From: a virus
Length of the DNA stretch: 64,000 nucleotides
Direction: 5' to 3' (one strand)
Virus record (IMG/VR): IMGVR_UViG_3300050343_000270
Span: 50,402 to 114,401 of that record
In this document: positions 1 through 64,000 of the stretch, one piece after another
Numbering within the stretch: the first letter of the stretch is position 1
Layout: the number at the start of each line of letters is the position of its first letter
The notes under the pieces: model-generated
Database searches by the model: none
Told to the model about the DNA's origin: nothing
Seen by the model: only the letters and a program-made list of their open reading frames with translations
Translations under genes and position numbers: made by a program

Positions 1-252
1 AGGACTCTAAACAGAGACATCTTCAAAGAGAACCTTTCTGGTATGTCTGTTGCTGAAATGACAACTCTAGCTTCTCGCGTTGGCATCCAACCATCTGGTG
101 GAAGAAACCAACTAAAAGGCGCGTTAATTAAGTCTTTTGATTTTTACGCACAAAAACATGATGTTACAGTAGGCACTCCCGCTAGACCAATCGAGCTAGA
201 TAAAAACGATCCAAATTACAAAGAAAGTGTAAGATTATTCAAAGACATTTGA
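1..252 (+). CDS. Hypothetical phage protein, 5'-truncated
   Basis: Frame 1 is open from base 1 (RTLNRDIFKENLSGMSVAEM...) to TGA at 250-252; tightly packed with the next gene. Confidence 0.6.
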   Translation, partial: RTLNRDIFKENLSGMSVAEMTTLASRVGIQPSGGRNQLKGALIKSFDFYAQKHDVTVGTPARPIELDKNDPNYKESVRLFKDI

Positions 253-259
253 ATAACAC

Positions 260-787
260 ATGAACGACTTCGGAAATCTAGCCACACAAATCGTCACATA
301 CGACTTCCCTGACGATACTGGGACTTATCCCACCTCATACGTTTCAGGCTGGTTAGACGCCAATTTGGGCGAATTAAACCTACTTACAAACGAAGAGTTC
401 TCCGCAAATGATACAGGTGCTATTGTTTTAGGATCTGGCGACTCTGCCAGTCACGGGTTAACGTCTCAAGAATTAGAGATATTCAAAACTCTTTATGAGG
501 TTCACTATTATGAGAAAGCCGCAAGAGATTCTTTGAGGTCTGCGACTTATGGAACATCAGCAGATTGGATCACACTGAAAGAAGGTGATACCACTATTCA
601 AAGGCAGAATAAAAATTCTGTAGCTAAAACCTTTAGGGATTTTTCGAGCGACTCAAGAGAAAAGCTTGGTCAGATTGTTTTCCAATACAACCGATACAGG
701 TCTGGACCAAGACAAGTTCATGGGGCTGATTCAATAAGTAGTCACGACGCTTTTGATTCTACGAGCGTGGCTAATATCCGAGATTAA
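260..787 (+). CDS. Putative head-tail adaptor/neck protein
   Basis: 175 aa; first of four small genes preceding the tail tube; positional call. Confidence 0.4.
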   Translation: MNDFGNLATQIVTYDFPDDTGTYPTSYVSGWLDANLGELNLLTNEEFSANDTGAIVLGSGDSASHGLTSQELEIFKTLYEVHYYEKAARDSLRSATYGTSADWITLKEGDTTIQRQNKNSVAKTFRDFSSDSREKLGQIVFQYNRYRSGPRQVHGADSISSHDAFDSTSVANIRD

Positions 788-789
788 TT

Positions 790-1230
790 ATGGCTTCTAT
801 ACTAAATGACACTGAAAAGGCTGAGATCCAGTCTTCCTTACAGGACGTTCGGGATACGTTCGCAAGAGATATTTATGTATATACAAAAACCCAACAACCT
901 GCATCTTGGTCGAATAATCCATTTTATGGAAATTCTGGCACGACATCATCTCTGTCAACCCAAGAGGAATTAACTAAATTCACTTACTCTGCAAATATTC
1001 TATACGAAAACGACCAAGACGAAAAATTGTTTGATGGTGGGGGTCAAGCGGGTCTGTCTTCTTCAGAAGGTAGAATAAGAATAAAAGTCAATGCAGAGGC
1101 AAACGAAAAGATTAAAATATGTGAGCGCATAGAGGTTGACGGCAATTTATTTGTTGTAGATAGCGACCCAAAAGCAATTGGACCGTTTAGCCCACAGGCT
1201 TATATGTGGTATCTAAAACGCGAAAACTAA
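790..1230 (+). CDS. Putative head closure (stopper) protein
   Basis: 146 aa, beta-rich C-terminus (RIEVDGNLFVVDSDP...MWYLKR) resembling head-closure proteins; position. Confidence 0.45.
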   Translation: MASILNDTEKAEIQSSLQDVRDTFARDIYVYTKTQQPASWSNNPFYGNSGTTSSLSTQEELTKFTYSANILYENDQDEKLFDGGGQAGLSSSEGRIRIKVNAEANEKIKICERIEVDGNLFVVDSDPKAIGPFSPQAYMWYLKREN

Positions 1231-1838
1231 TGCCTCGACAAAGTGTCAAAGTTTATATTGATCCCAAATTACTGAAAGATAGTTTATCTTCTGGTGGTAA
1301 CGGAGCGAGTGTTGCTAGGCTTATGTCAGCGTCCGCGCAAGATCACATAAAAACAAAACAAGATGACCTAGTTAAGAATTTGATGGAACATCCTGTTTCG
1401 AAGGAGATTTCTGATGGTTCGACAGCATCAAATATAAGCGGAACACTTGGTGGTTATGGAAACTTGTTTTCTTTTTTGGGGTTCGATAACGGAAGTGATC
1501 CTGTAGCAGTGATTGAGGGAATTTTATCCAAGAAATTAAGACATAAAGTCAAACCTCGTGGTAGAGGTAGTTTTTTAATTACGGTTTTCATACCAGAAGC
1601 TAAAGAGATTTTTGCAGATACGCCCATGCCTTGGGCTTCTGGATTAAGTTGGGCGGAGGGAGTAGAAAAGGGGGTAAGTAATGCGGCGGCATATTTATTC
1701 AACCCCAAAGGTTTCCCTGATTCTAAATCTGGAACTGGTTTACAGTCTCAAAATAAGGTTTCAGGTGTAAGTTTCAAGAGAACTCCGTATATCACTAATT
1801 TGATACAGCAGTTTAAAAAAGACCTACTAAAATCTTGA
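1230..1838 (+). CDS. Putative neck/tail completion protein
   Basis: Likely ATG at 1230 overlapping the upstream TAA; basic; position between stopper and terminator. Confidence 0.4.
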   Translation: MPRQSVKVYIDPKLLKDSLSSGGNGASVARLMSASAQDHIKTKQDDLVKNLMEHPVSKEISDGSTASNISGTLGGYGNLFSFLGFDNGSDPVAVIEGILSKKLRHKVKPRGRGSFLITVFIPEAKEIFADTPMPWASGLSWAEGVEKGVSNAAAYLFNPKGFPDSKSGTGLQSQNKVSGVSFKRTPYITNLIQQFKKDLLKS

Positions 1839-2713
1839 AAGCGCAATTCGATCATCAACTATTAATGAGTTTTTATCTTTGGTTTGAGAAACAACTTCTC
1901 AGCCAAAATATAGAAGCTTACCAAACTGGTATATCCAATACTTTCAAATATGTTGATTTTAAGGATATTCCAGATAGCTTTGTGGGTTATCAGGGGCAAT
2001 TCAGACAGCTTGTGGCAGAACAAGAAATAACCAATCCCAACTCTGGTTTTTTTGTTGGCGGGTCATTTGTAACAGGTGACTCTAGTGAAAATGGAGGTGT
2101 GCATACAGACTACAATAATGGTAGGATTCTTTTCCCATCTGCATCTGGACAAAATTTAACGGTGACAGCCGATTCTGCGGTCAAAGAGATAAATACTTAT
2201 ACGAGCAACGACGATGATTTATCTATTCTTATCCATTCCGACTTTGTGGAAGAGGGACAAGGCTCTCAATACATGTATAACCAAAGCTCCAAGCTTGATG
2301 AGAAGTCTTACTTTTTGCCCGCTTGTATTATTACATTGGTGGACTCCAGTAATGAGGAGTTCGCTTTCGGCGGAGAAGAAGACACGAAAAGTAGGATTCG
2401 AGTTATCTTGTTGTCCAAGAATGAATTTATCATGGACGGCGTAGCTTCCAGATGTAGGGATATGGTTAGAAATAACATAACTCACATCCCTTACAGTGAA
2501 TTACCATATGGTCAGTCATTTAGTTTAAAGAACTACCCTTATCAGTATGATGAACTAAAATCTTCTCAGGGCGATAATGCCCTTGTCTCCCATGTAAACA
2601 AAGTGTCTGTCACTACTGCGGTGTCAGAAACGGTCAGAGAAAGGCTCAATAAGAATGTTGGTGTTTCCTTTATAGACTTTGATTTGTCTACATATAGATT
2701 CCCAAGAGTATAA
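1835..2713 (+). CDS. Putative tail terminator protein
   Basis: TTG start overlapping the upstream stop; LPACIIT...FAFGGEEDT segment; directly precedes the tube gene. Confidence 0.4.
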   Translation: MKAQFDHQLLMSFYLWFEKQLLSQNIEAYQTGISNTFKYVDFKDIPDSFVGYQGQFRQLVAEQEITNPNSGFFVGGSFVTGDSSENGGVHTDYNNGRILFPSASGQNLTVTADSAVKEINTYTSNDDDLSILIHSDFVEEGQGSQYMYNQSSKLDEKSYFLPACIITLVDSSNEEFAFGGEEDTKSRIRVILLSKNEFIMDGVASRCRDMVRNNITHIPYSELPYGQSFSLKNYPYQYDELKSSQGDNALVSHVNKVSVTTAVSETVRERLNKNVGVSFIDFDLSTYRFPRV

Positions 2714-2746
2714 TTGGGTGTAAGTTTTAAAAACATTTATCTACTT

Positions 2747-3919
2747 ATGTCATCAAGAACTCGCGTAATTTCACAAAACAAGTCCGTCTATGTATCTGAT
2801 ACTGGATGGTATATAGATGCCGACGAAAACATGATCGAGCCGCATCAGCTACATCGTGTTGATACCTTCTCCTTTGAAGTTGATTTAGCTGGCGCCCGCG
2901 AAGATATTCGCGAATTTGGTCAACTTGCTAGAATCGGCACTTTAACAATGAGGGAAATCAACCCAACAGTGTCATTTGGCTATTACCTCGGTAACGGCGA
3001 AAATGAACTTGCAATAGGACTAACTTCTTCAGAAGATTTCAATGCACAAATGATCAGTGGTATTTTAACTGAAGATGTTGCTAGTCGCGAGAAGAACATT
3101 TACACCGTTATTGTTAAAGAAGGCGAAGACGCTTTCAACTCATCTGCTTATCAATCGCAAAGCGAAAACCATGATGTTATTGGTTTCGGAAACTCTGTCT
3201 TAACAAGTTACAGCAGTAACTTCGCTGTTGGAGAAATCCCTAGGGTAGATGTTGAGTGGGAAGCCTCAAATGTGATTTTCTACACAGGTGGTCACTCTGG
3301 CTTCAAGAACCCATCAATTGATAAAGAGGGCGCTCGTGCTGATGAAGGTGTTTTCAATCTTCCTGCACCAAGCACTGGAAACATGAACGTTTTAGTTCTT
3401 CGTCCCGACGACATCACTGTTAGCTTTGCTAATGACGACATTACCGCTGGAAATCTCGGTGGAACAAACTTTAGTGACATGTGTATCCAAAGCTGTTCTG
3501 TTGAAGTTCCATTAAGTCGTGGTAATATTGAATGTCTTGGCGAAGAAAGAGCGGTTGCAAAACCACTTGAGTTCCCAATCGATGTTACTGTCAGCATTAA
3601 CGCTATTGTCAAAAACTTCAAAGAAGGCGCTCTTGAGTATGTTCTCACAGGAACTGCTGGAGACAATAACACCGACATCAGTGTTGATATTAAGAATGAC
3701 GCTCTCGATGGAGTTCACAAGTTCACCCTTAAGAATGCTGTTCTCGACAACCAAAGCTTTAGCCAAGGTCTAGACGACAACGAAACTGTTGACTTGACTT
3801 TCTCTGCTCAAATTGGTGGAGCTAGCACAACCACAGATGGATTATTCTGGAGTGGTGCGGGAACTTACACTTCAGCAGTCCCAACCAGCGGTGACGCGGT
3901 AGCGGCTCAACCAATCTAA
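2747..3919 (+). CDS. Major tail tube protein
   Basis: ATG 2747 (MSSRTRVISQ); acidic and beta-rich with tube-like motifs (REDIREFGQL, SRGNIECLGE); preceded by GTGTAA and followed by a strong terminator. Confidence 0.7.
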   Translation: MSSRTRVISQNKSVYVSDTGWYIDADENMIEPHQLHRVDTFSFEVDLAGAREDIREFGQLARIGTLTMREINPTVSFGYYLGNGENELAIGLTSSEDFNAQMISGILTEDVASREKNIYTVIVKEGEDAFNSSAYQSQSENHDVIGFGNSVLTSYSSNFAVGEIPRVDVEWEASNVIFYTGGHSGFKNPSIDKEGARADEGVFNLPAPSTGNMNVLVLRPDDITVSFANDDITAGNLGGTNFSDMCIQSCSVEVPLSRGNIECLGEERAVAKPLEFPIDVTVSINAIVKNFKEGALEYVLTGTAGDNNTDISVDIKNDALDGVHKFTLKNAVLDNQSFSQGLDDNETVDLTFSAQIGGASTTTDGLFWSGAGTYTSAVPTSGDAVAAQPI

Positions 3920-3944
3920 GCTAATTTATTATTAGTTGCTCAAT

Positions 3945-3977
3945 AGCGGCTCTGCCTTGTGGCAGGGTCGCTTTTTT
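3945..3977 (+). terminator. Rho-independent terminator after the tail tube gene
   Basis: AGCGGCTCTGCC-TTGT-GGCAGGGTCGCT followed by a T run. Confidence 0.8.
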
Positions 3978-3983
3978 GTGTAA
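3978..3983 (+). promoter_or_regulatory. GTGTAA motif (putative phage-sigma promoter)
   Basis: 8 nt upstream of ATG 3992, immediately after a terminator; one of nine similarly placed copies. Confidence 0.65.
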
Positions 3984-3991
3984 TATAAGAC

Positions 3992-4930
3992 ATGCCAGTG
4001 TTTCGTATAGATTCAAGTGACAAACAGGTTTTCATCAACAATACTAGGTTGATGGGCGTTCAGGCTTGTAATATAGAGACGGATAAGGATTTCGAAACTA
4101 TACGATCAATTGGAGATATCAATGTCACTGATAGGATTTTAAAATCAAATCAAACGACAAATCTATCGATTGACTTCATGCTTTGCGATACTAATCAAAA
4201 CGACCCATTTTTTGATTTTCAAACAAGCGGGATTCTTTCTGTTGAAGATTTCAATTACAACATTAAAGACTCTGTTCAGGAAACTGTCATTACTGGCGCA
4301 TACATGACCTCCTACAGCATTGAGGGTGCTGTTGGTGAGTTGGTCAAGGGAAGCGTGGCTTACGAGTGTGATGGCTTTGATTTCAATAATACAGGCATAT
4401 TAAGCGGAAACTATCAAAGTAGCGATTCTTACAGTGTGTATCAACCGCAGGATATTTCTATTTCCACGGATTTTAATGAAGGTGTGTCTACTTCTGGTTT
4501 GTGCATACAGAACTTTAGCTTAAATTTTGATATTAGTAGGAACGCTATAAACCAAATGGGCAGTCTTACGCCAAAAATGCGATACCCAGAGTTGCCAGCG
4601 GAAGGTGATTTGAGTTTCTCTGTTATTAAGAATAAAGTAACTGGAATTGATTTGTCTTCACTGGTTCTTGATAAAGGCTTGTTGAGTATAACGCTTAATG
4701 AATCCCAATCCAACCAAAGACAATACAATATAAACGACTGCTCTTTAATTTCTATATCAGAAGGGCATTCTTTAGACGACAATGCGACCTTAGATTTTAA
4801 ATATGTATTTAGTGTAAATAAGAGCGATGTATATGACACTGACCATTTTTATAGATCACCTGTTTACAGATCGACTTCTGGATTTACTTATCTACAACCT
4901 GACGGGTCCAGTTTTTATATACAACCTTAA
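3992..4930 (+). CDS. Tail-tube paralogue (baseplate tube-like protein)
   Basis: Collinear similarity to 2747-3919: MTSYSIEGAVGEL vs LTSYSSNFAVGEI; CIQNFSL vs CIQSCSV; SLDDNATLDF vs GLDDNETVDL. Confidence 0.65.
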   Translation: MPVFRIDSSDKQVFINNTRLMGVQACNIETDKDFETIRSIGDINVTDRILKSNQTTNLSIDFMLCDTNQNDPFFDFQTSGILSVEDFNYNIKDSVQETVITGAYMTSYSIEGAVGELVKGSVAYECDGFDFNNTGILSGNYQSSDSYSVYQPQDISISTDFNEGVSTSGLCIQNFSLNFDISRNAINQMGSLTPKMRYPELPAEGDLSFSVIKNKVTGIDLSSLVLDKGLLSITLNESQSNQRQYNINDCSLISISEGHSLDDNATLDFKYVFSVNKSDVYDTDHFYRSPVYRSTSGFTYLQPDGSSFYIQP

Positions 4931-4950
4931 TTCTAACACCACTAAAAATT

Positions 4951-6180
4951 ATGCCTGACGTAACTGTAACATCCGATATAGATACTTTTTTAAAGAGTTC
5001 AAATAATTCAACTGCCAGAACAAACCTTGGAGCAGAATCTGCACCCACCTCTATCGCCAACAAAGAAGCCGCCTATGCCCTGACAGGTGTGGCAGTCGGC
5101 ACCGTTTATAAGACCGAGGACACGGGGCAGGTGATGGAGTATCGAGGGGGAGGGGAATCTTTGCCTACCAGTTGGCAATTTAACGTCACTGTAGACGGGG
5201 GCAGTAAAAACGCGAAACTCTCCGACATACCAGCAGGGAACCCAGCAGGTATCGTCAGAATGGTCAGCACAAAGACCAGCAACTTATCCGTCACGGTAAA
5301 ACATGATGGCACGGAGTCGGCTACGGGCATCTGTTACTCAGTGGACGGAGGCGCACCTGTCTATGGAGCCATTGCGGCAGATACCAGCCTTAATCTATCC
5401 ATCCCACACAATGGCGGCGCCCCCACGGAAATTTACATTTGGAGTGCTACCAGTGCCTCTAGCGGCAAGAAAGGGGAGTTGACCTATCTGTCTTGCTCCA
5501 ACATCTCCTTGACCTCACTTGATGTTTCGGGCTTGACGGCATTGACCCTTCTGTATTGCCACAACAACTCCTTGACCTCACTTGATGTTTCGGGTTTGAC
5601 GGCATTGACCACTCTGTATTGCCACGAAAACTCCTTGACCTCACTCGATGTTTCGGGCTTGACGGCATTGACCACTCTGTATTGCTACAACAACTCCTTG
5701 ACCTCACTCGATGTTTCGGGCTTGACGGCATTGACCCTTCTGTATTGCCACAACAACTCCTTGACCTCACTCGATGTTTCGGGCTTGACGGCATTGACCA
5801 CTCTGTATTGCTACAACAACTCCTTGACCTCACTCGATGTTTCGGGTTTGACGGCATTGACCTCTCTGTATTGCAACAACAACTCCTTGACCTCACTCGA
5901 TGTTTCGGGTTTGACGGCATTAACCTATCTGTTTTGCACCAACAACTCCTTGACCTCACTCCTAGCAACGGGCGTTGACCTTAGCTTTGAGTATTATGGA
6001 GTAGTAGGCTCCGACATCGGTGACAACGACCTGACCGAAGCGGCATTGATCGCGTTTGTAGATTCCCTCGCCACAACCGCAACGGGGCTTATCGCATACG
6101 GCGGCAACATAGGTTCCGCAGAGTTTGAAACATGGCTCGCAACGGGCGATGACAAGGGATACATCTGGTTAAATAGTTAA
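4951..6180 (+). CDS. Leucine-rich repeat protein, putative receptor-binding/fibre protein
   Basis: N-terminal ARTNLG fibre-type motif; ~7.5 LRRs LTSLDVSGLTALTxLYCxNNS; located in the tail module. Confidence 0.75.
   Translation: MPDVTVTSDIDTFLKSSNNSTARTNLGAESAPTSIANKEAAYALTGVAVGTVYKTEDTGQVMEYRGGGESLPTSWQFNVTVDGGSKNAKLSDIPAGNPAGIVRMVSTKTSNLSVTVKHDGTESATGICYSVDGGAPVYGAIAADTSLNLSIPHNGGAPTEIYIWSATSASSGKKGELTYLSCSNISLTSLDVSGLTALTLLYCHNNSLTSLDVSGLTALTTLYCHENSLTSLDVSGLTALTTLYCYNNSLTSLDVSGLTALTLLYCHNNSLTSLDVSGLTALTTLYCYNNSLTSLDVSGLTALTSLYCNNNSLTSLDVSGLTALTYLFCTNNSLTSLLATGVDLSFEYYGVVGSDIGDNDLTEAALIAFVDSLATTATGLIAYGGNIGSAEFETWLATGDDKGYIWLNS
5479..5961 (+). repeat. 63-bp tandem repeat (7 full units plus partial flanks) encoding LRRs
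   Basis: TCCTTGACCTCACT recurs at 5506, 5569, 5632, 5695, 5758, 5821, 5884 and 5947. Confidence 0.95.
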
Positions 6181-6181
6181 T

Positions 6182-6688
6182 ATGAAATGCGCTAATTACA
6201 ATAACACAGGTAAGCAGGTCGAACGTGACTTTGCAGCGTCACAGGCTGTAGAGTTTCGGGAGACGGGCAACGTCTTTGAGTTTGGAACCTACCATGGTTT
6301 CACCACTGCTTGCCTTGCCGAAGTTGCCGACCACGTATGGACTCTCGATCTACCTAACGGTGGTGAAGGTCTGCACCTTGAAATCCAACCGAACAAAGAC
6401 CTTGGGCATTTTTACAAGTTCCACAAGTTTGATAACATCACTCAACTCACGGAAGACTCCATGACGTTTGATCCGTCAGTCATTCCTCCATGTGATCTTG
6501 TGGTAGTCGATGCAAACCATGACTACGAACACACCAAGAACGACTGCGACAAAGCACTCTCCATGCTCCGCGCTGGTGGCTGTCTCCTTGTTCATGACGC
6601 ACATTATCCCTCAGTGGCTAAATACCTAGCCCAACACGATCACGAACTCATACCTAACACACGCTATGCAAAAATATTACACAACTAA
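6182..6688 (+). CDS. Class I SAM-dependent methyltransferase (Methyltransf_24-like)
   Basis: VFEFGTYHGFTT motif I; DLVVVDANHDY...LRAGGCLLVHD. Confidence 0.8.
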   Translation: MKCANYNNTGKQVERDFAASQAVEFRETGNVFEFGTYHGFTTACLAEVADHVWTLDLPNGGEGLHLEIQPNKDLGHFYKFHKFDNITQLTEDSMTFDPSVIPPCDLVVVDANHDYEHTKNDCDKALSMLRAGGCLLVHDAHYPSVAKYLAQHDHELIPNTRYAKILHN

Positions 6689-7154
6689 AGAAGACAAGGA
6701 CGGAGATTACGTCACCGTCAATCACACCCGCTACACAGTCACCGAGATTGATCCAGCACGGGTTCACATCCCAGCAGGACGTGAGGCTGACATTGATCTC
6801 TATGACTCTCAAGCGGAGTTTCTAGCCGCCATGGGACTATCGCCAGTTGAGGGTCATGTATTCCCCGAACCAGAACCATTTCCTGCGGTTGCACCAGTTG
6901 TGCCTGACGTAGTGGACATGTGGAAGCTAAAGGCTGTTTTAGACATTGTAGGTAAAACCGCCATGATCGAAACTGTCATCGCTGGCATTCCCGACGAAGA
7001 TACGCGAGTTGCAACACAGGCTGGATGGAAACATGCTTCTACTATTGAGCGTGGGCATTCATTAGTTCAGGCGATGATTGCAATCCCCTCTCTCGATATT
7101 GACGAAGAGGACATGGACGAATACTTTTTGGCAACTAAACAATACGATAAGTAA
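6666..7154 (+). CDS. Putative tail fibre assembly/associated protein
   Basis: VPDVV...W..ASTIERGHSLV...DMDEYFLA pattern typical of small proteins following phage fibres. Confidence 0.5.
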   Translation: MQKYYTTKEDKDGDYVTVNHTRYTVTEIDPARVHIPAGREADIDLYDSQAEFLAAMGLSPVEGHVFPEPEPFPAVAPVVPDVVDMWKLKAVLDIVGKTAMIETVIAGIPDEDTRVATQAGWKHASTIERGHSLVQAMIAIPSLDIDEEDMDEYFLATKQYDK

Positions 7155-7210
7155 TTATTGAGACAAAGAACCGTAAAAAAATAAAAACCATAAGAGCCGC
7201 TTATTTTACA

Positions 7211-7669
7211 ATGATTGTTTACAAAAAAATATCATCCTATACTCAATCTGAGATTGATCTAACATTTTCCTCAAGTAATACAGAGGAGGTTTTTACTGTT
7301 TGCGGCGGATTAGCGGAAACGGGCGTGGGTTCAACGGGTCTTGTGACCACTGGGTTTTGTTTTTCTGGATACGATGGATATCTGTTTGATCAAAGTGGTA
7401 ATTTTTTTGGTGGGTATCAGCCGAATAAACCATTTAGCTTGCAGGTTCACTTAAAGACAGGCAATACACTATCTTATTTTCAAAACGGTCAATTGATTGC
7501 AAACAACCTACATGTAGACGAAAACGTTGAATATATAAAACTAGAAAAAGAAAACATGTCGTCCACCGCGACTGTTTACGGTCAACCTCACGAAAGATTC
7601 ACTCTTCCGTTTTTAATGCTTTCTGGAGGGGCGATTTCATTAAGTGGGGAATTGGTGGCTCAATCTTAA
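7211..7669 (+). CDS. Hypothetical virion protein
   Basis: 152 aa, Gly/Phe-rich beta character; tail module. Confidence 0.4.
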   Translation: MIVYKKISSYTQSEIDLTFSSSNTEEVFTVCGGLAETGVGSTGLVTTGFCFSGYDGYLFDQSGNFFGGYQPNKPFSLQVHLKTGNTLSYFQNGQLIANNLHVDENVEYIKLEKENMSSTATVYGQPHERFTLPFLMLSGGAISLSGELVAQS

Positions 7670-7712
7670 TTTTTTTTGTTTTTTTCCTTTTTTAAATATA
7701 TAATATGTAGAT

Positions 7713-8534
7713 ATGAAAGAACTTTATTCGTTTGAAATTAAAAGAGAAGTTGAGGTCGAAATACCTCATGTAAAAAAAGTAAAAGGTAAAACTGTAGATA
7801 CAACAAAAAAGGTTAAAAAAGACTTACCTTATCGTATCGTTTTCCAAAAACCAAGCAAGGCGGACATAGAAGACGCCGAGTTCTTTTACAGTCAAAAATT
7901 TAACGAGTTCATTAACCTTGGGTTTCTGACTCGCGCAATGCTAAACAAGAAGATGGGTGATAACGGAGGTGTGGCTTCCAAGGAATTTTCTGAAGACTTG
8001 CAACGTTTGCTCAAAGAAAATATGGACGCGAGCAGGATTGTTGAGTTTTATAATTCAGCCAAAGATCTAGACAAAGAACAACAGAAAAAATTAGAGGAAG
8101 CAAAGTCTGTAATCGCAATTACTCAAAAGGAGATTATGGACTATGAAACAGCCATAAGCGAACAATTTAACCATACGGCGGATGTTAAAGCGGAACATAA
8201 GCTTTATGAATTTTTTATCTTTAATTTTTCATTTTTTGAGGAAACCATCAAAGGTGAGAAAAAGTTTTTCCCCATTTTTGAGGGTGAAGGTTATGATGAG
8301 AAGCGTGAATTTTACTTGTATATTTCAGAAGATGCTGAAGACATCGATGAGGACACACTTAAGAACAAGGATATTTTTGAAGAATCTTTTGATAAGCTAG
8401 TTAAAGTAATTAACGTGTGGTATAGGGGTCTTGGCAAAAACCAGAAAGAAATTGACGAGATATTAAAAACTATTGACGACGCTATTGATATTGAAAAAGA
8501 AGACGATAGCGAAGAAACCGAAAAGGATGAATGA
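7713..8534 (+). CDS. Putative tail assembly chaperone
   Basis: Charged helical protein two genes upstream of the tape measure gene. Confidence 0.5.
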   Translation: MKELYSFEIKREVEVEIPHVKKVKGKTVDTTKKVKKDLPYRIVFQKPSKADIEDAEFFYSQKFNEFINLGFLTRAMLNKKMGDNGGVASKEFSEDLQRLLKENMDASRIVEFYNSAKDLDKEQQKKLEEAKSVIAITQKEIMDYETAISEQFNHTADVKAEHKLYEFFIFNFSFFEETIKGEKKFFPIFEGEGYDEKREFYLYISEDAEDIDEDTLKNKDIFEESFDKLVKVINVWYRGLGKNQKEIDEILKTIDDAIDIEKEDDSEETEKDE

Positions 8535-9400
8535 GCAAAAGCAAAATAAATGCGGCTCAAGTCTTACTTGAAGTTTCTAGAGGGTATAGCATCATTGATG
8601 TTAACGGCGAAGTTTTCTATTTCAAACATCCCAATAATATGGAGTCCTTGCAGAGCGAGGAACAGTATGAAATAATATATAACCGCGCCATTAAGAGGGG
8701 TATTTCTTCTGAGGAGAAACTTCTCAACAATTATATCAAAAGAGGCAAGTGGTCGTTAGAGAAGGAGGAGAAAATAAAGAGTTTGAAATGGATGATTGAT
8801 AAATCCACGACAGCCTCCTTAAAAATAACAGACGACCACCAGAGAAATGTGTTTTCTTCTGGCATCAAAAAACAAGAAGAGGAACTTAGCGAGTTGCAAG
8901 ATAAACGTCATGCGTTGATTGGTCAAAGCGCGGAATCGTGGGCTAGCCAACAGCGAATGTTTAAAATGGTAGAAGACCATGTCTTTTCTGATGCTAAATT
9001 CAAAAAGAATATAACCATTGGTGAAGATGTTTCATTTGTCGTAAATATACAAAAAAAGATATTAGAACTGTCTGAAAAGAGGTCTTTGCTCGCCGCAGTA
9101 TTCCAATCAGAGTTCTTTGATGTTTATTCGATTCAGTATAGAAACCCGATGACTATTTTTGGTGTTGATTTTTTCAATATCACAATATTCCAGAGGTATC
9201 TGTTCTCTTATGCATCTGTTTTGTTAAACAAGCTTAAAAACGTGGAGATGCCAGATGAAATAAGGAATGATCCTGTTAAAATATTTGATTATAACCCAGA
9301 TAATAAAAACAAGGAAACTAAGACTAGTCATGGTATAGATGACATAAAGCAAACTTTAAAAAACAAAGGAAAGCTCACTGCGGAAGACCTCATAAACTGA
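8531..9400 (+). CDS. Putative tail assembly chaperone 2
   Basis: ATGA overlap with the previous gene; immediately upstream of the tape measure gene. Confidence 0.5.
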   Translation: MSKSKINAAQVLLEVSRGYSIIDVNGEVFYFKHPNNMESLQSEEQYEIIYNRAIKRGISSEEKLLNNYIKRGKWSLEKEEKIKSLKWMIDKSTTASLKITDDHQRNVFSSGIKKQEEELSELQDKRHALIGQSAESWASQQRMFKMVEDHVFSDAKFKKNITIGEDVSFVVNIQKKILELSEKRSLLAAVFQSEFFDVYSIQYRNPMTIFGVDFFNITIFQRYLFSYASVLLNKLKNVEMPDEIRNDPVKIFDYNPDNKNKETKTSHGIDDIKQTLKNKGKLTAEDLIN

Positions 9401-9404
9401 TTTG

Positions 9405-9410
9405 GTGTAA
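9405..9410 (+). promoter_or_regulatory. GTGTAA motif upstream of the tape measure gene
   Basis: 9 nt before ATG 9420. Confidence 0.65.
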
Positions 9411-9419
9411 TATTTTGTA

Positions 9420-12400
9420 ATGGCGGCACCAATCAATATACCTGCGAACATTTCGATAAGCACCACTAGCCTGAATAGATCTACTCGTCAGGTTCAGCAA
9501 GCGTTGGGGCGTATTACAGGTCAAGCATCAGAATTTCAAAAATCTCTTGATGCTTCAACTGCGCGTGTGTTTGCTTTCGGAGCTACCACGGCGGTTCTGC
9601 AAGCTGTTAACCAATCATTCAAAAAGCTTATCAGCACCACGGTTGAGGTTGAGAAAAAGCTAATCGAGATAAACTCTATCTTTCAAGCTACAAACGCTCA
9701 GTTTAGCAAGTTTAGAGATTCTATCTTCCAAGTCGCCAAAGATACTGGGCAGTCTTTTAATACCGTTGCAGAAGGTGCGGCGGAATTAGCTCGTCAGGGT
9801 TTAAGTGCAGAAGAGACCGCGAAACGGTTAAAAGCCGCATTAATACTCACTCGTATTTCAGGTATGGACGCAGAGAAGTCTGTAAAGTCTCTGACCGCCG
9901 CAATGAACGGTTTCACCTCTGCTGGATTAAGTGCCGAGCAGATTGTTAATAAAATTGTAGCGGTTGATACGGCATTCGCTGTATCTGCACAAGACTTGGC
10001 TGACGGTTTTTCTCGCGCTGGATCTACGGCAGAGGATGCTGGTGTATCATTTGATCAGCTACTAGGTCTTATAACCGCTGTAGAGCAGAGAACTGCGCGA
10101 GGTGGTGCTGTGATCGGTAACGCATTTAAATCTATATTTACACGACTAGCCCGTGGAACAACCATTGAAAAACTAAAAGAACTTGGTGTTGAGATTGACT
10201 CTAGCCAAACAGGTATTCAAAAACTACAATCTTTATCAGCGGCTCTTGAAAAGATATCAGACCCAACTATAGCAAGTCAGATAAAAGAGCTTGCGGGTGG
10301 CGTGTTCCAGATTAACGTTGTTAGTTCTACATTGAAGGATTTATCAAGCGAGACTTCTATTTTTGCCAGTGCCGCGAAAGAAGCCTCTAATGCAACTAAC
10401 GAGGCTTTTCAAAAGAACGAGCTATTAAATACTAGTTTGGCGGCGCAAATAAATAGTCTGGTGGCTGGGATAACAAATTTAGCAGAAAAAATTGGAGGCA
10501 TAACAATCGCGCCACTGCTTGGTAATTTAGTAAAGATAGCAACAGTGCTTTCAGACTCTTTAGATGGCGCTCTTGACCCAGAAAAAGGTAATGCTTTCAT
10601 CAAGGGTCTTTTAGCCACTATTAGTTCTTTTATATCTGGTCCAGGGTTGATTATGGTGACTGTGGCGTTTTTAAAGATCACCAAGCTGGTGGCTAAATTT
10701 GCCATGGATGGTTTTAAGTCTGTTATGGCAATTGGTTCAGCCCAAGAAAAGAATAAGCAAATTGAGGCTGGTATAGTTAGATTGTTACAACACGACGTTC
10801 AGTTAAGAAAACAGTTAGCTAACCAAAGTTTATCACAGGCTCAAAAAGAACAAGCTGTTCTGGATGCTATAAAAAGAGAAAATGCCTTACTAAGAGATCA
10901 AGAGAGGCTAATGCGAAATCTTACATCTCTTGCGAGGCAGAGGGGTGTTACTGGACATAGTTCATCTAGAGGATTTAAGGGAAGGGGTTTTTCGGCAGGT
11001 CACATGCAAGAGGAGGCGAACGCCAGAATGTTGGGCGCTACATCTTCTGTTAGGGCGCACAGGGGGCAGGGAACCATTGGTGGTAAATCATTCATAATGA
11101 ATAACCAAGAAACCGAAATACCAAATTTTGGTCGAAATGGTGATTCTGCGGTCATACCTCATTACGCAAAAGGTTTTGTTCCAAATTTTGCAATGATTAG
11201 CACTAGCGCGTATTTCAACAAAAAAGGCGCAAGTTTACGGGGGTATACAGATGGAATAAAAAATGGGACTATAAGAAGGACCGAGGTTGGAAAAGATCGG
11301 GTGGTGGGTGACGTGAAGTTCAGTAAAGACGAGATTAACGCCGCTGGAAAATTAGGGATAGATGAAAAGGGAAAACAAGCAGATAGCAAAAAGAAACAAA
11401 CTATTGATGCATCAAGAGTCATTGGGAAAAACACAATGCCTACGGTTTTGACCCCTTCAAATTCAGGCGGGACGCGATCAATAACAACGAGAAAAGACTT
11501 TAACCACCCTGTAAAATTTCAATTTAAAAGTTTTAAAGTTGATAAAAATGGAAAGCTTGGTTTGCGAAAGGATTTTGACAGAAAATTTTCTGACACAAAA
11601 ATAAAAGAAATGGCGGAAAATACTGCTTTAAAATTTGCCAAAAAAGCGGCAGAGGCAGTTTCAGAAAAGCCAGTTGATCCAAAAACTATTGAAGAGGTTG
11701 ACAATGTGAACGGATTCATCAGCGGAATAAAAGGAGGTTTTGGTGGAATATTTGATGCGGCTTTAACCACTGCGCTGAGAACAAATGTCGGTGACGGTGT
11801 TGGTGGAGATTTTGACGTTAATACTGCGGACAACGCCAAGGCAAAATCAAACGTAAGAAAAATATTTGGAAGTAGATCACTGCCTCTTAGTGGGCTTGCT
11901 GACTACAAGATAAATGATGGTAATTACACGTTAGAAAGTATGATTACAAAATTCATGGGAACTAAAATTTTAACAGACCCAATCAAAGCAACAATTAACA
12001 AACAGAAGGTAGATAGAAAAGGTTTAAATAGAGTTAGTAAAGGCAGGGGAAGGGCTGGAGGATTTATACCCAACTATAGCCAAACAGACCGAGGAGTTCC
12101 TATGTCTAAAATTCGCGCCCACTTTGATGGCGCAGGAAACCCTGTTGCTGTTACAAATACAATGGACGAACCTAACGGCTTAAGTGACGTAAGGAAGAAT
12201 GGATTGGCTGATGCAATAGGCAGAGAGAGGCAAGGAATTGGAATGCATAGTGAGGGTTTTGTTCCTAATTTTAGGCTTGGGGGTCTTGTTAAGCTTGGGG
12301 GAGCGGCTGGAAGGAAGATCGGGGCGGGGGCTTCAAGGTTATTCGGGGGGGCTAAAAATAAAGGTAAAAATGTATTGGACTCCCACAAAGCCTCTAAAGC

Positions 12401-14208
12401 TAACATAAAAAGTCTCAAAGAGAACACCAAAAAGTTAAAGAAAGAAAATCAAGAAATTCAGAAAAGGATAAGCGCTGGCAAATTAAGCAAAGAGCAACTC
12501 AAAATACATGAAAAAAAGCTGAAAAAAAACAATTCTAAAATATCTGACAACGCTAGTCAGATGCAAAATGATAGTGGTGCTGGTATGCTGGCGATGTTTG
12601 CTTTATCTGGGGTAGACACAGGCTTTCAGGCTCTGGCGGACAGCAGGAGAGAGAAGGGGGACGAAAAAGGAGGCATGCTCGCGGATCAGGGATCGGCTGC
12701 CGCACAGTTTGCGTCTATGGGTGCAATGTTTGGACCCATGGGGATGGCGATTGGGGCTGTAACTGGTCAAGTTTATAGTCTTGGATCTGCGCTTCTTGAC
12801 GCTAACAAAAGAATAAATGAAGGCGAAAAAAAGGGGGAAAAGACCTAGATAGGGGTAAAGAGGCTCAAGCTAAAGGCATTCAGAGACAAAGAAGTGCCAT
12901 GAGGAATCTTGGCTTCAGTAAAGGCAACGAAGTAATGGAAGTCGCTCAAAAAGTTGCAAGTGTGGGTCTGCGCGACTACACAGATGAAATAAAAAAAGTA
13001 AAGGATCGTTTGCGTTCAGCCTCTGAGAGTCCTGCGGAATACAAAAAAGCAACCGATGACTATATTAAAGTTATGGAAAAGGTAGCTATAGCCGAGACAA
13101 AGGTTGCCGAAATAAAAAGAATACAAGCAAGTCTGACAAAAAAACAAAATGATTTAATTAAACTAAATGCAGAACAAGCTCAAGCAAGCCAAGCAAGAGT
13201 AAAATCCGCACAAAAGGCTGTTGATACATTAGGGTTTATGAGTGAAATCAGAACACCTGAATTAACTGGCGAGAGAAGAAATGCGGTTGATAGATCTTTG
13301 AAGGGTCAGTCGGCTGTTGCTGGAGCGCAATTAAATAAACAAACATTAAATGACTTAAAAGTAGAGTTAAGTCAAACAACAGATAAAGATAAAAGAGAAG
13401 AAATAGTAGAGAAAATCGAACAAGCCACGACAGTCTTCAACAAATCGGTTGTTTCTGCGGCAATAAGTCTAAGGAACAATTTAAACCAAGCTGAATTTGA
13501 TCTTGGAAAGCTGAAAGAGACTCTAACTACACAAAAAGAGCAAACATTCGACAGTAGGCTTGGCTTTGTAATTCTTTAAAAGACAAAACAATAGACGCCG
13601 ATGTTGTTAGAGATAACGTAAAAAGGCTTAGGGAAGCTGGGGACGACCCTAAAAAACAATTAGAGGCGATGGAACGACTGGCTGGCAACAAAGAACAACT
13701 TGACGCGATTAACCCAGCAATCTTCAAAGGTATTTTAGACTCTATGGGTCTGACACCCAAAGAGCAAGAAGAATTAACTAGGAAAACAGACGAGGCAGGT
13801 TTGAGGGGTGCTGGGATCACTGATCAGAAAACTATTGATGCAATAATAGAGAGACTAAAAAAGGATAGACCTGACATCAAAAATACACAGCAGGAAATAA
13901 AAGTTCTTGAAGAATCAATAAAAGAGTCTAAAAAGCAAATAGAGAAGTTCGGGAAAGCGTTTAACGCCGAGAAGATTAGCGAAAGCACTAAGAACATATC
14001 CGAAGCCCTAGAAAAATTTGGTAAAGGCATGGGGGACGGCACAAAAATATTAGAAGCAATAAACAAGGTAAATACAAAAGCGGCTACTGAAATAGCCAAA
14101 TCAAATACTCTTGTTAAAGAAGCCGCTAAAGATATAGAGAAAACCAAGAAAGATATAGTTTCTCTCAAGGCGGGGGTAGCACAGGTAAAAGCACAGCTAG
14201 AACCATAA
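9420..14208 (+). CDS. Tape measure protein (one gene, broken by indels near 12830 and 13570)
   Basis: TP901-type TMP segment (FQVAKDTGQSF...AAELARQGLSAEE, RGGAVIGNAFKSIFTRL), three GF(V/I)PN(F/Y) motifs and coiled coils; the -1 frames are open across both breaks, joining ORFs 9420-12848, 12899-13579 and 13669-14208. Confidence 0.85.
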
Positions 14209-14218
14209 TAGAAATATC

Positions 14219-15772
14219 ATGTGTTTAACTACAACAACTGTAACCAATGGATCTCTAAATATCAATTTTGATTATTTAGATGGGGATGAAATGTTTGGGT
14301 ATACTGTGGTTGGTAATTATACTATCGACATCTCCGATATAAGCTTCACAGATCAACAGGGTGTTTTGTTTGAAGGTCGGGACGCTATAAGTTCAGCCTA
14401 TAAGCAGAAAAATATTACCGCTCGCATAGGTGCAGACGAGTATGTAAACGGACGTATAAAAAGTTTAAGTTTTGATGAAAGTGCTTTGGTTGGTTCTCAG
14501 ACAGCGAATGTTGAAATAGAAGAAAGTAAGAGGCTTGATGATTATTCTAACCACACTTTTGCAAAGTATATACCCAACCCTCATCTCCTTGAATCATTTG
14601 AAGAAAGTTTTGACTTTAGTTGTAATGGTAGTGAATACAGTTACAATAGAAATATTTCTATAAAATACAAGCAAAGCACTGAGTCTTCCGACGAGTTTCT
14701 GCATAACTTAAAGGTGTTTGTATCAAACTATTATCATACAGTTCGACCTAATTATGGATTACAGCAAGATGGTATTTCAGAAAACGCCACAATAGATAAG
14801 GGATTTAATGGGATTATCTCTGAAACTATAGACATAATTGGTCTTTCTTACTCAATTCAGGAGAATTTCGCGTCCTCTCGCATACATGAAAATGAAAACG
14901 TCAGCAAAAAATTCACACAAGTAGAAAAACTTGATGAAGCAGGATATCTTGGTAAGACGGTTACTGTTGATATAACTTCTTTACGCCGAGACAATCAGAA
15001 TGTTTTGCGAAGCGCTGTTGCAAGCACTATAGATGATATTTTATCTGAGGAACAATCGGTTTATGGACCTCCTGTATCTATAGCAAGGGGTTTTAAAAGA
15101 AACTCAAAAACTGCGAATCTTGTAATTAATTTCTCAACTGCGCCCAAATATTACAGAGACGCAAGTGTGACGTATAATTGTCAAAAAAGAAAACAAGGTT
15201 CTTTTAATGATTTCTCTATGACGGTTGATTATTGTGCGGTTGGCGTCAACAATAGAGAAAGATTGAATGCTTGCAGAAATTTTTGGTCATCTGATTCTGC
15301 TAATGCCGTGGTCAGGGCTAGTGATTTATTTCCCGAATCTGGGACTTTATATGAAAAAAACAGAAGCACATCTTTCGATTATGGTGCTGGCAAAATTTCA
15401 GAAACAATAACGTTTACCGATGATGATTCTTACAGGTCGGATTTGCCAGATGGTATTTTGAAATACAAGACGACAATAAATAGTCAGAATGGAGTTAAAA
15501 GGTTTACAAGAGTAAACGACCTTGACTCTTTTGCAGAAAAACTAACAATTTCTGATAATAAAACATTAACCAATGTGTCAATAACGGCGGAAGCCGTTGC
15601 CATACCTCAATATGGATTATATCACGCAAGAGACTTCTTGGATTCAAAAACATCCGAATTACAAGGCTTACTTAATTCAAGCGAATTTTATGTAATGTCA
15701 GATCAATATTCTATTGATTTGGCGAATGGCACCGCAAATCGTGTAATAAGTTGTGTAATCCCTACTACATAA
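14219..15772 (+). CDS. Putative baseplate/distal tail protein
   Basis: 517 aa, beta-rich, directly after the TMP. Confidence 0.5.
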   Translation: MCLTTTTVTNGSLNINFDYLDGDEMFGYTVVGNYTIDISDISFTDQQGVLFEGRDAISSAYKQKNITARIGADEYVNGRIKSLSFDESALVGSQTANVEIEESKRLDDYSNHTFAKYIPNPHLLESFEESFDFSCNGSEYSYNRNISIKYKQSTESSDEFLHNLKVFVSNYYHTVRPNYGLQQDGISENATIDKGFNGIISETIDIIGLSYSIQENFASSRIHENENVSKKFTQVEKLDEAGYLGKTVTVDITSLRRDNQNVLRSAVASTIDDILSEEQSVYGPPVSIARGFKRNSKTANLVINFSTAPKYYRDASVTYNCQKRKQGSFNDFSMTVDYCAVGVNNRERLNACRNFWSSDSANAVVRASDLFPESGTLYEKNRSTSFDYGAGKISETITFTDDDSYRSDLPDGILKYKTTINSQNGVKRFTRVNDLDSFAEKLTISDNKTLTNVSITAEAVAIPQYGLYHARDFLDSKTSELQGLLNSSEFYVMSDQYSIDLANGTANRVISCVIPTT

Positions 15773-15778
15773 TTTTAC

Positions 15779-17345
15779 GTGAGTTCAATTCAATATTCTG
15801 GTTATAATTTTCCCGAACCTCTTCCTTTGTTGGCAGAGAGTTCTACGCCGATTCATATCAGTGGTTTATACGACCATAGTTCCGTCGATGTGCAGTTAGT
15901 TGGTTTTTTAACTGGTAGTGATATTAGTAGCTTAAGTTTGCAGAAACAGGAGATGGTGAACGGATTATTGAATGAATATGGTGATTTGGTAATTGATGTT
16001 GGAGGATATACTAAGACTTACGCGAAGGCACTTCCTGTTTCATTAGATTTTCAGGATAGTGATATGACCACGATGGTTCCCTACTCTGCCTCGTTTAAGA
16101 CATTTACTGGAGAGAGTTTTTCTAATTTTTTTGGCGTGTCTTCCCCAAAAAACGAATGGTCGTTTCAGGAGCAAGAAAACCAGATAGTTCAAGCTACTCA
16201 CACAATTTCGGCGCAGGGGAGAAAAAGTTAACGATCAAGACGCTTTGCAGAATGCCATTGATTTCGTTACAGGTCAAACTGGTTTCTATAATGTCGCGCC
16301 AATACTAACTGGGTCAAATGCTTTTTTAAAATCACGAAACGAGAATATAAATAGAAAAACAGCGAATTACTCCATTACTGAGGTTTACCATTTTGATGGA
16401 TCTGATAGACAGGAAACTGAATCTGCAATAGTAACTTATGAAACCACAGTCAATTACAACAAAGATGGCGGCTTGAATGCTGGTATCAATGGTTCGATTT
16501 ACGGCTCATTTGACGGTGAGCAGGTGCATACTGGGTTGTTTACCCCTCAAGACGCTACAAACGCTCTGATCCAAGATGTAGCGGCTTCAATGTCATCCTA
16601 CGACTCTGATGCATTCTCGTTTATTAGAAACCAGCCCAATACCTATTCTTACAATATCAATACTGGAGCTAATACCATAGATTTTTCATTTTCTTACATG
16701 GATCTAGACAATATAGACCAGATAGGTAATATCGGGCATAAATATAAGTCGTCAGTTCAAGCAGATAAAGATAACGCGAACTTTATAGTGTCAGCAGAAG
16801 GGGAGTTGTTTTTTAATGGTATAAGCTCCGTTATTAACACTGGATTATATGAGAACTCAGCAAGATTTCAAGAAATTGATGCCACCTATGACGGTATAGA
16901 TACTTACAATATAGCCTATCAGGGCTGGTTAGATTTTCAACTTGGGAACACAGACTTTACGGTATCAAATATTGATTTAAACAATACTGTAAAAAGCAGT
17001 AGTGTTCAAAAAGATCCTGTTAATAACAAAATAACTTATAGCATACAATTTGACACGTCTATAGATTTAGATGCTGGATTGAATAATGTTGTTTTATCTA
17101 TAACAGATAAACTCCCATTACAGCTTTCTAATGTAGTTCCCACTATTAAAGGATTCGCATCACAGCTTGTTTCTGAAAGAACACTTGGAGAATATTCAAT
17201 ATCTGCCACAGCAGATGAACAAGAAGATCGATTACAGGATCTTAAGAGTCTAGTTTCACGATATATGAAAGGAAGTTATGATCAATCAGATAGCCACTCT
17301 ATTGGTGTAAATAATATAAGCTACAACATTTCAAAATTTTATTAA
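15779..17345 (+). CDS. Putative baseplate protein (one gene; extra base near 16216-16226)
   Basis: Removing one base gives SAQGEKVNDQDALQNAIDF, joining 15779-16231 to 16245-17345. Confidence 0.55.
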
Positions 17346-18709
17346 TGAGCGCGAGTGGATTACATTACATACTTACATCTCAATTTCAAAGCAATGAGAG
17401 GTTGGCGGCTTATTATGATTTTGCCGAATATAATGGAGAGATAAACCCAGAATCAAGCGGCACTTATACGGGGATTCTAAACAACCAATACCCTGCTTAT
17501 GATACGGGCAAGCATACAGCAACAATTGTCAGCGCTACAGGAGCTACAGAGGTTGGTGTGTCGGGCTTGATTACTGGAGCAGTAAGTGGGCGAGGAAGAT
17601 TGGATCAAAGCAATCTAAAGATACCCATTGAGGGATTGGATATTAAAAGCATGTCTTTGTTGGTTGACTTTCAATGGAATGCTGAAGTTGAAAATGGAGT
17701 CATTTTAGGATCTTATGAAAGGTTTGAAGAAACTGTGGGTTCTGTAGATGTAACAGGTTCGCGAGGATTTAACTTTGGCGTAAATGATAGAGGCAATATG
17801 TTTTTCGAGGCTTATCAACCTAGCGGACCATCTATTGTGTCAACCAATTCCATAGAGATGTCCGAAAGAAACATAATTGGTTTGTCTTTTGATCGGGGAA
17901 ATGTTGTTTTTTCAAAATTTGATTTATTCAATGATGTTGTTGATAAGGAAACTTTTAATTTTAATTCTTCAGAAATTGCTCAACCGACAGATTTATATGT
18001 AGGCGGATCACCTCAATATTTTAAGTCTTCAAGTGCGTCTGTGCCAACGGTCAATGCCTCATTGAATGAATTGGCTATTTTCTCTGGCAGTATATCAGCC
18101 CATAACTTAAAGAAATTAACTAGTGGTATTTTGGGTGATTATTTTTACAATACGGGAATACAGACTGTTCAAAATTTTATTACTGGATATACAGACACAG
18201 TAAATTATGCAACAGGTTCTACAGGTACAACACTGCAATCCGCTGGAAATTTGACTGTTTCAACAGGTAGGATTAGCTACACGGGAGTTTTGACTGGTGC
18301 TACGACCGTATCTGGAAGTGAGGGCGACGAAATGTATGTTTTTTATAATTACGATAATGATGGGTTAAAGACATCTTACAAAGAAAAGTTGGGTTATCTT
18401 GATCCATCTAATTCTAACGACTATGCGCCAACTGGAGAATGTGCATTTGATACGCTAGGTCTGCAAGGCGGAAACTATACCTTAACGGGTGATATAGCAT
18501 TGAATCTTGAAACTAAACTATCAACAGGAAGTTATTCGATATACCAACAAGTTGAGCAAACGGGTGTGTTGGGCGTAGTGAGTGGAGTTGATAAGACCGC
18601 TCTTTATGAAAGTGTAACAGGATCAACAGGTCAATACTCAGGTATAGTATTTAATGAATCAATTGAGGCGTTGAAAAGCGACTATATTTACTACAAAGGA
18701 TTAAGATGA
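17345..18709 (+). CDS. Virion protein with LamG/concanavalin-like domain
   Basis: LAAYYDF ... GFNFGVNDRGNMFFE ... LYVGGS ... LNELAIFS pattern; Thr/Gly-rich tail. Confidence 0.5.
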   Translation: MSASGLHYILTSQFQSNERLAAYYDFAEYNGEINPESSGTYTGILNNQYPAYDTGKHTATIVSATGATEVGVSGLITGAVSGRGRLDQSNLKIPIEGLDIKSMSLLVDFQWNAEVENGVILGSYERFEETVGSVDVTGSRGFNFGVNDRGNMFFEAYQPSGPSIVSTNSIEMSERNIIGLSFDRGNVVFSKFDLFNDVVDKETFNFNSSEIAQPTDLYVGGSPQYFKSSSASVPTVNASLNELAIFSGSISAHNLKKLTSGILGDYFYNTGIQTVQNFITGYTDTVNYATGSTGTTLQSAGNLTVSTGRISYTGVLTGATTVSGSEGDEMYVFYNYDNDGLKTSYKEKLGYLDPSNSNDYAPTGECAFDTLGLQGGNYTLTGDIALNLETKLSTGSYSIYQQVEQTGVLGVVSGVDKTALYESVTGSTGQYSGIVFNESIEALKSDYIYYKGLR

Positions 18710-19476
18710 ACTATAATTACATAATGTCAACAGGCTCTGCTAGCTTGTCTGGTAGTAGATACAAGTTAGAGGAGCGTAATAATACAGCTTCTAAATCTCA
18801 ATATTATAATATTGATTACTCTGTTATATCTGGAATTAACATGTCAAGGGTTTCTTTAAATTCGCAAACTCTTTTTCAGGCGCAACCATTTTATTACACT
18901 GGGACAAGTCAAGTATATATAGAAGCACCATCTGGTGATTACTATTTGGATTTCAGCAAGCAAGCTAGTAAAGGAAAAATATTCCTAGATGAAACATTAC
19001 CTGTTAATCGTTCTGGAGTTGTTTTATATGATAAAACTGAGGTCGATACTGGTGTATTGACAATGCATACAGGGGGTAACCCAACGGGGGCGCTTAATGA
19101 TTTAACGGAAGATTTAATTACTCAGGGTTTGTTGGCTGGTGGTTCAACATATAGTGGTGATTTGTTTTCTGGATGGGATGTTTTTTGCAATGGTCAAAAA
19201 TTCCCATCTTATGATGAATTTACTGGGTTAGACCCACAAGTAACTGGAAAATTCTTTGCTTTAAAAAAACCCGAAAATATTTTTGAATATAACAGCGGGG
19301 CGGCTGATTCATTTGGTCAGAAATTCATCCCAAACCAAGTAGACGCTTACATAAATGGTACAGAACAGCCAATGTCTAGCTTCATTTTCACTTATACTGG
19401 TGTAAGTTTAGTTGAAGTTGGCAAGAGCGCAACAGCAGAAATTTATAAAAAAGAAACAACTTCTTACAATTTATGA
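18706..19476 (+). CDS. Hypothetical virion protein
   Basis: ATGA-coupled within the tail operon. Confidence 0.45.
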   Translation: MNYNYIMSTGSASLSGSRYKLEERNNTASKSQYYNIDYSVISGINMSRVSLNSQTLFQAQPFYYTGTSQVYIEAPSGDYYLDFSKQASKGKIFLDETLPVNRSGVVLYDKTEVDTGVLTMHTGGNPTGALNDLTEDLITQGLLAGGSTYSGDLFSGWDVFCNGQKFPSYDEFTGLDPQVTGKFFALKKPENIFEYNSGAADSFGQKFIPNQVDAYINGTEQPMSSFIFTYTGVSLVEVGKSATAEIYKKETTSYNL

Positions 19477-21983
19477 GCGAGGTAATAAATGGACTGGAGT
19501 TAAACTTAGGAAACAATGGAGGGGGTCACACGGCAACGGTAAACTCTATAAAGGATACTGTTACACCTAAAGGAACCGCAAGCCTTGGGGCTATGAGCGG
19601 GGCTTTGGGCGAAAGATTTGATTTCTCTAATAGTGACGTACAACAAATAATGAGCCTTTTTATTGCCGTTGAAGAGACTAACTCTCAAGATTCAAATAAC
19701 GTTTTAAAAAAATCAGTCAAATTTAGAGACAAAACTTCATTAATATTAGATTCTCATGTATTTGCGGTTAGAGGTGTATCAGCTTCACCAGAAAGCGAAT
19801 TAGTTTTTGAGGGAAAGATATACAAACATAGTGAACATCCTTTAAGTAGTATCGAGCCAGCACCAGCACTAAATCCAGAGAAGGATGGCGGATTAATTGT
19901 TATTGGCAAAACTTATTCTGTGTATGCTGGAAAACACGACAATGAGCCTTATTCATTGGGTTATCATAATAAGGAGGAGGAGGAAGGTTTGAGTTTCAAT
20001 ACAGATGTAGCAAAACAAGATGACGAAAGTGAAAATATATCAAATTATTCTTTATTATATGGTTTCAAACTTTCAGAATTTAAAGAGGCGATGAAACTTA
20101 TGAACTTGACAATCAATGGTCTCCCAGACAACGATTCAACGATTTTCAATACTTCAGGTAGGGCTTCTGCCGTTGTTTCTTCTATTGCATCTAGCTTGGG
20201 ATACTATTGGTATATAAACGCTGAAGATGGAAGTATTAACTTCATAGATTCTCTAGAGGCTTCTAAGATACAAGTTCCCAATAAAGTGGATAACCCCGAA
20301 ACTGAAAAGATACAAAATGTTTCTTTTACAGAATCAAAAATAAACAAGGTTATAGTTAATTCTTTAATTGGAGATTATGAAGGGGGTGATCGAAAGATAA
20401 TTCAAAATGATAATGCGGGTCGGAAAGATAGAGCTACTAATTTCTATAGAATAGCATTAACGGGATTGATGTCGGAAGACCATGAAGAATTTTTTAAAGT
20501 TTTTTATGCTCTATGGGCTACTAAAAGTTTGAACGGGTTTTCATTTGATGCTGTCTTTTTTTGGTTAATGTTTAAGAGCCAAAATTTTAGAGAATTTCTA
20601 CCTGATTTATTAAAAATTGGTGAAGATGGTGAAGATGGTGAAGAAAATGAAGAAAAAATAAAAAAAATAAAGGCACATAGAGAAAAAGAAGTTATATGGA
20701 AAGATATAAAAGGAGCCGATAAAGCGGATAAAGTGAATAGAGATACTGGTTTTAAAAGAGAAGAAGCGAAATGGTATGATGCAAAATCACAATCTCAAAG
20801 TATAGTTGAAGACGAAGACGGTAATCAAGTTGTGGCTCAAGCCACTTTAAACAAACCACAAGACCTAGGTTTAATACAAGTTATTGAATCTTTCTTTGAG
20901 TCGATGCATAGATCATTGTTTGTATCTGCAACTTATACAGAACAACAAGCCCTAAAGAAGAATTTTGATGGTACTAATTTGCAAATACTAGGTCCATTTA
21001 AGGTGGGAGACAAAATAATGGACGTAGAAGATTTGTCATTCATGAGACCATTATTAGAATTCTTTGGTGAAAAGGACGTAACCATAGATGAGTTATTGAA
21101 AAAAAATAACCTTAAGGAAAAAGATGATGCAGGTGTTGGTGACGTAAACAGACCTGGGTTTACCAAAGAATATATTTTCATTGGTTTAAAGCAAAGACCA
21201 GTTGTTAACATAAAATTCGTGGAACAAGCCGATACTCTTAAATTCAAAAAATGGTTGAACGAAACTAATATAGAAATGTTTTTTGAACCTGCAAAACTAA
21301 GCGATATTTATATTGGCTACCAAAGAATTGCCGATGAAAATATAAGACAATCAATAGAGTTGTCAAAAAAACTTTATGAAAAAGTAGCTCCTGTTACAAG
21401 TGCTTTAGGGGTGCGAGAAAACGATGCTAATGGCAATCCGATAGATGTTCCAGATGATGTAATTAGGATTACTTATAGAAATAAAAGCAAAATGGAAATT
21501 GATGCAGAAGCGAAAGGTGATGCCGATCCTGATGCCGATCCTTCAGATAACTACGACGCAAAAAACACAGATACTGGAGAAGATGCTTCTGCTGATTTTG
21601 AGTATAAGAGCTATTCCATTATTAATGGAAGTACAGGAGATCCATTAGACACAGCCGATTTAAACACTAAAAACGGAATGCTTGGAGAAATCAAAGCTTT
21701 TGCAAACAATATTAACAATTCTACACCATCAAGCCCTCAAAAAAGCTCTTCTGAGACTATTTACGGGCTAGAAATACCAGAATTTGATGATATAACAATA
21801 AACTCACTGTCTATAAGCTTGGCTGGGGGGGGTGGCGTGACAACGACAATATCAAGATCAACAAGGGACTTGATACCGATTGACGATCAGGTAATTGTTA
21901 GCGACTTCTATAAAAAAGCTACTAATCTGAAGTCAACATCACCCCGAACAACAGCGGGTCAAAGAAACCTGTTTGGAGTTTAA
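19473..21983 (+). CDS. Putative baseplate hub/central tail protein
   Basis: 836 aa; SIASSLGYYWYINAEDGSINFID and SLSISLAGGGGVTTTIS motifs resemble hub proteins; last gene of the tail operon. Confidence 0.5.
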   Translation: MSEVINGLELNLGNNGGGHTATVNSIKDTVTPKGTASLGAMSGALGERFDFSNSDVQQIMSLFIAVEETNSQDSNNVLKKSVKFRDKTSLILDSHVFAVRGVSASPESELVFEGKIYKHSEHPLSSIEPAPALNPEKDGGLIVIGKTYSVYAGKHDNEPYSLGYHNKEEEEGLSFNTDVAKQDDESENISNYSLLYGFKLSEFKEAMKLMNLTINGLPDNDSTIFNTSGRASAVVSSIASSLGYYWYINAEDGSINFIDSLEASKIQVPNKVDNPETEKIQNVSFTESKINKVIVNSLIGDYEGGDRKIIQNDNAGRKDRATNFYRIALTGLMSEDHEEFFKVFYALWATKSLNGFSFDAVFFWLMFKSQNFREFLPDLLKIGEDGEDGEENEEKIKKIKAHREKEVIWKDIKGADKADKVNRDTGFKREEAKWYDAKSQSQSIVEDEDGNQVVAQATLNKPQDLGLIQVIESFFESMHRSLFVSATYTEQQALKKNFDGTNLQILGPFKVGDKIMDVEDLSFMRPLLEFFGEKDVTIDELLKKNNLKEKDDAGVGDVNRPGFTKEYIFIGLKQRPVVNIKFVEQADTLKFKKWLNETNIEMFFEPAKLSDIYIGYQRIADENIRQSIELSKKLYEKVAPVTSALGVRENDANGNPIDVPDDVIRITYRNKSKMEIDAEAKGDADPDADPSDNYDAKNTDTGEDASADFEYKSYSIINGSTGDPLDTADLNTKNGMLGEIKAFANNINNSTPSSPQKSSSETIYGLEIPEFDDITINSLSISLAGGGGVTTTISRSTRDLIPIDDQVIVSDFYKKATNLKSTSPRTTAGQRNLFGV

Positions 21984-22786
21984 GACTTTTTTATCAGGTT
22001 GAGAATTTGTCTGGCGTCTTTTGCTGGTATATCAGAGAATGATTTCCAATCTGCCGTATTATTATTTCGATAAGAATTATTCTCCCAAAACTCTCGAAGT
22101 TTTGTAGATTTGAATTCGTCGAAGTCTACTGCAAATTTATCTGCAACCGTTTGGTCAAGCTGTGACTGAGGCGATAGTGATGCATTTGGATCTTCATTAT
22201 CTAGCGTCTCGAATTGAGGAACACCGCTGGAATTGTCAAGTTCGTCAACTCCAACAATATGAATATTTAAGAAATTACGCACACAACGAACAAAGGCGCG
22301 GTTACAAGCAATGGTTTCCAAGAACTTTAAACAAAAGCTATTTGTATTTTCAGATGTAGCATTAGCATATTCTTGATAAACAACATCTTCTTTTTGAGGA
22401 AATTCAGATGAGCCGATGCTTTCAAAGTTATGATTCCAGTGAATGGTGCATTTACATGAAATGTAGTCTTTGCGAACATGAGATACGTCAAACAAAACCT
22501 TAGAAAACCCGCGTATTTTTGCTAGGTATTTAATGCCTCCAAGCATAATGGCAAGTTGATTATCCTGCAAGCCTTCGGGCGATTTAGGAACATCCAAACC
22601 CTTTCTAGTAAACCACTCAGAGCGAACGTAAAGAAACTCATTGGGGATCATTGATCTCCAATCAATAGAACCATCTACATTATGCTTGTATTCTATATTT
22701 TCCAGCAAACCTAGTTGGTCGCGGGAATATGGGTTTTTTTGTTTTGCTTCTGATTTACTTTTTGGAGCTTTCTTTTTTGCTGGCAT
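21980..22786 (-). CDS. Putative Rad52/Sak-like single-strand annealing protein
   Basis: ETIACNRAFVRCVRNFLNIHIVGVDEL resembles the AETRA..RA.R..LNI...EEL motif; adjacent to an SSB-like gene. Confidence 0.5.
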   Translation of the reverse strand: MPAKKKAPKSKSEAKQKNPYSRDQLGLLENIEYKHNVDGSIDWRSMIPNEFLYVRSEWFTRKGLDVPKSPEGLQDNQLAIMLGGIKYLAKIRGFSKVLFDVSHVRKDYISCKCTIHWNHNFESIGSSEFPQKEDVVYQEYANATSENTNSFCLKFLETIACNRAFVRCVRNFLNIHIVGVDELDNSSGVPQFETLDNEDPNASLSPQSQLDQTVADKFAVDFDEFKSTKLREFWENNSYRNNNTADWKSFSDIPAKDARQILNLIKKS

Positions 22787-22792
22787 GTTGCT

Positions 22793-22821
22793 ATGATATA
22801 ATAAATTGATTAAACAGTCAA
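22793..22821 (-). promoter_or_regulatory. Sigma70-type promoter, near-leaderless
   Basis: TTGACT-17 nt-TATCAT, then 6 nt to ATG 22786. Confidence 0.7.
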
Positions 22822-22840
22822 GAATTAATTTAACAGAAAT

Positions 22841-22872
22841 AAAAAAAGGGGATGCTTATAGCACCCCCTTTT
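22841..22872 (-). terminator. Rho-independent terminator after the SSB-like gene
   Basis: Minus strand AAAAGGGGGTGC-TATAA-GCATCCCCTTTTTTT. Confidence 0.75.
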
Positions 22873-22907
22873 GAGTCGCGACTCGGATTCCTACCCGAAA
22901 ATTATTT

Positions 22908-23249
22908 TTAGAATGGAATGTCGTCGTCTACATCATCATTTGATGACTCTGGCTGAGATCCAGCGTTGCTTGATGCTTTTAGGCTATCAATCCTCCAAGC
23001 TGACAGACTGACATAATGATTGCCATTATACTCATTGCCTCGCACATTGAAGAATACCTCAACTGACTGACCGTCATTCAAATCATCAAGCTTGCCGCAA
23101 TTGTCTTTAATAAGTTCAAATTTAACATCTTGAGGATACTTGTCGTCATTTGTAGTGATGACAAATTCGCGCTTAGAGAAGCCGCTGTCAAATGTAACAG
23201 TTTCTCCAATTAGTTTGATTTTACCGTCTAGTTTTAGTTCGTTTTTCAT
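22908..23249 (-). CDS. DUF3127-like OB-fold ssDNA-binding protein
   Basis: FSKREFVITT..KYPQDVKFEL...FNVRGNEYNG..YVSLSAWRI with acidic DDDIPF tail. Confidence 0.75.
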   Translation of the reverse strand: MKNELKLDGKIKLIGETVTFDSGFSKREFVITTNDDKYPQDVKFELIKDNCGKLDDLNDGQSVEVFFNVRGNEYNGNHYVSLSAWRIDSLKASSNAGSQPESSNDDVDDDIPF

Positions 23250-24376
23250 TTGCAAATATTATATAACATAATCCAATCTAAGTCAAGAAAAATATCATCA
23301 ATATTTTCAAAAGAGTTCGATTCATAGTGGCTATTGTATTGTTGATTGTTTTTAAATACTTTTTTTCTACTGGCAATACGACTATTTTTGATAACCTCTT
23401 CGCTTATCTTTTCTTTTGACTCGCTTAATTTAGATTCTTCATCATAAGGTATCACTTTGTAATCAAAGAACTTAACTCGCTGTTGTTTTAAATTAATTTT
23501 ATTTGTGCAAATGAGGTGCATATCGATACCTCTCTCGCGAATATTATTAACAAAATTCTCGTCAAATTCATCTGCAACGTAGTTAATTAATTTAATTCTC
23601 GAACTATTAAGTAATTCTTTATCAATGGGTTTATTTGTAATTATCGATGCAGGGCTAGCCTCTAGCGATTGAGCGAGGTTGTCTTCATTGTGAAGCATGT
23701 CCATGCGTATAAATAAATTAGGGTGTTTGATTTGATATGGAAAATCTGGAACGATCTCGAATTGCTCTATAGTGTATTTAGGTCCTATGTAAGAAACCGA
23801 AGGGATTTGTGCTTTAAATTCAGGATCAACAAGGTCGCAAAATTCTTTGGATATCTCGTCTGGCTTAAGTCGGTTGATTGTCTTTGGGTTTTCTTCAAAT
23901 GAGAAAGATGGCTTCTCACCATTCGGGCGGTGAGTTTCAATTAGCTTTTGATTTTCGGGGTTACCCCAATATGGTCGCACACAAGCAACGTAAGAGTTTG
24001 CATAAACAGATAACATCTTTTTGTTGTAGTGACCAGCAAGATGGGCGGGAAAAGAATCAACACCTATAAAGTAATCACAGCGCCTGATAACATAAGCCAT
24101 TTGGTTTATGGTTGTTTGACCACGTAAATCAATATCACAATTAATTGTTGGATCTTTTTCTAGCCCTATTTGAACTGTTGTTATTCCGTGTTTTTTAAAC
24201 AGCGGTTGAAGCATCAATTTCACCTCGTTCCAATAATCATAGTCGCGCAAATTATCCTTTGCAGAAGTATGAAACACGACATACTTATCTGATACCACGG
24301 GGTAGAATTGTGCGTTAATTTCAGGGTTTTCAATTTTTAAACCCGTAGATAAACTATATCGTTCTAAGAGGTGCAT
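23246..24376 (-). CDS. GT9-like (heptosyltransferase-fold) glycosyltransferase
   Basis: VQIG...DLRGQTTINQMAYVIRRCDYFIGVDSFPAHLAG, the GT9 C-terminal motif. Confidence 0.7.
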   Translation of the reverse strand: MHLLERYSLSTGLKIENPEINAQFYPVVSDKYVVFHTSAKDNLRDYDYWNEVKLMLQPLFKKHGITTVQIGLEKDPTINCDIDLRGQTTINQMAYVIRRCDYFIGVDSFPAHLAGHYNKKMLSVYANSYVACVRPYWGNPENQKLIETHRPNGEKPSFSFEENPKTINRLKPDEISKEFCDLVDPEFKAQIPSVSYIGPKYTIEQFEIVPDFPYQIKHPNLFIRMDMLHNEDNLAQSLEASPASIITNKPIDKELLNSSRIKLINYVADEFDENFVNNIRERGIDMHLICTNKINLKQQRVKFFDYKVIPYDEESKLSESKEKISEEVIKNSRIASRKKVFKNNQQYNSHYESNSFENIDDIFLDLDWIMLYNICK

Positions 24377-26106
24377 TGCTTATTATAATTTTCAGAGTGA
24401 ATATCGAACATTATTTTATCGGCATCTCCTTGGTGCAGATAATCCAACATCCGTTGAGTTCCGATGTGAGGCAAGAAACATAAGTGGAAGTATCCTTTGT
24501 GGTTACTCGCGCCTTCCATCATCGGTAAGTTTTCCATGGCAGTATGGAAATTTAAAACTTTGTATATGTATGGATTGCCTTTGAGTATCGGTTGGAACTG
24601 TTCTTGGGTAGCGAAGTAAATGTCTTTGTTGGGATATGTTTTTTTCAGAGAAGGTAATAGTGATGTTGCTATGAATACATCGCCAGCAGATTCTGGCATA
24701 ACAAACAAAATGCGGTCATCAATTTCTCCATCTAACATGTCGGACAATTCTGGTGGGGCAAGGCTATTATCTTGCTCTTGTTCGACTTTAATTTTTTCAG
24801 CTTTGTAAACCTCCCTGAATGTTGTCTTTAACTTCTCTACTGTAACATCAACGGAAAAGCGGTCATCCAGACATTTTCTGCCGTTTTTCAAAAAGTGTTT
24901 TTTCATTTCATCATCCATTCTGAAAACTTTATGTAAATTGGAAGATATACTAGAAGGTCTTGTTGTCGCTTTAATGAAGTTCGTATGAGGTTCACGATAT
25001 TCATCCCAATCTAATGGCATTCCGCCATCTTCTTGAGAACATGAATCAAGACCACAAGAATAAGATGTGGCAAGAGTGATTAAGCCAGCCGATTTAGCTT
25101 CTTGAATGGGAAGCTCTTGACCGCCGCTGGTAAATGGATGGCAATAAACATCCATAATGTTGTAGATTTGGTTGAGTTGGTTCTCATTTACTCCCTTGCC
25201 ACTGTTTTTTGTTTTGACGCTTTTCGTTGAACCGCAAACACCGCAATTTTTATCTTCACCAGAATACGGAGCTAGAAAAAACTGACCGCATTTGTGGCAC
25301 AGGTAGGTAGCTAAGACATCTTTAGGGTTGATCTTTTTTTCGACGATGTATTTTTCAATATCCCAACCAGCATCTTTTTCTGCCCAATCGGTGTGTAGTA
25401 AAAGTTTCGTTTTTAATTCGGGGTGACTTTCTTGAAAAAGCCTAAATCCTTCAAGGATGTTTGGGACAGATTTTCTAAGTTGATTTTTGAATACAAAACC
25501 AATGACGTAGTCTTCACTTAGATTGTGTTTTTCTCTTAGTGCGTTTCGCTCGATAGCAGGAAGGGGATAATAATCTTTGTAATCTATAGCCCCGTGAATA
25601 GTTTCCACACCTTCGTAGCCATTCTCCTCCATTGCTTTTTGAGCAAACGTAGCCCACACCAACATCTTGTCACATACGCCGTGCATGTGATATGCTTGAT
25701 CAAGTATAGGTAAACTATCTAAAGTTGTCCACAGAATGGTTTTAACATCTTTCCACCATTTCTTTTTTTCAAATTGAGAGAAAGCCCATATATCTTCAAT
25801 ACCAAGATAGATATCGGGATTTTCTTCTTCAACAATTTTGTCAATCATGTAGTAGCCATAAGAAGCGGCGCGTTCTTTGGCTGGGTCTCCTTTTATTTTT
25901 TGTAAGACATCTGCCGTGGGGTGAGTTCCATAACTCTTCCAAGGAGTCATAAGGTCATTACCAAACCCAACCCCATTAGCCGCCTCAATAACCTCAAACT
26001 CATCGCTGTCATGGAGAGCGAGAAGAATGTTTTTCATATTCTTCCCAAACCCCGTGACAAGACGAGAGTAATTTGAATGAACTAATACTTTGATTTTTTT
26101 AGACAT
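24364..26106 (-). CDS. GT4 glycosyltransferase with Zn-ribbon insert and C-terminal GT9-like N-domain
   Basis: TGFGKN; NQLRKSVP; YNIMDVYCHPFTSGGQELPIQEA; CHKC...CGVC; C-terminal SAGDVFIATSLLPSLKKTYP...NPYI. Confidence 0.75.
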   Translation of the reverse strand: MSKKIKVLVHSNYSRLVTGFGKNMKNILLALHDSDEFEVIEAANGVGFGNDLMTPWKSYGTHPTADVLQKIKGDPAKERAASYGYYMIDKIVEEENPDIYLGIEDIWAFSQFEKKKWWKDVKTILWTTLDSLPILDQAYHMHGVCDKMLVWATFAQKAMEENGYEGVETIHGAIDYKDYYPLPAIERNALREKHNLSEDYVIGFVFKNQLRKSVPNILEGFRLFQESHPELKTKLLLHTDWAEKDAGWDIEKYIVEKKINPKDVLATYLCHKCGQFFLAPYSGEDKNCGVCGSTKSVKTKNSGKGVNENQLNQIYNIMDVYCHPFTSGGQELPIQEAKSAGLITLATSYSCGLDSCSQEDGGMPLDWDEYREPHTNFIKATTRPSSISSNLHKVFRMDDEMKKHFLKNGRKCLDDRFSVDVTVEKLKTTFREVYKAEKIKVEQEQDNSLAPPELSDMLDGEIDDRILFVMPESAGDVFIATSLLPSLKKTYPNKDIYFATQEQFQPILKGNPYIYKVLNFHTAMENLPMMEGASNHKGYFHLCFLPHIGTQRMLDYLHQGDADKIMFDIHSENYNKQCTS

Positions 26107-26675
26107 TAGAAAGGAGGATCGTTGTTATCCTCTTCTGGTGCATTTGTATTTGTTCTCTTAGCGGGTGCTGATGCTTTTTTAGCCCTCTCCCTTACATCTT
26201 GTTCACTAGTATCAATTAGAGAGTCGGCAATAAATTTCTTTAGAAGGACATTGAGGACTTGAGATTCACCAGAACTAATTGGCAACCTGAATACATCACT
26301 ACCGTTCCGCTTAACACTCAAAGACCATGCTGGAGTTTTATAATTTACGTCTCCGTTTTTTTCTTTGACATTGCGATTCTGCTCCCAAGGAACAAATCGG
26401 ATGATTGTTGAGTCGTCCTTGAATTTGTGAAAAGCGACAAACGGAATGCGTGATTTGATCGAAGAGACCATTTCGCCAGCTTCCGCCACACTTAATTTGA
26501 AATTAATATCTTTACCTCCACTAAAAGACCCTGTTTTCTTAGCATTATCCCAGCCTTTTTGCTGGATCATTGAGATAAAAAGGTTGCTGACAGAGTCGTC
26601 TCCGATTTTAGCAATATCAACAGTTGCGGCGCAACCAGTGTTTTTAGGGTTTGGTTTATAAATACGATATTTCAT
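26106..26675 (-). CDS. Putative ssDNA-binding protein (PC4/Whirly-like)
   Basis: Two beta-sheet/helix modules (FKLSVAEAGE; LPISSGESQVL); acidic DNNDPPF tail. Confidence 0.4.
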   Translation of the reverse strand: MKYRIYKPNPKNTGCAATVDIAKIGDDSVSNLFISMIQQKGWDNAKKTGSFSGGKDINFKLSVAEAGEMVSSIKSRIPFVAFHKFKDDSTIIRFVPWEQNRNVKEKNGDVNYKTPAWSLSVKRNGSDVFRLPISSGESQVLNVLLKKFIADSLIDTSEQDVRERAKKASAPAKRTNTNAPEEDNNDPPF

Positions 26676-26711
26676 GATTTACGTGTAATTTGTTAAGTAA
26701 CCTATTGTATC

Positions 26712-27662
26712 ATGAACTTCAATAAAATTCAACCTCAACAGTTGCAAATGCCCACTTTTTTTAGTAATAGTGGTGATTTGGCGTTTACAGACCTAACTAC
26801 TGGTTTCAAAGTTGAGTTGAGCCGATTCTTAACTGGCGATTTTGACATTAGCGGCGACTTAACAATTAATTTTAGAAGAATACCTCAAATGTCACCAAGC
26901 ATTGTGTTCGATAGAGATAGAGGTATGCTTATTGGTGGAACAAACTCAACTATAAGTGGAGAAGGCAACTTTGTAGTTAATGGAGACGGCAACTTGATTG
27001 GAGGAGAAGATAATACAATATTATTTTCGAAGGACTCTTATTTTCAACCCGCTTCTTCAGGTAACGTTTTGATTGGTGGCAATACTGTCACGTTTCCAAG
27101 TGGTGTCACAGGAAGCATGATGTTGGGAGACAACAATGCAAACAGGGAAATAGAGGCAAGTAATACTCTTTATGTTGAGTTTGACAGCGGTCAAAGATTT
27201 ATTAATGGTACAGTTTTTGAGGATAATATTGATGTAAGTGGAAGTTCAATATTTAACGGAACCGCAGATTTTGAAAATAATTTTACTGTTAACGCACCCG
27301 CAGATTTTAACGATGATTTTACTGTTAGTGGAGACACGACAATAATCGGTGATATAAACGGATCAGGTAATTTTGATGTTACTGGATCAACTTTTGATTT
27401 TACTGGATCAGCAATGAGGTATAATGGCGAACAAGTGGCTTTATTAGGATACGTTAATGACGCTATTGATTCAGCTAAAAACTATTTGGAAAACCTAATA
27501 GACGATCTGGAAGTCCGAGTAGACGATCTGGAAGTCCGAGTAGGAGATTTAGAATCACAAACTGGTTCGTATGTTCAAACGGGTAATTTTGTTATTGGTT
27601 CAGATACTGTTGATATTACTATCGATGGAACAACTATAACAAGTTCAGGAGTGGTTTCTTAA
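26712..27662 (+). CDS. Fibre-like virion protein (beta-repeat plus coiled coil)
   Basis: Gly/Asn repeats, GDFTVSG-type repeats, DDLEVRV heptads; GTGTAA at 26683. Confidence 0.55.
   Translation: MNFNKIQPQQLQMPTFFSNSGDLAFTDLTTGFKVELSRFLTGDFDISGDLTINFRRIPQMSPSIVFDRDRGMLIGGTNSTISGEGNFVVNGDGNLIGGEDNTILFSKDSYFQPASSGNVLIGGNTVTFPSGVTGSMMLGDNNANREIEASNTLYVEFDSGQRFINGTVFEDNIDVSGSSIFNGTADFENNFTVNAPADFNDDFTVSGDTTIIGDINGSGNFDVTGSTFDFTGSAMRYNGEQVALLGYVNDAIDSAKNYLENLIDDLEVRVDDLEVRVGDLESQTGSYVQTGNFVIGSDTVDITIDGTTITSSGVVS
27499..27543 (+). repeat. 21-bp tandem duplication (coiled-coil heptad)
   Basis: TAGACGATCTGGAAGTCCGAG x2. Confidence 0.9.
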
Positions 27663-28045
27663 TCTAAATCAACGCTAATGCCGTTGCGTTCAATTCTCTT
27701 GGGTTTGTCTGCCAAGTGTTTTTTACCAATATTTTTTTCGTAATTATCAAAGAATTTGCGCTTCACGGGATCTTCTGTGCCTGTTTTTTCTGATCTCTGT
27801 GCTGACATTTCTTCTGCAAGACCCATCATGTCTCCGACCGTGCCTTTCATATTTCCAGTCTTATCGATAAAGTCTCGTTTGTTAAATGGATCTAGGCTTG
27901 CTAGAGATTGAATCGAAGCGTTGGGTTTTGTGAAAATACGCTTCCAGTCTACGCCGTCTTCTTGATATACGTGTTCTTCATTCATTGTTTGAATGATTTC
28001 TTTAACCTCTTCGGTTTCTGGGTTTTGATATAGGTAGATAGGCAT
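27659..28045 (-). CDS. FmdB-like protein lacking the zinc-ribbon cysteines
   Basis: MPIYLYQNPETEE versus the canonical MPIYEYxCxxC; GTGTAA 12 nt upstream (28058-28063). Confidence 0.55.
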   Translation of the reverse strand: MPIYLYQNPETEEVKEIIQTMNEEHVYQEDGVDWKRIFTKPNASIQSLASLDPFNKRDFIDKTGNMKGTVGDMMGLAEEMSAQRSEKTGTEDPVKRKFFDNYEKNIGKKHLADKPKRIERNGISVDLD

Positions 28046-28046
28046 A

Positions 28047-29135
28047 CTATTGAAAGATTACACTTAAAATTTTATCGATACTCTTCTCGTAGGTGAACTC
28101 GCTTTTCAGTTTTTCGCCTTCTTTGTTCGGTTGTTTCGCCATAACGACAGCCGTTTCAAAAGCTGAAAAGATTTTTTCTTCGGAGATTTTATAATAACTG
28201 CCTTGGTTAAAAAGAAGACCTTCGTGGAAAAATATGTTGTCGTAGCATGGCTGTTTGTGTTCTGGCTCAACAAGAATACAATTATCTTTTTTCGCCCAAT
28301 CTTTGTGAGACGAACAGTTTGAAACTATACTCCACTTGCCGAGAGCCGTCGCATTAAACGCTGGCAGATTCCAACCCTCGCCATTTGAAAGACCTGATAA
28401 ATCAATGTCAATTGAGTTGGTGAGTTCGTTAACCTCTGAGTTGGTAGTAAGATGTGGTAGGAAGTTTATATTACTCCAACTTTGATTCATTAAGCTATAC
28501 TGCAACATCTCATCCATAGTCTCTTTTGCAAAGAATGGATTATTAACCAAACAAGTAAGTTGGTATTTTGGATTGTTTCCAAAACGCTTTAACCAAGACT
28601 GGATGATTAGAGATGTATTTTTGCGCCGTTCAAATTTGCCGACCAAACCAAAATGAGTAACATCGTCCATATACTCCTTATCGGTTTTACAAAAATCAGG
28701 ATCGAATCCTAGAGGGACGTGAGATACGTTATCACAACCAGCGGATTTAAAAGCATCATAAGCGTCAGAAGAAGAAAAGAAAACATGCTTCTGGGCTTTG
28801 ACGATATTGATCTCAGCTTCGGTTGGGCTATCAAGTTCGTAAAACGTGTATAAGTATTGTTCCTTTCCTATCCAACGTTCACTGCCATTAATGTGCCAAA
28901 CTCGAAGTGTCGGCGTGTTGGCATTCAAGTTGGAGTATCTGGATTGACCTGATTTCTTGATATACTCAACAAGTTCATCAGATTTTTTATCATAGGAGGC
29001 TAGCTCCGCTTTATCCCCAACAGGGAAAAGGTTTACATCTACGCCTTTTTTGTGAAGCTCTCGCATAAAGTTAAAGCTCACATTACCCAAACTAAGGGAG
29101 TTTAGGGGCGCATCAAAATTCAATTGTTTGTTCAT
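28047..29135 (-). CDS. GT4 glycosyltransferase
   Basis: VPLGFDP; VGKFERRKN; SNGEGWNLPAFNA. Confidence 0.8.
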   Translation of the reverse strand: MNKQLNFDAPLNSLSLGNVSFNFMRELHKKGVDVNLFPVGDKAELASYDKKSDELVEYIKKSGQSRYSNLNANTPTLRVWHINGSERWIGKEQYLYTFYELDSPTEAEINIVKAQKHVFFSSSDAYDAFKSAGCDNVSHVPLGFDPDFCKTDKEYMDDVTHFGLVGKFERRKNTSLIIQSWLKRFGNNPKYQLTCLVNNPFFAKETMDEMLQYSLMNQSWSNINFLPHLTTNSEVNELTNSIDIDLSGLSNGEGWNLPAFNATALGKWSIVSNCSSHKDWAKKDNCILVEPEHKQPCYDNIFFHEGLLFNQGSYYKISEEKIFSAFETAVVMAKQPNKEGEKLKSEFTYEKSIDKILSVIFQ

Positions 29136-29718
29136 TTTTTACTCGGTTTTGGAAAATTTTAAGTGTTTTGTCGTGAATGTTTATACAGCTTTGTGCTGAA
29201 AGATCTAAGGTTTTGGCTATTTTCTTCCATGGCGTAAGCTTGTTATTGTTGGTCTCAAAGTATCGCATTTTGAATATTTGTTGCACACGCTTGTCATGAT
29301 AATTAGTTATCATGTCTTTAATTTTCTCCATGGATTCGTTTTGTAGACAGTCTTCGTCTGGAGTAGGAGAGTTATCGCTCTGACAAAATTCCGTCTCTTC
29401 CAGACTTGTCATTATGCTGTGTTTTTGGAATTTAGTTTTCTCCGATAAACATAAGTATTTAGTCGTGTTAGCCAAGAAGGTAGAAAACTTCGACCTTTCT
29501 GGATCATACTTCTGAGCGGCTTCATATATAACAGAGTCTTTCTGGTCTATAAAGTCATTCAATTGGTTTTGGTTAAAACTTTTACCGCCATATGCTTTTA
29601 GCATATCCATAAAAATACCAGAATGCCTAAAGATTAATTCTTTTAACGCATCTTCATCACAAGCGGTTTCTCTCACTTGTGCGGCTAACTCTTGATCTGT
29701 TGATTTAGTTAAGTCCAT
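29113..29718 (-). CDS. Phage RNA polymerase sigma-70-family factor
   Basis: Region 2 (AAQKYDPERSKFSTFL) and region 4 HTH (IFKMRYF...WKKIAKTLDLSAQSCINIHDK). Confidence 0.8.
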   Translation of the reverse strand: MDLTKSTDQELAAQVRETACDEDALKELIFRHSGIFMDMLKAYGGKSFNQNQLNDFIDQKDSVIYEAAQKYDPERSKFSTFLANTTKYLCLSEKTKFQKHSIMTSLEETEFCQSDNSPTPDEDCLQNESMEKIKDMITNYHDKRVQQIFKMRYFETNNNKLTPWKKIAKTLDLSAQSCINIHDKTLKIFQNRVKNEQTIEF

Positions 29719-29729
29719 ATACGTATACT

Positions 29730-29757
29730 ATTATGTGCAATATAGTAAAAAAGTCAA
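29730..29757 (-). promoter_or_regulatory. Sigma70-type promoter for the phage sigma gene
   Basis: TTGACT-16 nt-CATAAT, 11 nt before ATG 29718. Confidence 0.6.
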
Positions 29758-30000
29758 GATGAAAAAAAAGTGAAGTTTTTGTAGATTTTTTGGACGAGGT
29801 TTTTATAATAAGTATCTAAGCGAGACGCTGAAGTTAAAGTCAGGTTAAAGAATTGTGTTTTAATTATTCACTACGTTCATATATAAAACACTGTAAGACA
29901 CTATATTTATTTCTTTATAAGAAGAAAACTTCGGTGCAAAAATTATATCTACTATTAGGCGAGATTTACCTTGCTTTTTTCTTCGACACGGGTTACATTC

Positions 30001-30006
30001 GTGTAA
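30001..30006 (+). promoter_or_regulatory. GTGTAA motif upstream of nrdB
   Basis: 11 nt before ATG 30018. Confidence 0.6.
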
Positions 30007-30017
30007 ACATAAACACA

Positions 30018-30992
30018 ATGATTTTCGAAGAACAAGTATCAAGGAAGCCGAATTATTACCCGTGGGCAGAAGAATTTATTGAAGTCATGCATAATGGCTT
30101 TTGGACAGATAAAGAGTTTAGCTTCTCTTCTGATGTTCAAGACTTCAACACCACGATGGACGATCAACAAAGAGAGATTATTATTAGAACTCTTTCTGCC
30201 ATTGGTCAAATCGAAGTCGCCGTCAAGAAATTTTGGGCGAAACTAGGAGACAACTTACCACACCCATCTCTTACAGATCTGGGCTATGTTATGGCTAACG
30301 TAGAGGTAATCCACAATAACGCTTACGAGAGACTACTTAAAGTTCTTGGTCTTGAGGATGTATTTGAAGAAAACCTCAAGCTTGATTTTATCGAGGGGCG
30401 GGTTAACTATCTGCGAAAGTATAATCACAGATATTACAAAGACAGCAAGAAGCAGTATGTTTATTCTTTAATACTATTTACTCTTTTTGTTGAGAACGTA
30501 TCTCTAATGAGCCAGTTTTATATTATCAATTGGTTTTCAAGAAACAAGAATGTCTTAAAAGATACAGAACAGCAGGTTCGTTACACAAGGAACGAGGAGA
30601 ATATCCACGCTCAGGTTGGTATCAAGATCATCAACACTATTAAAGAAGAGCATCCAGAGCTTTTTGATAAAGAGTTGGAAGATAGAATCATGCATGAAGC
30701 GGAACAAGCTTATTTTGCCGAATCTAAAATCATAGACTGGATGGTCAATGGTATTGATGAGCAAGGACTGAGTGCGCCTCTTCTCAAAGAATTCATTAAA
30801 GAGCGTATAAACGACTCTTTACAACAAATTTCATTTCCTAAAGCATTTGATGTTGACAATAATATCATTCAAGATACAATGTGGTTCGAAGAGGAGTTAA
30901 TGGGAAACAATTCAACAGACTTTTTCCATTCTCGACCTGTAGAATATTCAAAAAAATCACAAACATTTGACCTAGACAGCGTATTTGCATGA
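30018..30992 (+). CDS. nrdB: Ribonucleotide reductase beta subunit, class Id-like
   Basis: True start MIFEEQ at 30018; IGQIEVAVK, EVIHNNAY, FVENVSL, EENIH; C-terminal DFFHSRPVEY. Confidence 0.92.
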   Translation: MIFEEQVSRKPNYYPWAEEFIEVMHNGFWTDKEFSFSSDVQDFNTTMDDQQREIIIRTLSAIGQIEVAVKKFWAKLGDNLPHPSLTDLGYVMANVEVIHNNAYERLLKVLGLEDVFEENLKLDFIEGRVNYLRKYNHRYYKDSKKQYVYSLILFTLFVENVSLMSQFYIINWFSRNKNVLKDTEQQVRYTRNEENIHAQVGIKIINTIKEEHPELFDKELEDRIMHEAEQAYFAESKIIDWMVNGIDEQGLSAPLLKEFIKERINDSLQQISFPKAFDVDNNIIQDTMWFEEELMGNNSTDFFHSRPVEYSKKSQTFDLDSVFA

Positions 30993-32659
30993 AAAAATAT
31001 TATTGGAACAACAACATATCAAAACAAATCTTAGACAGAGGGTATCTTGAAGGCGAAAGCTTACAGGAGAGAATACTCAGTGTCGGGGAATCTTTTCAGA
31101 AAGACTTTACATCCCGCGCACCCGATAAACATAAGGAAAAGTTTGGTGATTTATGTCAAAAGTTTGAACATTACATGTCTCTTGGTTTTTACTCGCTTTC
31201 TAGCCCTGTTTGGGCTAACTATGGAAGAGCAAGAGGTTTACCTGTTTCTTGTAACGGCGTTTTTGTCCCCGATACAATGGAGGGCATCCTAACGAAACAA
31301 TCAGAGGTCGGTATCCAAACTAAAAATGGAGCAGGAACTTCTGGTTACTTCGGTGATCTTCGCTCTAGAGGTTCATCTATTAGCACTGGAGGCACTTCTA
31401 CAGGATCTGTTCATTTTATGGAGTTGTTTGACAAAGTTACTTCTGTAGTTTCCCAAAGCAGTGTCCGACGAGGATCTTTTGCCGCCTATCTGCCTGTTGA
31501 ACACCCCGACGTAGAAGAGTTTTTGCGCATCAGATCTGACGGTCACCCTATTCAGGACTTATCGTTTGCGGTCACCATCACAGACAAATGGATGGAAGAC
31601 ATGCAAAATGGAGATATTAGCAAGCGTAAAATTTGGGCTAAGATTGTTCAGAAGAAATTTGAGTCTGGATACCCATATCTTTTCTTCCAAGACACGGCAA
31701 ATAAGAATGCGCCCGATGCTTACAAGGATAAGGATATGAAGATATATGCTTCTAACCTGTGTAATGAAATTTCTCTACCCTCCTCTCCAGAAGAGTCGTT
31801 TGTTTGTTGTCTTTCTTCTCTTAATCTGGAGAGGTGGGATGAGATAAAAGAGACCGACGCTGTCGAAACGATGGTTTACTTCCTTGACTCTGTTATGGAA
31901 GAATATATTAACAAAACCAAAGATTTGCCATATATGGAAGCCGACCACAGATTTGCTCGTCGTCACAGGGCTTTAGGAATGGGCGTTCTCGGTTGGCATT
32001 CTTACCTTCAAAGCAACATGATTGCCTTTGAAAGCATGGAAGCTAAATTAAAAAATTCAGAAATATTTAAAACAATCAGGGAGAAAGCAGACAAAGCGAC
32101 AAAGGAACTGGCTGATATTTTTGGAGAACCAGAAGTTCTTGAAGGTTATGGTCGTAGAAATACAACCACTATGGCTGTCGCTCCAACAACCACAAGCTCG
32201 CTTATATTGGGGCAGGTTTCTCAAGGCATTGAACCCACGGTTAATTACTATACAAAGAACTCAGCCAAGGGTAAATTTACAATTAGAAGCCCACACTTGG
32301 AGTCATTATTGGAGTCTAAGGGTAAAAACACGCAAGCTATTTGGAAATCAATATTACATAATGATGGTTCTGTTAAACATTTAGACTTTCTTAGCGATCA
32401 CGAGAAAGATGTGTTCAAGACTTTCGGTGAAATTTCACAAAAAGAAATTGTAATTCAAGCTTCTCAACGTCAAAAGTATATTGACCAAGGTCAGTCTTTA
32501 AATCTCATGATTCACCCCAAGGCTTCACCAAAAGAAGTTAGCGAATTAATGATCCTTGGGTGGGAAATGGGGTTGAAGGGTTTTTACTATCAGCGAAGCA
32601 TGAATCCTAGTCAAGAACTGGCGAGGTCTATCATGAACTGCTCTTCTTGTGAGGGTTAG
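30989..32659 (+). CDS. nrdA: Ribonucleotide reductase alpha subunit (no ATP cone)
   Basis: PVSC, SNLCNEI, VCCLSS, APTTTSS, YY pair, C-terminal CSSCEG. Confidence 0.95.
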   Translation: MKKYYWNNNISKQILDRGYLEGESLQERILSVGESFQKDFTSRAPDKHKEKFGDLCQKFEHYMSLGFYSLSSPVWANYGRARGLPVSCNGVFVPDTMEGILTKQSEVGIQTKNGAGTSGYFGDLRSRGSSISTGGTSTGSVHFMELFDKVTSVVSQSSVRRGSFAAYLPVEHPDVEEFLRIRSDGHPIQDLSFAVTITDKWMEDMQNGDISKRKIWAKIVQKKFESGYPYLFFQDTANKNAPDAYKDKDMKIYASNLCNEISLPSSPEESFVCCLSSLNLERWDEIKETDAVETMVYFLDSVMEEYINKTKDLPYMEADHRFARRHRALGMGVLGWHSYLQSNMIAFESMEAKLKNSEIFKTIREKADKATKELADIFGEPEVLEGYGRRNTTTMAVAPTTTSSLILGQVSQGIEPTVNYYTKNSAKGKFTIRSPHLESLLESKGKNTQAIWKSILHNDGSVKHLDFLSDHEKDVFKTFGEISQKEIVIQASQRQKYIDQGQSLNLMIHPKASPKEVSELMILGWEMGLKGFYYQRSMNPSQELARSIMNCSSCEG

Positions 32660-32700
32660 TTAATTAAGTGCAAAGTAATTATCTTACTTAAAAATTAGAC

Positions 32701-32744
32701 AATCATCACATTCTATGCTAATATAGTGTGTGATGATTTTTTTT
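32701..32744 (+). terminator. Putative terminator after nrdA
   Basis: AATCATCACA...TGTGATGATT stem followed by a T run. Confidence 0.5.
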
Positions 32745-32856
32745 ACGTCAGGTATCATTGCGAGCTTCTTTCTGGAGACACCTTAAAGCACTTAACAGAT
32801 TCTACAACGCCATTTTCTTTTTACGATCCACAAAAAATTTACGCACAACATATAGG

Positions 32857-33720
32857 ATGAAACTTTGGCTAACAGGAATGACTAACGCTGGCAACGGCAA
32901 TCACTTAAAGGAACTCATTGAGCCTATCAAGAAATACTTTGATGGGATGGTGTGGGTTTATCACACCGATCCCTTTGAACAGTCTAAGAACAAAGACTTG
33001 GAAGACGAAGGATATCAATACCTATCTGAGAACTGTGAAGACAATGAGTTAATATGTGTCCCTTGGTGCAATCGAACAGACTTCAGCCGAAACATTGGTC
33101 TTTATCACGGTCCAATAAAATACGGCGACTGGTTTATGACAATTGACACTCTAGAGCGTATGCATTTGGATTTTGCCGAACAACTACCTGATCTTGTTAA
33201 ACGCTTCGATGAAAATCTTATTGATGGAGTATTTTGCCGCAACAAACATTTCCTTTTTAAATTCAACGAGCGCACAGCTTACGTTCAAAACCCTCATAGT
33301 GGGGTTTCTGGTATTACTAACAGTCTTGAAATATCTTCACTTCCTTTTTGGAAAGACGAGTATTGGCAAAATGTACGCCACCTTCACCGCGACAAACATG
33401 AATTTGTTGACCACAATTTAAAATATTATTTATTCCCCAACACTAACCACCTTATCTTAAAGTGTGAACATGACCGCGATTTTATCAATAGAAGATATAC
33501 CATTAGAAAAAAGTTTTTTGATGAGTTGGCTAAGATAGAATTAGATATTCAAGATTTTGAAGCTGTAAAAAATTACATCATTACTGGTGATTTGACAGAT
33601 GTTGTCAAACAATGTATACGCGAAGAGAAATATCTAAATGATGTTTACCGATTCTACAAAGTTGGAGATAAAGATATTGATGATGATTTTGATTTTAATA
33701 ACTTAGTGCCAGTAGGATGA
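32857..33720 (+). CDS. GT2-like glycosyltransferase
   Basis: Start MKLWLTG; WCNRTDFSRN...DWFMTIDTLER...NPHSG pattern of GT-A proteins. Confidence 0.55.
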   Translation: MKLWLTGMTNAGNGNHLKELIEPIKKYFDGMVWVYHTDPFEQSKNKDLEDEGYQYLSENCEDNELICVPWCNRTDFSRNIGLYHGPIKYGDWFMTIDTLERMHLDFAEQLPDLVKRFDENLIDGVFCRNKHFLFKFNERTAYVQNPHSGVSGITNSLEISSLPFWKDEYWQNVRHLHRDKHEFVDHNLKYYLFPNTNHLILKCEHDRDFINRRYTIRKKFFDELAKIELDIQDFEAVKNYIITGDLTDVVKQCIREEKYLNDVYRFYKVGDKDIDDDFDFNNLVPVG

Positions 33721-34625
33721 TTTTATCGGATGAACAGAGGATATCCTACTACCTAGGACATCAAAATTTAAACTTCAAAGAAGAACCTTTTGACTTCTCG
33801 CCTCACGAATTGTTTGACCATCCATTTTGTGTTGATGCTCGAAATAAACAATGCCTGTCTAGAGCGCACTATGACCCTGACATAATAAAATACGTCAGTC
33901 TAAACAACCTAGAAAAGCTTTGGTTTTGCTGTGGAGATAAACCTTATACTGGAGTCAACTACCCTGTTCTAGTTAAAACTCGCGACACTTTCAATAAATT
34001 AAGTAAGGGAGTTATTGCTAACTTAAATAGCGGTAGACACTGGAATTTAGATCTTTCTCAAGACATTGACTGGCATGATAAAAAAAACGAAGTTTTCTGG
34101 AGGGGCGCGGACACAGGACACAATATTCATTGCAATGACCGCATAGGTTTTGTTTCTAAATACTTTTCAGAACACGATGTTGCATTTTCCGACTATTCTC
34201 AAAACTACAAGTCTGCACCATACCTGTATAAAAATGAATGGCTAAAGGGATTTTGCACAAGGCAGGACTTTTTAAAGAGAAAGTTTTTGCCAATTCTCGA
34301 CGGCAACGATAAGTCCTCTTCTCTTAATTGGATACTAGCTTCTAACTCTGTCCCCATAATGCCCAAGCCTAGATTTCACTCTTGGCTTTGCGAAGATTTC
34401 CTAGAAGACGGGGTTCACTATATAGAGGTTCAACCAGACTTCTCTGATCTTAATATTGTTTTAGATTGGTGTCGCGAAAACGACGAAGAATGCGAATCTA
34501 TTGCAAAAAACGGTGCTAAGTTTATTTCAGAAAACTTTACTAATCAAGAAACAGAAACTCGCATAATTAAATCTTTACTTGAATTTATTCGTTCTGGTTT
34601 GTATGATATTAAAAACAAGGGATAA
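33717..34625 (+). CDS. GT90 (CAP10-like) glycosyltransferase
   Basis: WHDKKNEVFWRGADTG; ILDGNDKSSSLNWILASNS; VHYIEVQPDFSDL...IAKNG. Confidence 0.8.
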   Translation: MILSDEQRISYYLGHQNLNFKEEPFDFSPHELFDHPFCVDARNKQCLSRAHYDPDIIKYVSLNNLEKLWFCCGDKPYTGVNYPVLVKTRDTFNKLSKGVIANLNSGRHWNLDLSQDIDWHDKKNEVFWRGADTGHNIHCNDRIGFVSKYFSEHDVAFSDYSQNYKSAPYLYKNEWLKGFCTRQDFLKRKFLPILDGNDKSSSLNWILASNSVPIMPKPRFHSWLCEDFLEDGVHYIEVQPDFSDLNIVLDWCRENDEECESIAKNGAKFISENFTNQETETRIIKSLLEFIRSGLYDIKNKG

Positions 34626-35665
34626 TGAAAAAAGTAATAATCACAGGGGTAACAGGTCAAGATGGAAGCCATATGGTTGACTATTTGTTAGCAAATACGG
34701 ACATCGATATTATTGCTGGCGTCCGCCGACTCTCAGTTAAAAACCATGAGAATATAAAACACTTGGTTAATAACGACCGCTTTAAACTGATTGACCTAGA
34801 CATTACAGATCAATCCAATGTTGATCGTGTTATCTCGGATGAGAAACCCGATTACTTTATCAACTTTGCGGCAAACTCTTTTGTTGGTGTTAGCTGGGAC
34901 ATGCCAGAAAACCACATGAATACAAACTGCATGGCAGTCCTGTATCAGCTTGAGGCTATTCGCAAGCACTGTCCAGAGTGTAGGTATTACAATGCTGGCT
35001 CGTCCGAGGAGTTTGGAGACGTTGCATTCTCTCCGCAAGACGAGACTCACCCTCTGCGACCAAGAAGCCCATACGGAGCTTCTAAGGCTTCCGCAAGGCA
35101 TCTGGTAAAGGTGTGGCGGGAAAGTTACAATTTATACGCCATCCAAGGATGGTTATTCAATCACGAGGGAACAAGGAGGGGCGAGGAGTTTCTTACTCGC
35201 AAAGTGACTAAAGGCGTGGCTAACATTATAAAAGAGATCAGGGAGGGTAAAGAAATCACGCCATTGCAACTTGGTAATCTAGATGCAAAACGAGACTGGT
35301 CGGACGCTGAAGATTTCGTTGACGGCATTTGGAAGATGTTACATCAAACAGCAAACTCTTATGAAGATTTAAGTGAATACGTTCTAGCATCTGGTGAGAC
35401 ATATTCCATTCGGGATTTTGTTGAAGCGGCTTTTGGCTTTGCTGGTTTCGGCGCTGAAAAGTGTCGTTGGGAGGGTCAAGGTCTGGATCAAAAATACATT
35501 CACGGAGATCAGGTGCTTGTAACAATCAATCCAAAATACTATCGACCAGCAGAAGTTTCATTATTGCTGGGTGATCCCACAAGAGCAGAAGAAGAGCTTA
35601 AATGGGTTAGAAAAACAGACTTTTATGGTCTTGTCATAAAAATGCTTAATAAAGACTTATCATGA
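34625..35665 (+). CDS. gmd: GDP-mannose 4,6-dehydratase
   Basis: ITGVTGQDGS, SSEEFG, PRSPYGASK, FNHEG.RRGEEF, LGNLDAKRDW, YYRPAEV. Confidence 0.95.
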   Translation: MKKVIITGVTGQDGSHMVDYLLANTDIDIIAGVRRLSVKNHENIKHLVNNDRFKLIDLDITDQSNVDRVISDEKPDYFINFAANSFVGVSWDMPENHMNTNCMAVLYQLEAIRKHCPECRYYNAGSSEEFGDVAFSPQDETHPLRPRSPYGASKASARHLVKVWRESYNLYAIQGWLFNHEGTRRGEEFLTRKVTKGVANIIKEIREGKEITPLQLGNLDAKRDWSDAEDFVDGIWKMLHQTANSYEDLSEYVLASGETYSIRDFVEAAFGFAGFGAEKCRWEGQGLDQKYIHGDQVLVTINPKYYRPAEVSLLLGDPTRAEEELKWVRKTDFYGLVIKMLNKDLS

Positions 35666-35931
35666 AAACAATACTAATTTTGCCTTTATTTTTGTTAGTT
35701 TCTTGTGCAAGCACTAAATTTTATCAAGATGGAAAGCTGATTGCTAAATTTAATGCAGATATGGATCAAGTTCAGTATATACAAGGCGCTGATGGATCAA
35801 TAACATGGACAGCAATATCTGTTGATCACTCAACTGCAACCAAGGCGCAGGGCGAAGCCTTTTCTAATAAAACAACGGCTATTGGATCTGCTGTCGCGGC
35901 ATCAGGAGTGGTTGGTATACTTTTGAGATAA
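35662..35931 (+). CDS. Small lipoprotein (possible u-spanin)
   Basis: Signal peptide with lipobox LVSC; hydrophobic C-terminus. Confidence 0.55.
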   Translation: MKTILILPLFLLVSCASTKFYQDGKLIAKFNADMDQVQYIQGADGSITWTAISVDHSTATKAQGEAFSNKTTAIGSAVAASGVVGILLR

Positions 35932-35984
35932 AGTAAACAAACCCCTCTTAACAGAGAACAGGTTTTTAAATTTGCAAAAACATG

Positions 35985-36013
35985 TTGACAAATTTTTCAA
36001 TTTGGCACATAAT
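35985..36013 (+). promoter_or_regulatory. Sigma70-type promoter of the replication operon
   Basis: TTGACA-17 nt-CATAAT, 8 nt before ATG 36022. Confidence 0.75.
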
Positions 36014-36021
36014 ACTTATGT

Positions 36022-36480
36022 ATGCCAAGAGGTCAAAAAGAATGTCCCAAATGCAAGCGGTTGATTGGTGCTAGATCCTCAACCTGCAAGCATTGCGGAG
36101 AGGTTATAAAAGCCGCCAAACCCAGAAAAAAAGCGAACCCTTTCTATAGAGAGCGTTTGGCTTTTATTCGTCGAATGCTTGGTGGAGAAAAATCAACTAA
36201 TTTCCGCCTAGATATAACCATTGCAACAAACATATTTACTTTGTTTGACAATGATATTGATTTCTTGTCAAAGGTTAAACCGCCATTTAAATTCTCTGGC
36301 GGCATAACTTACCTACGCTCCAAAGCGGGTAGAGATTATTTAACCAAAAAGCATAGAGAATTTTATTACAATCCAGAAAACAAAGAAATATTTGTGGAAG
36401 GTTCGGATAAAATCGGAGAAGATATAGTAAAGCCTAGAATTAGATCAATTAGAAAATTTTTAAATGAGCGTGAAAACTAA
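36022..36480 (+). CDS. Zinc-ribbon protein
   Basis: N-terminal CPKC...CKHC. Confidence 0.6.
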   Translation: MPRGQKECPKCKRLIGARSSTCKHCGEVIKAAKPRKKANPFYRERLAFIRRMLGGEKSTNFRLDITIATNIFTLFDNDIDFLSKVKPPFKFSGGITYLRSKAGRDYLTKKHREFYYNPENKEIFVEGSDKIGEDIVKPRIRSIRKFLNEREN

Positions 36481-37603
36481 AAAACAAGAAAAGACAAAAG
36501 TAGATGTTCGTGATTTCGCAAGTGGATTCATGAAGAGTAATAAAGAACACCATTTGAACTTTGAAGAATCCATTGCAGAGGATGACTTCATTTCCAGTGG
36601 TTCTATGATTATGGATTCAGAAATTGGCGGCGGATTCCTCGCTGGCTTACTTCGTTTCTGTGGCGGTAATGAGTGCGGTAAAACAAGTGAAGCATTACAA
36701 GTTATGTATGAAATGCTTAATACTCAAGAAAATTCAAGAGGTTTATTTATTCAAGCCGAAGGTAGACTTGGTAAAAAAATGAAGGCTCGATCTGGAGTTA
36801 AGTTTGTTTATGATATAGCAGAATGGGTTGACGGCACATGTTTTGTTCTACAATCAAACATTTACGATTTTGTTTTTGATTTCATTCGCGGAATAATGTC
36901 AAACAACCCAAATAAAACTCGGTTTTGTATGATTATCGACAGCATGGATAGTTTAATCCCGAAAGATGATGCTAAGAAAAGCACAAGTGAGGCTAACAAG
37001 GTCGCTGGAGGAGCGTTACTGTCTTCCGATTTTCTTCGTCGTGTTAGCTTGGGTATGGGTAAGTTCGGTCATCTTTGCATCTTGATTTCTCAAGTCCGTT
37101 CGACCATTAAGGGTCAATACGAAAGCCTTGATCCGAACAGCACTACCAGTGCTTCAGGCGCTCATGCTCTATCTCATTACCCTAATTGGGTTTTTGAATT
37201 TGAGCGTCAGTTCCAAAAAGATAAAATTCTTGAGAAACCAGATCAACAAATGAGCGACACCAATAAAGGTATTGGACATTACGTTAAAGCGAGAGTAAGA
37301 AAGTCTGACAATGAAACCACGGGTCGCTTAATTAAGTATCCAATAAAATATGGACGTAATGGAGGCAAGAGTGTCTGGATTGAGCGTGAGATTGTAGACC
37401 TACTTCTTTCTTGGGGTTTCTTTTCTAAGAGCGGATCTTGGTTTGCTGTTGAAGAAGAGCTTTCTGAATACATTAAATCGGGCGGCTTTGAATTTCCAGA
37501 TAAGATTCAAGGAATGAATAAGATATATACCATCCTAGAGGATAGTGAAAAATTGACTTTGCATTTGCGCAAGTTTGTTGAAAAAAATATCTTAAGTGCA
37601 TGA
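36464..37603 (+). CDS. recA: RecA-like recombinase
   Basis: ISSGS..MD..IGGG, GGNECGKT, IIDSMDSL, ISQVR, SGAHALSHY, KSGSWF. Confidence 0.88.
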   Translation: MSVKTKKQEKTKVDVRDFASGFMKSNKEHHLNFEESIAEDDFISSGSMIMDSEIGGGFLAGLLRFCGGNECGKTSEALQVMYEMLNTQENSRGLFIQAEGRLGKKMKARSGVKFVYDIAEWVDGTCFVLQSNIYDFVFDFIRGIMSNNPNKTRFCMIIDSMDSLIPKDDAKKSTSEANKVAGGALLSSDFLRRVSLGMGKFGHLCILISQVRSTIKGQYESLDPNSTTSASGAHALSHYPNWVFEFERQFQKDKILEKPDQQMSDTNKGIGHYVKARVRKSDNETTGRLIKYPIKYGRNGGKSVWIEREIVDLLLSWGFFSKSGSWFAVEEELSEYIKSGGFEFPDKIQGMNKIYTILEDSEKLTLHLRKFVEKNILSA

Positions 37604-38007
37604 TTTTTTACACATCATACGGTGCTAAAAAAAAGCTACCTAGCTCTCATAAATATAAAATTGATTGGGAGTTGGGTAGCAGAAGCAAGCTACAGAAGAG
37701 TGTAAAAGATTTATTACAACCTCATTGGTTTTGTGACATGGTCTTCGAGGAACTGCCTGTTGTTGGCACTAGAATGACTATAGATTTTTATAATGCTTCT
37801 AGGAAGATTGCTCTTGAAGTTGACGGAGAGCAACATTATAAATACAACAAACATTTTCATGGTAAATCCAAGCAAAATTATTTAAAGCAACTGTGCAGGG
37901 ATAACGAGAAAGAAGTTTATTGTGAAAAAAACAACATCACCATGATTAGAGTCTTGCAATGTGATTCAATATCGACAGAATTACTTAAAGAATTAGGAGC
38001 AATATGA
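37600..38007 (+). CDS. DUF559/Vsr-like endonuclease
   Basis: IDFYNASRKIALEVDGEQH...RDNEKEVYC...MIRV. Confidence 0.75.
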   Translation: MIFYTSYGAKKKLPSSHKYKIDWELGSRSKLQKSVKDLLQPHWFCDMVFEELPVVGTRMTIDFYNASRKIALEVDGEQHYKYNKHFHGKSKQNYLKQLCRDNEKEVYCEKNNITMIRVLQCDSISTELLKELGAI

Positions 38008-38228
38008 CAGGAGAAATAATAGAAGAAGAAGAACTCAAAATACCAGTTTCAATCATAAGCAAACTTTATGATTCAACAGGCTCTGAAGATGGGGCGAACA
38101 AAGGTTATTTTTTATTTTATATAAATGAAGATGGTCAACCGACTTTGACAAGCAGAATGTCTAATGCATGTGTTAAAATAGCTTTAGAAAAAACAATACA
38201 AATATACTCCGAACAAACAGCAGAATGA
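38004..38228 (+). CDS. Hypothetical protein
   Basis: ATGA-coupled on both sides. Confidence 0.6.
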   Translation: MTGEIIEEEELKIPVSIISKLYDSTGSEDGANKGYFLFYINEDGQPTLTSRMSNACVKIALEKTIQIYSEQTAE

Positions 38229-39787
38229 TTTACTCCTTTGACATAGAAAAGAAAGTCCTAAGTGGATTACTACAGCATCAGCACAAGTGGGAAGAAATAG
38301 CCTCACTTATTACAGATGATGACTTTTATAGTGAAGACTCTAAAGTTAACATCTCTATATTCAAGTTGATCCGAGCATCTCTCAATAAAGGTGAGGCAAT
38401 TGACGATACGATTCTCATTGAAAAAATGAAAGGTCTCAGCGTTAGTTTTCCAGATAATATTGAAATTAGTGAATTCATTCACTCTCTCGCTTACTTTAAA
38501 ATAACAGAAGATGTATTTCTAACCTGTGTTGCAGAACTCAAGAAAAAGTCGCTCTGCCGAACAATTTACGACTCATGTTCTAAAACAGCAAAGTTTGTGA
38601 AAAAGGTAGACCCTACAATGGGCTATCAAGATATTCTTGATAAAGCCGATAATATCTACAACAAAGATCTTCAAAACTTTGAAGCGGGCAACTCTAATGT
38701 TGTTGATCTTTTTGAAATCATGGAAGACATGATTGAGGAGCGCGGAAACAACCCTCAAGAAGAATTTGGCTTAACAGGTCCACATAGGCGTATCAATGAA
38801 ATTTATGGACCTATTTTGCGAGCAGGTAACATTACTGTTATTGTAGCTAGATCTGGTCAAGGTAAGACCAGTTTAGCTTTAGACTATTGCACCCGAACAG
38901 GTGCGGAGCATGGAGTTCCAGTGGTTCATTTCGATAATGGGGAAATGAGCGAAGAGGAACTTATTATGCGCCAATGTTCTGCAATGAGTGGTGTCCCTAT
39001 GTGGCTTCTTGAGACTGGAAAATGGCGAACTACTGGTTATAACAACTGGAGTGCAGAAGATGTTGTCAGAAAGGTTCGTGAAACATTCAAAAAAATCAAA
39101 GAAGGTCATGGCATGAAGCTTTATTATGTGAATGTTGCTGGAATGGATGCTGACGAAATGTGTTCTCAACTCAAGCGTATTTATTATTCTAAGATCGGTC
39201 GAGGTAACGAGATGATCTTCAGTTTCGACTACATCAAGACAGATTTTGCCAACATGGGTAAAAATGATGGTTGGGCGCAAGTGGCTTATATGGTTCACAA
39301 GTTCAAGCAAACTATTCATCGTGACCTGTGTTTTGACGGCGAGCCTTGTGTGTCAATGCTTACATCTGTTCAATCAAACCGACTTGGCATAACAACCAAC
39401 CGTGGCGTAGAGAGTATTGTCGATGACGAAAGTGTTGTCTCTCTGTCTGATGCAATTACTCATTTTTGTTCTTGGCTTTTCCTTTTAAGACAGAAGGTTG
39501 TAGATGAAATCACTGAGGATGGAGAGCAATTTGGGACTCATAAGCTTGTTCCTTTGAAGGCTCGACATTTAGGTAAGGATGCTTTGCGTCACATAAATCC
39601 TGTAAATATGCCAGACGGGACAAGTAAACGTAATTTCATCAACCTTAAAATTAACAACTTCGCGGTTGAGGAATGTGGAGATCTACAAGATATAGCTAAT
39701 TTCCGCAATGGCGTATCTCTTGAACCAAACTCAACCACTCCAGAAGAGGACACAAGTCTACCAGAAATACTGCGCGGCGATGCATAA
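38225..39787 (+). CDS. dnaB: DnaB-like replicative helicase
   Basis: N-domain EKKVLSGLL...DFY; ARSGQGKT; NGEMSEEEL; FDYIK; QSNR; KARH. Confidence 0.9.
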   Translation: MIYSFDIEKKVLSGLLQHQHKWEEIASLITDDDFYSEDSKVNISIFKLIRASLNKGEAIDDTILIEKMKGLSVSFPDNIEISEFIHSLAYFKITEDVFLTCVAELKKKSLCRTIYDSCSKTAKFVKKVDPTMGYQDILDKADNIYNKDLQNFEAGNSNVVDLFEIMEDMIEERGNNPQEEFGLTGPHRRINEIYGPILRAGNITVIVARSGQGKTSLALDYCTRTGAEHGVPVVHFDNGEMSEEELIMRQCSAMSGVPMWLLETGKWRTTGYNNWSAEDVVRKVRETFKKIKEGHGMKLYYVNVAGMDADEMCSQLKRIYYSKIGRGNEMIFSFDYIKTDFANMGKNDGWAQVAYMVHKFKQTIHRDLCFDGEPCVSMLTSVQSNRLGITTNRGVESIVDDESVVSLSDAITHFCSWLFLLRQKVVDEITEDGEQFGTHKLVPLKARHLGKDALRHINPVNMPDGTSKRNFINLKINNFAVEECGDLQDIANFRNGVSLEPNSTTPEEDTSLPEILRGDA

Positions 39788-40850
39788 CATACAAGAAATA
39801 CTTCAAAACCTTGGATACAAACTCAAAGACTGTGGCGCTTATTGGCAGACAAACGCTCTTTATAGAGGGGGAGACAATCCAACAGCACTTCAAATCTACA
39901 AAGATAGTGGAGTATGGAAGGACTTTGTTGAAGACACAATGTATTTACCCATCGATGCTCTAATAGAACAAACTATAGGCTGTAAAGATTCTGTTGAAGT
40001 TAAGAAGTATTTAAGCAACGCGAGGAATTTAATCAATAAAACTCATCAACCCAAGAAACATCTTTTGAACGAAGAAAAAAGCTATTCAATCACTTGCTTG
40101 CAAAAACTTTTGCCGCAATACGATTTATACCAAAAAATAAATCCAAAGATATCAGAAAAAACTCTTAAAATATTTAAGAGTGGGCTGGCTACTTCTGGAA
40201 AAATGTATCGTCGGTTTGTATTCCCCATCGTTAGATCTGATGGAAGGGTTCATGGATTTTCTGGTCGAAAGGCTGTGGACTTTGATGCCCCAAAATGGAT
40301 TCATATGGGTAAGAAAAACACTTGGTTTTATCCTTACCATCTTGATAGATCTATTCCATCTTCTATAGAATCAAGTAAGTCAGTTCATATTGTAGAATCT
40401 ATTGGCGATTGCCTTTCTTTATATCAAGAGGGGATTCACAACAGCCTTGTTTCTTTCGGCGTTAGCCTATCTCCTAAATTTGTTTCTCGTCTATCAACAC
40501 TTGGGTTAGAGAGGATTTACATTTCTTTTAACAACGACTTTGATAGCGAAAAGAATGCGGGATTTGAAGGTGCTATAAAATCTATTTTCAAACTTCTTGA
40601 GTCTGTAGATTTTGAAATGATTTTCTTTGTCCCCCCTCACGAAAATGATTTTGGAGAAATGAGTTCGGAGGATATAAAATTATACAAGACTAGGTGTGAA
40701 TCTCATGATCACAAGTCCTCTTGTGAGGCTGTAATATCAATTGCTCAAAATATGCACAATGCCTATGCTAAGAAGCGGCAGGGTGGAAACAAGGCTTTTG
40801 CCAAGAGTTTGGCTAAGTTCAAAAAACTATATAAATTTCATTATGACTAA
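39780..40850 (+). CDS. dnaG: DnaG-like primase
   Basis: Start MHNIQE; RRFVFPI...GFSGR...PKW; TOPRIM IVESIGDCLSL, FNND. Confidence 0.82.
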   Translation: MHNIQEILQNLGYKLKDCGAYWQTNALYRGGDNPTALQIYKDSGVWKDFVEDTMYLPIDALIEQTIGCKDSVEVKKYLSNARNLINKTHQPKKHLLNEEKSYSITCLQKLLPQYDLYQKINPKISEKTLKIFKSGLATSGKMYRRFVFPIVRSDGRVHGFSGRKAVDFDAPKWIHMGKKNTWFYPYHLDRSIPSSIESSKSVHIVESIGDCLSLYQEGIHNSLVSFGVSLSPKFVSRLSTLGLERIYISFNNDFDSEKNAGFEGAIKSIFKLLESVDFEMIFFVPPHENDFGEMSSEDIKLYKTRCESHDHKSSCEAVISIAQNMHNAYAKKRQGGNKAFAKSLAKFKKLYKFHYD

Positions 40851-42033
40851 AGTTACAGTAGGTATCGCAGGGATCTCGTTTGCTCTGGAAAGCAACCCCG
40901 ACTTAAAATACGAAAAGATAGAAGAAGGATCTTCAATGGAGCTAATTGCAGAGCCAACTAATAGTTTTGACAGCAAGGCTATACGTTTAGAATACAAGGG
41001 TCTAAAGTTAGGTTATGTTCCTAGAAAAAAAGAGGGGGTATCTTTTGTCATTCAGTCATGGTGTCATGAAAATTTTAACTCTGTTACCGCTAAAGTAGAG
41101 CAAGTCTGGTATAAGAAAGATGGTGTCGTTGATTCAGAACATTCTGAAGGATCTGAGATAATCGGTGTTGATGTGTGTTTTAACATACCAAAAGAAGCCT
41201 ATCCATCAACAGATGTAATTATTACAAAACATTCTTTTTCTGAGCCTAATGTGATTGTTGATTTTAATGATACTCAGCATATTTACAATATGCGTTGTGA
41301 AAACGGCGAGTATAAAGTGCTTCAGGGAGGCACTACATTCATTAAACGATTTTTTAAACCATTTGATGCAGAAAGAATATCTCGTCAATGCTCTCGGTAT
41401 TGGGGAGTCCCTGCTGAAGAAATATCAGAAATGTGGAACTCTAACGGCATGGTCGCCGCTGGATTTGGAACAGTTGTTCACGCCGCTTTGGAACATTATA
41501 TCAACTTTGAAAAATCTGGTAAAATCATAACCGATGCTCGTAAGAAATCAGGCAAGGGCAATAACGAAAATTACGCCATGCCTAAGCATCCTTTTTTAAA
41601 GCAAACAATTAAATCTTTGCGTAGGATTACAAACAAGCTCGACAAAGAACATAACGCGGAAGAAATTGTTGCGGAAGCACTTATCACAGACTCTGCTACG
41701 GGCTGGGGCGGTTTGGTAGATCGACTCTGTGTCATAGACTCGAAGAAAAAAATAGCTAGAATTCAAGATTATAAAGTTAACATCAATGCTGAAGTTATTG
41801 AGTCTCATAGCAAACCGCTACCTCCGTTTAATAATATGCCAGCCAACAAGCTGACTAAATATGCTCTTCAGATGAGTTTTTATGGAGGGCTTCTGCAAAA
41901 GCATGGTTGGACTATTGATGGGTTGGATGTTTTTATATTTGAAGACAAGTGGGTTCACCATGAACTTCCTATAGTGGATTTTTCGGTATTAAAAAATAAA
42001 AAAAAAGAACTAAAGCAGGGTAACTTACTCTAG
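40843..42033 (+). CDS. HIRAN domain + PD-(D/E)XK exonuclease fusion
   Basis: Start MTKVTV; EPTNSFDSKAI...LGYVP (HIRAN); GTVVHAALEHY, GLVDRL, DYKV, YALQMSFY. Confidence 0.75.
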   Translation: MTKVTVGIAGISFALESNPDLKYEKIEEGSSMELIAEPTNSFDSKAIRLEYKGLKLGYVPRKKEGVSFVIQSWCHENFNSVTAKVEQVWYKKDGVVDSEHSEGSEIIGVDVCFNIPKEAYPSTDVIITKHSFSEPNVIVDFNDTQHIYNMRCENGEYKVLQGGTTFIKRFFKPFDAERISRQCSRYWGVPAEEISEMWNSNGMVAAGFGTVVHAALEHYINFEKSGKIITDARKKSGKGNNENYAMPKHPFLKQTIKSLRRITNKLDKEHNAEEIVAEALITDSATGWGGLVDRLCVIDSKKKIARIQDYKVNINAEVIESHSKPLPPFNNMPANKLTKYALQMSFYGGLLQKHGWTIDGLDVFIFEDKWVHHELPIVDFSVLKNKKKELKQGNLL

Positions 42034-42070
42034 CTTTACATTGTGCTAATTTTATAATTAGTTTTCTGTC

Positions 42071-42099
42071 TTGACTTGTTTGTCATTATATCCTATATT
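42071..42099 (+). promoter_or_regulatory. Sigma70-type promoter upstream of the polymerase genes
   Basis: TTGACT-17 nt-TATATT. Confidence 0.55.
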
Positions 42100-42119
42100 C
42101 TCGTTCATAGGATATTATT

Positions 42120-42824
42120 ATGTTACCTTTGTTTAAAACCCAGTTCAGTGTCGGCAAATCGATATTAACTATCGACCATATTCTTGAATTAGCTAAAGAA
42201 GCTGATCTTGATCAGCTTTGTGTTGTTGAGGACAACTTTTATGGCTTTCGCGAACTTAATCAAAAATGCCTTGAACAAGAAATCAAACTTGTTTTCGGCA
42301 TCAGACTGCCCGTTATTTCTGATTCTTTTGATGAAAACGAGCGTTTTAGCAAGCTGGTTTTTTTTGCTAAAAACAACCAAGGTTTGCGAGACATAAAAAA
42401 TCTTTATACAAACACCTATACAAGTGAATCGAGTGTCTTGGCGTTCTCTGAAACAAAAGACAAACTACAGAACATTAGAGTCGGTGTCCCATTCTACGAT
42501 TCCTTCGTCTACAACAATGTTTTTCATTTTGGGATGAGTAATATCGACTTGGATGGCGTTGATCATTTTTATATGGTTGAGGATAACAACCACCCGTTTG
42601 ATTTTCAAATTAATCGCACACTTGACAAATTAAAAATCAACAATAAAACTTTAGTCAAAACCATTTGCTACGAAAACAGAGAAGACTTCAAAGCGTTTCA
42701 AATGCTTCGCGCCGTTTGCTCCCGCTCTCAAGGCAAAAGCCCAACCTTTGGCAACCCTAACCTAAACCATTTTTGCTCTCAAGAATTTTGTTGGCAAAGC
42801 TGGAAAGAACAATCCAATGCTTAA
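42120..42824 (+). CDS. Stand-alone PHP domain of DNA Pol III alpha (metal ligands lost)
   Basis: FKTQFSVGKSIL...IKLVFG...LVFFAKNNQGLRDI matches the DnaE N-terminus. Confidence 0.75.
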   Translation: MLPLFKTQFSVGKSILTIDHILELAKEADLDQLCVVEDNFYGFRELNQKCLEQEIKLVFGIRLPVISDSFDENERFSKLVFFAKNNQGLRDIKNLYTNTYTSESSVLAFSETKDKLQNIRVGVPFYDSFVYNNVFHFGMSNIDLDGVDHFYMVEDNNHPFDFQINRTLDKLKINNKTLVKTICYENREDFKAFQMLRAVCSRSQGKSPTFGNPNLNHFCSQEFCWQSWKEQSNA

Positions 42825-43435
42825 ATACGACCAAAAATATATTGTCTTTGACACAGAAACAGAAGGTTTTGAATCTTTGTTATTCTCGACCTTGGCAGAT
42901 TTCATGGGTGGAGGCTCAAGGTAAAAAAATAATCTCTGAACACGATCTTTATGTTGATTATGACGACTTAAATCTTTCTCCGATGATTAAAAAGATGACT
43001 GGCTTTAGTGACGCAAAATACAACAGGGAGAAACAACCCTTGGCTGATGTGTGGGAAGCCTTGAAAAAATATCTTTTAAATCCCGAATACATAGTGGTTG
43101 GTCAAAACCTGTTGGGGTTTGATGTTTATATGGTCGCGATTATGCAGAACATGTTGGGGGAGACTCCAGACTATAGCTACTTGGATCGTATTTACGACAC
43201 ACGCGCTTTGGGCAGGGCATACCGAGAAGACATTCGGAAACCAAGCTCAGACTTCTTAGCGTGGCAATATAAGCTCATGCATCAGCGCGGAGCAAGGGGA
43301 AAGAGTGTTAGTCAGTTGCAGTTACTGAAGCTGTTTGGCATTGACTTTAATGAAAAGTTGTTGCATAATTCTCTCTACGACACAAAGATGTGCTTCGAGG
43401 TGTTTTTAAAATTGAAGAAAGCATTAGAACTATAG
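42817..43435 (+). CDS. DEDDh 3'-5' exonuclease (DnaQ/epsilon-like); extra T near 42866-42870
   Basis: Corrected N-terminus MLKYDQKYIVFDTETEGLNL (ExoI); GQNLLGFD (ExoII); HNSLYD (ExoIII). Confidence 0.8.
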
Positions 43436-43509
43436 TGAGCATTCAATGATCATTTGCCTTAGATAAAGAAATAGAGATAACCAATAAAAAATTCAGAATT
43501 ACCCAAATA

Positions 43510-46077
43510 ATGTTTAAAGACTTTACTATTTATGATTGCGTAGAACCAGCGGGTGTTGAGCTTCCTCAGACTCCCTGTAGATGAATCCGTTCTTGAAGAA
43601 TTGGATCTTAAAAAAGGCAGTTCGAATTACGAAATTGTTCGTAAGCTTTGTTATCAGGGTATGGTCGCAAAGGGTCTAGAAAAAGAGAAAAACTATATTG
43701 ATCGCGTTAAGTTTGAATTAAACACCCTCAATACGCTTGGGTTCATTGATTATATTTTATTGAATTGGGATGTGATTAACTTCTGTCATGATAACGACAT
43801 CCCTGTCGGTGGAGGTCGCGGAAGTGCGGCGGGTTCTCTTGTCTTGTTTCTTTTGGGTGTAACGGACATTGATCCAATCCCACATGGTTTATTTTTTGAG
43901 CGATTTGTTTCCAAGAGTCGAGCGCGTAAAGTGACAGACAGTAACGGCAAAGAGTTTCTTGTTGGTAGTGTTCTTCCAGATATCGATAATGATATTTCTT
44001 ATGAGAAGCGAGGGAAGGTAATCGAATATATTGAAAAAACTCACGCTGGTCGCACCGCTAAAATACTAACCTTCAATACCTTCAGTTCTAAGCTTTGTAT
44101 TCGCGAGGCGACAAAATATTTCGATGAAGCTAAAGAAGACGAAGCTAAAAATGTTAGTGACTTAATACCTAAGTTACACGGTCAAGTTTTATCCCTAAAG
44201 AACGCTAGGGAAGAAAGCGAGAAATTTGATGAGTGGTGTTCTTCTCATAGAACAACTATTGAAAACGCCATAGCTATAGAAAACCTAATAAAAAACACAG
44301 GTGTTCACCCATCTGGTATTGCAATTTGCAGTCAGAATATTGAAGATGTAGTTCCTCTACAGCTAACGAAAGATGGCGACTTGGTTACAGGCTACAATAT
44401 GCATGACGTTGCTGATCTTATGGTTAAGTTTGATATACTTGGCTTGAGAACTCTAACAATTGCTCACAAAACATGTCAGAAGCTTGGTATAAAATTAGAA
44501 GATATTGACCCTAACGACTTTAATATTTACAGGGTTTTGCAGGATTTCAATCACCCAGTGGGTCTGTTCCAGATTTCTGCTGATACCAACTTTCAAGTTT
44601 GCCAAGATGTTAAACCAATTGACCTGAATGAACTATCTGACGTTGTAGCTCTTGCTCGCCCGTCCAGCCTTCAATTTGTTGAAGATTACATTAGGCAGAA
44701 AAGATCTCCCGAAGAGTTGGGTATTGACCCCGTCATGGATGAACTTCTTCGTGAAAGTAAAAATGTATTTTTATATCAAGAAACCTTGATGCAATGTATT
44801 TCTCAAGTTTTTGGTTTTTCTCTACAAGATGCTGATGATGTTCGCAGGATTGTTGGTAAGAAAATGGTTGAAAAAATGCAACCTTGGAAAGAGAAAATTT
44901 ACAATGCCGCTCAAGAAAAGGGTATGGAAGAAAGAGTTGCTGATTTCTTCTGGTCAGCGTTGGAAGCCGCCGCGCACTATTCATTCAATAAATCTCACAG
45001 TTTCGCGTATGCAACCCTAGCGGCTAAGACTGTGTATCTTAAGTTCAACCACCCACAAGAGTTCTTCTTGAGCGTCTTGGAATCAGCAGAGTTTGAACCC
45101 GATCCCCTGCAAACTATTTCTTCAGTGAATCAAGAATTACCAGATTTTGGCATCAAACTTCTACCCCCCGATCTTTTTAAGTCAGGTTTAAATTTCCAGA
45201 TTGAGGGAGACGACATTCGATACGGCTTGAATAGTATTAAAGGTATTTCTCTGCGTTCTTTGAGGAGTCTTGTTTCATTTCGTGGCAATTCTTTTGACAA
45301 CAAGTATCACGCATTTGTTGCGGCGAAAGAATGCGGAATCAACATTTCTGTTCTTGCCGCTCTGATTCAAGCTGGAACGATGGACAGTAACACCGACAAT
45401 AGAATTCGTCTAGTTCTTGAGGCTCAATCATTTAACCTTCTAACAGACAGGGAGAAGAGAAATCTAGATAAGTTGGGAAATAAGTATAATTTTGATGTAT
45501 TGGATTCTATTGCTGATATCGTTGATAAGCAAGTTTTGGGTGATGACAATCGCCCGATTATGAAGCCAAGTCGATTTGAGACGTTCAAAAAGAAGTTTGA
45601 TAACTATCGAAGCATTTATAACGAAAACAAAAAACATCACAAATTTACTTATTGGTGGTATGAAAATTCCTTCTTGGCTACAGCTACTCTTTTGGTCTAA
45701 CAGATTGCTTTAGTGACGAGTATGGTATGTTGACAAACCTAAAAGAATCCAACAGTTTATCTCAGGGTTCTAGCTTTAAATGTGTTTGTCAGGTGAAAGA
45801 TTGCTTTACAAGAACTTCAAGGAATGGTAATAAGTATATGATGATTTTTGGTAGTGACAATACTAGTGATCATAAATTCTTATTAATGGATAATCGCAAC
45901 TCTGAAAACCTAACAGAATTCATAGAAGACAATCAAGACAAGCCCTTAAAGAAGGAGGATATAATTGTTGTTTTTGGCAGAAGAAGTGATAGTAATACAT
46001 CATTCGCTGAAAATATAAAAATAATAAATTCTTCCGTCCTCATGAAACTTGGAGACCTTAAAAAACATGGAACTTAA
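43510..46077 (+). CDS. dnaE: DNA polymerase III alpha catalytic core + OB fold (indels near 43574 and 45670)
   Basis: GRGSAAGSL, FERF, PDIDND, GVHPSG, KFDILGL, YSFNKSH; corrected junction WYENSLLGYSYSFGL joins the OB domain (TSRNGNKYM). Confidence 0.9.
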
Positions 46078-48402
46078 AAACTACCTACAACAGACAATCG
46101 GCATTTTTAACAAAAGCAAAGAAGCCGCCAAAAAACTTTCTTTCAAAAGCGTAGATATAGAACTATTTTCGGCTATATTCTTCTCTAATTTTAATCTTGG
46201 TTGTGCAACGATTGTTGGAGATTCTGATCTCATGAATGAATTGTCAAAGACTTCGTTTTTAAATCTTGAGCGCAAAAAACAATACAAGGATTATGATAAA
46301 GAGATTAAGTTCACCCCAAAACTAAAAAAGTTTTTGGCGCACTGTGAAGATATTTCTTTTAATATTTTCAACCTCGATTACGTCGCTCCAGAGGTTATCT
46401 TCCTTGGTTTTTTAGATTACAATTTCTCCACCCCCGCAATCAAAAGTTTCTTTTTTGAAGGTGGTTTGCACAATGATACTGCTGAAGATTTAATTTACAG
46501 GACAACAGCGTATTTGAAAGACGAAGATACAGAATTATTTTCACCAAAACCGTTTCTTGAGGATACGGAACTCCAAGAACAGCCCGAACAGCTTCAAGTT
46601 CTTGACATGTTTAACGACAATGATGTTTTGTCGCAGTTTGCTGAGAATTTAAACATAAAGGCTGTAAGCGGTGATTTTGACGCTGTTATTGATTTCGACG
46701 GAAAGATAGAAGAGCTTGCTACCATTCTATGCAGGAAAAAGAAACCTAATGCTATTTTGGTCGGACCTGCTGGATGTGGAAAAACTAGTGTGGTTGAGGG
46801 TCTTGCATCTTCTATTGTTAATGGAAAAGCCCCAGAGTTACTTTCTAACAAGGTTATTTATTCTTTGAGTCTTTCTAGTATGGTTGCTGGCACACAGTAT
46901 CGTGGTCAGTTTGAAGAACGTCTAGAGAACTTTGTGAATGAAATGAAGAAGTATGACAACCTCATTCTCTTTATTGATGAAATACATACTCTTGTTGGTG
47001 CGGGAGGATCTCAAGAAAACTCTCTTGAAGCTTCTAACATACTTAAGCCAGAATTAGCTCGTGGAACTATTAGTTGCATTGGGGCTACCACAATTAATGA
47101 ATATACTCAGACTATCAAGAAAGACAGTGCTTTGGATCGTCGATTTGAGCGTGTTACAATTAGAGAGCCTTCCAAGTTTCAAATGAATAAAATTCTGCCA
47201 TGTCTTATTGAGTTTTACGAGGAATTTCACAATGTTAAATATTCAAAATCTTTTTTGGGCAACGTTATCGAATACTGCGAAAGATTTATGCCTAATAAAT
47301 GTTATCCAGACAAAGCCGTGGATGTTATCGACCATTGCGGCGCTCAGGCTAAGGTTGAATTTTGGAGTATGGATGGTGATATCAAAACACTTAAGAACCA
47401 AATCATTCAAGAAGATGGCGACAGCACAGAAGATCTTTTTGCAGAGTTTGAGTCCAAGTTCTCTGATTGGGTGGCTGACAAACAAAAAGAACCCGCTCAA
47501 GTAACACTTAAACAATTAAAATCGTTTTTCGACAAGAAAGAAAACCCGCTAAACAAGAAGCATGTTATAGAATCTTTTTTCGATCACGCTAGATCTAATT
47601 TTGTGGGCAATAGAAAGCAAATCAAAAAACTAGAAAAGTCAATTAAGTTATCAAACTTGGGTTTTGAAAACTCTTCTGGAGGTATTCCAATTTTCTGCCT
47701 TAATGGGTTTAAACATAGCGGTAAGACAATGTTCACTAAACTGTTACAAGAGTCTCTGGAAATGAGTGGCGCGACCGTGTTATCTTACAATGGTGTTCAT
47801 TTCTCAGATCATTATGCTAACTACAAGATAGTCCCACAAATCCATAACAACACATCACTTTGTGAAAAGGTTTTGATTGAGCCAAACTGCGTAATTATTA
47901 TTGATGACTTCCATAAAATGAACGAGTCAACCCATTCATTGTTTACGGAGATATTTAAAGAAGGTAAAATATACATGAACTCTGGTGACGTAGCAGACTT
48001 CTCAAACTGTAAATTTTTCATAACAGGAGACACTCTGGAGGAAAAAAGCATGGGTTTTGCTGGGGGTCAGTCTCCACCCAAGTCTAAAAATCCGCCTCCA
48101 CTTTGTCTAAATACTTCTCAAGCAATATTTTTCTTGAAGAACTTACAGAGCGCGACTTGCGTAGAGTCCTGTGGAGCAATTAAAAAACATGAGCGACATT
48201 CTTTCAATGAATAATATCAAGCTCATATATGATTTTAAATTTATTAAAAAACTTTGTTCAAGGTGTTGATTTCAAAAACAACGCTTTACAATCTCTTAAC
48301 GATGAATTTGACCAAAAAATCAAACAGGCTGTGGCAAAAGAATCTCTCAGTGGAGAGAGCGAAATTCATCTAAAAAAACTATCAACAAAAAAGTTAAAAT
48401 AA
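46067..48402 (+). CDS. ClpA/ClpC-like AAA+ ATPase (C-terminus frameshifted near 48085-48190)
   Basis: RKKKPNAILVGPAGCGKT, AGTQYRGQFEERL, FIDEIH, DSALDRRF, PDKAVD; second module GFKHSGKT/IIDDFHK; SMGF loop; shifted frame ends at TAA 48402. Confidence 0.85.
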
Positions 48403-48415
48403 ATCAAAACAATTG

Positions 48416-48444
48416 TTGACTTTTAATTCAAAAACAGCTATCAT
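48416..48444 (+). promoter_or_regulatory. Sigma70-type promoter, near-leaderless
   Basis: TTGACT-17 nt-TATCAT, 6 nt before ATG 48451. Confidence 0.7.
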
Positions 48445-48450
48445 ACAAGC

Positions 48451-48660
48451 ATGAAGCAACTAAATAGAAAACAAAGATCGGCGTTAAATTCGATCCGAAA
48501 GTCAGGGGGTCGATTCTTCGGTCTATACACAACTCAAGGAGGTGTTATCAATGCTCAGTTTACCTCTGAGAGTCCTTTCTACATTGTTGTCCACGACCGC
48601 AATAGTGGACGCAGTCTCAAGCTGGCTAAGTCGAGCATTGAAAAAGTAACCCTTGGCTAA
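48451..48660 (+). CDS. Small basic hypothetical protein
   Basis: Own promoter upstream and hairpin downstream. Confidence 0.65.
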   Translation: MKQLNRKQRSALNSIRKSGGRFFGLYTTQGGVINAQFTSESPFYIVVHDRNSGRSLKLAKSSIEKVTLG

Positions 48661-48670
48661 AACTTAATAT

Positions 48671-48694
48671 AGTTGGGGGCGTAAGCCCCCAACT
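48671..48694 (+). terminator. Perfect hairpin (terminator or mRNA stabiliser)
   Basis: AGTTGGGGGC-GTAA-GCCCCCAACT, GNRA loop, weak U tract. Confidence 0.65.
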
Positions 48695-48704
48695 TTAACT
48701 TGTT

Positions 48705-48869
48705 ATGAGCGGCAAAAAAGCAAAAGAAATTCGCAGAGTGTTGCAGTATGATAAAAACAACTGTAACAGCATCCAGCGCAGAACCTACAATGTATTCAAA
48801 AAACATTATACATCTACACCATCAAATTATAAAGCAAGACTTATTGAAACCTTGAAAAACAAATATTAA
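48705..48869 (+). CDS. Small basic protein, 54 aa (absent from the ORF track)
   Basis: MSGKKAKEIRRVLQYDK...LKNKY*, fills the gap exactly. Confidence 0.6.
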   Translation: MSGKKAKEIRRVLQYDKNNCNSIQRRTYNVFKKHYTSTPSNYKARLIETLKNKY

Positions 48870-48870
48870 T

Positions 48871-49092
48871 ATGAGCAAATCAAATTGGAAAGAAAGAGAG
48901 TGCGGAAGTCTTTGGCGCAACGATGATGGAAACAAACAGTATTACTCTGGTTTTATTGAGGTTGACGGAAAACGTCAAAGGATAGTAATTTTCAGAAATG
49001 GGTTCAAGACAGACAATTCTTCTAAAGAGGCTGACTTGCGAATCTATATCAATAAAGAAGTAGATTCAAGTGCAAAACAAAAAGTAAATTAA
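48871..49092 (+). CDS. DUF736-like small protein
   Basis: GSLW...YYSGFI...IVIFRN..K...DLRIY. Confidence 0.5.
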   Translation: MSKSNWKERECGSLWRNDDGNKQYYSGFIEVDGKRQRIVIFRNGFKTDNSSKEADLRIYINKEVDSSAKQKVN

Positions 49093-49094
49093 TT

Positions 49095-49299
49095 ATGAGT
49101 GGTTCAAAAAATAACACAGATAGCGGCGAGGACAAAAAACTCTTGTCGGCACTTCATGCAAAAGTAATGGAGGACATTTCTTTTCAAGAAGCTGTCCATA
49201 TCGTCTCAAGTGTAGTCATGGGAAAAATTGTTGATGAAGTGTCTGAGATGTCGGAAGATCAAAAGTCTGAAACTTATAAAAGACCTTGGTCTAAATTAA
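49095..49299 (+). CDS. Hypothetical protein (extra A near 49278; likely ends TYKDLGLN*)
   Basis: Correcting one base places TAA at 49297-49299, directly before the GTGTAA of the next gene. Confidence 0.45.
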
Positions 49300-49315
49300 G
49301 TGTAAGCATTTGTAT

Positions 49316-49808
49316 ATGGACGTTGATTTCTCGTTAGAAGCCAGACAATTTTTAGAGGCGCACCCCAAAGAAAAACTTGAGGGTCTAAGTCTTGATGAGC
49401 GCGTGTCTAAACTTTTAGAAGCCAAGGCTAGGTTGCATAATGAACATTTTGATAAAAAAATAAGTTCAGAACAGTTGGAGACTGTTTTTTAATAGAGGTC
49501 AAGCTGTTACAGATTGGGTGTATTGCGCAAGTAAAAGCAACATGCAGTGGTCGTTTGCCCGTGTCAACAAATTCATATACATGCATCAAGATAAAAAAGT
49601 AGGCAAGTCTTACAGATGCGCTGACAGGGATATAGCAGAGGGTGAGTTAGAATACGAAACTGAAATGGCGGGTCAAGGCTACCATGATTATACTGATTTA
49701 GATTTTGCTGTTGCTCGTTTGGATTTAAAAAATATTCAAGTATCTGAAGATGAGTCAAACCGTAAAATAAAAGGTTTGCTGGGAATGAAGTTTGTCCAAG
49801 AAGATTAA
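49316..49808 (+). CDS. Paralogue of the central domain of 61923-63038 (extra T near 49485-49490)
   Basis: Corrected ...LETVFNRGQAV...QWSFARVNKF...KSYRCADRDIAEG; GTGTAA at 49300, 10 nt before ATG. Confidence 0.65.
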
Positions 49809-49810
49809 GT

Positions 49811-49839
49811 TTGGATTTTCTATGTTTTAACCTCATAAT
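49811..49839 (+). promoter_or_regulatory. Sigma70-type promoter, near-leaderless
   Basis: TTGGAT-17 nt-CATAAT, 5 nt before ATG 49845. Confidence 0.55.
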
Positions 49840-49844
49840 AAGTT

Positions 49845-50660
49845 ATGAGAGTTTTGGTAACAGGTAGCGAAGGTTTTATTGGTAAAAATTTATGCGAATT
49901 TTTAGCAAAACGCGGTATTGATGTAGAAGGTTGTGATTTAAAAAATGGTAGCAGGTTCAACCCAAACCTAAATGGTTTTGATGCGGTTATCCACTTAGCG
50001 GCAAACTCGTCAACCACCGAAACAAATATAGCTAAAATAATAAAAGAGAACTTTGAATTCTCTAAGGTTATATACAATCTTTGTTCTTCGAATAACATAA
50101 AATTTCAGTATTCTAGCAGTGCTAGTGTTTACGGGAACAGTAAGACCTTTCAAGAAGACCAGTTTTGTTCTCCGCTTAACCCTTACGGATTCAGCAAGTA
50201 TATGTTTGATTGCTGGCTTTTAAATTCAACACATCCGTATCAGGGTCTACGTTATTTTAATGTTTATGGAAAACACGAAGAACACAAGGGCGATCAAGCT
50301 AGCCCAATCCACAAATTTTCACAGCAAGCTCAAAAAAACGGCAAAATAAAAGTTTTTAAAAACAGCGAAAAGATGAAAAGAGATTTTGTTTGTGTCGAAG
50401 ATGTTTGTGAGGCTCATTACAGGCTACTGCATTCTGATGCTAGTGGGGTTTTCAATGTCGGCACGGGTTCAAATATATCTTTTCTTGATGTAGCTAATAT
50501 TTTTTGCGATAAGTATGGGGCTACAATTGAAACAATTAAAATGCCTAAACAGCTAAAACAACACTATCAATATAAAACAAAATCCGACAATACTAGACTA
50601 ATAGATGCTATTGGAGATATTGAATGGAGGTCAGTAGAAGAGTATGTGAAAAAAATATGA
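49845..50660 (+). CDS. hldD: ADP-L-glycero-D-manno-heptose 6-epimerase
   Basis: TGSEGFIG, SSTTE, YSSSASVYG, PLNPYGFSK, GLRYFNVYG.HEEHKG..AS, RDFV, YQYKT. Confidence 0.85.
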   Translation: MRVLVTGSEGFIGKNLCEFLAKRGIDVEGCDLKNGSRFNPNLNGFDAVIHLAANSSTTETNIAKIIKENFEFSKVIYNLCSSNNIKFQYSSSASVYGNSKTFQEDQFCSPLNPYGFSKYMFDCWLLNSTHPYQGLRYFNVYGKHEEHKGDQASPIHKFSQQAQKNGKIKVFKNSEKMKRDFVCVEDVCEAHYRLLHSDASGVFNVGTGSNISFLDVANIFCDKYGATIETIKMPKQLKQHYQYKTKSDNTRLIDAIGDIEWRSVEEYVKKI

Positions 50661-50696
50661 CATAATAGATACAATATAAGTGTAAAAATGTTCATA

Positions 50697-51014
50697 ATGG
50701 ACTTTAAACTTTTGTTACGAGAATTTCTTTGTGAGGGTGGGTGGCTTGTTCCTGTTGTCGGAGCTTTTGGTATGCTAGCCAGAATTATGATCGACCCCAA
50801 CAAGCATTCTCTTTTCTCTCTCTTTAGAAAAATCTTCAGTGCGGCTATATCCAGTGGTATTGCTTGGTTTATTTTAAACGGCGCTCCTTTCTCTGATTTT
50901 ACAAAAGCTATATGTTATGGTGTGATTGGTGTTGTTAGTCCAGAAATCATTCAAGGTTTAATCGCTCTTGCTAAAAAATTTGAAAAAAACCCTTCTAAGT
51001 TTATAAAAAAATGA
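50697..51014 (+). CDS. Putative holin
   Basis: Three hydrophobic segments, basic C-terminus, coupled to the endolysin; GTGTAA at 50680, 11 nt before ATG 50697. Confidence 0.7.
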   Translation: MDFKLLLREFLCEGGWLVPVVGAFGMLARIMIDPNKHSLFSLFRKIFSAAISSGIAWFILNGAPFSDFTKAICYGVIGVVSPEIIQGLIALAKKFEKNPSKFIKK

Positions 51015-51679
51015 GTTTATTTTCGTGGATAAAAAATCTTTTCTCTAAAAAACAAAAAAGGGAGGTAAAAGATATATATATTCTTTCCGAAAAATCACTA
51101 AAACTCATTCTTCAATATGAGGTTGGGAATAAAGGTTATTATAATCGTTTTTTAGACCATCCAACTTACCCACAGGCTTCCAGCGGTGTCACAATTGGCA
51201 TCGGCTATGATTTAGGTTACAATTCAGCCGAAACTGTCAAAAAAGACTGGAAGAACTTCCTTTCTAAAAATGATTTAAAACGAATTACTTCTGTTGTTGG
51301 TTACAGAGGTGGTGTTGCCGAGTCACACGCGAAACGTATATCGGATATAACGATACCTTGGGATTCCGCTGTTCAGGTTTTCCAAGAAACAACTGTTCCA
51401 AAATTTATAAATTACACACTCAAAGCTTTCCCACAATGCGAGGATCTTCATCCTGATGCTTTTGGAGCGCTTGTTTCTATTGTTTTTAATAGAGGTGCTT
51501 CCATGAAGGGTTCTAGACGCTCTGAAATGCGCAATATTCGCTCTCTTGTCCTACAAAAAGACTACAAGTCTATCGCTCGTGAAATACGCTCCATGAAGCG
51601 TATATGGCGAGGAAAAGGCTTAGATGGCTTACTCAAGCGTCGAGAAGCTGAAGCGATATTAGTTGAATCTTGTATTTGA
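51011..51679 (+). CDS. Endolysin (lysozyme-fold, GH24/pesticin-like)
   Basis: YEVG...SGVTIGIGYDLG; ALVSIVFNRG; GLLKRREAEA. Confidence 0.82.
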   Translation: MSLFSWIKNLFSKKQKREVKDIYILSEKSLKLILQYEVGNKGYYNRFLDHPTYPQASSGVTIGIGYDLGYNSAETVKKDWKNFLSKNDLKRITSVVGYRGGVAESHAKRISDITIPWDSAVQVFQETTVPKFINYTLKAFPQCEDLHPDAFGALVSIVFNRGASMKGSRRSEMRNIRSLVLQKDYKSIAREIRSMKRIWRGKGLDGLLKRREAEAILVESCI

Positions 51680-51711
51680 CATTTGCTTAAAATTGTTTTA
51701 TTATAATTAAC

Positions 51712-52011
51712 ATGATACACGATTTTTTTAACCTGCGTAAAATCACCAGAGATGATATTTTGCGCTATGTTTTGCGCAATACTAATTTTTGCCCTATCGA
51801 GCAACAAATCGATCCACTTTATTTTGAGGTCTTTGAGGAATGTATTTTAAATTCCCATACAAAAGAAATCATAGATCAAGATCAGGAGTTTGTTTTCTTT
51901 CAAAAAGAGCTTTCTAAATTAAGACGTTTAGCCCCTAATATGAAAAAGTCTGAAATTCTTTCCTTGTGTGAAGAACTAGAAAGCTTCGCGCCGAAAACAA
52001 TTAAAGTTTAA
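51712..52011 (+). CDS. Hypothetical protein
   Basis: Preceded by TTGACA (51676)-17 nt-TATTAT. Confidence 0.6.
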   Translation: MIHDFFNLRKITRDDILRYVLRNTNFCPIEQQIDPLYFEVFEECILNSHTKEIIDQDQEFVFFQKELSKLRRLAPNMKKSEILSLCEELESFAPKTIKV

Positions 52012-52069
52012 ATAATACTTTTTGTAAGTTGATTGTTAAAATTAGATTTTTTATCTATATTGATATATA

Positions 52070-52462
52070 ATGGGTATGGCAAAAAAACCAATATTCAGTA
52101 AGGTTGAACAGCATGACAAAGCATGGGGTCGTGAGCTTTGGATGGTTAACAATGAGAAGTATTGCGGCAAAATACTTGAGTTTAATCAAGGCTCTTCTTT
52201 TTCCATGCACTATCATATCAAAAAGGAGGAAACTTGGATGGTCGTTCAGGGAGTATTTGAAATGGAATATTTTGATCTTAAGTCGGCTGATATTTCAAAA
52301 ACCATTTTAAATGTGGGTGACACAGTTCATTTAGAGCCTAGCATCCCTCATAAACTAACCTGTGTTGAATGTGAGAGTGGTAAAGGCATGATATTTGAGG
52401 TTAGCACACAACATTTTAATGAAGATTCCTATCGAATTGGCAAGGGTGATTCTCAAAAATGA
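52070..52462 (+). CDS. Cupin sugar isomerase-like protein
   Basis: KAWGRELW...YCGKIL...SMHYHIKKEETW...PH...EVSTQH..EDSYR. Confidence 0.75.
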   Translation: MGMAKKPIFSKVEQHDKAWGRELWMVNNEKYCGKILEFNQGSSFSMHYHIKKEETWMVVQGVFEMEYFDLKSADISKTILNVGDTVHLEPSIPHKLTCVECESGKGMIFEVSTQHFNEDSYRIGKGDSQK

Positions 52463-53244
52463 ATATTTTAGTTATAGGAGAATCTTGTAAAGATGTTTTT
52501 GTTTATGGGTCTATTGATAGAATTTGCCCAGAAGCCCCCGTTCCTGTTTTTGTCCCCAATCGGCAAACGGCGCACCTAGGCATGGCTGGAAATGTCACAC
52601 TTAACATTTGTGCTATTTCAGGACTCAGAAAAGATAGCGATACTGAATGCCATTTGCATTCAAACCTAACTAAAGGTCACAAGACTCGCTTTGTTGACGA
52701 ATCGTCTAATCAAATGCTTATGCGTATTGATACAGACTCTTACGATGAAAATCATGTGCGCAATAAATTTAAAAACATTAAAAGTATTGATTTTTCTATT
52801 TATGATGCTGTCGTTGTTTCTGATTACAACAAGGGTTTTTTGAGTTATGATGATATAAACTATATCGCTGACAAAACGCGGGAATCTAGCAACGCTAAAT
52901 TATTTATAGATACAAAAAAACATCCTCGCAGTTCTTCTGATTTTTCTGGTTTCGATTTTATAAAAATTAATGAGAAGGAGTTTACTGAAAACGGTTTCAG
53001 TGAATTATATGAAGACTATGAATCTCAATTAATTATCACCAAAGGCTCTAAAGGATGTAGCTACAAAAACAAAGACTATCCATGTCAAGCTACTCAGGTT
53101 TTCGATGTTTCTGGCGCGGGGGACACTTTCTTGGCGGCTTTTGTTTATGAATACATGAAAACGTTAGATGTAGAAAAAGCTCTTGACTTTTCTCAAAAAT
53201 GCTGTAGTGTCGTTGTAGCCAAAAAAGGAGTATGCACAGTTTGA
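52459..53244 (+). CDS. rfaE1: PfkB-family heptose-7-phosphate kinase (HldE kinase domain)
   Basis: ILVIGE..D...RICPEAPVPV, GMAGNV, KTRF, SDYNKG, VFDVSGAGDT. Confidence 0.85.
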   Translation: MNILVIGESCKDVFVYGSIDRICPEAPVPVFVPNRQTAHLGMAGNVTLNICAISGLRKDSDTECHLHSNLTKGHKTRFVDESSNQMLMRIDTDSYDENHVRNKFKNIKSIDFSIYDAVVVSDYNKGFLSYDDINYIADKTRESSNAKLFIDTKKHPRSSSDFSGFDFIKINEKEFTENGFSELYEDYESQLIITKGSKGCSYKNKDYPCQATQVFDVSGAGDTFLAAFVYEYMKTLDVEKALDFSQKCCSVVVAKKGVCTV

Positions 53245-53738
53245 AACACAATAAGATACTATCTTACGAAGATTTAACAAAAGAAGTTAAACAAATCCAC
53301 GACATGAGAGGATTTGGGATCTGTCCTCCCCTCGCTTTAACAAATGGTTGTTTTGATTTGTTTCATGCTGGTCACGCCCGATTATTAAATTCGATCAAAT
53401 CATCTATTATTGGCGGCAAATTGATTGTGGGTATCAATAGCGATGAAAGCGTCAAATGTCTCAAGGGTGACAGCCGCCCGATTATTCCCGCCGATCAAAG
53501 GGCTTACATCATAGCTAGCCTAGCTTGTGTTGATTATGTGTTTATTTTTCCAGAAACAAACATTGAACGATACTTGAGGGAAATCAAGCCTGATATTTGG
53601 TTTAAGGGTGGGGACTATAATATAAACTCTCTAAACAAGGAGGAGGAGGAAGTGATCAGAAGTTGCCGTATTGATGTTCGCTTTGAATCATTCGTAGAAG
53701 GCATAAGTTCAACTAATATTATAAAAAAAATAAAATGA
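53232..53738 (+). CDS. rfaE2: Heptose-1-phosphate nucleotidyltransferase (HldE domain II)
   Basis: TNGCFDLFHAGH, VGINSDESV..LKG..RPI, KGGDY, FVEGISST. Confidence 0.88.
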   Translation: MHSLKHNKILSYEDLTKEVKQIHDMRGFGICPPLALTNGCFDLFHAGHARLLNSIKSSIIGGKLIVGINSDESVKCLKGDSRPIIPADQRAYIIASLACVDYVFIFPETNIERYLREIKPDIWFKGGDYNINSLNKEEEEVIRSCRIDVRFESFVEGISSTNIIKKIK

Positions 53739-54055
53739 AAAGAGTTTGTGTAGATATCGACGGCACAATATGCAGTCTAACAGATGGTGACTATAATATG
53801 GCTAAACCGTATACCGACCGCATTGATTTTGTTAATGAACTGTATGACAAAGGAGTGGAAATAATCTACTGGACGGCGCGTGGAGGAACGTCTGGTAAGG
53901 ATTATACAGACCTCACAACACGCCAGCTTGAAGAGTGGGGAGCCAAATATACGAAGCTTCTTTTGGATAAAATGTCATTCGACGCTTTGATTGACGATAA
54001 AGCATTTAACTCTAACAAATTTTTCTCAGGAGAATATTCTTATGATTTCACATAA
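53735..54055 (+). CDS. Minimal HAD phosphatase
   Basis: DIDGTI, WTARG, LIDDKA. Confidence 0.75.
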   Translation: MKRVCVDIDGTICSLTDGDYNMAKPYTDRIDFVNELYDKGVEIIYWTARGGTSGKDYTDLTTRQLEEWGAKYTKLLLDKMSFDALIDDKAFNSNKFFSGEYSYDFT

Positions 54056-54575
54056 AGCAAAAAATATGTCGTCACCGCGACACATTCACAAATCACAACA
54101 CCTAGGTCAAAGTGGCGAACGTCGTTTTTACGATAGCTGTAAAGTCTTAGGTAAAGATGTAAAGAAGACCTCCAAAGCTGATGATATGGGTCATGTTGAT
54201 TTTGTTGTGGACTCGCAGACATACGATGTCAAAGGTCTCAAAGATAGCACTAAAGAAGGTTTTATTCTATTGGAGTTGAAAAACGTACAGGGGAAAAAGG
54301 GTTGGTGTAATGATGAAGAAAAACCTGATTGGATTGCTTTTGATTTTGGTGCGTTCTTTGCATGTTTTAAAAATTCTGACTTGTATAAAGCTAGTCAAAA
54401 ATTATGCGATCTATCGGATACAGTATCAAAAGCAAAGGATTGTCTATACAAGGGGTATACGAGAAGGGGTCGAGAAGATCTAATGACAATGATAACACTA
54501 CAAGACGCGCTCAACAACTGTGAGCATATGTTCATTCCTTATAAGGAATATAGTGAACCTATGGAGTTATTATAA
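54042..54575 (+). CDS. PD-(D/E)XK-like endonuclease
   Basis: GQSGERRF...HVDFVV...YDVKG...LLELKNVQGKKGW. Confidence 0.55.
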   Translation: MISHKAKNMSSPRHIHKSQHLGQSGERRFYDSCKVLGKDVKKTSKADDMGHVDFVVDSQTYDVKGLKDSTKEGFILLELKNVQGKKGWCNDEEKPDWIAFDFGAFFACFKNSDLYKASQKLCDLSDTVSKAKDCLYKGYTRRGREDLMTMITLQDALNNCEHMFIPYKEYSEPMELL

Positions 54576-55228
54576 TGAAACTTGCCACAGCATTATTATC
54601 ATCTTATGAAAGGCAAGACAATCTACGCAAGATTATCGACAATTTGCGTAAACAATCTGTCGATGTTGATATTTTTTTATGGAATAATAATCCAGAAGAT
54701 AAAACAGAATATCCTGTAGAACTTCAAATCAACTCTTCGAAAAATTTGATGTGTTGGGGGAGGTGGTTCATGGCGAATTACGCCAGCGCAGATTATGTAT
54801 TTTCCTTGGATGATGATCTGCTCTTTACAGATAACCGCATGATTGAGGATTCTATTGATTATCTTGACAAAAATGATTGTGACGCTATTGGTTACAGTGG
54901 CGTTAGAATTATAGACGATTCAAAAGACTACTTTGACCAAAAACACATCTTCCTTGCTCGACAAGATCAGACAGTTGATATCATAAAGGGCGGGTTTTTA
55001 TTTGCTAAAAAGCAAAACTTAAGAATACCACAAGATTTATTTGACGCTTGCACCGAAAACCCAAGGATAGAAGACGATATTATTATCTCTTCTTTCTTAG
55101 ATAAAAAAGTCGTGCCAAGCTTTATGAGGAGAAGGCTCAGGAGTCAAGATGGTTTTTTTAATGGCTTGCACTCTCAGCCCGACCATTCACAATCCAGAAC
55201 CCAATACATGAGGAAGTATTATGGATAA
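54575..55228 (+). CDS. GT-A fold glycosyltransferase (GT2-like)
   Basis: SYER..NL; YVFSLDDD; EDDI. Confidence 0.7.
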   Translation: MKLATALLSSYERQDNLRKIIDNLRKQSVDVDIFLWNNNPEDKTEYPVELQINSSKNLMCWGRWFMANYASADYVFSLDDDLLFTDNRMIEDSIDYLDKNDCDAIGYSGVRIIDDSKDYFDQKHIFLARQDQTVDIIKGGFLFAKKQNLRIPQDLFDACTENPRIEDDIIISSFLDKKVVPSFMRRRLRSQDGFFNGLHSQPDHSQSRTQYMRKYYG

Positions 55229-55958
55229 GCATCTATTTGTTATAGTGCGATACAACAATGTTATACAGAAAATGTATCAAGATTATATTGCACCCAAAAA
55301 CAAGGACTACTGTGAGCGTCACGGCATTCAATATATTGAAGTAAACCACGATTGGGATATTCCCGATTTTCGAGGTAATATCACTTGGATGAAATTTTAT
55401 CTTGTGCAGGAGTGGATTAAAAAAGGTATTTTAAATGACGGCGACTCGATTGTTAATTTCGATGCTGACATGGTTGTTGTTAAGCCTGAGCTTGAATACA
55501 AGACCGACAAGAGCTTTTCTTACGCCATAGATAGCTGTAACAGCCATTGCATGGGAAACTACTGCATCAATATCAATGATTGGAGCAAGAAGCTTGTAAA
55601 CGACATTCTGGACGAAAACCTATATCAAACTCATAAGCACACAAGACACTGGAAGTTTTTCAGAGAACAGGCGGCTTGGTATACTTTGGCTGGGATTGAT
55701 GCTTCTTGTAAACAGTCTTACTTGAATCAGGGAGATTATGGATTTCACTCTGTCGATACAGGAGTGTATTCTTTGGAAGAGTTGCGAGAACACGTTGACG
55801 TTAAACCTCCAATTTGGGATTGCACTCTATTAGAAGATGAAATTGACAATAGACGCGCCGCAAGGATTCAACCACTATTCATCAACAAAACACAGCCCAA
55901 AGACACAATTATTCGTCATTTTGCGGCTAGACAACCTTGGAGAAAAAAATACTTATGA
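55221..55958 (+). CDS. GT34-like glycosyltransferase
   Basis: YCERHG.QY, WMK, FDAD, REQAA, IRHFA. Confidence 0.7.
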   Translation: MDKHLFVIVRYNNVIQKMYQDYIAPKNKDYCERHGIQYIEVNHDWDIPDFRGNITWMKFYLVQEWIKKGILNDGDSIVNFDADMVVVKPELEYKTDKSFSYAIDSCNSHCMGNYCININDWSKKLVNDILDENLYQTHKHTRHWKFFREQAAWYTLAGIDASCKQSYLNQGDYGFHSVDTGVYSLEELREHVDVKPPIWDCTLLEDEIDNRRAARIQPLFINKTQPKDTIIRHFAARQPWRKKYL

Positions 55959-56692
55959 TTGCAACATTAACAATGTGTAGTTTGGATTTTGATGAGGATT
56001 ATATTCCTCATTATTTAAATCATTATAATGAACAGGAAATAGATAAACATATTTTAATGCTTCATTCTAAAAAAGCTGTAGATGAAGATTATTCTAGAGA
56101 TAAGTATTCCGCTGATAATGTTAATTTGTTTTTTACTTATGGTGAGTGGAATTCTGTTGTCATGCAAAACGAAAAACACAGCTTGCTAAAAAAATTAGAT
56201 ATTGGTATTGACGATTGGATTATTAATTCAGATATTGATGAACACGCCGAATCAAAGCACGGCTCTCTAAGAAGTAAAATTTCAGAAATGACAGGTAATG
56301 GAGAAAATTGCTGTGTCGGTAGAATGGTTGACAGAATTACAGAAAACGGATCTTTCAGTAAAATACTACCAGATATACCGCTTTCAGAACAGTTTCCTCT
56401 GTCTGCTAATATTGGGAGGAGATTACTACGTTGCCAAACAAGAAAATTGCCTATTTCAAGAGGTGATATCACTACTCTTGGAGGGAATCATCATGTTATT
56501 CCAGACCACGAAAAAAAGGCGGTTTATAACGATGAAGTTTTAACAGTGAATCATTATAAATGGACAGCCAGAACCAAAGAAAAGCTTGAGGAAAGGGTTC
56601 GCACTCACAAAGCTTTTTATCACTGGAGGGAGTCAGCTAGGTTCTTAGATTATCTTGATAAAGGAGGAAATATTAATAAATTTAAACAATGA
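55955..56692 (+). CDS. GT2-like glycosyltransferase
   Basis: YLNHY; WIINSDIDE; GNHH; HYKW. Confidence 0.7.
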   Translation: MIATLTMCSLDFDEDYIPHYLNHYNEQEIDKHILMLHSKKAVDEDYSRDKYSADNVNLFFTYGEWNSVVMQNEKHSLLKKLDIGIDDWIINSDIDEHAESKHGSLRSKISEMTGNGENCCVGRMVDRITENGSFSKILPDIPLSEQFPLSANIGRRLLRCQTRKLPISRGDITTLGGNHHVIPDHEKKAVYNDEVLTVNHYKWTARTKEKLEERVRTHKAFYHWRESARFLDYLDKGGNINKFKQ

Positions 56693-57357
56693 ATTACACT
56701 TGCTTAATACTAACTCATAAAAACAAAGCCAGCGGCAAAGTCTTAACGCCGCATCTAGAGGTCTTCAAACAAAACAACCCACAATGCAATGTGCGTATAG
56801 TTGTTGGAGAAGATCACGCGCAAGGCAAAAGATATAATTGGCGCAATGGCGATCAACCACTTAGAAAGTGGTGGCTGGAAAACTCTAATCTAGTTGCAAC
56901 AGAAAATGTTGCCGTGATCGAATGGGACACGCTAGTTAATTGTGAGCTTCCTGCAATTCCAGAACAGTTCGATCTAGTTGGCGCTCAATACATGAAAGAA
57001 CCATTTCATCTAAGAGGCAAATGGAGGTGCAGAAGCCAAGAAGACCCAAAGTGGACTCCAGACAACTGGTGGTGGTGGAGAGAAATTCCGCTATTAGAAT
57101 TGAATAAGGGAGAACAAGCTTGTGGTTTAGTTTCGTTGGGTTGTTTCTTAATGAGGCGATGTGTATTAGACGCTGTATGTAAAAAAAGATGGGACAAAGT
57201 TTATTCAAAGAATATAATTAGTGAAATGAGATTTCCTACAGTCGCAAGTATCGAAGGAGCAAGGATTGGGCAAATCGACCTACCATTCGTTCATCATTCG
57301 ACAATGAATTTCTCTGGCGAGAAACAAATATATCATCCTATTAAAGAAGCTCAATGA
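56689..57357 (+). CDS. Putative GT-A fold protein
   Basis: WRNGD...IEWD...SEMRFPT...YHPIK; within the GT run. Confidence 0.45.
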   Translation: MNYTCLILTHKNKASGKVLTPHLEVFKQNNPQCNVRIVVGEDHAQGKRYNWRNGDQPLRKWWLENSNLVATENVAVIEWDTLVNCELPAIPEQFDLVGAQYMKEPFHLRGKWRCRSQEDPKWTPDNWWWWREIPLLELNKGEQACGLVSLGCFLMRRCVLDAVCKKRWDKVYSKNIISEMRFPTVASIEGARIGQIDLPFVHHSTMNFSGEKQIYHPIKEAQ

Positions 57358-58064
57358 AAAAAAACGTATTTACATATTGGCAGGGGCAAAAAACAGATTT
57401 AATCATTGATCTTGAAAAACGGCTTAGACAAGTTTGTTCGGATAATGGCTACCACCTTTTCGAACTAGATGAAAAATCTATACGTGATCATCTTGATCTT
57501 CCAGACTGTTTCAACAATGCCACTCATGTTATTGATATCAGTGATTTTATACGCATTGAACTTTTGGTTAAATATGGTGGGATTTGGTTAGATAAAGACG
57601 TTATTTCCTTCAAAAAGTTCGATCACCTTTTTCAAACTATTGAAGATAAAAGCGGTTTTATTGTTGGGGTTCCCATGCAATATAGAATGGGTATCAATAA
57701 CGCAATTCTTGGCGCGTCAACAGAATGCGCCTTTTATAAAAGGTGGTCGCAACACAATCATAAAGTAATCCAACAACCAAAACCAACTTGGGGTAAATTA
57801 CCTTTCGGCGTTAATCTCCTTAAAAAAGCGAAACGAGAATCTTGGATACAAAATATCGAAGTAATTAATGGTTACGAAACAAGAATGGAGTTCTTTGGAA
57901 GCTATCGTGTGCAAAAATTACTGATGGATTTAGACCCAGAATGCGTAATGAACGCTAACCCTAGTTTAGTGCATTTGTTTGACAGAAATTGCCGCATGTA
58001 TAACAAGATAAATCAACAAGAAAAAGAAAACACCTTGCTGTATAGGTTGTTGAATTACAAATAG
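57354..58064 (+). CDS. GT32/capsular synthesis-type DXD glycosyltransferase
   Basis: VFTYWQG; SDFIRIELLVKYGGIWLDKD. Confidence 0.8.
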   Translation: MKKNVFTYWQGQKTDLIIDLEKRLRQVCSDNGYHLFELDEKSIRDHLDLPDCFNNATHVIDISDFIRIELLVKYGGIWLDKDVISFKKFDHLFQTIEDKSGFIVGVPMQYRMGINNAILGASTECAFYKRWSQHNHKVIQQPKPTWGKLPFGVNLLKKAKRESWIQNIEVINGYETRMEFFGSYRVQKLLMDLDPECVMNANPSLVHLFDRNCRMYNKINQQEKENTLLYRLLNYK

Positions 58065-59237
58065 TAATCATCTTGTCCCCAATACGGAGCGGTCCCATCG
58101 TGGTGTAAAACAGGGTCGCCATAAAATGCGGCTAACTCGGCTGGAGTTGGAGCCGCCAATGTCACCCAAGCAACACCGTTGTAATATATTATATCACCAG
58201 TCGATCCAGCGGGTAGAATGTCTTCAGCGTCTGGAAATGCTATTTCTGTGTGGTCCCCTGCCTCGTCTGTATAAGTAAAACCGTCTAGGCTCTCCACGAC
58301 GGTCGTTACAGTTTCGTTAATATCTGTATCAACTCCTCCCCCCGCCCCGCCGTCATTGTGTGTCGCTATCTTGTTGACGTCCATAGAGGAGCTTTCAGGG
58401 GTGATAACAGATTTTGTGCCTTGTGGAAAGAACACCTGTCGTTTCGTCTCCCTTTCTCGTCTGTGTATGTAAAATAATCAGAGCTAAGAGTCTGGGTGTT
58501 GCCCCCGTATAAGCTCTATGGTTGTAACACGTTCGTAAATGTCTTGTAGTAACTCCTCCGTTCGCCCCGCCGTCATTGTGTTCCGCTATCTTGCGACCTT
58601 CCATAGGTAATGGACTCTCTGGGGTGAGGGTAGATTTTGTGTTGGCTGGAAACGGTATTTCGTTCTCTTCCTCTTCTTCGTCTGTGTAGACAAAGCCATT
58701 GTCACTAAGCTCTATTTTGGTTACGGTTTCATTAATGTCTACGTCTTCAGAATCCTTAATTCCGTCATTGTGTTTAGCTATCTTTTTAGTATACGTAGCT
58801 TGGTTGAGGTCAGTCAAAACTGACGGTTTTGAGAAACCCCAATGAATATTTTCTCTCAGTTTGAACGACTTAATTGTCAAGTCTGTTTCTATCTCGCACA
58901 CAAGAAAGTATTTAGCGTCTTCGCTAGATGCTGGAACATCGCCCGCCGTTTCCATTAATGCGGCGTTTACTGCTCTTCCTTCATCTAGAGACAAGGAAAC
59001 GTAAAATTTCTTTGCCCCATCCCCTATCTCGAACGTTGAATTCATCCCAGAAATCTCTATCGGTGGGTGAATTATATCGTTTTGGTGGTCATAAACATAA
59101 GCTTGGTTAAACCTAACTTGATATTTCGGCGCTTCTCCTTCTTCGACTGATTTAATAGAAAAAGTAGGATAGAAAGGATGAACATATAAAATTGGTTTAT
59201 ATGTTTTTGATTCTGGTGTTTTCGAAGTGTCACTCAT
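58055..59237 (-). CDS. Fibre-like protein with three ~55-aa repeats (several indels at 58430-58550)
   Basis: KIAxHNDG...D(I)xE(T/R)VT...FxYTDE x3 across the two listed ORFs; C-terminal GDIIYYNG.AW fibre motif. Confidence 0.6.
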
Positions 59238-59240
59238 TCC

Positions 59241-59534
59241 CTAGAAATATCTTTTAATTTCGCCGCCTCCGTCTATGTAATATAAATCTCCGAACTCTTT
59301 AAATTTTTCGCATGAAATTGTTTTTATTGTCTTTTCTGGGTCTTCTTGATTTAAGCTGTGAAAATACTTTACAGCACCATCTTTTAAAGATCCGTCCTTA
59401 AACAAAAATTCCTTTTCACAAAAGTAACAATCTTTTAGAACGGTGTTTGACCAAATTTCAATATAAGCAAACTGGTTATCAAAATCGTGTCTTTTTGTTT
59501 CCAGAGTTATTATTTTCTTAACTATTGTTTTCAC
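59241..59534 (-). CDS. Hypothetical protein
   Basis: Preceded by TTGATA-17 nt-TATAAT, 5 nt before GTG. Confidence 0.55.
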   Translation of the reverse strand: MKTIVKKIITLETKRHDFDNQFAYIEIWSNTVLKDCYFCEKEFLFKDGSLKDGAVKYFHSLNQEDPEKTIKTISCEKFKEFGDLYYIDGGGEIKRYF

Positions 59535-59641
59535 TACTAATTATAAGCTGTTTTTTATTTAATATCAATTTAAAGCTTTTTAAATACATACATGTTTACA
59601 CTTCTTGTTGTTATTTTTCTTTTTTTGCAATATAATGATTT

Positions 59642-59857
59642 ATGGCTAGTCGAAATCCAATAACAAACGATGAAATTAAATCTCGCGGTTATAGCAAGCA
59701 AGGGCGCGATAACTTTCGGCGCATTTTTGAAAAGAAAACTTTTTCAGAATGGGTTGTGGAAGAAGCCGTTGACAACCTGAAAGATTCATTTACTGACGAT
59801 TTTGCAAAAATAACCTATCAGGAGTTTTTAAAAAAGGTGGACAACTTAAATAAATAG
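59642..59857 (+). CDS. Hypothetical protein
   Basis: TATAAT 5 nt before ATG. Confidence 0.6.
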   Translation: MASRNPITNDEIKSRGYSKQGRDNFRRIFEKKTFSEWVVEEAVDNLKDSFTDDFAKITYQEFLKKVDNLNK

Positions 59858-59872
59858 TGTAATTTTAAACCC

Positions 59873-60259
59873 ATGAAGAAGACTTTTAAGATACTAAGTG
59901 AGGCTGTTGCTCAATCAGCGGTTGATGATGGAAATAAACTAGGTTTCCAAGCAGAAAGTTCACAACTTGAAGATGGGACGTATGAAATATCTTACGCCTC
60001 TTCTTACGATGAACCAGCTACACAAGAGCAGGAGGCTAAACCCACTTATGACGACCTAGGTTACATGAGAAAAGAGTTTGCTTATGAAATGAAATACATG
60101 CGTGAAGACATGGCTTACATGAGTCAATCTTTAATGGAGCATAAAAAAGGTCACTTACCTCCATTCGCGGATGCTGGCAAATTTAAAGCGGCTTTAGAAA
60201 CCCTCGGTCTTGGTGAATCTTACGAAGTACGCAAGCCAACCATCTCTGTTGAATACTAA
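59873..60259 (+). CDS. Hypothetical protein
   Basis: GTGTAA at 59857, 10 nt before ATG. Confidence 0.65.
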   Translation: MKKTFKILSEAVAQSAVDDGNKLGFQAESSQLEDGTYEISYASSYDEPATQEQEAKPTYDDLGYMRKEFAYEMKYMREDMAYMSQSLMEHKKGHLPPFADAGKFKAALETLGLGESYEVRKPTISVEY

Positions 60260-60272
60260 CTAACACTGAATC

Positions 60273-60380
60273 ATGCTCGCCATAATCTCACAATATATTC
60301 ATGCTGGTTTTTGGGTTATAATGTTCGGAGTGCTTTACTCTTTGACGTTGCGAGCAGTCTACAATCATAACAAAAAATAG
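60273..60380 (+). CDS. Small membrane protein, 35 aa
   Basis: MLAIISQYIHAGFWVIMFGVLYSLTLRAVYNHNKK*; followed by a terminator. Confidence 0.4.
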   Translation: MLAIISQYIHAGFWVIMFGVLYSLTLRAVYNHNKK

Positions 60381-60403
60381 TTTAAATTAATTTTTAATCA
60401 AAT

Positions 60404-60435
60404 ACTCACCGCTGTTTTGGCGCGTGAGTTTTTTT
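60404..60435 (+). terminator. Rho-independent terminator
   Basis: ACTCAC-CGCTG-TTT-TGGCG-C-GTGAGT followed by a T run. Confidence 0.6.
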
Positions 60436-60491
60436 GTCTTATCGAATATCGCGCCGTTAATTATATCATTAGTTTTGGTGTAAGGATCTTT

Positions 60492-60833
60492 ATGATTGAA
60501 AGAATTACCGACACCTTACAAGGCAAAGCTCCCTTATCAGCGAAACGTTCTCCAAAGTGGAGCAGTGTTCGCAAAGAATTTTTGGAAAACAACCCTGTCT
60601 GTGCTTGTTGCGGCGGCGTAAAAAAACTTCAGGTTCATCACATCAAACCATTCCACACTCACCCTGAGTTAGAATTAGATACTGATAATTTAATAACTCT
60701 TTGTCGGCGCAAAAAATACGGAATCGACTGTCATCTTCTTGTTGGTCATTTGGGTTGGTTTAAAAATATCAACAATCATGTCATTGAAGATTCTCAGTTG
60801 TGGAATCAAAGGCTTAAAGAGCGCAATTTTTAA
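60492..60833 (+). CDS. HNH endonuclease
   Basis: CACC...VHHIKP...NLITLC...CH..VGH; start 60492, 8 nt after GTGTAA at 60478. Confidence 0.85.
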   Translation: MIERITDTLQGKAPLSAKRSPKWSSVRKEFLENNPVCACCGGVKKLQVHHIKPFHTHPELELDTDNLITLCRRKKYGIDCHLLVGHLGWFKNINNHVIEDSQLWNQRLKERNF

Positions 60834-60866
60834 ATTCTGCACGGTTTTTTTATTTACAAAATCGTC

Positions 60867-60895
60867 TTGACAAAAAGTTTTTTTTCACATATAAT
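60867..60895 (+). promoter_or_regulatory. Consensus sigma70 promoter
   Basis: TTGACA-17 nt-TATAAT. Confidence 0.8.
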
Positions 60896-60916
60896 TGGGT
60901 GAAAGATGCAACTATT

Positions 60917-61264
60917 ATGACCAAATTAGAAGAACTGGACGAAAGAAAAAACACAATCGGTATATTACAGAATAAATGCGATAGCATATACGAGGAATTT
61001 ATCGATGGAGTTCCTTCATGTATTCACGATTACATTTTTGATTATCTATTTAATGACATCCTGTGGGTAAAACACGAGATTAAAAAGGTGTTAGACGAAG
61101 AGGAAGCTTGCAAAAATGAAGTTACAATGACCCCCTGCGATAATGGTTTTGTCGTTAATAAAACATGGTCACAAAGTGGCAATTGTAGCAGTATTATATT
61201 GACAAAGGAAGAGATTATTGAACTATACGAACAAACAAAATGCACGGAACAGAACTATCATTGA
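60917..61264 (+). CDS. Hypothetical protein
   Basis: ATG 60917 preferred because GTG 60899 lies only 3 nt after the -10 box. Confidence 0.55.
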   Translation: MTKLEELDERKNTIGILQNKCDSIYEEFIDGVPSCIHDYIFDYLFNDILWVKHEIKKVLDEEEACKNEVTMTPCDNGFVVNKTWSQSGNCSSIILTKEEIIELYEQTKCTEQNYH

Positions 61265-61332
61265 GATTTAGGCTAACAATTGCATTTTTCGTAATAAGTG
61301 GATTCATCCTGTTGCTTACTTTAATTCATTAA
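61240..61332 (+). CDS. Small membrane protein, 30 aa
   Basis: MHGTELSLRFRLTIAFFVISGFILLLTLIH*. Confidence 0.35.
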   Translation: MHGTELSLRFRLTIAFFVISGFILLLTLIH

Positions 61333-61341
61333 AACAATCAA

Positions 61342-61884
61342 ATGAAAATTAAAAAACTATTTAGAGTATACTTTTGGAGAAATCTTGTATATAAAATTAA
61401 GTGCTTCTTTAGTCCCAGCCAAGAATGGCTGACAGATGTTATTCCAGATACGCATTGTGACAAGGTAGAGCTTATTCCAAGGATGCTATTCGAGTGTCTT
61501 GTTCATTATGTTGAAGTCGAAACCCAAAACGATTGGACTCACCCTCTTGGTCATATATACGAAGAAGAGCTAAAACTCGGTTATGTTACTCAAGAGTATG
61601 TTGATCATGTCATGAAGATCGATAAAGATTTACTTAAAGCATACAAATGGATCAAAGAGGGTAGAGTAGAGTTAAAGCAGAAGCTCGACGATGCATACCC
61701 TCCGAGCAAGAGCATTCGTGATATGTTCACAAAAACGGAAGATGGTAATTACAGCATGAATCCGCTTTCCGAAGAAGAAAGCACTTGCTATGCTGAAGTT
61801 ACGAGACTGGAAATAATCTTATCAGACAAGGATATTGAGGCTATGCAAATCATAGTAAAGCATCACAACTCATTATGGACGTAA
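61342..61884 (+). CDS. Hypothetical phage protein
   Basis: 180-aa ORF ending SLWT. Confidence 0.65.
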   Translation: MKIKKLFRVYFWRNLVYKIKCFFSPSQEWLTDVIPDTHCDKVELIPRMLFECLVHYVEVETQNDWTHPLGHIYEEELKLGYVTQEYVDHVMKIDKDLLKAYKWIKEGRVELKQKLDDAYPPSKSIRDMFTKTEDGNYSMNPLSEEESTCYAEVTRLEIILSDKDIEAMQIIVKHHNSLWT

Positions 61885-61922
61885 TCTCTACCATATATAG
61901 AATTTTTTGTGTATAATATAGT

Positions 61923-63038
61923 ATGCCACTTCCTGAACCACAAAAAAAACAAACCAAGAGTGATTTTATTTCTTCTTGTATGGTAGAATCAAAAATGGTT
62001 GAAGAGTTTCCTAATGTGAAACAAAGAGCCGCGATTTGTAATTCTCAATGGAACGCTGAGAAATCTAAGGCTTCAGTGGTTGTTGAATCTGATGGTAATG
62101 AAATAACCTTTAGTGATTTCGCAGAAGAATCTGAGTCTGCTAAAAGATCTGGTCGCAAAAGCGCCGCTCAAACTCCAGCCAAACCATCAGAAAAGAAAAA
62201 GGGTTCTAGTAAAAATAAATCTGGATCAGCAGGTAAGGGCGGTAAATCAATTACTTTTTCAGCCAAGGTTACTGAGTCTCTAAAAAACAAAGTCAAGGAG
62301 CATAACGCCAAATATTCCAAAAAAGTATCACTCTCTCAACTTAAAAAAATCTATCGTCGTGGTGCAGGTGCGTTTAGTTCTAGTCACCGTCCTAACAAGA
62401 CACGCGGTCAGTGGGCAATGGCGCGAGTAAATATGTTTCTTAAGATGGTTAGGGGCGGCAAGGTTAAAAAATCTTATCGCGCCGCCGATCAGGATGTAGC
62501 AAAGGGTTCTGAAAAATATTACATGGAAGACCAAGCAAATGTTTTTCTTGATTTTAATGAAATTCAACTTGAGATTGCAAAGCTTGACTTAATTCAAGCT
62601 GGTCTGAAGGTTAGCGAACATAACCAAGAAGCAGAAGACTTAGAATACTCTGAGGCGGAAAAAAAGAAATTAAATAAGCCATTTCGCTTACCTTCTGGTA
62701 GCAAAAAGAAGTTTGGCGTTTATGTTAAAAACCCAAAAACAGGTAATACAATAATGGTTAAATTTGGCGATCCAAACATGGAGATCAAGAGAGATGACCC
62801 TGATCGCCGTCGTAATTTTAGATCGCGCCATAAATGCGATACCGCAAAAGACAAAACCAGTCCACGTTATTGGAGTTGTAAAATGTGGTCTAAGAAAAGT
62901 GTTAGTGATATAACTTCCAGTGCCTCTTTCGCAAGCGACGAATTCGATGAGGACAACCTCCCTTCTTGGGATAGCTTCCACGAAAACGCACAGGAATTTT
63001 TGTCTATTAAAGATTTTGTGATCGACGAAAAAATTTGA
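61923..63038 (+). CDS. Multidomain basic protein, possibly virion-internal
   Basis: MPLPEP..FISSCM..QRAAIC module; QWAMARVNMFL domain; VKFGDPNM..RRRNFRSRHKC..YWSCKMW module; GTGTAT 8 nt upstream. Confidence 0.6.
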   Translation: MPLPEPQKKQTKSDFISSCMVESKMVEEFPNVKQRAAICNSQWNAEKSKASVVVESDGNEITFSDFAEESESAKRSGRKSAAQTPAKPSEKKKGSSKNKSGSAGKGGKSITFSAKVTESLKNKVKEHNAKYSKKVSLSQLKKIYRRGAGAFSSSHRPNKTRGQWAMARVNMFLKMVRGGKVKKSYRAADQDVAKGSEKYYMEDQANVFLDFNEIQLEIAKLDLIQAGLKVSEHNQEAEDLEYSEAEKKKLNKPFRLPSGSKKKFGVYVKNPKTGNTIMVKFGDPNMEIKRDDPDRRRNFRSRHKCDTAKDKTSPRYWSCKMWSKKSVSDITSSASFASDEFDEDNLPSWDSFHENAQEFLSIKDFVIDEKI

Positions 63039-63078
63039 TTTTGCTATAGGGGTTTTTTTTGGTCTTTTTACACTTGTT

Positions 63079-63084
63079 GTGTAA
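63079..63084 (+). promoter_or_regulatory. GTGTAA motif (with an inverted copy at 63068-63073)
   Basis: 8 nt before ATG 63093. Confidence 0.65.
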
Positions 63085-63092
63085 CATATAGT

Positions 63093-63347
63093 ATGGCTGA
63101 CTCTTCCCCACAATCAACTCTTTTAAAAAGCATTGGCGCATTTGGCGGTGTTTACACAACTGGCGTATCTCTTAATACTGGAGACTATATGGCTATTAAA
63201 GCCCTTGGTTCAGATGTTACTGTATTAGGAGAAACCGTTGGCAATATAAACGATATTTCTGGAGCTATCATTCCTCAAGGAGATTTAATTCTTGGTGAGT
63301 TCTCTGTTGTTAATTGCTCTGGTGATGCGGTGATTTACAAATCCTAA
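63093..63347 (+). CDS. Small putative virion protein
   Basis: 84 aa, beta-rich, preceded by GTGTAA. Confidence 0.55.
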   Translation: MADSSPQSTLLKSIGAFGGVYTTGVSLNTGDYMAIKALGSDVTVLGETVGNINDISGAIIPQGDLILGEFSVVNCSGDAVIYKS

Positions 63348-63350
63348 CTT

Positions 63351-64000
63351 ATGTTTTTATCTTTGAGAAGCGGCTTATCTGTTGTAAGCCGAGGTATAAT
63401 TGCTGGCGCACAGCAATCATACAACCGTATCCTCAAACTATTCCCAACGGTTTCCAGCCTCGCGCCAGCGTCAACGCGCCCAGTCCAGCAAGGGCAAGTT
63501 TGCGAGTTTGACGGGGTTAATGACCGAATCCAAAATATTACAGATCCACTCGGAGAGGATTGCACAATATTAGTGTGGTTAAAGGTTGATGCAATTGGGG
63601 TTGCACAGTATATTTATGATCTAAGGACAAGCGCCAGCATCAACTCTGGCGCTGGTTACTTGTATGTTGACACAAGCGGTAATCTAATATCAGAGAACGG
63701 AAACGAGGGGACTATTTCTGCGGGTGTGTGGACAAAGACAAGCGCAACACACGCCAATTCCTCAACGTCTGCACTGATGAAAATAGGTGCTAGGTATAAC
63801 AATATTAACACGCTCGGCGGAAAATTGTCATCTTTTACCGCCACCAAAACAAGCACGGGTGAAATAGTGAGGCAATACAACCTCAACCATGCCAGTGGGA
63901 TAACGGTCTACGACTCCAGCGGCAACGGCAACCACGGCGAATTGAGAAACGGCGCGTCATTTGTGGTTGATAACACGTTGCCACCAGAGGCAGACAGGCT
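63351..64000 (+). CDS. LamG/concanavalin-domain virion protein, 3'-truncated (absent from the ORF track)
   Basis: Open from ATG 63351 to the window end: MFLSLRSGL...EFDGVND...MKIGARY...VYDSSGNGNHG. Confidence 0.75.
   Translation, partial: MFLSLRSGLSVVSRGIIAGAQQSYNRILKLFPTVSSLAPASTRPVQQGQVCEFDGVNDRIQNITDPLGEDCTILVWLKVDAIGVAQYIYDLRTSASINSGAGYLYVDTSGNLISENGNEGTISAGVWTKTSATHANSSTSALMKIGARYNNINTLGGKLSSFTATKTSTGEIVRQYNLNHASGITVYDSSGNGNHGELRNGASFVVDNTLPPEADR

Follow-up and report, generated by a model that had tools for sequence, protein, structure and literature searches.

A GTGTA box next to start codons as a candidate single-element promoter in a clade of large uncultured phages

In a 64,000-nt stretch of an uncultured phage genome (positions 50,402-114,401 of IMG/VR record IMGVR_UViG_3300050343_000270; hereafter, the window), the hexamer GTGTAA recurs a short distance upstream of start codons, and we propose that its core, GTGTA, is the sole element of a phage middle/late promoter. 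The most likely reader of this box would be A1, our working name for a 201-aa phage sigma encoded in the window (Table 1), acting on host core RNA polymerase, a reading to which comparative sequence analysis leads us to assign a probability of about 0.58. The box is conserved across a clade of large uncultured phages, the complete relatives of the window phage being 140-214 kb long.

Results

Table 1. Boxes, host-type promoters and related features in the window.
Feature	Position	Strand	Details
GTGTAA, long spacer	2718-2723	+	23 nt to ATG 2747; 390 aa; weaker case
Intrinsic terminator	3945-3972	+	12-bp stem and T-run; runs straight into 3978 box
GTGTAA	3978-3983	+	8 nt to ATG 3992; 312-aa protein without family match
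GTGTAA	9405-9410	+	9 nt to ATG 9420; tape measure protein, 1142 aa
GTGTAA, long spacer	26683-26688	+	23 nt to ATG 26712; 316 aa
GTGTAA	28058-28063	-	12 nt to ATG 28045; 128-aa protein
Phage sigma A1	29113-29718	-	201 aa; sigma2 and sigma4 domains; profile and structure matches
Host-type promoter of A1 gene	29730-29757	-	TTGACT-16-CATAAT; -10 box ends 11 nt before ATG
GTGTAA	30001-30006	+	11 nt to ATG 30018; nrdB
Host-type promoter	48416-48444	+	promoter scan; -10 a few nt before start codon
GTGTAA	49300-49305	+	10 nt to ATG 49316; 58-aa ORF
GTGTAA	50680-50685	+	2 nt to ATG 50688, 11 nt to ATG 50697; about 105 aa
Host-type promoter	51676-51704	+	promoter scan; -10 a few nt before start codon
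Host-type promoter	59540-59568	-	promoter scan; -10 a few nt before start codon
Host-type promoter	59608-59636	+	promoter scan; -10 a few nt before start codon
GTGTAA	59857-59862	+	10 nt to ATG 59873; 128 aa, without family match
GTGTAA	60478-60483	+	8 nt to ATG 60492; HNH endonuclease, 113 aa
Perfect host-type promoter	60867-60895	+	TTGACA-17-TATAAT; small-gene region; -10 a few nt before start codon
GTGTAT variant	61909-61914	+	8 nt to ATG 61923; 371 aa, DUF5824
GTGTAA	63079-63084	+	8 nt to ATG 63093; 84 aa

To evaluate the position of the box, we counted GTGTAA copies ending 8-12 nt before each of 79 window starts, which revealed nine against 0.11-0.14 expected (Poisson p 5e-15) and against a maximum of 3 in 2000 shuffles, with 5 of these nine starts having been picked with the motif in view. 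A preliminary description of this DNA had listed these nine copies, a GTGTAT with the same spacing and two copies 23 nt before starts; all sit where it placed them and at the spacings it gave (for the box at 50680, to the second ATG), our recount agrees with its estimate of 0.1-0.2 chance hits, and the positional enrichment over shuffled controls on which its proposal depended is present. A motif-blind test of all 4096 6-mers in the region -30 to -1 of longest-ORF starts ranked GTGTAA 1st (9 genes vs 0.6 expected, p 1e-8), and an ORF-opening ATG followed 7-12 nt after 21% of GTGTAA copies, compared with 2.4% for 89 composition-matched permuted 6-mers. Overall, the window shows no enrichment of copies (39 vs 31 expected), and GTGTAA is not depleted within genes (39 vs 31 expected), which counts against the promoter reading.

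Aligning 32 non-redundant GTGTAA sites, we found all six box positions fixed, with T-rich sequence on the 5' side and AT-rich sequence on the 3' side, and information content flat from -45 to -5 with no -35 box and no accompanying Shine-Dalgarno sequence, much as the preliminary description had it for its AT-rich spacers. Among single-mismatch variants, GTGTAT and GTGTAC alone were enriched before starts, so that the core is GTGTA(A>T,C), and this tolerance of change at position 6 only points to recognition by a protein. A Shine-Dalgarno sequence is also absent from both 23-nt spacers in the window.

The recognisable targets of the box are the tape measure protein (Pfam PhageMin_Tail, 97 bits), nrdB, the HNH endonuclease and a small regulator-like protein (27659-28045, minus strand) with an N-terminal match to PHROG 385 'transcriptional regulator'. 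An earlier assignment of the targets to structural and lysis genes plus nrdB thus stands for nrdB and the tape measure gene, and the names 'tail tube', 'fibre' and 'lysis' found no Pfam or PHROGs match. The glycosyltransferase gene upstream of the regulator-like gene holds the latter's box within its 3' end, and the long-spacer box before ATG 26712 lies within a 36-nt divergent intergenic region. The box at 3978 directly follows the strongest terminator in the region (fold energy -22.9 kcal/mol, z = -6.9), leaving only 19 nt from terminator stem to ATG, and boxes after terminators also occur in relative G004. At 63068-63073, TTACAC pairs with the last box of Table 1 to form the palindrome TTACAC-N5-GTGTAA.

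The box extends well beyond the window phage. In three divergent relatives, with a sigma sharing only 37-44% identity with A1, the motif-blind test ranked GTGTAA 1st (G002), 1st (G004) and 3rd (G001), which bears out the enrichment in related phages that the preliminary description had looked to. GTGTAA-N11-ATG before nrdB is kept in L005-L009 and L034 while its upstream flank diverges, and GTGTA[AT]-N8-13-ATG persists on contigs carrying the most distant A1 homologues (32-35% identity).

A1 is, judging by profile searches and a predicted structure, a genuine two-domain (sigma2 plus sigma4) protein of the sigma-70 family and of ECF size. It matches TIGR02937 (sigma70-ECF) with 39.4 bits and E 4.5e-10, slightly short of the 42.9 cut-off, over 2-163 of 165 profile positions and thus to the end of sigma4, and Pfam Sigma70_r2 at 17.4 bits, under the cut-off. 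A profile of the 27-sequence A1 family matches region 2 of SigA, FliA and ECF sigmas in PDB, and A1 residues 117-190 align to SigA region 4 in the PDB profile search. In the AlphaFold2 model (pLDDT 83), for which the Foldseek matches listed were sigma factors or sigma-containing RNA polymerase complexes, helices occupy 143-196, with a recognition helix that is nearly invariant across the A1 family. We found A1 in 7 of 8 DNA-polymerase relatives, and no relative without it apart from the remaining one, which is only 32% complete.

As had been described, the A1 gene lies behind a host-type promoter, and relatives L005-L013, L033, L034 and L035 have a TTGAnn -35 element and a -10-like hexamer at the same position. 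Upstream of the A1 homologues of the most distant loci, L036 and L037, we found no host-type promoter, and in no locus examined does GTGTA precede the A1 gene. The gap between the end of a host-type -10 box and the ATG is 5-8 nt in the window and exactly 6 nt in the early genes of relative G005, which calibrates transcription starts to the ATG.

Searches of five complete relatives with Pfam models of multisubunit RNA polymerase (PF00623, PF00562) found no such domains and their controls responded, although highly diverged subunits of phiKZ type could be missed by such models; the search for a T7-like RNA polymerase (PF00940) had no responding control. Since the multisubunit models detected no RNA polymerase, these phages presumably use host core RNA polymerase.

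Discussion

Taken at the level of sequence, the box is supported as a single-element signal that behaves in these genomes as a promoter would, and the description of A1 as a sigma is likewise upheld; a role for A1 as its reader, also proposed in the preliminary description, is not established given a second conserved sigma family. This family, of about 230-250 aa and encoded outside the window, occurs in all complete relatives, scores above the cut-off of Pfam Sigma70_r2 and could itself be the box reader, as in 53 of 55 loci GTGTA[AT] stands at the head of its operon, an arrangement typical of self-regulating alternative sigmas; ECF-type sigmas commonly autoregulate. We consider it possible, though distinctly doubtful, that GTGTA is a phage promoter through which the second sigma regulates its own operon while A1 serves another target. 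With GTGTA at its head, that operon demands that the box be readable before the second sigma exists; the protein is absent from a newly infecting phage, another factor must first fire its operon, and we saw neither a host-type promoter nor a third motif there. Upstream motifs fell into only two classes, host-type and GTGTA, with no third class that A1 could serve, and in relatives other than L036 and L037 it is A1, not the second sigma, that stands behind a host-type promoter. Some complete relatives encode further sigma-like ORFs, so box and sigma do not form a unique pair, and because A1 and the second sigma were found together in every complete genome checked, their co-occurrence cannot tell the two readers apart. 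An oddity for A1 as reader is that its conserved sigma4-like helix-turn-helix, in an ECF-sized sigma, would have no -35 box to bind.

Reading by the host sigma-70 holoenzyme, with the box as a -35-independent, extended -10-like element and perhaps with help from a gp39-like phage factor that blocks -35 recognition, is in our view unlikely. It has a precedent in Thermus phage P23-45, whose middle/late promoters are extended -10 elements used by host sigma-A with gp39 (PMC7403470); moreover, the bases following GTG are often TAATAT or TATAAT, and with GTG at -15 to -13 the hexamer would end 5-9 nt before the ATG, like the host-type promoters in the window. However, GTG directly adjoins TA, which puts its TG one base off the register of TGnTATAAT, and an extended -10 sigma-70 promoter was rejected on this ground and on that of the hexamer behind it. 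The would-be -7 base is T in only 20 of the 32 sites (62%), and the following hexamer is otherwise weakly conserved, matching TATAAT at about 3/6 positions. Host-type promoters of the window phage have a clear TTGACA-17-TATAAT form and, like those of its relatives, lack GTG, the box does not vary between contigs that were binned with widely different bacteria, which suits a phage-borne reader, and a sigma-70 reading would leave two conserved phage sigmas without a visible promoter class. It is more improbable still that the box works on RNA or as an operator, be it as a Shine-Dalgarno-independent enhancer of translation, as a site of processing or as the target of a phage regulator, even though its distance to the ATG is short and fixed without a Shine-Dalgarno sequence, the regulator-like protein is itself encoded behind a box, and the one palindrome is operator-like. 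The box precedes about 12 of 79 genes, leaving some 85%, translationally coupled genes included, without one; right behind a strong terminator an RNA signal would find no RNA; and, that palindrome excepted, the sites are single and asymmetric. In relatives, boxes also stand 17-29 nt from the ATG with a separate AAGGA in between, as in spacers of 17-22 nt, and the box lacks complementarity to the anti-Shine-Dalgarno sequence. A general translation initiation signal was rejected on the small share of genes with a box, on that separate AAGGA and on the lack of any relation to AGGAGG.

T4 late promoters (TATAAATA) are read by gp55, a minimal, region-2-only and sliding-clamp-dependent sigma, with gp33 and the gp45 clamp, and T4 late mRNAs have leaders with Shine-Dalgarno sites. 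The analogy drawn earlier between these promoters and the box captures the idea of a one-box, -10-region promoter at which host core polymerase works with a phage sigma-like protein; the T4 sequence differs from GTGTA and clamp dependence is a T4 feature, and the likeness is looser than that to gp36 of phiEco32, whose promoters are the closest known case. Middle/late promoters of phiEco32 consist of the element tAATGTAtA, with transcription starting 6-8 bp after it (PMC8948821), and here too a phage sigma brings host core RNA polymerase to a lone element without a -35 box, as proposed for GTGTA. Both elements have a TGTA core followed by A/T, the distance from TGTA to the transcription start in phiEco32 equals that from TGTA to the ATG in the GTGTA phages (a comparison of ATG geometry only), and early genes use host sigma-70 promoters in phiEco32 as in the window phage. 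A1 was rejected as a gp36 homologue: hhalign gave gp36 a probability of 0.4% against the A1 family profile, no detectable similarity, and tblastn of A1 against the 50,697 phage records of INPHARED returned no match. Whereas gp36 has no region 4 homology (PMC8948821), A1 retains a sigma4-like domain, and unlike in phiEco32 the GTGTA promoters would abut start codons, in uncultured phages of 140-214 kb that have a second sigma.

The P23-45 promoters resemble GTGTA as a -35-independent class that succeeds early -10/-35 promoters (PMC7403470), but they are in canonical extended -10 register and are read by the host primary sigma with no phage sigma, in contrast to our proposal. Successive sigma activities, gp28 and then gp33/gp34, are known from Bacillus phage SPO1 and are comparable to the clade's two conserved sigmas. 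Phage sigmas drive temporal classes both there and in Salmonella phage 7-11, where the gp47 promoter is GTAAtg-16-aCTA (PMC8948821); these promoters are bipartite in contrast to the single GTGTA and have no sequence relationship to it.

Under the reading we prefer, with A1 as the sigma, host sigma-70 would first read TTGACA/TATAAT promoters abutting start codons, from which A1 is made, and A1 would direct host core RNA polymerase to the box and switch on the GTGTA promoters of nrdB, the tape measure gene, other virion-module genes, the HNH gene and the small regulator. In the complete relatives, GTGTA promoters would also drive the operon containing the second sigma, and the box ahead of that operon fits a cascade from host sigma through A1 to GTGTA and autoregulation by the second sigma equally well. 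We infer that transcription starts about 8-10 nt past the TGTA core, at or a few bases from the ATG, and since the geometry of box and ATG supports such a start, the mRNAs begun at these boxes would be leaderless or nearly so and would not need a Shine-Dalgarno sequence.

Position of the GTGTAA box relative to gene starts

GTGTAA is conspicuous in the window by its position and not by its total count, which is not over-represented (39 copies versus 31 ± 6 in shuffled sequence). The copies named in the preliminary description are all present (Table), and the positional enrichment over shuffles that it had put forward as a check is clear, with 9 copies lying 8-12 nt before an ATG versus 0.11-0.14 expected for 79 gene starts (Poisson p = 5e-15) and a maximum of 3 reached in shuffles (n = 2000). 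Because 5 of the starts with a box at this distance had been selected knowing the motif, we redid the test on blind longest-ORF starts, where GTGTAA came out top of the 4096 hexamers between -30 and -1 (9 genes versus 0.6 expected, p = 1e-8). An ORF-opening ATG followed 7-12 nt downstream of 21% of GTGTAA copies, compared with 2.4% for 89 composition-matched permutations of the hexamer.

Candidate GTGTA boxes and host-type promoters in the window, and second-sigma genes in relatives
Feature	Position	Strand	Detail
GTGTAA box	3978	+	spacer from box end to ATG 8 nt
GTGTAA box	9405	+	spacer 9 nt to ATG
GTGTAA box	28063	-	spacer 12 nt to ATG
GTGTAA box	30001	+	spacer 11 nt to ATG
GTGTAA box	49300	+	spacer 10 nt to ATG
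GTGTAA box	50680	+	2 nt (first ATG) or 11 nt (second ATG)
GTGTAA box	59857	+	spacer 10 nt to ATG
GTGTAA box	60478	+	spacer 8 nt to ATG
GTGTAA box	63079	+	spacer 8 nt to ATG
GTGTAT box	61909	+	spacer 8 nt to ATG
GTGTAA box, long spacer	2718	+	23 nt to ATG
GTGTAA box, long spacer	26683	+	23 nt to ATG
Host-type promoter	48416-48444	+	TTGACA-17-TATAAT type
Host-type promoter	51676-51704	+	TTGACA-17-TATAAT type
Host-type promoter	59540-59568	-	TTGACA-17-TATAAT type
Host-type promoter	59608-59636	+	TTGACA-17-TATAAT type
Host-type promoter	60867-60895	+	TTGACA-17-TATAAT type
Second-sigma gene	G005:C1:43081-43818		
Second-sigma gene	G010:C1:167977-168720		
Second-sigma gene	G008:C1:37317-38015		
Second-sigma gene	G011:C1:144188-144871		
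Second-sigma gene	G001:84459-85208		

Further sense-strand copies comprise a tandem pair at 15741-15758 ahead of GTG 15779 and single copies at 17305-17310 (34 nt before ATG 17345) and 227-232 (27 nt before ATG 260); these stand 20-34 nt before starts and may be longer-leader promoters or chance occurrences. The forward copy at 63079 is closely preceded by a reverse one, the two forming the palindrome TTACAC-ttgtt-GTGTAA (63068-63084), and no convincing minus-strand gene follows downstream of the reverse copy.

Anatomy and conservation of the signal

Of the 18 single-mismatch variants, GTGTAT (12%) and GTGTAC (11%) alone were enriched before starts and the others remained at background, which defines a GTGTA(A>T,C) core. 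A division of GTGTAA and GTGTAT into two specificities was rejected, the two having identical geometry and being intermixed along genomes. Across 32 non-redundant sites from the window and its relatives, no peak of information content between -45 and -5 betrays a -35 box; a slight rise comes at -4 to -2 in a T-rich stretch, and 3' of the box the sequence is AT-rich, roughly tATAT. The preliminary description had reported both this missing -35 box and a missing Shine-Dalgarno sequence, and the short spacers between box and ATG indeed hold none.

No close cultured relative was found by megablast of 6 kb, tblastn of the window's sigma (ORF 29113-29718) gave no match in phage records, and the best INPHARED identities in any record were ≤33% for the DNA polymerase and ≤57% for NrdA. 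Uncultured relatives were gathered from IMG/VR with the window's sigma as bait (sigmas 36-44% identical), four contigs being taken whole; complete genomes of the clade measure 140-214 kb, so the window is a fragment. In the blind hexamer test GTGTAA ranked 1st in relatives G002 (7 versus 0.25) and G004 (6 versus 0.27) and 3rd in G001 (8 versus 0.45), while G003 gave GTGTAT and GGTGTA instead. Before nrdB in loci L005-L009 and L034, GTGTAA-N11-ATG is kept and the 30 nt upstream are divergent, and GTGTA[AT]-N8-13-ATG persists even on contigs with the most distant sigma homologues (32-35% identity), which are binned with unrelated bacteria. Three of five GTDB hits to the window's sigma (MAG contigs L033-L035) are binned as Flavobacteriales or Flavobacteriaceae. 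The early promoters of the phage, however, follow TTGACA/TATAAT and differ from the TTTG/TAnnTTTG type of Bacteroidota, which leaves Flavobacteriales no more than a possible host.

Evidence for a promoter rather than a translation signal

That the box is carried by only ~12 of 79 genes counts toward a promoter, and its setting at 3978 points the same way. The strongest terminator of the first 20 kb (3945-3972; 12-bp stem, -22.9 kcal/mol, z = -6.9) runs straight into this box, leaving 19 nt to ATG 3992, so that the gene requires its own promoter there; no -10/-35 pair fits into this interval. The order terminator, box, ATG recurs in relatives, and within the window 3945-3972 is the one convincing terminator before a box. 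In relatives, spacers of 17-22 nt hold a separate AAGGA, which rules out the box as the ribosome site. These arrangements argue that GTGTA(A/T/C) is a promoter, to which we give a probability of about 0.8. The preliminary description had proposed a single-box promoter read by the window's sigma; the promoter-like behaviour supports its first half, whereas the identity of the reader is less certain given a second conserved sigma.

Two candidate sigma factors and the reader of the box

The window's sigma aligns with positions 2-163 of 165 of TIGR02937 (sigma70-ECF) at 39.4 bits, just below the cut-off of 42.9, and its 27-member family alignment matches region 2 of SigA, FliA and ECF sigmas in the PDB, with region 4 matched weakly. 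Its AlphaFold2 model has a pLDDT of 83, and the Foldseek matches listed for it are each either a sigma factor or a sigma-containing RNA polymerase complex. The TIGR02937, PDB profile and Foldseek evidence therefore identifies a divergent two-domain sigma. Its gene has the host-type promoter previously ascribed to it (TTGACT-16-CATAAT at 29730-29757, minus strand); most relatives have a comparable TTGACA/TATAAT-type promoter upstream of this gene, and none has GTGTA. The refuting case named in the preliminary description, a relative that keeps the motif but lacks the sigma, did not turn up: sampling via the DNA polymerase gave 8 relatives, of which 7 carry this sigma and the remaining one is only 32% complete. 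In L005-L009, L010-L013 and L033-L035 the nrdB-sigma intergenic region (200 nt upstream of the sigma gene) bears iteron-like direct and inverted repeats of the TACGTATCCTTAC and CTTACGTA types, which might serve as operators or an origin. The corresponding region of the window (29719-30017) is free of such repeats.

A complication absent from the preliminary description is another conserved sigma family, of about 230-250 aa (Table), encoded by complete relatives; this second sigma scores above the gathering cut-off of Pfam Sigma70_r2 and has no specific similarity to the first. It is widespread (>587 loci in IMG/VR), and is absent from the window and from the incomplete contigs G002, G003 and G004. 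GTGTA[AT] stands at the head of its operon in 53 of 55 loci, where box and ORF-opening ATG lie 0.9-3 kb upstream on the same strand, with a spacer of 8-9 nt in about two-thirds and 10-29 nt in the others. Two relatives, G008 and G010, have further sigma-like ORFs besides both sigmas.

Several readers of the box can be weighed. A phage-encoded RNA polymerase, at least a multisubunit one, is unlikely, as five complete relatives gave no Rpb1 or Rpb2 domain matches in searches whose controls responded; the search for a T7-like enzyme had no responding control and carries no weight here. The boxes might instead be extended -10 promoters for host sigma-70, a class that host sigma-A reads with gp39 in Thermus phage P23-45 (PMC7403470); we disfavour this here, since the TG of the box is out of extended -10 register, the would-be -7 T occurs in just 62% of sites and GTG is missing from the host-type promoters of the phage itself. 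We consider a phage sigma the probable reader.

Assigning the box to one of the two sigmas by co-occurrence fails, because both occur together in every complete genome checked. The main rival to the window's sigma is that the second sigma autoregulates through the GTGTA box. A third promoter class serving the second sigma was sought by 6-mer and 7-mer enrichment, which yielded only host-type and GTGTA motifs; CACAAC in G001 was rejected as incoherent. Given the host-type promoter of the first sigma's gene and the lack of a third motif in these enrichments, the most parsimonious cascade would have host sigma-70 transcribe the gene of the window's sigma and this sigma then read the GTGTA promoters, the second sigma's operon among them. 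The window's sigma is the most likely reader on this sequence evidence, at somewhat better than even odds and not with certainty.

Predicted leaderless mRNAs

Host-type promoters of the window abut start codons as the GTGTA boxes do, a further point in favour of the box being a promoter; their -10 box ends 5-8 nt before the ATG, and in relative G005 (locus L123, 700-4000) an early array of small genes repeats TTGCAx-17-TATACT, then exactly 6 nt, then ATG. With these distances as a ruler, transcription would begin on the A of the ATG, and early mRNAs accordingly look leaderless in the window and G005; on that scale the GTGTA box would span about -15/-14 to -10/-9. Such promoter-ATG geometry shows leaderless mRNA as what appears to be a general habit of the clade.

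Other genes in the window

A leucine-rich-repeat protein (4951-6180, plus strand; Pfam LRR_4, 91.7 bits), unusual for a phage, lies within the virion-gene module and may be a receptor-binding or host-interaction protein. Adjoining the DNA polymerase gene is an AAA+ protein of 721 aa (46049-48214, plus strand) matching PHROG 4871 'ATP-dependent protease' (325 bits). Glycosylation, of DNA or of a surface, may be the role of two glycosyltransferase-like genes and a nucleotide-sugar epimerase (24364-26106, minus; 28047-29135, minus; 34625-35665, plus); one of the glycosyltransferases stands between the sigma gene and the boxed regulator-like gene. No tRNA genes were found in the window.

Comparison with known systems and implications

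The closest known system is phiEco32, whose sigma gp36 recognises tAATGTAtA as the one element of promoters that lack a -35 box and start transcription 6-8 bp beyond it (PMC8948821). Both elements have a TGTA core followed by A/T at equal distance to the start, predicted in our case, but the window's sigma and gp36 have no detectable relationship (hhalign probability 0.4%), and gp36 lacks region 4 homology (PMC8948821) whereas the window's sigma retains a conserved sigma4-like helix-turn-helix. We therefore see analogy here and not family membership. More distant analogies are T4 gp55, which reads TATAAATA, the SPO1 cascade and phage 7-11 gp47 (bipartite GTAAtg-16-aCTA). Our literature search found no publication tying GTGTAA to a phage promoter.

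If confirmed, the box would give widespread uncultured large phages a compact, readily recognised promoter rule, would improve gene-start and operon calls, and would let early and later genes be assigned from sequence alone. It would also be a second, unrelated case, after phiEco32 gp36, in which a phage sigma recognises one lone box in the -10 region, would suggest a host efficient at translating leaderless mRNA, and might offer a 6-bp orthogonal promoter and sigma pair as a genetic part; the sigma4 retained in the window's sigma raises the question of that domain's role. More tentatively, and somewhat short of an even bet, this very large clade of uncultured aquatic phages may rely on leaderless mRNAs for almost its entire programme, early through host-type promoters with the -10 about 6 nt before the ATG and later through an undescribed one-box GTGTA(A/T) promoter, with two phage sigmas in series of which the first keeps sigma4 yet needs no -35. 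If true, a two-domain sigma would here recognise promoters in a new way, with sigma4 conserved and the -35 element dispensable.

Follow-up and report, generated by a model that had tools for sequence, protein, structure and literature searches.

We propose that the product of the open reading frame at positions 4951–6180 of the window, by which we mean the whole 64-kb stretch of viral DNA that was analysed, is probably the end of a phage tail fibre that recognises the host, or a tail-attached adhesin, and that this protein has been diversified by ordinary recombination and selection. The core of the protein is an array of leucine-rich repeats (LRRs), and its gene is made up of the following parts:

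4951–6180, plus strand: whole gene, 409 aa, with presumed N-terminal anchor, linker, beta-sandwich, LRR array and C-terminal cap (ORF list, Pfam, AF2)
4951–5046, plus strand: AT-rich N-terminal segment, residues 1–32, present in one allele group only (allele homology starts at 5047)
5047–5235, plus strand: linker, residues 33–95, conserved in close alleles and modelled with low confidence
5236–5478, plus strand: beta-rich domain, residues 96–176, preceding the LRR array (AF2 strands, family search)
5479–5961, plus strand: LRR array of seven full 63-bp units and a partial eighth, with units starting at 5479, 5542, 5605, 5668, 5731, 5794, 5857 and 5920 (TRF, unit tables, pN/pS split)
5962–6180, plus strand: C-terminal cap domain with two helices (AF2, residues 363–372 and 389–398)
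5989–6006, plus strand: short variable patch after the last repeat, residues 347–352 (allele comparison)

TRF describes the array as a repeat with a period of 63 bp, 7.7 copies, 93% matches and zero indels; the period corresponds to 21 aa, and the array is in frame with the 409-aa ORF. A unit-by-unit listing gives the pattern L-T-x-L-x-C-x-x-N-S-L, in which codons 3, 5, 7 and 8 (and 9) vary. The sequence-only reading had described near-identical units that vary at these x positions, and both TRF and the listing bear this out. Every codon that it named was found again, namely TAT, CTT, ACT and TCT at position 3, TAT, TCT and TTT at position 5, CAC, TAC, AAC, ACC and TCC at position 7, and AAC and GAA at position 8, its sole omission being ATC/AAC at position 9 in unit 1; the unit types that it saw recurring, LLYCHNN and TLYCYNN, do each occur twice. 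Nonsynonymous variation in the window array is found only in codons 3, 5, 7, 8 and 9, the 15 columns of which contain 8 of the 11 polymorphic columns (Fisher p = 2e-4), and the silent changes in the scaffold are TTG/TTA, CTC/CTT and GGC/GGT. Two further ORFs over the array, one on the reverse strand (5459–5968) and one in the +2 frame (5619–5978), were set aside as by-products of the stop-free repeat.

Sequence and predicted structure agree on the kind of repeat involved. The protein matches Pfam LRR_4 at 2.2e-26 (91.7 bits, against a cut-off of 27) and the Listeria protein InlJ (PDB 3bz5), its best match among solved structures, at 1.1e-53 with phmmer, and VIA-align superposes the AF2 model on InlJ with a Z of 24.2 and an rmsd of 2.8 Å over 241 residues at 37% identity. 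The model reaches a pLDDT of about 90 or more over residues 100–409 and of 90–98 over residues 177–340, where each unit contributes one short strand at positions 3–5 or 3–7; residues 1–96 are of low confidence (below 50 for residues 1–41 and 44–96). A cysteine codon, TGC, occupies position 6 in 44 of the 44 units pooled from this and related arrays, replacing the core leucine and forming a cysteine ladder. InlJ likewise has 21-residue units, a cysteine at the sixth position and an LDVS segment. Judged by repeat period (20–29 residues being usual for LRRs, with an LxxLxLxxNxL consensus), cysteine ladder and solenoid, the array belongs to the InlJ-type 21-residue LRR class, with the reservation that its parallel beta-sheet solenoid is that of a predicted model rather than a solved structure.

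The segments around the array are more distinctive. Homology to alleles L008, L009 and L015, which have different N-termini, begins at 5047, and residues 1–32 are presumably a virion-attachment anchor. The N-terminal 95 residues match no family, and no second copy of the anchor was found within the 64-kb window. In the beta-rich domain, strands over residues 102–166 are modelled at a pLDDT of 83–96, and the domain matches only 32 representative clusters among 1.84 billion proteins; LRRs follow it in all 13 family members examined. A search for it among longer proteins returned nothing, which is weak evidence, and its fold was not found in fold searches, the lists of which were filled by LRR matches.

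To see how the gene varies in nature, we may turn to 15 distinct alleles from marine metagenomes (W denoting that of the window), all of them short-read assemblies, so that the unit counts of individual arrays may be wrong and singletons may be chimeric. In IMG/VR itself only two close relatives were found. Across this set the arrays range from 2 to at least 8 units, and unit order and x residues differ while the flanks are identical or nearly so. Alleles W, L007 and L008, for example, show 0 differences in the 432 nt upstream of the array and no synonymous change in the C-terminal domain, yet their arrays differ in unit number, order and x residues. Changes in the C-terminal domain between close alleles are mostly or wholly nonsynonymous, and of six alleles compared, five have them clustered at domain codons 11–16. 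Codons 44 and 46 are altered as well in L008 and L015, and a further 9–11 synonymous changes are found in L009. Four assemblies share one 7-unit array, differing at no more than 3 of 891 nt, and two further arrays were recovered three times each. At the level of the assembled sequences, the differences among alleles represent real population variation. The prediction that homologues would vary in repeat number and x residues on a conserved scaffold with conserved flanks was thus confirmed, and the array is far from invariant across the population.

The distribution of substitutions within units points in the same direction. Among the 44 pooled units, amino acids are exchanged at positions 3, 5, 7 and 8 and, in rare cases, at 9, 16 and 19, and nearly all scaffold changes are silent. 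The x codons have a pN of 0.37 and a pS of 0.03 (0.33 and 0 in the window array alone), and the scaffold shows the reverse, with a pN of 0.011 and a pS of 0.18 (0.008 and 0.07 in the window array alone). Those of the checks suggested by the sequence-only reading that were applied all gave results in its favour. The ratio of x-site pN to scaffold pS ranges from two-fold (pooled) to 4.6-fold (window alone). Repeat shuffling, also anticipated there, is visible in units that carry linked silent markers and recur at different places in different arrays: a YSSN unit with a distinctive silent haplotype occupies different positions in L007, L010 and L016, and in L009 units of two scaffold haplotypes alternate, the L017 type being one of the two. 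Scaffold identity is 0.90–0.98 within an array and 0.75–0.83 when the W group is compared with the L017 and L018 lineages, a difference that, on sequence grounds, indicates concerted evolution.

Two explanations would attribute this variation to something other than recombination and selection. That differences in repeat number and order come from short-read mis-assembly is very improbable as a general account, although the window array does contain exact internal repeats of up to 92 nt. The longest of these lies at an offset of 126 nt, so that a short-read assembler could add or drop two units, and the count of eight units in the window, itself a short-read figure, may be off by 2; indeed P0153 is a 6-unit version that lacks exactly units 3–4 of the window array, and contigs L016, L068, L071 and L074 stop within the gene or close to it. 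Against this, each of three different arrays came out identical in three or four assemblies belonging to different projects, arrays hold unit types and x residues absent from one another, which collapse cannot create, and the distant lineages L017, L018, P0046 and P0126 show the same architecture on scaffolds of their own. The other explanation, diversification of the x codons by a dedicated mutator such as a reverse transcriptase (RT) of the diversity-generating retroelement (DGR) kind acting on AAY template codons, seems to us just as hard to credit. It would account for the fact that most x codons are NNT or NNC, with a fixed third base derivable from AAT or AAC, and for the near lack of synonymous variation in them, and the searches for machinery covered 64 kb of a 114-kb contig. 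However, no RVT_1 match was obtained among window ORFs of 190 aa or more or in the two related viral records G001 and G002, and blastn-short of the array against the 64-kb window returned only chance matches of 11–19 nt outside the array, with no template repeat. The only YxDD motif in the window lies within a glycosyltransferase and was discounted. The pattern of change is also wrong for such a mechanism: the Asn-9 codon AAC is unchanged in 42 of the 44 units, no change is seen at the scaffold adenines in ACC, GAT and ACG, and both GAA (at position 8 in 8 of the 44 units) and AGC (at position 3) require changes other than at adenine and cannot be reached from AAY. Moreover, the same array turns up unchanged in independent assemblies, x residues go together with silent markers in the scaffold, and an x-site pN just 2 to 5 times the scaffold pS can be explained by selection. 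These results agree with the doubt about a DGR expressed in the sequence-only reading. Nor did the 64-kb window contain a spare LRR unit or donor cassette elsewhere, the scanned ORFs another LRR Pfam match, or the Pfam scans any deaminase family. With no RT, template repeat or spare cassette in the window, ordinary repeat recombination and diversifying selection suffice, and machinery of the DGR or lamprey variable lymphocyte receptor (VLR) type is unsupported.

The case for a role in the tail rests on the neighbourhood of the gene and of its homologues, for which four further features matter:

2714–3919, plus strand: T5 pb6-like major tail tube protein (AF2 model and Foldseek)
6182–6688, plus strand: SAM-dependent methyltransferase (Methyltransf_24), second cassette gene (Pfam, 4.1e-15)
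6666–7154, plus strand: 162-aa ORF, third cassette gene (co-occurrence with the fibre gene)
9420–12848, plus strand: tail tape measure protein (16 PHROG tape-measure families, best 2e-41)

The LRR gene lies in the tail block between the tail tube gene, whose model matches the tail tubes of T5, DT57C and P74-26 in Foldseek (E 1e-8 to 1e-6), and the tape measure gene, all on the same strand. In another phage, the 749-aa protein P0121 (L001:3500-5749) ends in the LRR module (residues 92–409 of the window protein), joined at residue 92 and without the linker; its residues 271–503 match tail-fibre PHROGs at 2.6e-43, and its gene is the third ORF after a tape measure gene (1.8e-44). Together, this fused homologue downstream of a tape measure gene and the place of the window gene between tail tube and tape measure support, indirectly and from sequence, the reading as a tail adhesin. 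In the window the gene stands upstream of the tape measure gene, which is not the usual distal-tail position. LRR solenoids are monomeric and fibre shafts are trimeric, a mismatch that makes the geometry at the proposed fibre tip hard to picture and weighs somewhat against the tail-fibre reading.

Homology to other loci, at both the nucleotide and the protein level, is confined to a segment from about 4895/5047/5224 through 6905/7170, and GC content is 0.49–0.53 within this segment and 0.33–0.42 outside it, rising at about 5000. The methyltransferase shows 100% amino acid identity in L009, L011, L012 and L014 despite unrelated flanking genes, and the 162-aa ORF accompanies the fibre gene wherever a locus is long enough to show it. 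Sequence comparison thereby shows the three genes moving as a GC-rich cassette between unrelated phage backbones. The 162-aa ORF has no Pfam or NCBIfam match, and Atlas leads below 0.9 (XkdW, Caudo_TAP_N, DUF4376) raise the possibility that it is a fibre assembly or accessory protein. PHROG, Pfam and NCBIfam returned nothing for the ORFs at 260–2713, 3992–4930, 7211–9400 and 12899–21983, and a scan for promoters and terminators found nothing above chance level. Megablast of 20 kb against cultured phages gave no match, and tblastn of the fibre protein against phages gave generic LRR matches only. As for the host, polymerase relatives, all below 35% identity, offer no clue. Host assignment from cellular genomes was rejected as too generic, only the LRR part having been matched, mostly in Bacteroidota.

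These surroundings also lend themselves to two other views of what the protein does. It could be an accessory adhesin that decorates the tail and attaches weakly and reversibly to host capsule, to particles or to surfaces of other kinds, while DNA ejection is triggered by a receptor-binding protein encoded downstream of the tape measure gene. The adjacency to the tail tube gene upstream of the tape measure gene would suit such a role, large unannotated ORFs at 14219–21983 after the tape measure could encode the distal tail and receptor-binding protein, and the cassette, being found inserted in unrelated backbones, is to that extent dispensable. We nevertheless consider this unlikely: in L001 the module is a fibre tip at the canonical post-tape-measure position, and the strength of diversifying selection and the diversity of alleles fit a specificity determinant. 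The two readings differ only in the adsorption step that is served. Distinctly less probable is a non-virion protein, carried together with the methyltransferase as a moron and acting as an effector, intracellular or secreted, that might, for instance, bind a host defence protein or modify the host surface. LRRs of this class do occur in the bacterial effectors and adhesins SspH1, SlrP, IpaH and InlJ, and the cassette is GC-rich, mobile and includes an enzyme, but a homologue is fused to a tail-fibre shaft, the gene sits within a same-strand tail block with no regulatory signal of its own above chance, and swapping of N-terminal modules, which is seen among these alleles, is typical of fibres.

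Taking the protein as a tail fibre tip or tail-attached adhesin, we envisage that the short, lineage-specific N-terminus anchors it to the virion and that the beta-rich domain is followed by a monomeric solenoid built of InlJ-type cysteine-ladder LRRs. Residues 3, 5, 7 and 8 of each unit would lie on the concave beta-sheet of this solenoid and face a host-surface ligand, perhaps a glycan or a protein. The x residues are 28% Y, 24% N, 14% T, 10% S and 7% H, and a Tyr/Asn/Thr/Ser/His palette is typical of binding sites. Specificity would then be set by the x residues of each unit and by the number of units. Diversity would arise in the phage population by ordinary means. About 45 nt of near-invariant scaffold DNA per unit could offer an in-register substrate for unequal crossing-over or replication slippage, which would add, delete and reorder units, and recombination between the alleles of co-infecting phages may swap single units or blocks of units. 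Point mutations in x codons would be retained by diversifying selection and scaffold changes purged, and the whole module of beta domain, array and cap would be spliced in frame behind varied N-terminal anchors or fibre shafts. It is tempting to speculate further that the array is an evolved, recombination-driven generator of diversity, with its scaffold kept identical even at silent sites as a recombination substrate, although we regard this as rather doubtful. Blocks of 18 nt bearing the four specificity codons, spaced by about 45 nt of scaffold, would then be shuffled, duplicated and deleted within and between co-infecting genomes by phage recombination, at rates far above point mutation; a RecA/UvsX-like protein is encoded at 36464–37603. 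If true, the phage population would have a combinatorial receptor repertoire that is passed on by inheritance, comparable to VLR assembly but in the germline, and virions would bear a natural 'repebody' library.

Variable host recognition in marine phages is not unprecedented, as genes for host recognition have been found to vary between otherwise near-identical genomes, with fibre C-termini in metaviromic islands more variable than N-termini and small fibre-associated genes travelling with them (Mizuno et al., 2014; PMC3909814). In the accessible part of that paper, LRRs are missing from the table of most frequent island genes, and in comparison with the islands as described there the variability of the present array is resolved to four codons per repeat and to repeat number. 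LRRs have been placed at the ends of phage fibres before: the DUF7941 fibre proteins of the chimallivirus Goslar have predicted terminal LRR or beta-helix domains, for which host recognition was proposed (bioRxiv 10.64898/2026.04.21.720040). Goslar differs in being a jumbo myovirus with another anchor domain, and the accessible part of the preprint reports no repeat-level hypervariability or copy-number polymorphism.

Bacterial surface proteins provide closer structural parallels. Known members of the InlJ type are surface adhesins, such as the P. gingivalis InlJ adhesin (PMC5915736). InlJ, however, is a bacterial cell-wall-anchored protein with divergent repeats, whereas the phage units have near-identical DNA, stand between a beta domain and a cap that are specific to phages, and are encoded in a tail block. 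An LRR locus of Flavobacterium psychrophilum resembles the phage array in its near-identical units and in its few hypervariable positions on one face, its proteins having 2–14 units each and showing signs of recombination (Altae-Tran et al., 2020; PMC10392669), and the LRR subtype of the phage array is also common in Bacteroidota. That system consists of up to 19 tandem paralogous bacterial genes with a signal peptide and a T9SS domain (PMC10392669), whereas the window has a single LRR gene in which Pfam finds no Por_Secre_tail, the domain (PF18962) carried by cellular LRR homologues; diversity in F. psychrophilum lies between paralogues, and here between phage genomes.

Lamprey and hagfish VLRs, to which the sequence-only reading had likened the array, share with it the LRR solenoid, variable concave-face residues and a variable number of modules, and VLR structures are among the fold matches of the phage LRR model. 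VLR genes are put together in somatic cells, from donor cassettes on either side and by means of a cytidine deaminase. The likeness holds for protein architecture but not for the manner of assembly: the phage alleles are inherited and stable, with no donor cassettes in the 64-kb window and no sign of somatic or cassette-donor assembly. The Mtd protein of Bordetella phage BPP-1, a DGR target, is similar in lying at a tail-fibre tip and varying in a few ligand-contact NNY codons. DGRs need an RT and a template repeat, make changes at no sites but those templated by adenine, and act on proteins with C-type-lectin or Ig folds; no RT, template repeat or adenine-only pattern was found for the phage array.

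Phage host range is set by receptor-binding proteins, which are known to vary by the exchange of whole domains, by scattered point mutations or through DGRs; to our knowledge, the LRR scaffold has not yet been characterised as a phage receptor binder. The present array would add a fourth, modular route, in which LRR units are interchangeable and both the unit count and four residues in each unit vary, the remainder being frozen. Such a tail-fibre tip might also be made programmable in laboratory phages, given how readily LRR binders can be engineered. The 15 alleles, with their identical or near-identical flanks, make up a data set for linking repeat composition to host specificity in uncultured marine phages. 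Repeat number and four surface residues varying on an otherwise fixed protein are, as far as the sequences indicate, what would be expected of a host-recognition module caught in an arms race, and such LRR arrays may therefore serve as a marker for phage-host arms races in ocean metagenomes.

Within the putative fibre gene (4951-6180, plus strand, 409 aa), a 63-bp unit is tandemly repeated in frame at 5479-5961, with 7.7 copies, 93% matches and no indels. Each unit encodes 21 residues (L-T-x-L-x-C-x-x-N-S-L-T-S-L-D-V-S-G-L-T-A), and the ORF matches the leucine-rich repeat (LRR) family Pfam LRR_4 at 2.2e-26. Across the eight units of the window, amino-acid differences occur only at unit positions 3, 5, 7 and 8 (the x positions) and, in unit 1 alone, at position 9, and the remaining scaffold carries silent polymorphisms only, three in number (TTG/TTA, CTC/CTT and GGC/GGT). 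Eight of the 11 polymorphic columns fall within the 15 columns of codons 3, 5, 7, 8 and 9 (Fisher p = 2e-4). The variant codons and recurring unit types listed in the sequence-only reading were all correct on a unit-by-unit check. Two long ORFs here, 5459-5968 (minus strand) and 5619-5978 (+2 frame), are not genes and are by-products of a repeat free of stop codons. All arrays, from the window and its relatives, derive from short-read assemblies, and the window array holds an exact repeat of 92 nt at an offset of two units; the true number of units may thus be six, the number found in the homologous protein P0153, rather than eight.

Protein and contig searches found many close relatives of the fibre gene in marine metagenomes. 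Among sequences with flanking domains at least 93% identical, there are 15 different arrays, of 2, 4, 6, 7, 8 or at least 8 units. The comparison of homologues proposed in the sequence-only reading thus came out in its favor: repeat number and x residues vary, and the flanks are almost frozen. Between the window allele and loci L007 and L008, the 432 nt preceding the array show 0 differences, and the 219-nt C-domain shows 0 synonymous and 3-7 nonsynonymous differences, mostly within residues 347-352, directly after the last repeat. This short second variable patch (window 5989-6006; EYYGVV, AMYGAL, TLYGVV, EYYGAY and others), where changes between close alleles are nearly all nonsynonymous, probably extends the binding face. 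In 44 pooled units, scaffold residues are invariant except for V16A (four units) and L19F (two units). Position 3 holds T/L/Y/S/N, position 5 Y/S/F/D/N, position 7 Y/H/S/N/T/G and position 8 N/E/V, with Tyr, Asn, Thr, Ser or His making up 83% of x residues. Contigs L068, L071 and L074 end at fibre residue 73-75 and L016 begins within the array; breaks where the modules join, and inside the repeat, are as expected for heterogeneous populations.

Nei-Gojobori counts over all pairs of pooled units gave pN 0.37 and pS 0.03 for the x codons, and pN 0.011 and pS 0.18 for the 17 scaffold codons. Because x-site pN exceeds scaffold silent divergence (about 2-fold in the pooled units, 4.6-fold in the window alone), the pattern is, at the level of sequence, the classical signature of diversifying selection at x sites atop strong purifying selection.

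An AlphaFold2 model of the fibre protein, built on 25 homologues, is poor for residues 1-96 and confident from residue 100 to the C-terminus, where block means of pLDDT span 83-98 and most reach about 90 or above. It comprises:

Residues ~100-170: beta-rich domain
Residues 177-340: LRR solenoid, with one short strand per unit at unit positions 3-5 or 3-7
C-terminal cap: two helices

By established LRR geometry, the side chains of a strand alternate between those buried in the core (L4, C6) and those exposed on the concave side (3, 5 and 7, followed by 8 in the next turn). Given this geometry and the modelled strand positions, the variable residues are predicted to line the concave face of the solenoid. 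Among solved structures, Listeria InlJ, from the class with 21-residue 'cysteine ladder' repeats, comes closest (phmmer 1.1e-53) and is also the top Foldseek match of the model; VIA-align superposes the two with Z 24.2 and rmsd 2.8 A over 241 residues at 37% identity. The NCBIfam internalin_J model matches as well, at a score far under its cut-off.

We infer that the gene product is a putative phage tail fibre with an LRR tip, since several observations converge on this reading. In IMGVR_UViG_3300027077_000008 (locus L001; also L011-L013), the module from residue 92 on forms the C-terminus of a 749-aa protein whose array is the 7-unit array of homologue P0002, whose residues 271-503 match tail-fibre PHROG families (best 2.6e-43), and whose gene lies three small ORFs downstream of a tape measure gene (1.8e-44). 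The N-termini of other alleles are of at least four unrelated kinds, and collagen-like triplets occur in one family member. In the window itself, a tail gene stands on either side of the fibre gene: upstream is 2714-3919, for a double-domain tail tube protein like T5 pb6 (its model matches tail tubes of T5, DT57C and P74-26 with E ~1e-8), and downstream is the tape measure gene at 9420-12848. The beta domain preceding the LRRs is rare (32 representative clusters in a search of 1.84 billion proteins) and is followed by LRRs in 13 of 13 members read; in cellular genomes only the LRR part is present, mostly in Bacteroidota surface proteins. The fibre shaft to which the LRR module is joined in that 749-aa protein (P0121, L001:3500-5749) has four tandem repeats of ~45 residues with the motif NPH-x-VT-x-x-QVGL, and matches many tail-fibre PHROGs.

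The fibre gene also appears to travel with its neighbors. A three-gene block (5047-7170) is 95-100% identical to phage contigs with dissimilar neighboring genes:

4951-6180, plus strand: fibre gene
6182-6688: Methyltransf_24 methyltransferase, its protein 100% identical in four loci
6666-7154: 162-aa ORF, with weak atlas leads to fibre-assembly families

Depending on the locus compared, similarity begins at 4895, 5047 or 5224 and extends to 6905 or 7170, and blastn and tblastn found none in the genes on either side of the block, except for L017, which has the downstream backbone in common. The GC content of the cassette is 0.49-0.53 vs 0.33-0.42 around it, and the window's fibre gene opens with 32 lineage-specific, AT-rich codons, so the cassette looks to have been joined, in frame, to an anchor segment already present.

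More than 450 homologues of the tail tube protein, at 55-99% identity on marine metagenome contigs of up to 150 kb, indicate that the backbone belongs to an abundant group of uncultured marine siphoviruses without a cultured relative. The true start of the tail tube protein is probably not the listed TTG but a site ~11 codons further on. Sugar and glycan genes, an unusually large set for a phage, occupy 23246-29135, 33717-35665 and 49845-58064 (GT9, GT1, GT90, GT2, a Caps_synth-like protein, GDP-mannose 4,6-dehydratase, NAD epimerase and PfkB kinase). The replicative polymerase appears split into pieces across 42120-45700, near DnaB, primase, a RecA-like protein and both ribonucleotide reductase subunits:

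42120-42824: PHP domain ORF
42773-43435: RNase T-like exonuclease
43553-45700: Pol III alpha core

How, then, do the arrays change? P0153 equals the window array minus units 3-4, P0160 equals P0006 minus two middle units, and L016 equals L007 with two other units in place of the first. Unit copying and repeat shuffling, proposed from the sequence alone, are borne out by whole units that carry silent markers to differing places: the YSSN unit, with its distinctive haplotype (CTG, TCG, GTA, GGA, CTA), occupies place 4 in L007, 3 in L010 and 5 in L016. In L009, the common scaffold haplotype alternates with a haplotype characteristic of L017, a more distant locus, and the C-domain starts with 9-10 silent changes of L017 type. 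P0157 and P0159 show point changes at x codons within otherwise equal arrays. Scaffold identity is 0.97 within the window array vs 0.82 to L017 and 0.79 to L018, the latter values being near flank divergence; units of one array being more alike than those of diverged orthologous arrays is a sequence pattern of concerted evolution. If scaffold stretches recombine homologously in register, unit gain and loss, unit movement and concerted evolution would follow, and all observed array changes would be accounted for. The window encodes a RecA-like protein, which may take part in this.

A DGR would instead diversify x codons from adenine-rich AAY templates, which their NNT/NNC form fits. However, such templates could not give rise to AGC or to the GAA seen in 8 of 44 units; the Asn-9 codon, just as rich in adenine, stays the same in 42 of the 44; and adenines at first and second scaffold codon positions never vary in the pooled units. 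Reverse transcriptase families had no match among window ORFs of 190 aa or more, nor was a reverse transcriptase present in two related viral records; the only YxDD motif in the window lies within a glycosyltransferase. The template repeat and spare LRR cassettes that the earlier reading had suggested seeking are likewise absent from the rest of the 64-kb window, and its codon-based doubt about a DGR agrees with all of this. Identical arrays also recur across independent assemblies: the 7-unit array came from four of them, its copies differing at no more than 3 of 891 nt, and two further arrays came from three each. This recurrence argues against a DGR and indicates that alleles are stable, inherited haplotypes rather than per-generation variants. 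Neither a DGR nor a VLR-like mechanism finds support in the 64-kb window, nor does a DGR in the two related records.

Hypervariable concave-face residues and variable unit number are textbook features of the LRRs of lamprey VLRs and plant resistance genes. Surface proteins of Flavobacterium psychrophilum, among other systems, share with the fibre array near-identical LRR units, a hypervariable concave face and variable unit number (PMC10392669). Variable tail-fibre tips of marine phages have been described as metaviromic islands (PMC3909814), and another study predicts LRR domains on fibre-like proteins of phage Goslar (bioRxiv 10.64898/2026.04.21.720040). We found no phage fibre tip consisting of a hypervariable, copy-number-polymorphic LRR array in a literature search of limited coverage, which leaves its absence unproven. 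We therefore rate the fibre array not as a new mechanism, but as a known kind of LRR diversification in a new setting.

Follow-up and report, generated by a model that had tools for sequence, protein, structure and literature searches.

The window analysed here, a stretch of 64,000 nucleotides from an uncultured marine phage that has a polymerase of the DnaE type and lacks close relatives in culture, raises the question of how a phage that encodes homologues of HldA, HldC and HldD would make an activated heptose with neither a SIS-fold gmhA nor a canonical gmhB in the window. Based on comparisons of sequences and gene neighbourhoods, we consider it reasonably probable that the phage carries genes for a miniaturised and self-sufficient route that starts at sedoheptulose-7-phosphate, which is a pentose-phosphate intermediate, and ends at a nucleotide-activated glycero-manno-heptose, with a metal-binding cupin taking the GmhA step and a mini-HAD the GmhB step.

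The genes for the cupin, the kinase, the nucleotidyltransferase (NT) and the HAD overlap by 4, 13 and 4 nt, i.e. they are translationally coupled (Table 1). A previous sequence-only reading described hldD followed by these four overlapping genes; the overlaps are confirmed, whereas hldD does not adjoin the cassette, as three ORFs intervene.

Table 1. Features of the window considered in this analysis
Feature	Position	Strand	Basis
GT9-like protein, 376 aa	23246..24376	-	PF01075
HldD-like NDP-heptose 6-epimerase, 271 aa, shortened SDR	49845..50660	+	TIGR02197, PDB matches
Lysis module, outside the sugar pathway	50688..51679	+	Holin-like ORF and lysozyme-like ORF
Holin-like ORF, 108 aa, two TM	50688-51014	+	Hydrophobic windows confined to the 108-aa ORF
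Lysozyme-like ORF	51011-51679	+	Phage_lysozyme match, 3.8e-8
Conserved 99-aa ORF, function not assigned, directly 5' of the cupin gene	51712..52011	+	No family match
Metal-binding cupin, 130 aa, proposed GmhA analogue	52070..52462	+	Cupin_2
HldA/HldE-domain-I-like PfkB kinase, 261 aa, proposed heptose-7-P 1-kinase	52459..53244	+	rfaE_dom_I
HldC/HldE-domain-II-like NT, 168 aa	53232..53738	+	rfaE_dom_II
Capless HAD phosphatase, 106 aa, proposed GmhB substitute	53735..54055	+	HAD motifs
177-aa ORF, weak PD-(D/E)XK nuclease-like fold	54042..54575	+	Conserved beside the HAD in window-type phages
Block of soluble GT-like genes and genes without assigned function	54575..58064	+	Pfam matches
GT2	54575-55228	+	Pfam match
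GT32/Caps_synth-like	57354-58064	+	Pfam match

The heptose identity of the pathway is indicated by the kinase, the NT and the SDR because each of them matches heptose enzymes best, both among families and among solved structures. For the kinase, rfaE_dom_I ranks first among families (6.4e-39) and Burkholderia HldA (4e84) among PDB structures; the alignment with this HldA includes the GAGD motif and, at the N-terminus, the 'RIxPEAPVPV' stretch. Similarly, the NT matches rfaE_dom_II best (6e-42) and its closest solved structure is HldC (5x9q, 7.7e-22), with the HxGH motif aligned. The SDR matches the ADP-glyceromanno-heptose 6-epimerase model TIGR02197 at 2.4e-69 and 234 bits, which is under the cut-off of 274.6; HldD structures fill the first four places among its PDB matches (1eq2 at 8e-41), with the Ser, the YxxxK motif and the second-base Lys (GHKG) aligned. 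All three proteins score below the NCBIfam equivalog cut-offs, and a segment corresponding to about positions 30-64 of the epimerase model is missing from all phage HldD-like proteins.

No SIS-fold gmhA and no canonical gmhB were detected in the window, as the sequence-only reading had stated. Specifically, a GmhA HMM run against all six frames gave a best E of 1.1, the best match of a GmhB HMM was only the mini-HAD itself (E 0.025), and tblastn searches using the E. coli proteins GmhA and GmhB were negative. The same reading suggested asking whether cupin and gmhA are mutually exclusive: SIS GmhA was found in none of 100 cupin loci, and of 50,697 phage records only 13 contain GmhA homologues, with the cupin absent from all 13. 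We conclude that, at the level of the locus, cupin and SIS GmhA are mutually exclusive. As for gmhA elsewhere in cupin-bearing genomes, SIS_2 searches detected nothing in the complete P-SSM2 and S-SM2 genomes or in 8 large IMG/VR viral records (52-89% completeness); by contrast, 3 of 10 cupin-bearing cellular genomes have a GmhA-like gene elsewhere. Finally, of 81 genomes from the family to which the cyanophage hosts belong, 60 gave no match to gmhA.

The cassette is conserved. In about 57 of 65 IMG/VR loci, the genes for cupin, kinase, NT and HAD lie next to one another, and their order is shuffled in cyanomyoviruses and other lineages. Most related viral loci have a homologue of the 99-aa ORF 5' of the cupin gene. 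Moreover, among five large or complete cassette-bearing records, all have HldD-like genes and four have GT9-like genes. Across databases, the cupin is fused to the kinase domain PF00294, to the NT domain PF01467 or to both; a fusion to an SDR also exists. In total, these patterns support that the cupin, the kinase, the NT and the HAD are functionally coupled.

The cupin, which belongs to a family that is almost entirely viral, matches Cupin_2 (29.7 bits) and, weakly, Lyx_isomer, MannoseP_isomer and WbuC; it scores below the cut-off of PF01050. In an alignment of homologues, H47, H49, E54, H94, K17, K34, K52 and R122 are invariant, and the His/His/Glu/His metal site is intact. Alignment by hhalign with the type II PMI-type domain of E. 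coli CpsB (probability 32%) pairs K17/W19/G20, Y31, K34, S45, H47(Q), H49, K52(R), E54, W56 and G61. An AF2 model (pLDDT 90.8) has the CapF cupin domain as its top structural neighbour (Z 16.1); the best fold matches also include D-lyxose isomerase (Z 14.0, 21% identity) and the PMI of T. kodakarensis (Z 14.7), but otherwise the fold search does not discriminate. The resemblance of the cupin to PMI is weak throughout. Sister clades with 43-52% identity occur in non-heptose contexts: one sister cupin adjoins thymidylate synthase in a 164-kb record without an HldA-like kinase, others form fusions with an FkbM methyltransferase and have an FAD-oxidoreductase and an AAA_28 protein as neighbours, and further ones lie near NeuB or GDP-mannose dehydratase.

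In the mini-HAD, the motif residues D7xD9xT11, T47, K79 and D87-D88 are invariant across 24 homologues with the exception of D87, which is nearly invariant. Its nearest solved relatives are 9iqw (7e-18), a 'capsule biosynthesis protein', and 1xpj. The mini-HAD shares 47% identity with PSSM2_311 of P-SSM2, and the window has no other HAD-like frame. The mini-HAD belongs to a family other than that of GmhB and, because both are in one HAD superfamily, does not represent a different fold. The 177-aa ORF next to it gave an AF2 model with a pLDDT of 86.7, for which the best Foldseek rows were I-Ssp6803I, Hjc and PvuII, all with E >0.05; this ORF probably lies outside the pathway.

Cellular loci bear on the role of the cupin. 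A CPR bacterium (locus L099) encodes a kinase~cupin fusion (rfaE_dom_I 315 bits; full-length PF01050 match above cut-off), an NT~GmhB fusion, a GT9 and an HldD that exceeds its cut-off (401 bits), and SIS_2 was not detected in its 1.2-Mb genome. Judged by gene content, every other step is present and the cupin is the sole candidate isomerase. Moreover, the fusion of canonical GmhB to the NT matches the role proposed for the mini-HAD gene beside the phage NT. In an archaeal MAG (L078), genes for HddA (275 bits), a cupin and an HddC-like protein form a run, with a mini-HAD about 1.2 kb upstream. Therefore, cupin and HAD travel with either of the two kinase/NT pairs, which are not homologous; such a distribution would be expected if they catalyse the two steps common to the alpha and beta pathways. 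At a third locus (L104), an orthologous HddA (33% identity) adjoins SIS GmhA and a transaldolase. Altogether, the exclusion at cupin loci, the lack of SIS_2, the fusions, the association with HddA/HddC and the PMI motifs support the proposal of the sequence-only reading that cupin and HAD fill the GmhA and GmhB steps.

The structural match to CapF, the cupin domain of which is a metal-dependent C3-epimerase of a UDP-keto-sugar, would fit a different role. The cupin could be a CapF/WbuC-type metal-dependent epimerase that tailors the nucleotide-heptose to a rarer heptose, e.g. together with the HldD-like SDR via a keto intermediate, with host GmhA providing the isomerase step or this step being skipped. 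The weak WbuC match spans most of the cupin, and the fusions to NT and SDR as well as the GmhA in some cupin-bearing genomes would fit this role. However, gmhA is missing from most genomes in the family of the cyanophage hosts, and the CPR genome without a SIS protein has all steps but the isomerase. Moreover, the cupin occurs as a fusion with the kinase or directly beside it, and the kinase acts ahead of nucleotide activation. The cupin also keeps the PMI-type Lys/Arg and Trp-Gly motifs and persists at loci where HldD is distant. We therefore regard an epimerase as unlikely.

The PMI-like motifs are also compatible with a true phosphomannose isomerase (F6P to M6P), in which case kinase, HAD and NT would convert M6P via mannose-1,6-bisphosphate to NDP-beta-mannose or a related hexose. 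Relatives of the cupin are labelled 'mannose-6-phosphate isomerase-like', related cupins have genes for GDP-mannose dehydratase and NeuB as neighbours, the window has a gmd gene, and the three heptose-type enzymes are under the NCBIfam cut-offs. By contrast, a hexose offers an HldD-clade C6-epimerase no stereocentre, yet such an epimerase accompanies the cassette in all five large records; the kinase has the HldA-specific N-terminal motif, and there are partners from GT9, a heptosyltransferase family. The substrate of GMD is GDP-alpha-mannose, a product not expected from this route. Altogether, a hexose pathway appears quite improbable. Finally, it is very improbable that cupin and/or mini-HAD are passengers (a regulator, an oxygenase or a phosphatase for another substrate) in a phage that boosts only part of the host heptose pathway: cupins are functionally diverse and GenBank labels this one 'cysteine dioxygenase' or 'putative nucleotidyltransferase', but translational coupling, strict co-occurrence across lineages despite shuffled order, and physical fusions to pathway enzymes argue against it.

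The sequence-only reading placed GT9-like domains at 23246-24760. PF01075 is indeed present in the minus-strand ORF (40 bits, above cut-off; residues 18-154, about 23915-24325), whereas the stretch 24376-24760 is part of a separate 580-aa GT1-like ORF in which no GT9 signal was detected. The GT9-like ORF carries only the nucleotide-sugar-binding half of a heptosyltransferase and aligns with the donor domain of the GT9 of the CPR bacterium, including the D-x4-HLA stretch. All three large records of related phages have homologues of 371-376 aa, and a weak match lies within the P-SSM2 cluster. By its sequence, this protein is a candidate user of NDP-heptose. The block downstream of the 177-aa ORF, in which no TM segments were predicted, possibly comprises glycan assembly genes.

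In the heptose route that we favour, the cupin would act as a metal-dependent PMI-type aldose-ketose isomerase converting sedoheptulose-7-P to D-glycero-D-manno-heptose-7-P (the GmhA step). The PfkB kinase would then phosphorylate C1 (the HldA/HldE-I step), and the capless HAD would remove the 7-phosphate from heptose-1,7-bisphosphate (the GmhB step). The HldC-like transferase would generate an NDP-heptose, probably ADP-heptose, of which the shortened HldD-like SDR would epimerise C6. The product may be used by the GT9-like protein and other soluble phage glycosyltransferases, with virion proteins or a host envelope precursor as conceivable acceptors. We observed the families and catalytic motifs of the enzymes for the kinase, transferase and epimerase steps, intact metal and HAD motifs, the coupling and conservation of the genes, and the lack of a SIS GmhA; we infer the substrates of cupin and HAD, the nucleotide and the acceptor.

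Compared with the GmhA/HldA/GmhB/HldC/HldD route, the window has homologues of HldA, HldC and HldD with conserved catalytic motifs, the split HldA/HldC layout of Burkholderia and GT9-family partners. It differs in that a PMI-like cupin takes the place of SIS-fold GmhA, a capless HAD of 100-119 aa from the TIGR01689/9iqw family takes that of the HAD-IIIA enzyme of the GmhB family, and the window-type enzymes are all shortened and encoded by lytic-type marine phages. The HddA/HddC route has its first and third steps in common with the proposed route, and the archaeal locus joins the cupin and mini-HAD families with HddA/HddC-like genes; unlike that route, the window uses a PfkB and cytidylyltransferase-type pair rather than a GHMP kinase and NTP_transferase. 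The cupin shares a single cupin barrel, a metal site and the pattern 'WG ... S-x-[HQ]-x-H-x2-[KR]-x-E-x-W' with cupin-type sugar(-phosphate) isomerases (PF01050 type II PMI domain; T. kodakarensis PMI, 7zvy; D-lyxose/mannose isomerases, 3kmh and 7nzo), all of which convert ketoses to manno-configured aldoses; the similarity is at motif level only (18-21% identity), and for the phage cupin we propose a C7 ketose phosphate as substrate. Likewise, the mini-HAD resembles minimal C0 HADs (TIGR01689 EcbF/BcbF 'capsule biosynthesis phosphatase', 9iqw, 1xpj, BT0820) in size, lack of a cap and all four HAD motifs; its context points to heptose-1,7-bisphosphate.

'LPS / heptose' gene clusters are known from cyanomyoviruses, e.g. 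P-SSM2 T4-GC 304-308 (Sullivan 2005, PMC1079782; PMC7378029). These T4-like phages have five gene families in common with the window (35-47% identity) and differ from the window phage in lineage and gene order. The cassette has already been tagged 'heptose/LPS genes' in cyanophages, with the wrong proteins named. The cyanophage HAD is called 'phosphoheptose isomerase' in GenBank, which is a misannotation, and the cupin 'cysteine dioxygenase'; therefore, published annotation does not contain the idea of a cupin isomerase. Similarly, our literature search found no paper proposing a cupin and a mini-HAD as replacements of GmhA and GmhB. If the proposed route is correct, the cupin and the mini-HAD would represent a new enzyme type in a well-known pathway.

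The window carries the phage hallmarks tape measure protein, ribonucleotide reductase, DnaB-like helicase and DnaE-type polymerase, and DNA searches of 50,697 phage records, in near and distant modes, gave no match to it. The sequence-only reading had listed hldD together with cupin, kinase, nucleotidyltransferase (NT) and HAD genes; this list was right, but hldD is not contiguous with the other genes, and a lysis module lies between it and the four-gene cassette. Within the cassette, cupin, kinase, NT and HAD overlap successively by 4, 13 and 4 nt. The conserved ORF directly 3' of the HAD, for which a TTG-start version from 53991 probably overcalls the true start, was set aside as a pathway member; it is weakly PD-(D/E)XK nuclease-like, and its fold matches were weak and comprised PD-(D/E)XK nucleases alone (I-Ssp6803I, Hjc and PvuII).

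Features of the heptose locus and related genes; positions are in the window unless another record is named.
Feature	Length (aa)	Position	Strand	Remark
GT9-like protein		23246-24376	-	PF01075 40 bits, above cut-off
HldD-like SDR	271	49845-50660	+	
Holin-like ORF		50688-51014	+	two TM
Lysozyme-like ORF		51011-51679	+	
Conserved ORF	99	51712-52011	+	
Cupin	130	52070-52462	+	
PfkB kinase	261	52459-53244	+	
Cytidylyltransferase-like NT	168	53232-53738	+	
HAD (mini-HAD)	106	53735-54055	+	
Conserved ORF directly 3' of HAD	177	54042-54575	+	confident model
Misnamed pair in cyanophage P-SSM2 (locus L002, NC_006883.2)		6719-7063, 7044-7400		also in S-SM2 (L001)

The SDR, the kinase and the NT all scored below the NCBIfam equivalog cut-offs and all are shorter than their bacterial counterparts. 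The SDR reached 234 bits against TIGR02197 (HldD; curated cut-off 274.6) and does not qualify as a full-length member; the first aligned model position is 63, and the N-terminal domain is ~30 residues short. In a PDB search, the best four matches of the SDR were HldD (E 8e-41 to 6e-28), the next SDR following at 3e-18, and in the alignment with 1eq2 the SSA, YGxSK and HKG motifs (Ser, YxxxK and the second catalytic Lys) were kept. HldD model positions ~30-64, part of the dinucleotide-binding domain, are missing from the proteins of the window, of three large related phage records (G001-G003), of P-SSM2 and of S-SM2; a domain shortened in this way might alter the cofactor handling of the phage HldD-like proteins. 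The kinase scored 134 bits against TIGR02198 (cut-off 345) and is ~50 aa shorter; aligned with its best PDB match, Burkholderia HldA (4e84), it has both the GAGD motif and the N-terminal 'R-I-x-P-E-A-P-V-P-V'. Similarly, the NT scored 143 bits against TIGR02199 (cut-off 181.5), and its best PDB match was HldC (5x9q, E 7.7e-22) with HxGH aligned. These matches suggest that the SDR, kinase and NT are divergent members of the HldD, HldA and HldC clades, not certified equivalogs.

The SIS-fold gmhA and the canonical gmhB are missing from the window, as had been claimed from the sequence: a GmhA HMM searched in six frames gave a best E of 1.1, and a GmhB HMM matched the mini-HAD alone, and weakly. 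Two checks proposed in the sequence-only reading, whether cupin and gmhA are mutually exclusive and whether gmhA lies elsewhere in the genome, were followed in relatives. At the level of loci the exclusion held, with SIS GmhA in 0 of 100 cupin loci (up to ~16 kb each); moreover, SIS GmhA was absent from the two complete cyanophage genomes of P-SSM2 and S-SM2 and from eight large IMG/VR records with an estimated completeness of 52-89%. Homologues of E. coli GmhA were detected in 13 phage records, none of which has the cupin. Among 81 sampled genomes of the cyanophage hosts' family, 60 had no gmhA match, and most such hosts therefore cannot supply the isomerase step. A GmhA-like gene was present on another contig in three of ten cupin-bearing cellular genomes, which weakens the case for replacement.

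We favour, with moderate confidence, the reading that the phage has an NDP-heptose pathway of its own, complete in itself, with a phosphomannose isomerase (PMI)-like cupin in place of GmhA and a capless mini-HAD in place of GmhB. The mini-HAD has the four motifs of HAD superfamily phosphatases (DxDxT, T/S, K and DD), with D7, D9, T11, T47, K79 and D88 invariant and D87 nearly so among 24 sequences, and its homologues of 100-119 aa keep all four. It falls outside the GmhB family (TIGR00213, HAD-IIIA), for which ~180 aa and a HisB-type insert are expected, and its similarity to GmhB is confined to motifs I-II (hhalign probability 31%; 9 bits with the GmhB HMM). Based on genomic context, the cupin is a putative isomerase converting sedoheptulose-7-P (S7P) to D-glycero-D-manno-heptose-7-P. 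The cupin is not a member of the GmhA families (TIGR00441, PF13580) and has no SIS similarity; the relation to GmhA claimed here would be one of functional analogy, not of family membership.

The AF2 model of the cupin (pLDDT 90.8) is a single cupin barrel in which the classical metal site (H47, H49, E54 and H94) is invariant, as are K17, W19, G20, Y31, K34, K52, W56, S112, T113, H115 and R122. Against PF01050 (type II PMI), the cupin gave a partial match of 21.6 bits, below the threshold of 23.6 for family membership; the metal and substrate motif residues of PF01050 are present and all invariant in the phage family. In an hhalign alignment with the PMI-type domain at the C terminus of E. coli CpsB, K17/W19/G20, Y31, K34, S45, H49, E54, W56 and G61 were aligned, with H47 replaced by Q and K52 by R in CpsB, and searches of Pfam and NCBIfam gave motif-level matches to D-lyxose/mannose isomerase over the CpsB-aligned stretch. 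The similarity of the cupin to PMI is weak. A PDB sequence search returned generic cupins alone (E >= 0.0035). In a fold search, the cupin of the epimerase CapF ranked first (Z 16.1), ahead of T. kodakarensis PMI (Z 14.7) and of D-lyxose isomerase, whose Z was 14.0 and whose identity was the highest, and many unrelated cupins lay within 2 Z units; similarly, Foldseek and VIA-align confirmed the cupin fold and did not separate isomerase from epimerase. The role of a CapF/WbuC-like epimerase, which would fit the top fold match, is in our estimate an unlikely one for the cupin. PMI converts F6P to M6P via a metal-stabilised enediol, and the conversion of S7P to D-glycero-D-manno-heptose-7-P is the same chemistry on a substrate one carbon longer. 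We infer that this chemistry carries over to the phage cupin.

In a quick tree of the cupins, the protein of the window belonged to a well-supported clade of 41 viral cupins, and for 39 of these the fetched locus includes the kinase. For the sister clade, none of the fetched loci includes it: some cupins of this clade adjoin thymidylate synthase in a 164-kb record, in which no HldA-like kinase was found, and others form fusions with FkbM methyltransferases and have an FAD-oxidoreductase and an AAA_28 protein as neighbours. A second conserved viral cupin context, close to terminase, was observed in two loci (L116, 5368-8637; L060, 2130-4651) with the order FAD/pyridine-nucleotide oxidoreductase, ~90-aa ORF, cupin (sometimes fused to FkbM methyltransferase) and AAA_28 kinase-like protein. 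Further relatives adjoin GDP-mannose dehydratase, DegT aminotransferase or NeuB. Because relatives sit in such non-heptose contexts, manno-type sugar(-phosphate) isomerase-like is a better name for the whole family, which is almost purely viral and counts 7,400 or more metagenomic protein clusters, and we infer heptose specificity for the kinase-linked clades alone. That the cassette itself is a hexose (mannose) route appears distinctly improbable.

In one locus (L122, IMGVR_UViG_3300023180_007447, 4442-8090), a mini-HAD and a cupin have a NeuB-family synthase, methyltransferases and a GT47-like gene in their neighbourhood, and the fetched stretch contains no kinase; NeuB-cupin fusions are also present in the protein database. 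One idea is that this locus serves KDN-type nonulosonate synthesis, with mannose-6-P made by the cupin and the 9-phosphate taken off by the HAD. The window has a second nucleotide-sugar route of its own, a strong GDP-mannose 4,6-dehydratase (335 bits) adjoining a GT90-like gene (34625-35665 and 33717-34625, respectively); neither manB nor manC was found among the window ORFs scanned.

With kinase and cupin as queries, tblastn matched 35 phage records each; all cupin records, and all except four of the kinase records, were T4-like cyanophages or marine single-virus genomes. Cupin, kinase, NT and HAD occur together in ~57 of 65 cupin loci in IMG/VR, and the exceptions are mostly contig ends. The order is cupin-kinase-NT-HAD in the window and NT-kinase-HAD-cupin in P-SSM2 and a further locus (L103), and in two loci (L054 and L056) the kinase is 4 kb off. 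Because gene order varies between lineages, the association is more than inherited synteny; that the cupin, the HAD or both are passenger genes is highly improbable. Among five large or complete cassette records, an HldD-like gene is present in all, at times ~26 kb from the cassette, and a GT9-like gene in four.

In P-SSM2, T4-GC 304-308 are annotated as NT, kinase, 'phosphoheptose isomerase', 'cysteine dioxygenase' and nucleotide-sugar epimerase. The protein called 'phosphoheptose isomerase' (114 aa) is homologous to the mini-HAD (47% identity, E 3e-30) and is no isomerase; it is unrelated to the cupin, and the possibility that this label denotes the cupin was ruled out. The 'cysteine dioxygenase' is the cupin. 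The error is systematic in cyanomyovirus GenBank/RefSeq entries, in which 103-114-aa 'phosphoheptose isomerases' (T4-GC 306) are mini-HAD phosphatases and T4-GC 307, labelled 'cysteine dioxygenase' or 'putative nucleotidyltransferase', is the cupin. The cyanophage cluster has been published as 'LPS/heptose genes' with the identities of HAD and cupin left unsorted (PMC1079782; PMC7378029). A cupin with a type II MPI domain has been described in cyanophage S-SCSM1 (PMC9602691); it may differ from the window family because S-SCSM1 is outside the 35 phage records matched by the cupin.

Cellular relatives place the cupin beside recognisable heptose enzymes. In a Candidatus Levyibacteriota MAG (L099, PLZJ01000002.1), the heptose genes form one operon within a polysaccharide locus. 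It encodes two fusion proteins (7044-9337): in one, of 431 aa, a full HldA-type kinase (rfaE_dom_I, 315 bits) is joined to a cupin that passes PF01050 (28.7 bits, positions 12-115 of 116), and in the other, of 333 aa, an HldC-type NT is joined to canonical GmhB (158 bits). HldD (401 bits, above cut-off) and a GT9 heptosyltransferase (95 bits) come next, and a Wzx-like flippase and other glycosyltransferases are also present. No SIS_2 match was found in the 1.2-Mb genome. Thus, apart from the isomerase, the ADP-heptose route of this genome is complete, and the kinase, which acts on what the isomerase makes, is fused to the cupin; GmhB fused to the NT has the role that would fall to the mini-HAD gene adjoining the NT in the phage. 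To our knowledge, CPR bacteria are not usually counted as heptose makers. In an archaeal MAG (L078), an HddA GHMP kinase (NF049969, 275 bits), a cupin and an HddC-like NTP_transferase are consecutive, and a mini-HAD lies ~1.2 kb upstream. Therefore, cupin and mini-HAD occur with both kinase/NT pairs, which are not homologous to each other, as would be expected of enzymes for the two steps common to the alpha (GDP) and beta (ADP) heptose pathways. In another locus (L104), an HddA that is 33% identical to that of L078 adjoins SIS GmhA and transaldolase; a comparison with L078 shows the SIS protein directly displaced by the cupin next to orthologous kinases. Across the protein database, this cupin is fused with PF00294, with PF01467 and with both.

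GT9-like domains had been placed at 23246-24760; the minus-strand protein of 23246-24376 matched PF01075 above the Pfam cut-off, but the part up to 24760 is in a different, GT1-like ORF of 580 aa, which has no GT9 similarity. The match covers the donor-binding (nucleotide-sugar) half of a GT-B enzyme alone (model positions 92-238), and the ~220 aa after it are unassigned. The GT9-like gene lies in a minus-strand block of GT-like genes amid tail and fibre genes. The NDP-heptose product would be used by soluble glycosyltransferases of the phage, the GT9-like protein among them.

Heptose biosynthesis is taken to start everywhere with GmhA as its committed enzyme, and gmhA therefore serves to mark genomes that make heptose-containing glycans; GmhA is also an antibiotic target. 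Neither the heptose pathway nor the cassette is new, but the proposed enzyme replacement is: no paper or curated family that gives a cupin a heptose isomerase function was found. More broadly, we consider evenly balanced the proposal that the cupin represents a large, almost purely viral family of metal-dependent S7P isomerases, non-homologous to GmhA, which with its capless HAD partner forms a portable module, such that marine phages, CPR bacteria and DPANN-type archaea could make activated heptose without canonical gmhA and gmhB. The module would make a manno-aldose phosphate and later strip the distal phosphate by the mini-HAD, and would plug into HldA/HldC or HddA/HddC and perhaps NeuB-type nonulosonate synthesis too.

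If the cupin is an isomerase non-homologous to GmhA, a genome without gmhA could no longer be taken to lack heptose, a widespread misannotation in cyanophages would be corrected, and thousands of viral genes called 'cupin' or 'MPI-like', which are common auxiliary genes in ocean viromes, would gain a function; moreover, enzymes as small as these would be handy for making NDP-heptoses enzymatically. Abundant marine phages would then invest in a complete five-enzyme sugar-nucleotide route fed by the pentose-phosphate pathway, on the same node of which cyanophage talC acts, and this would raise the question of what lytic phages glycosylate with heptose.
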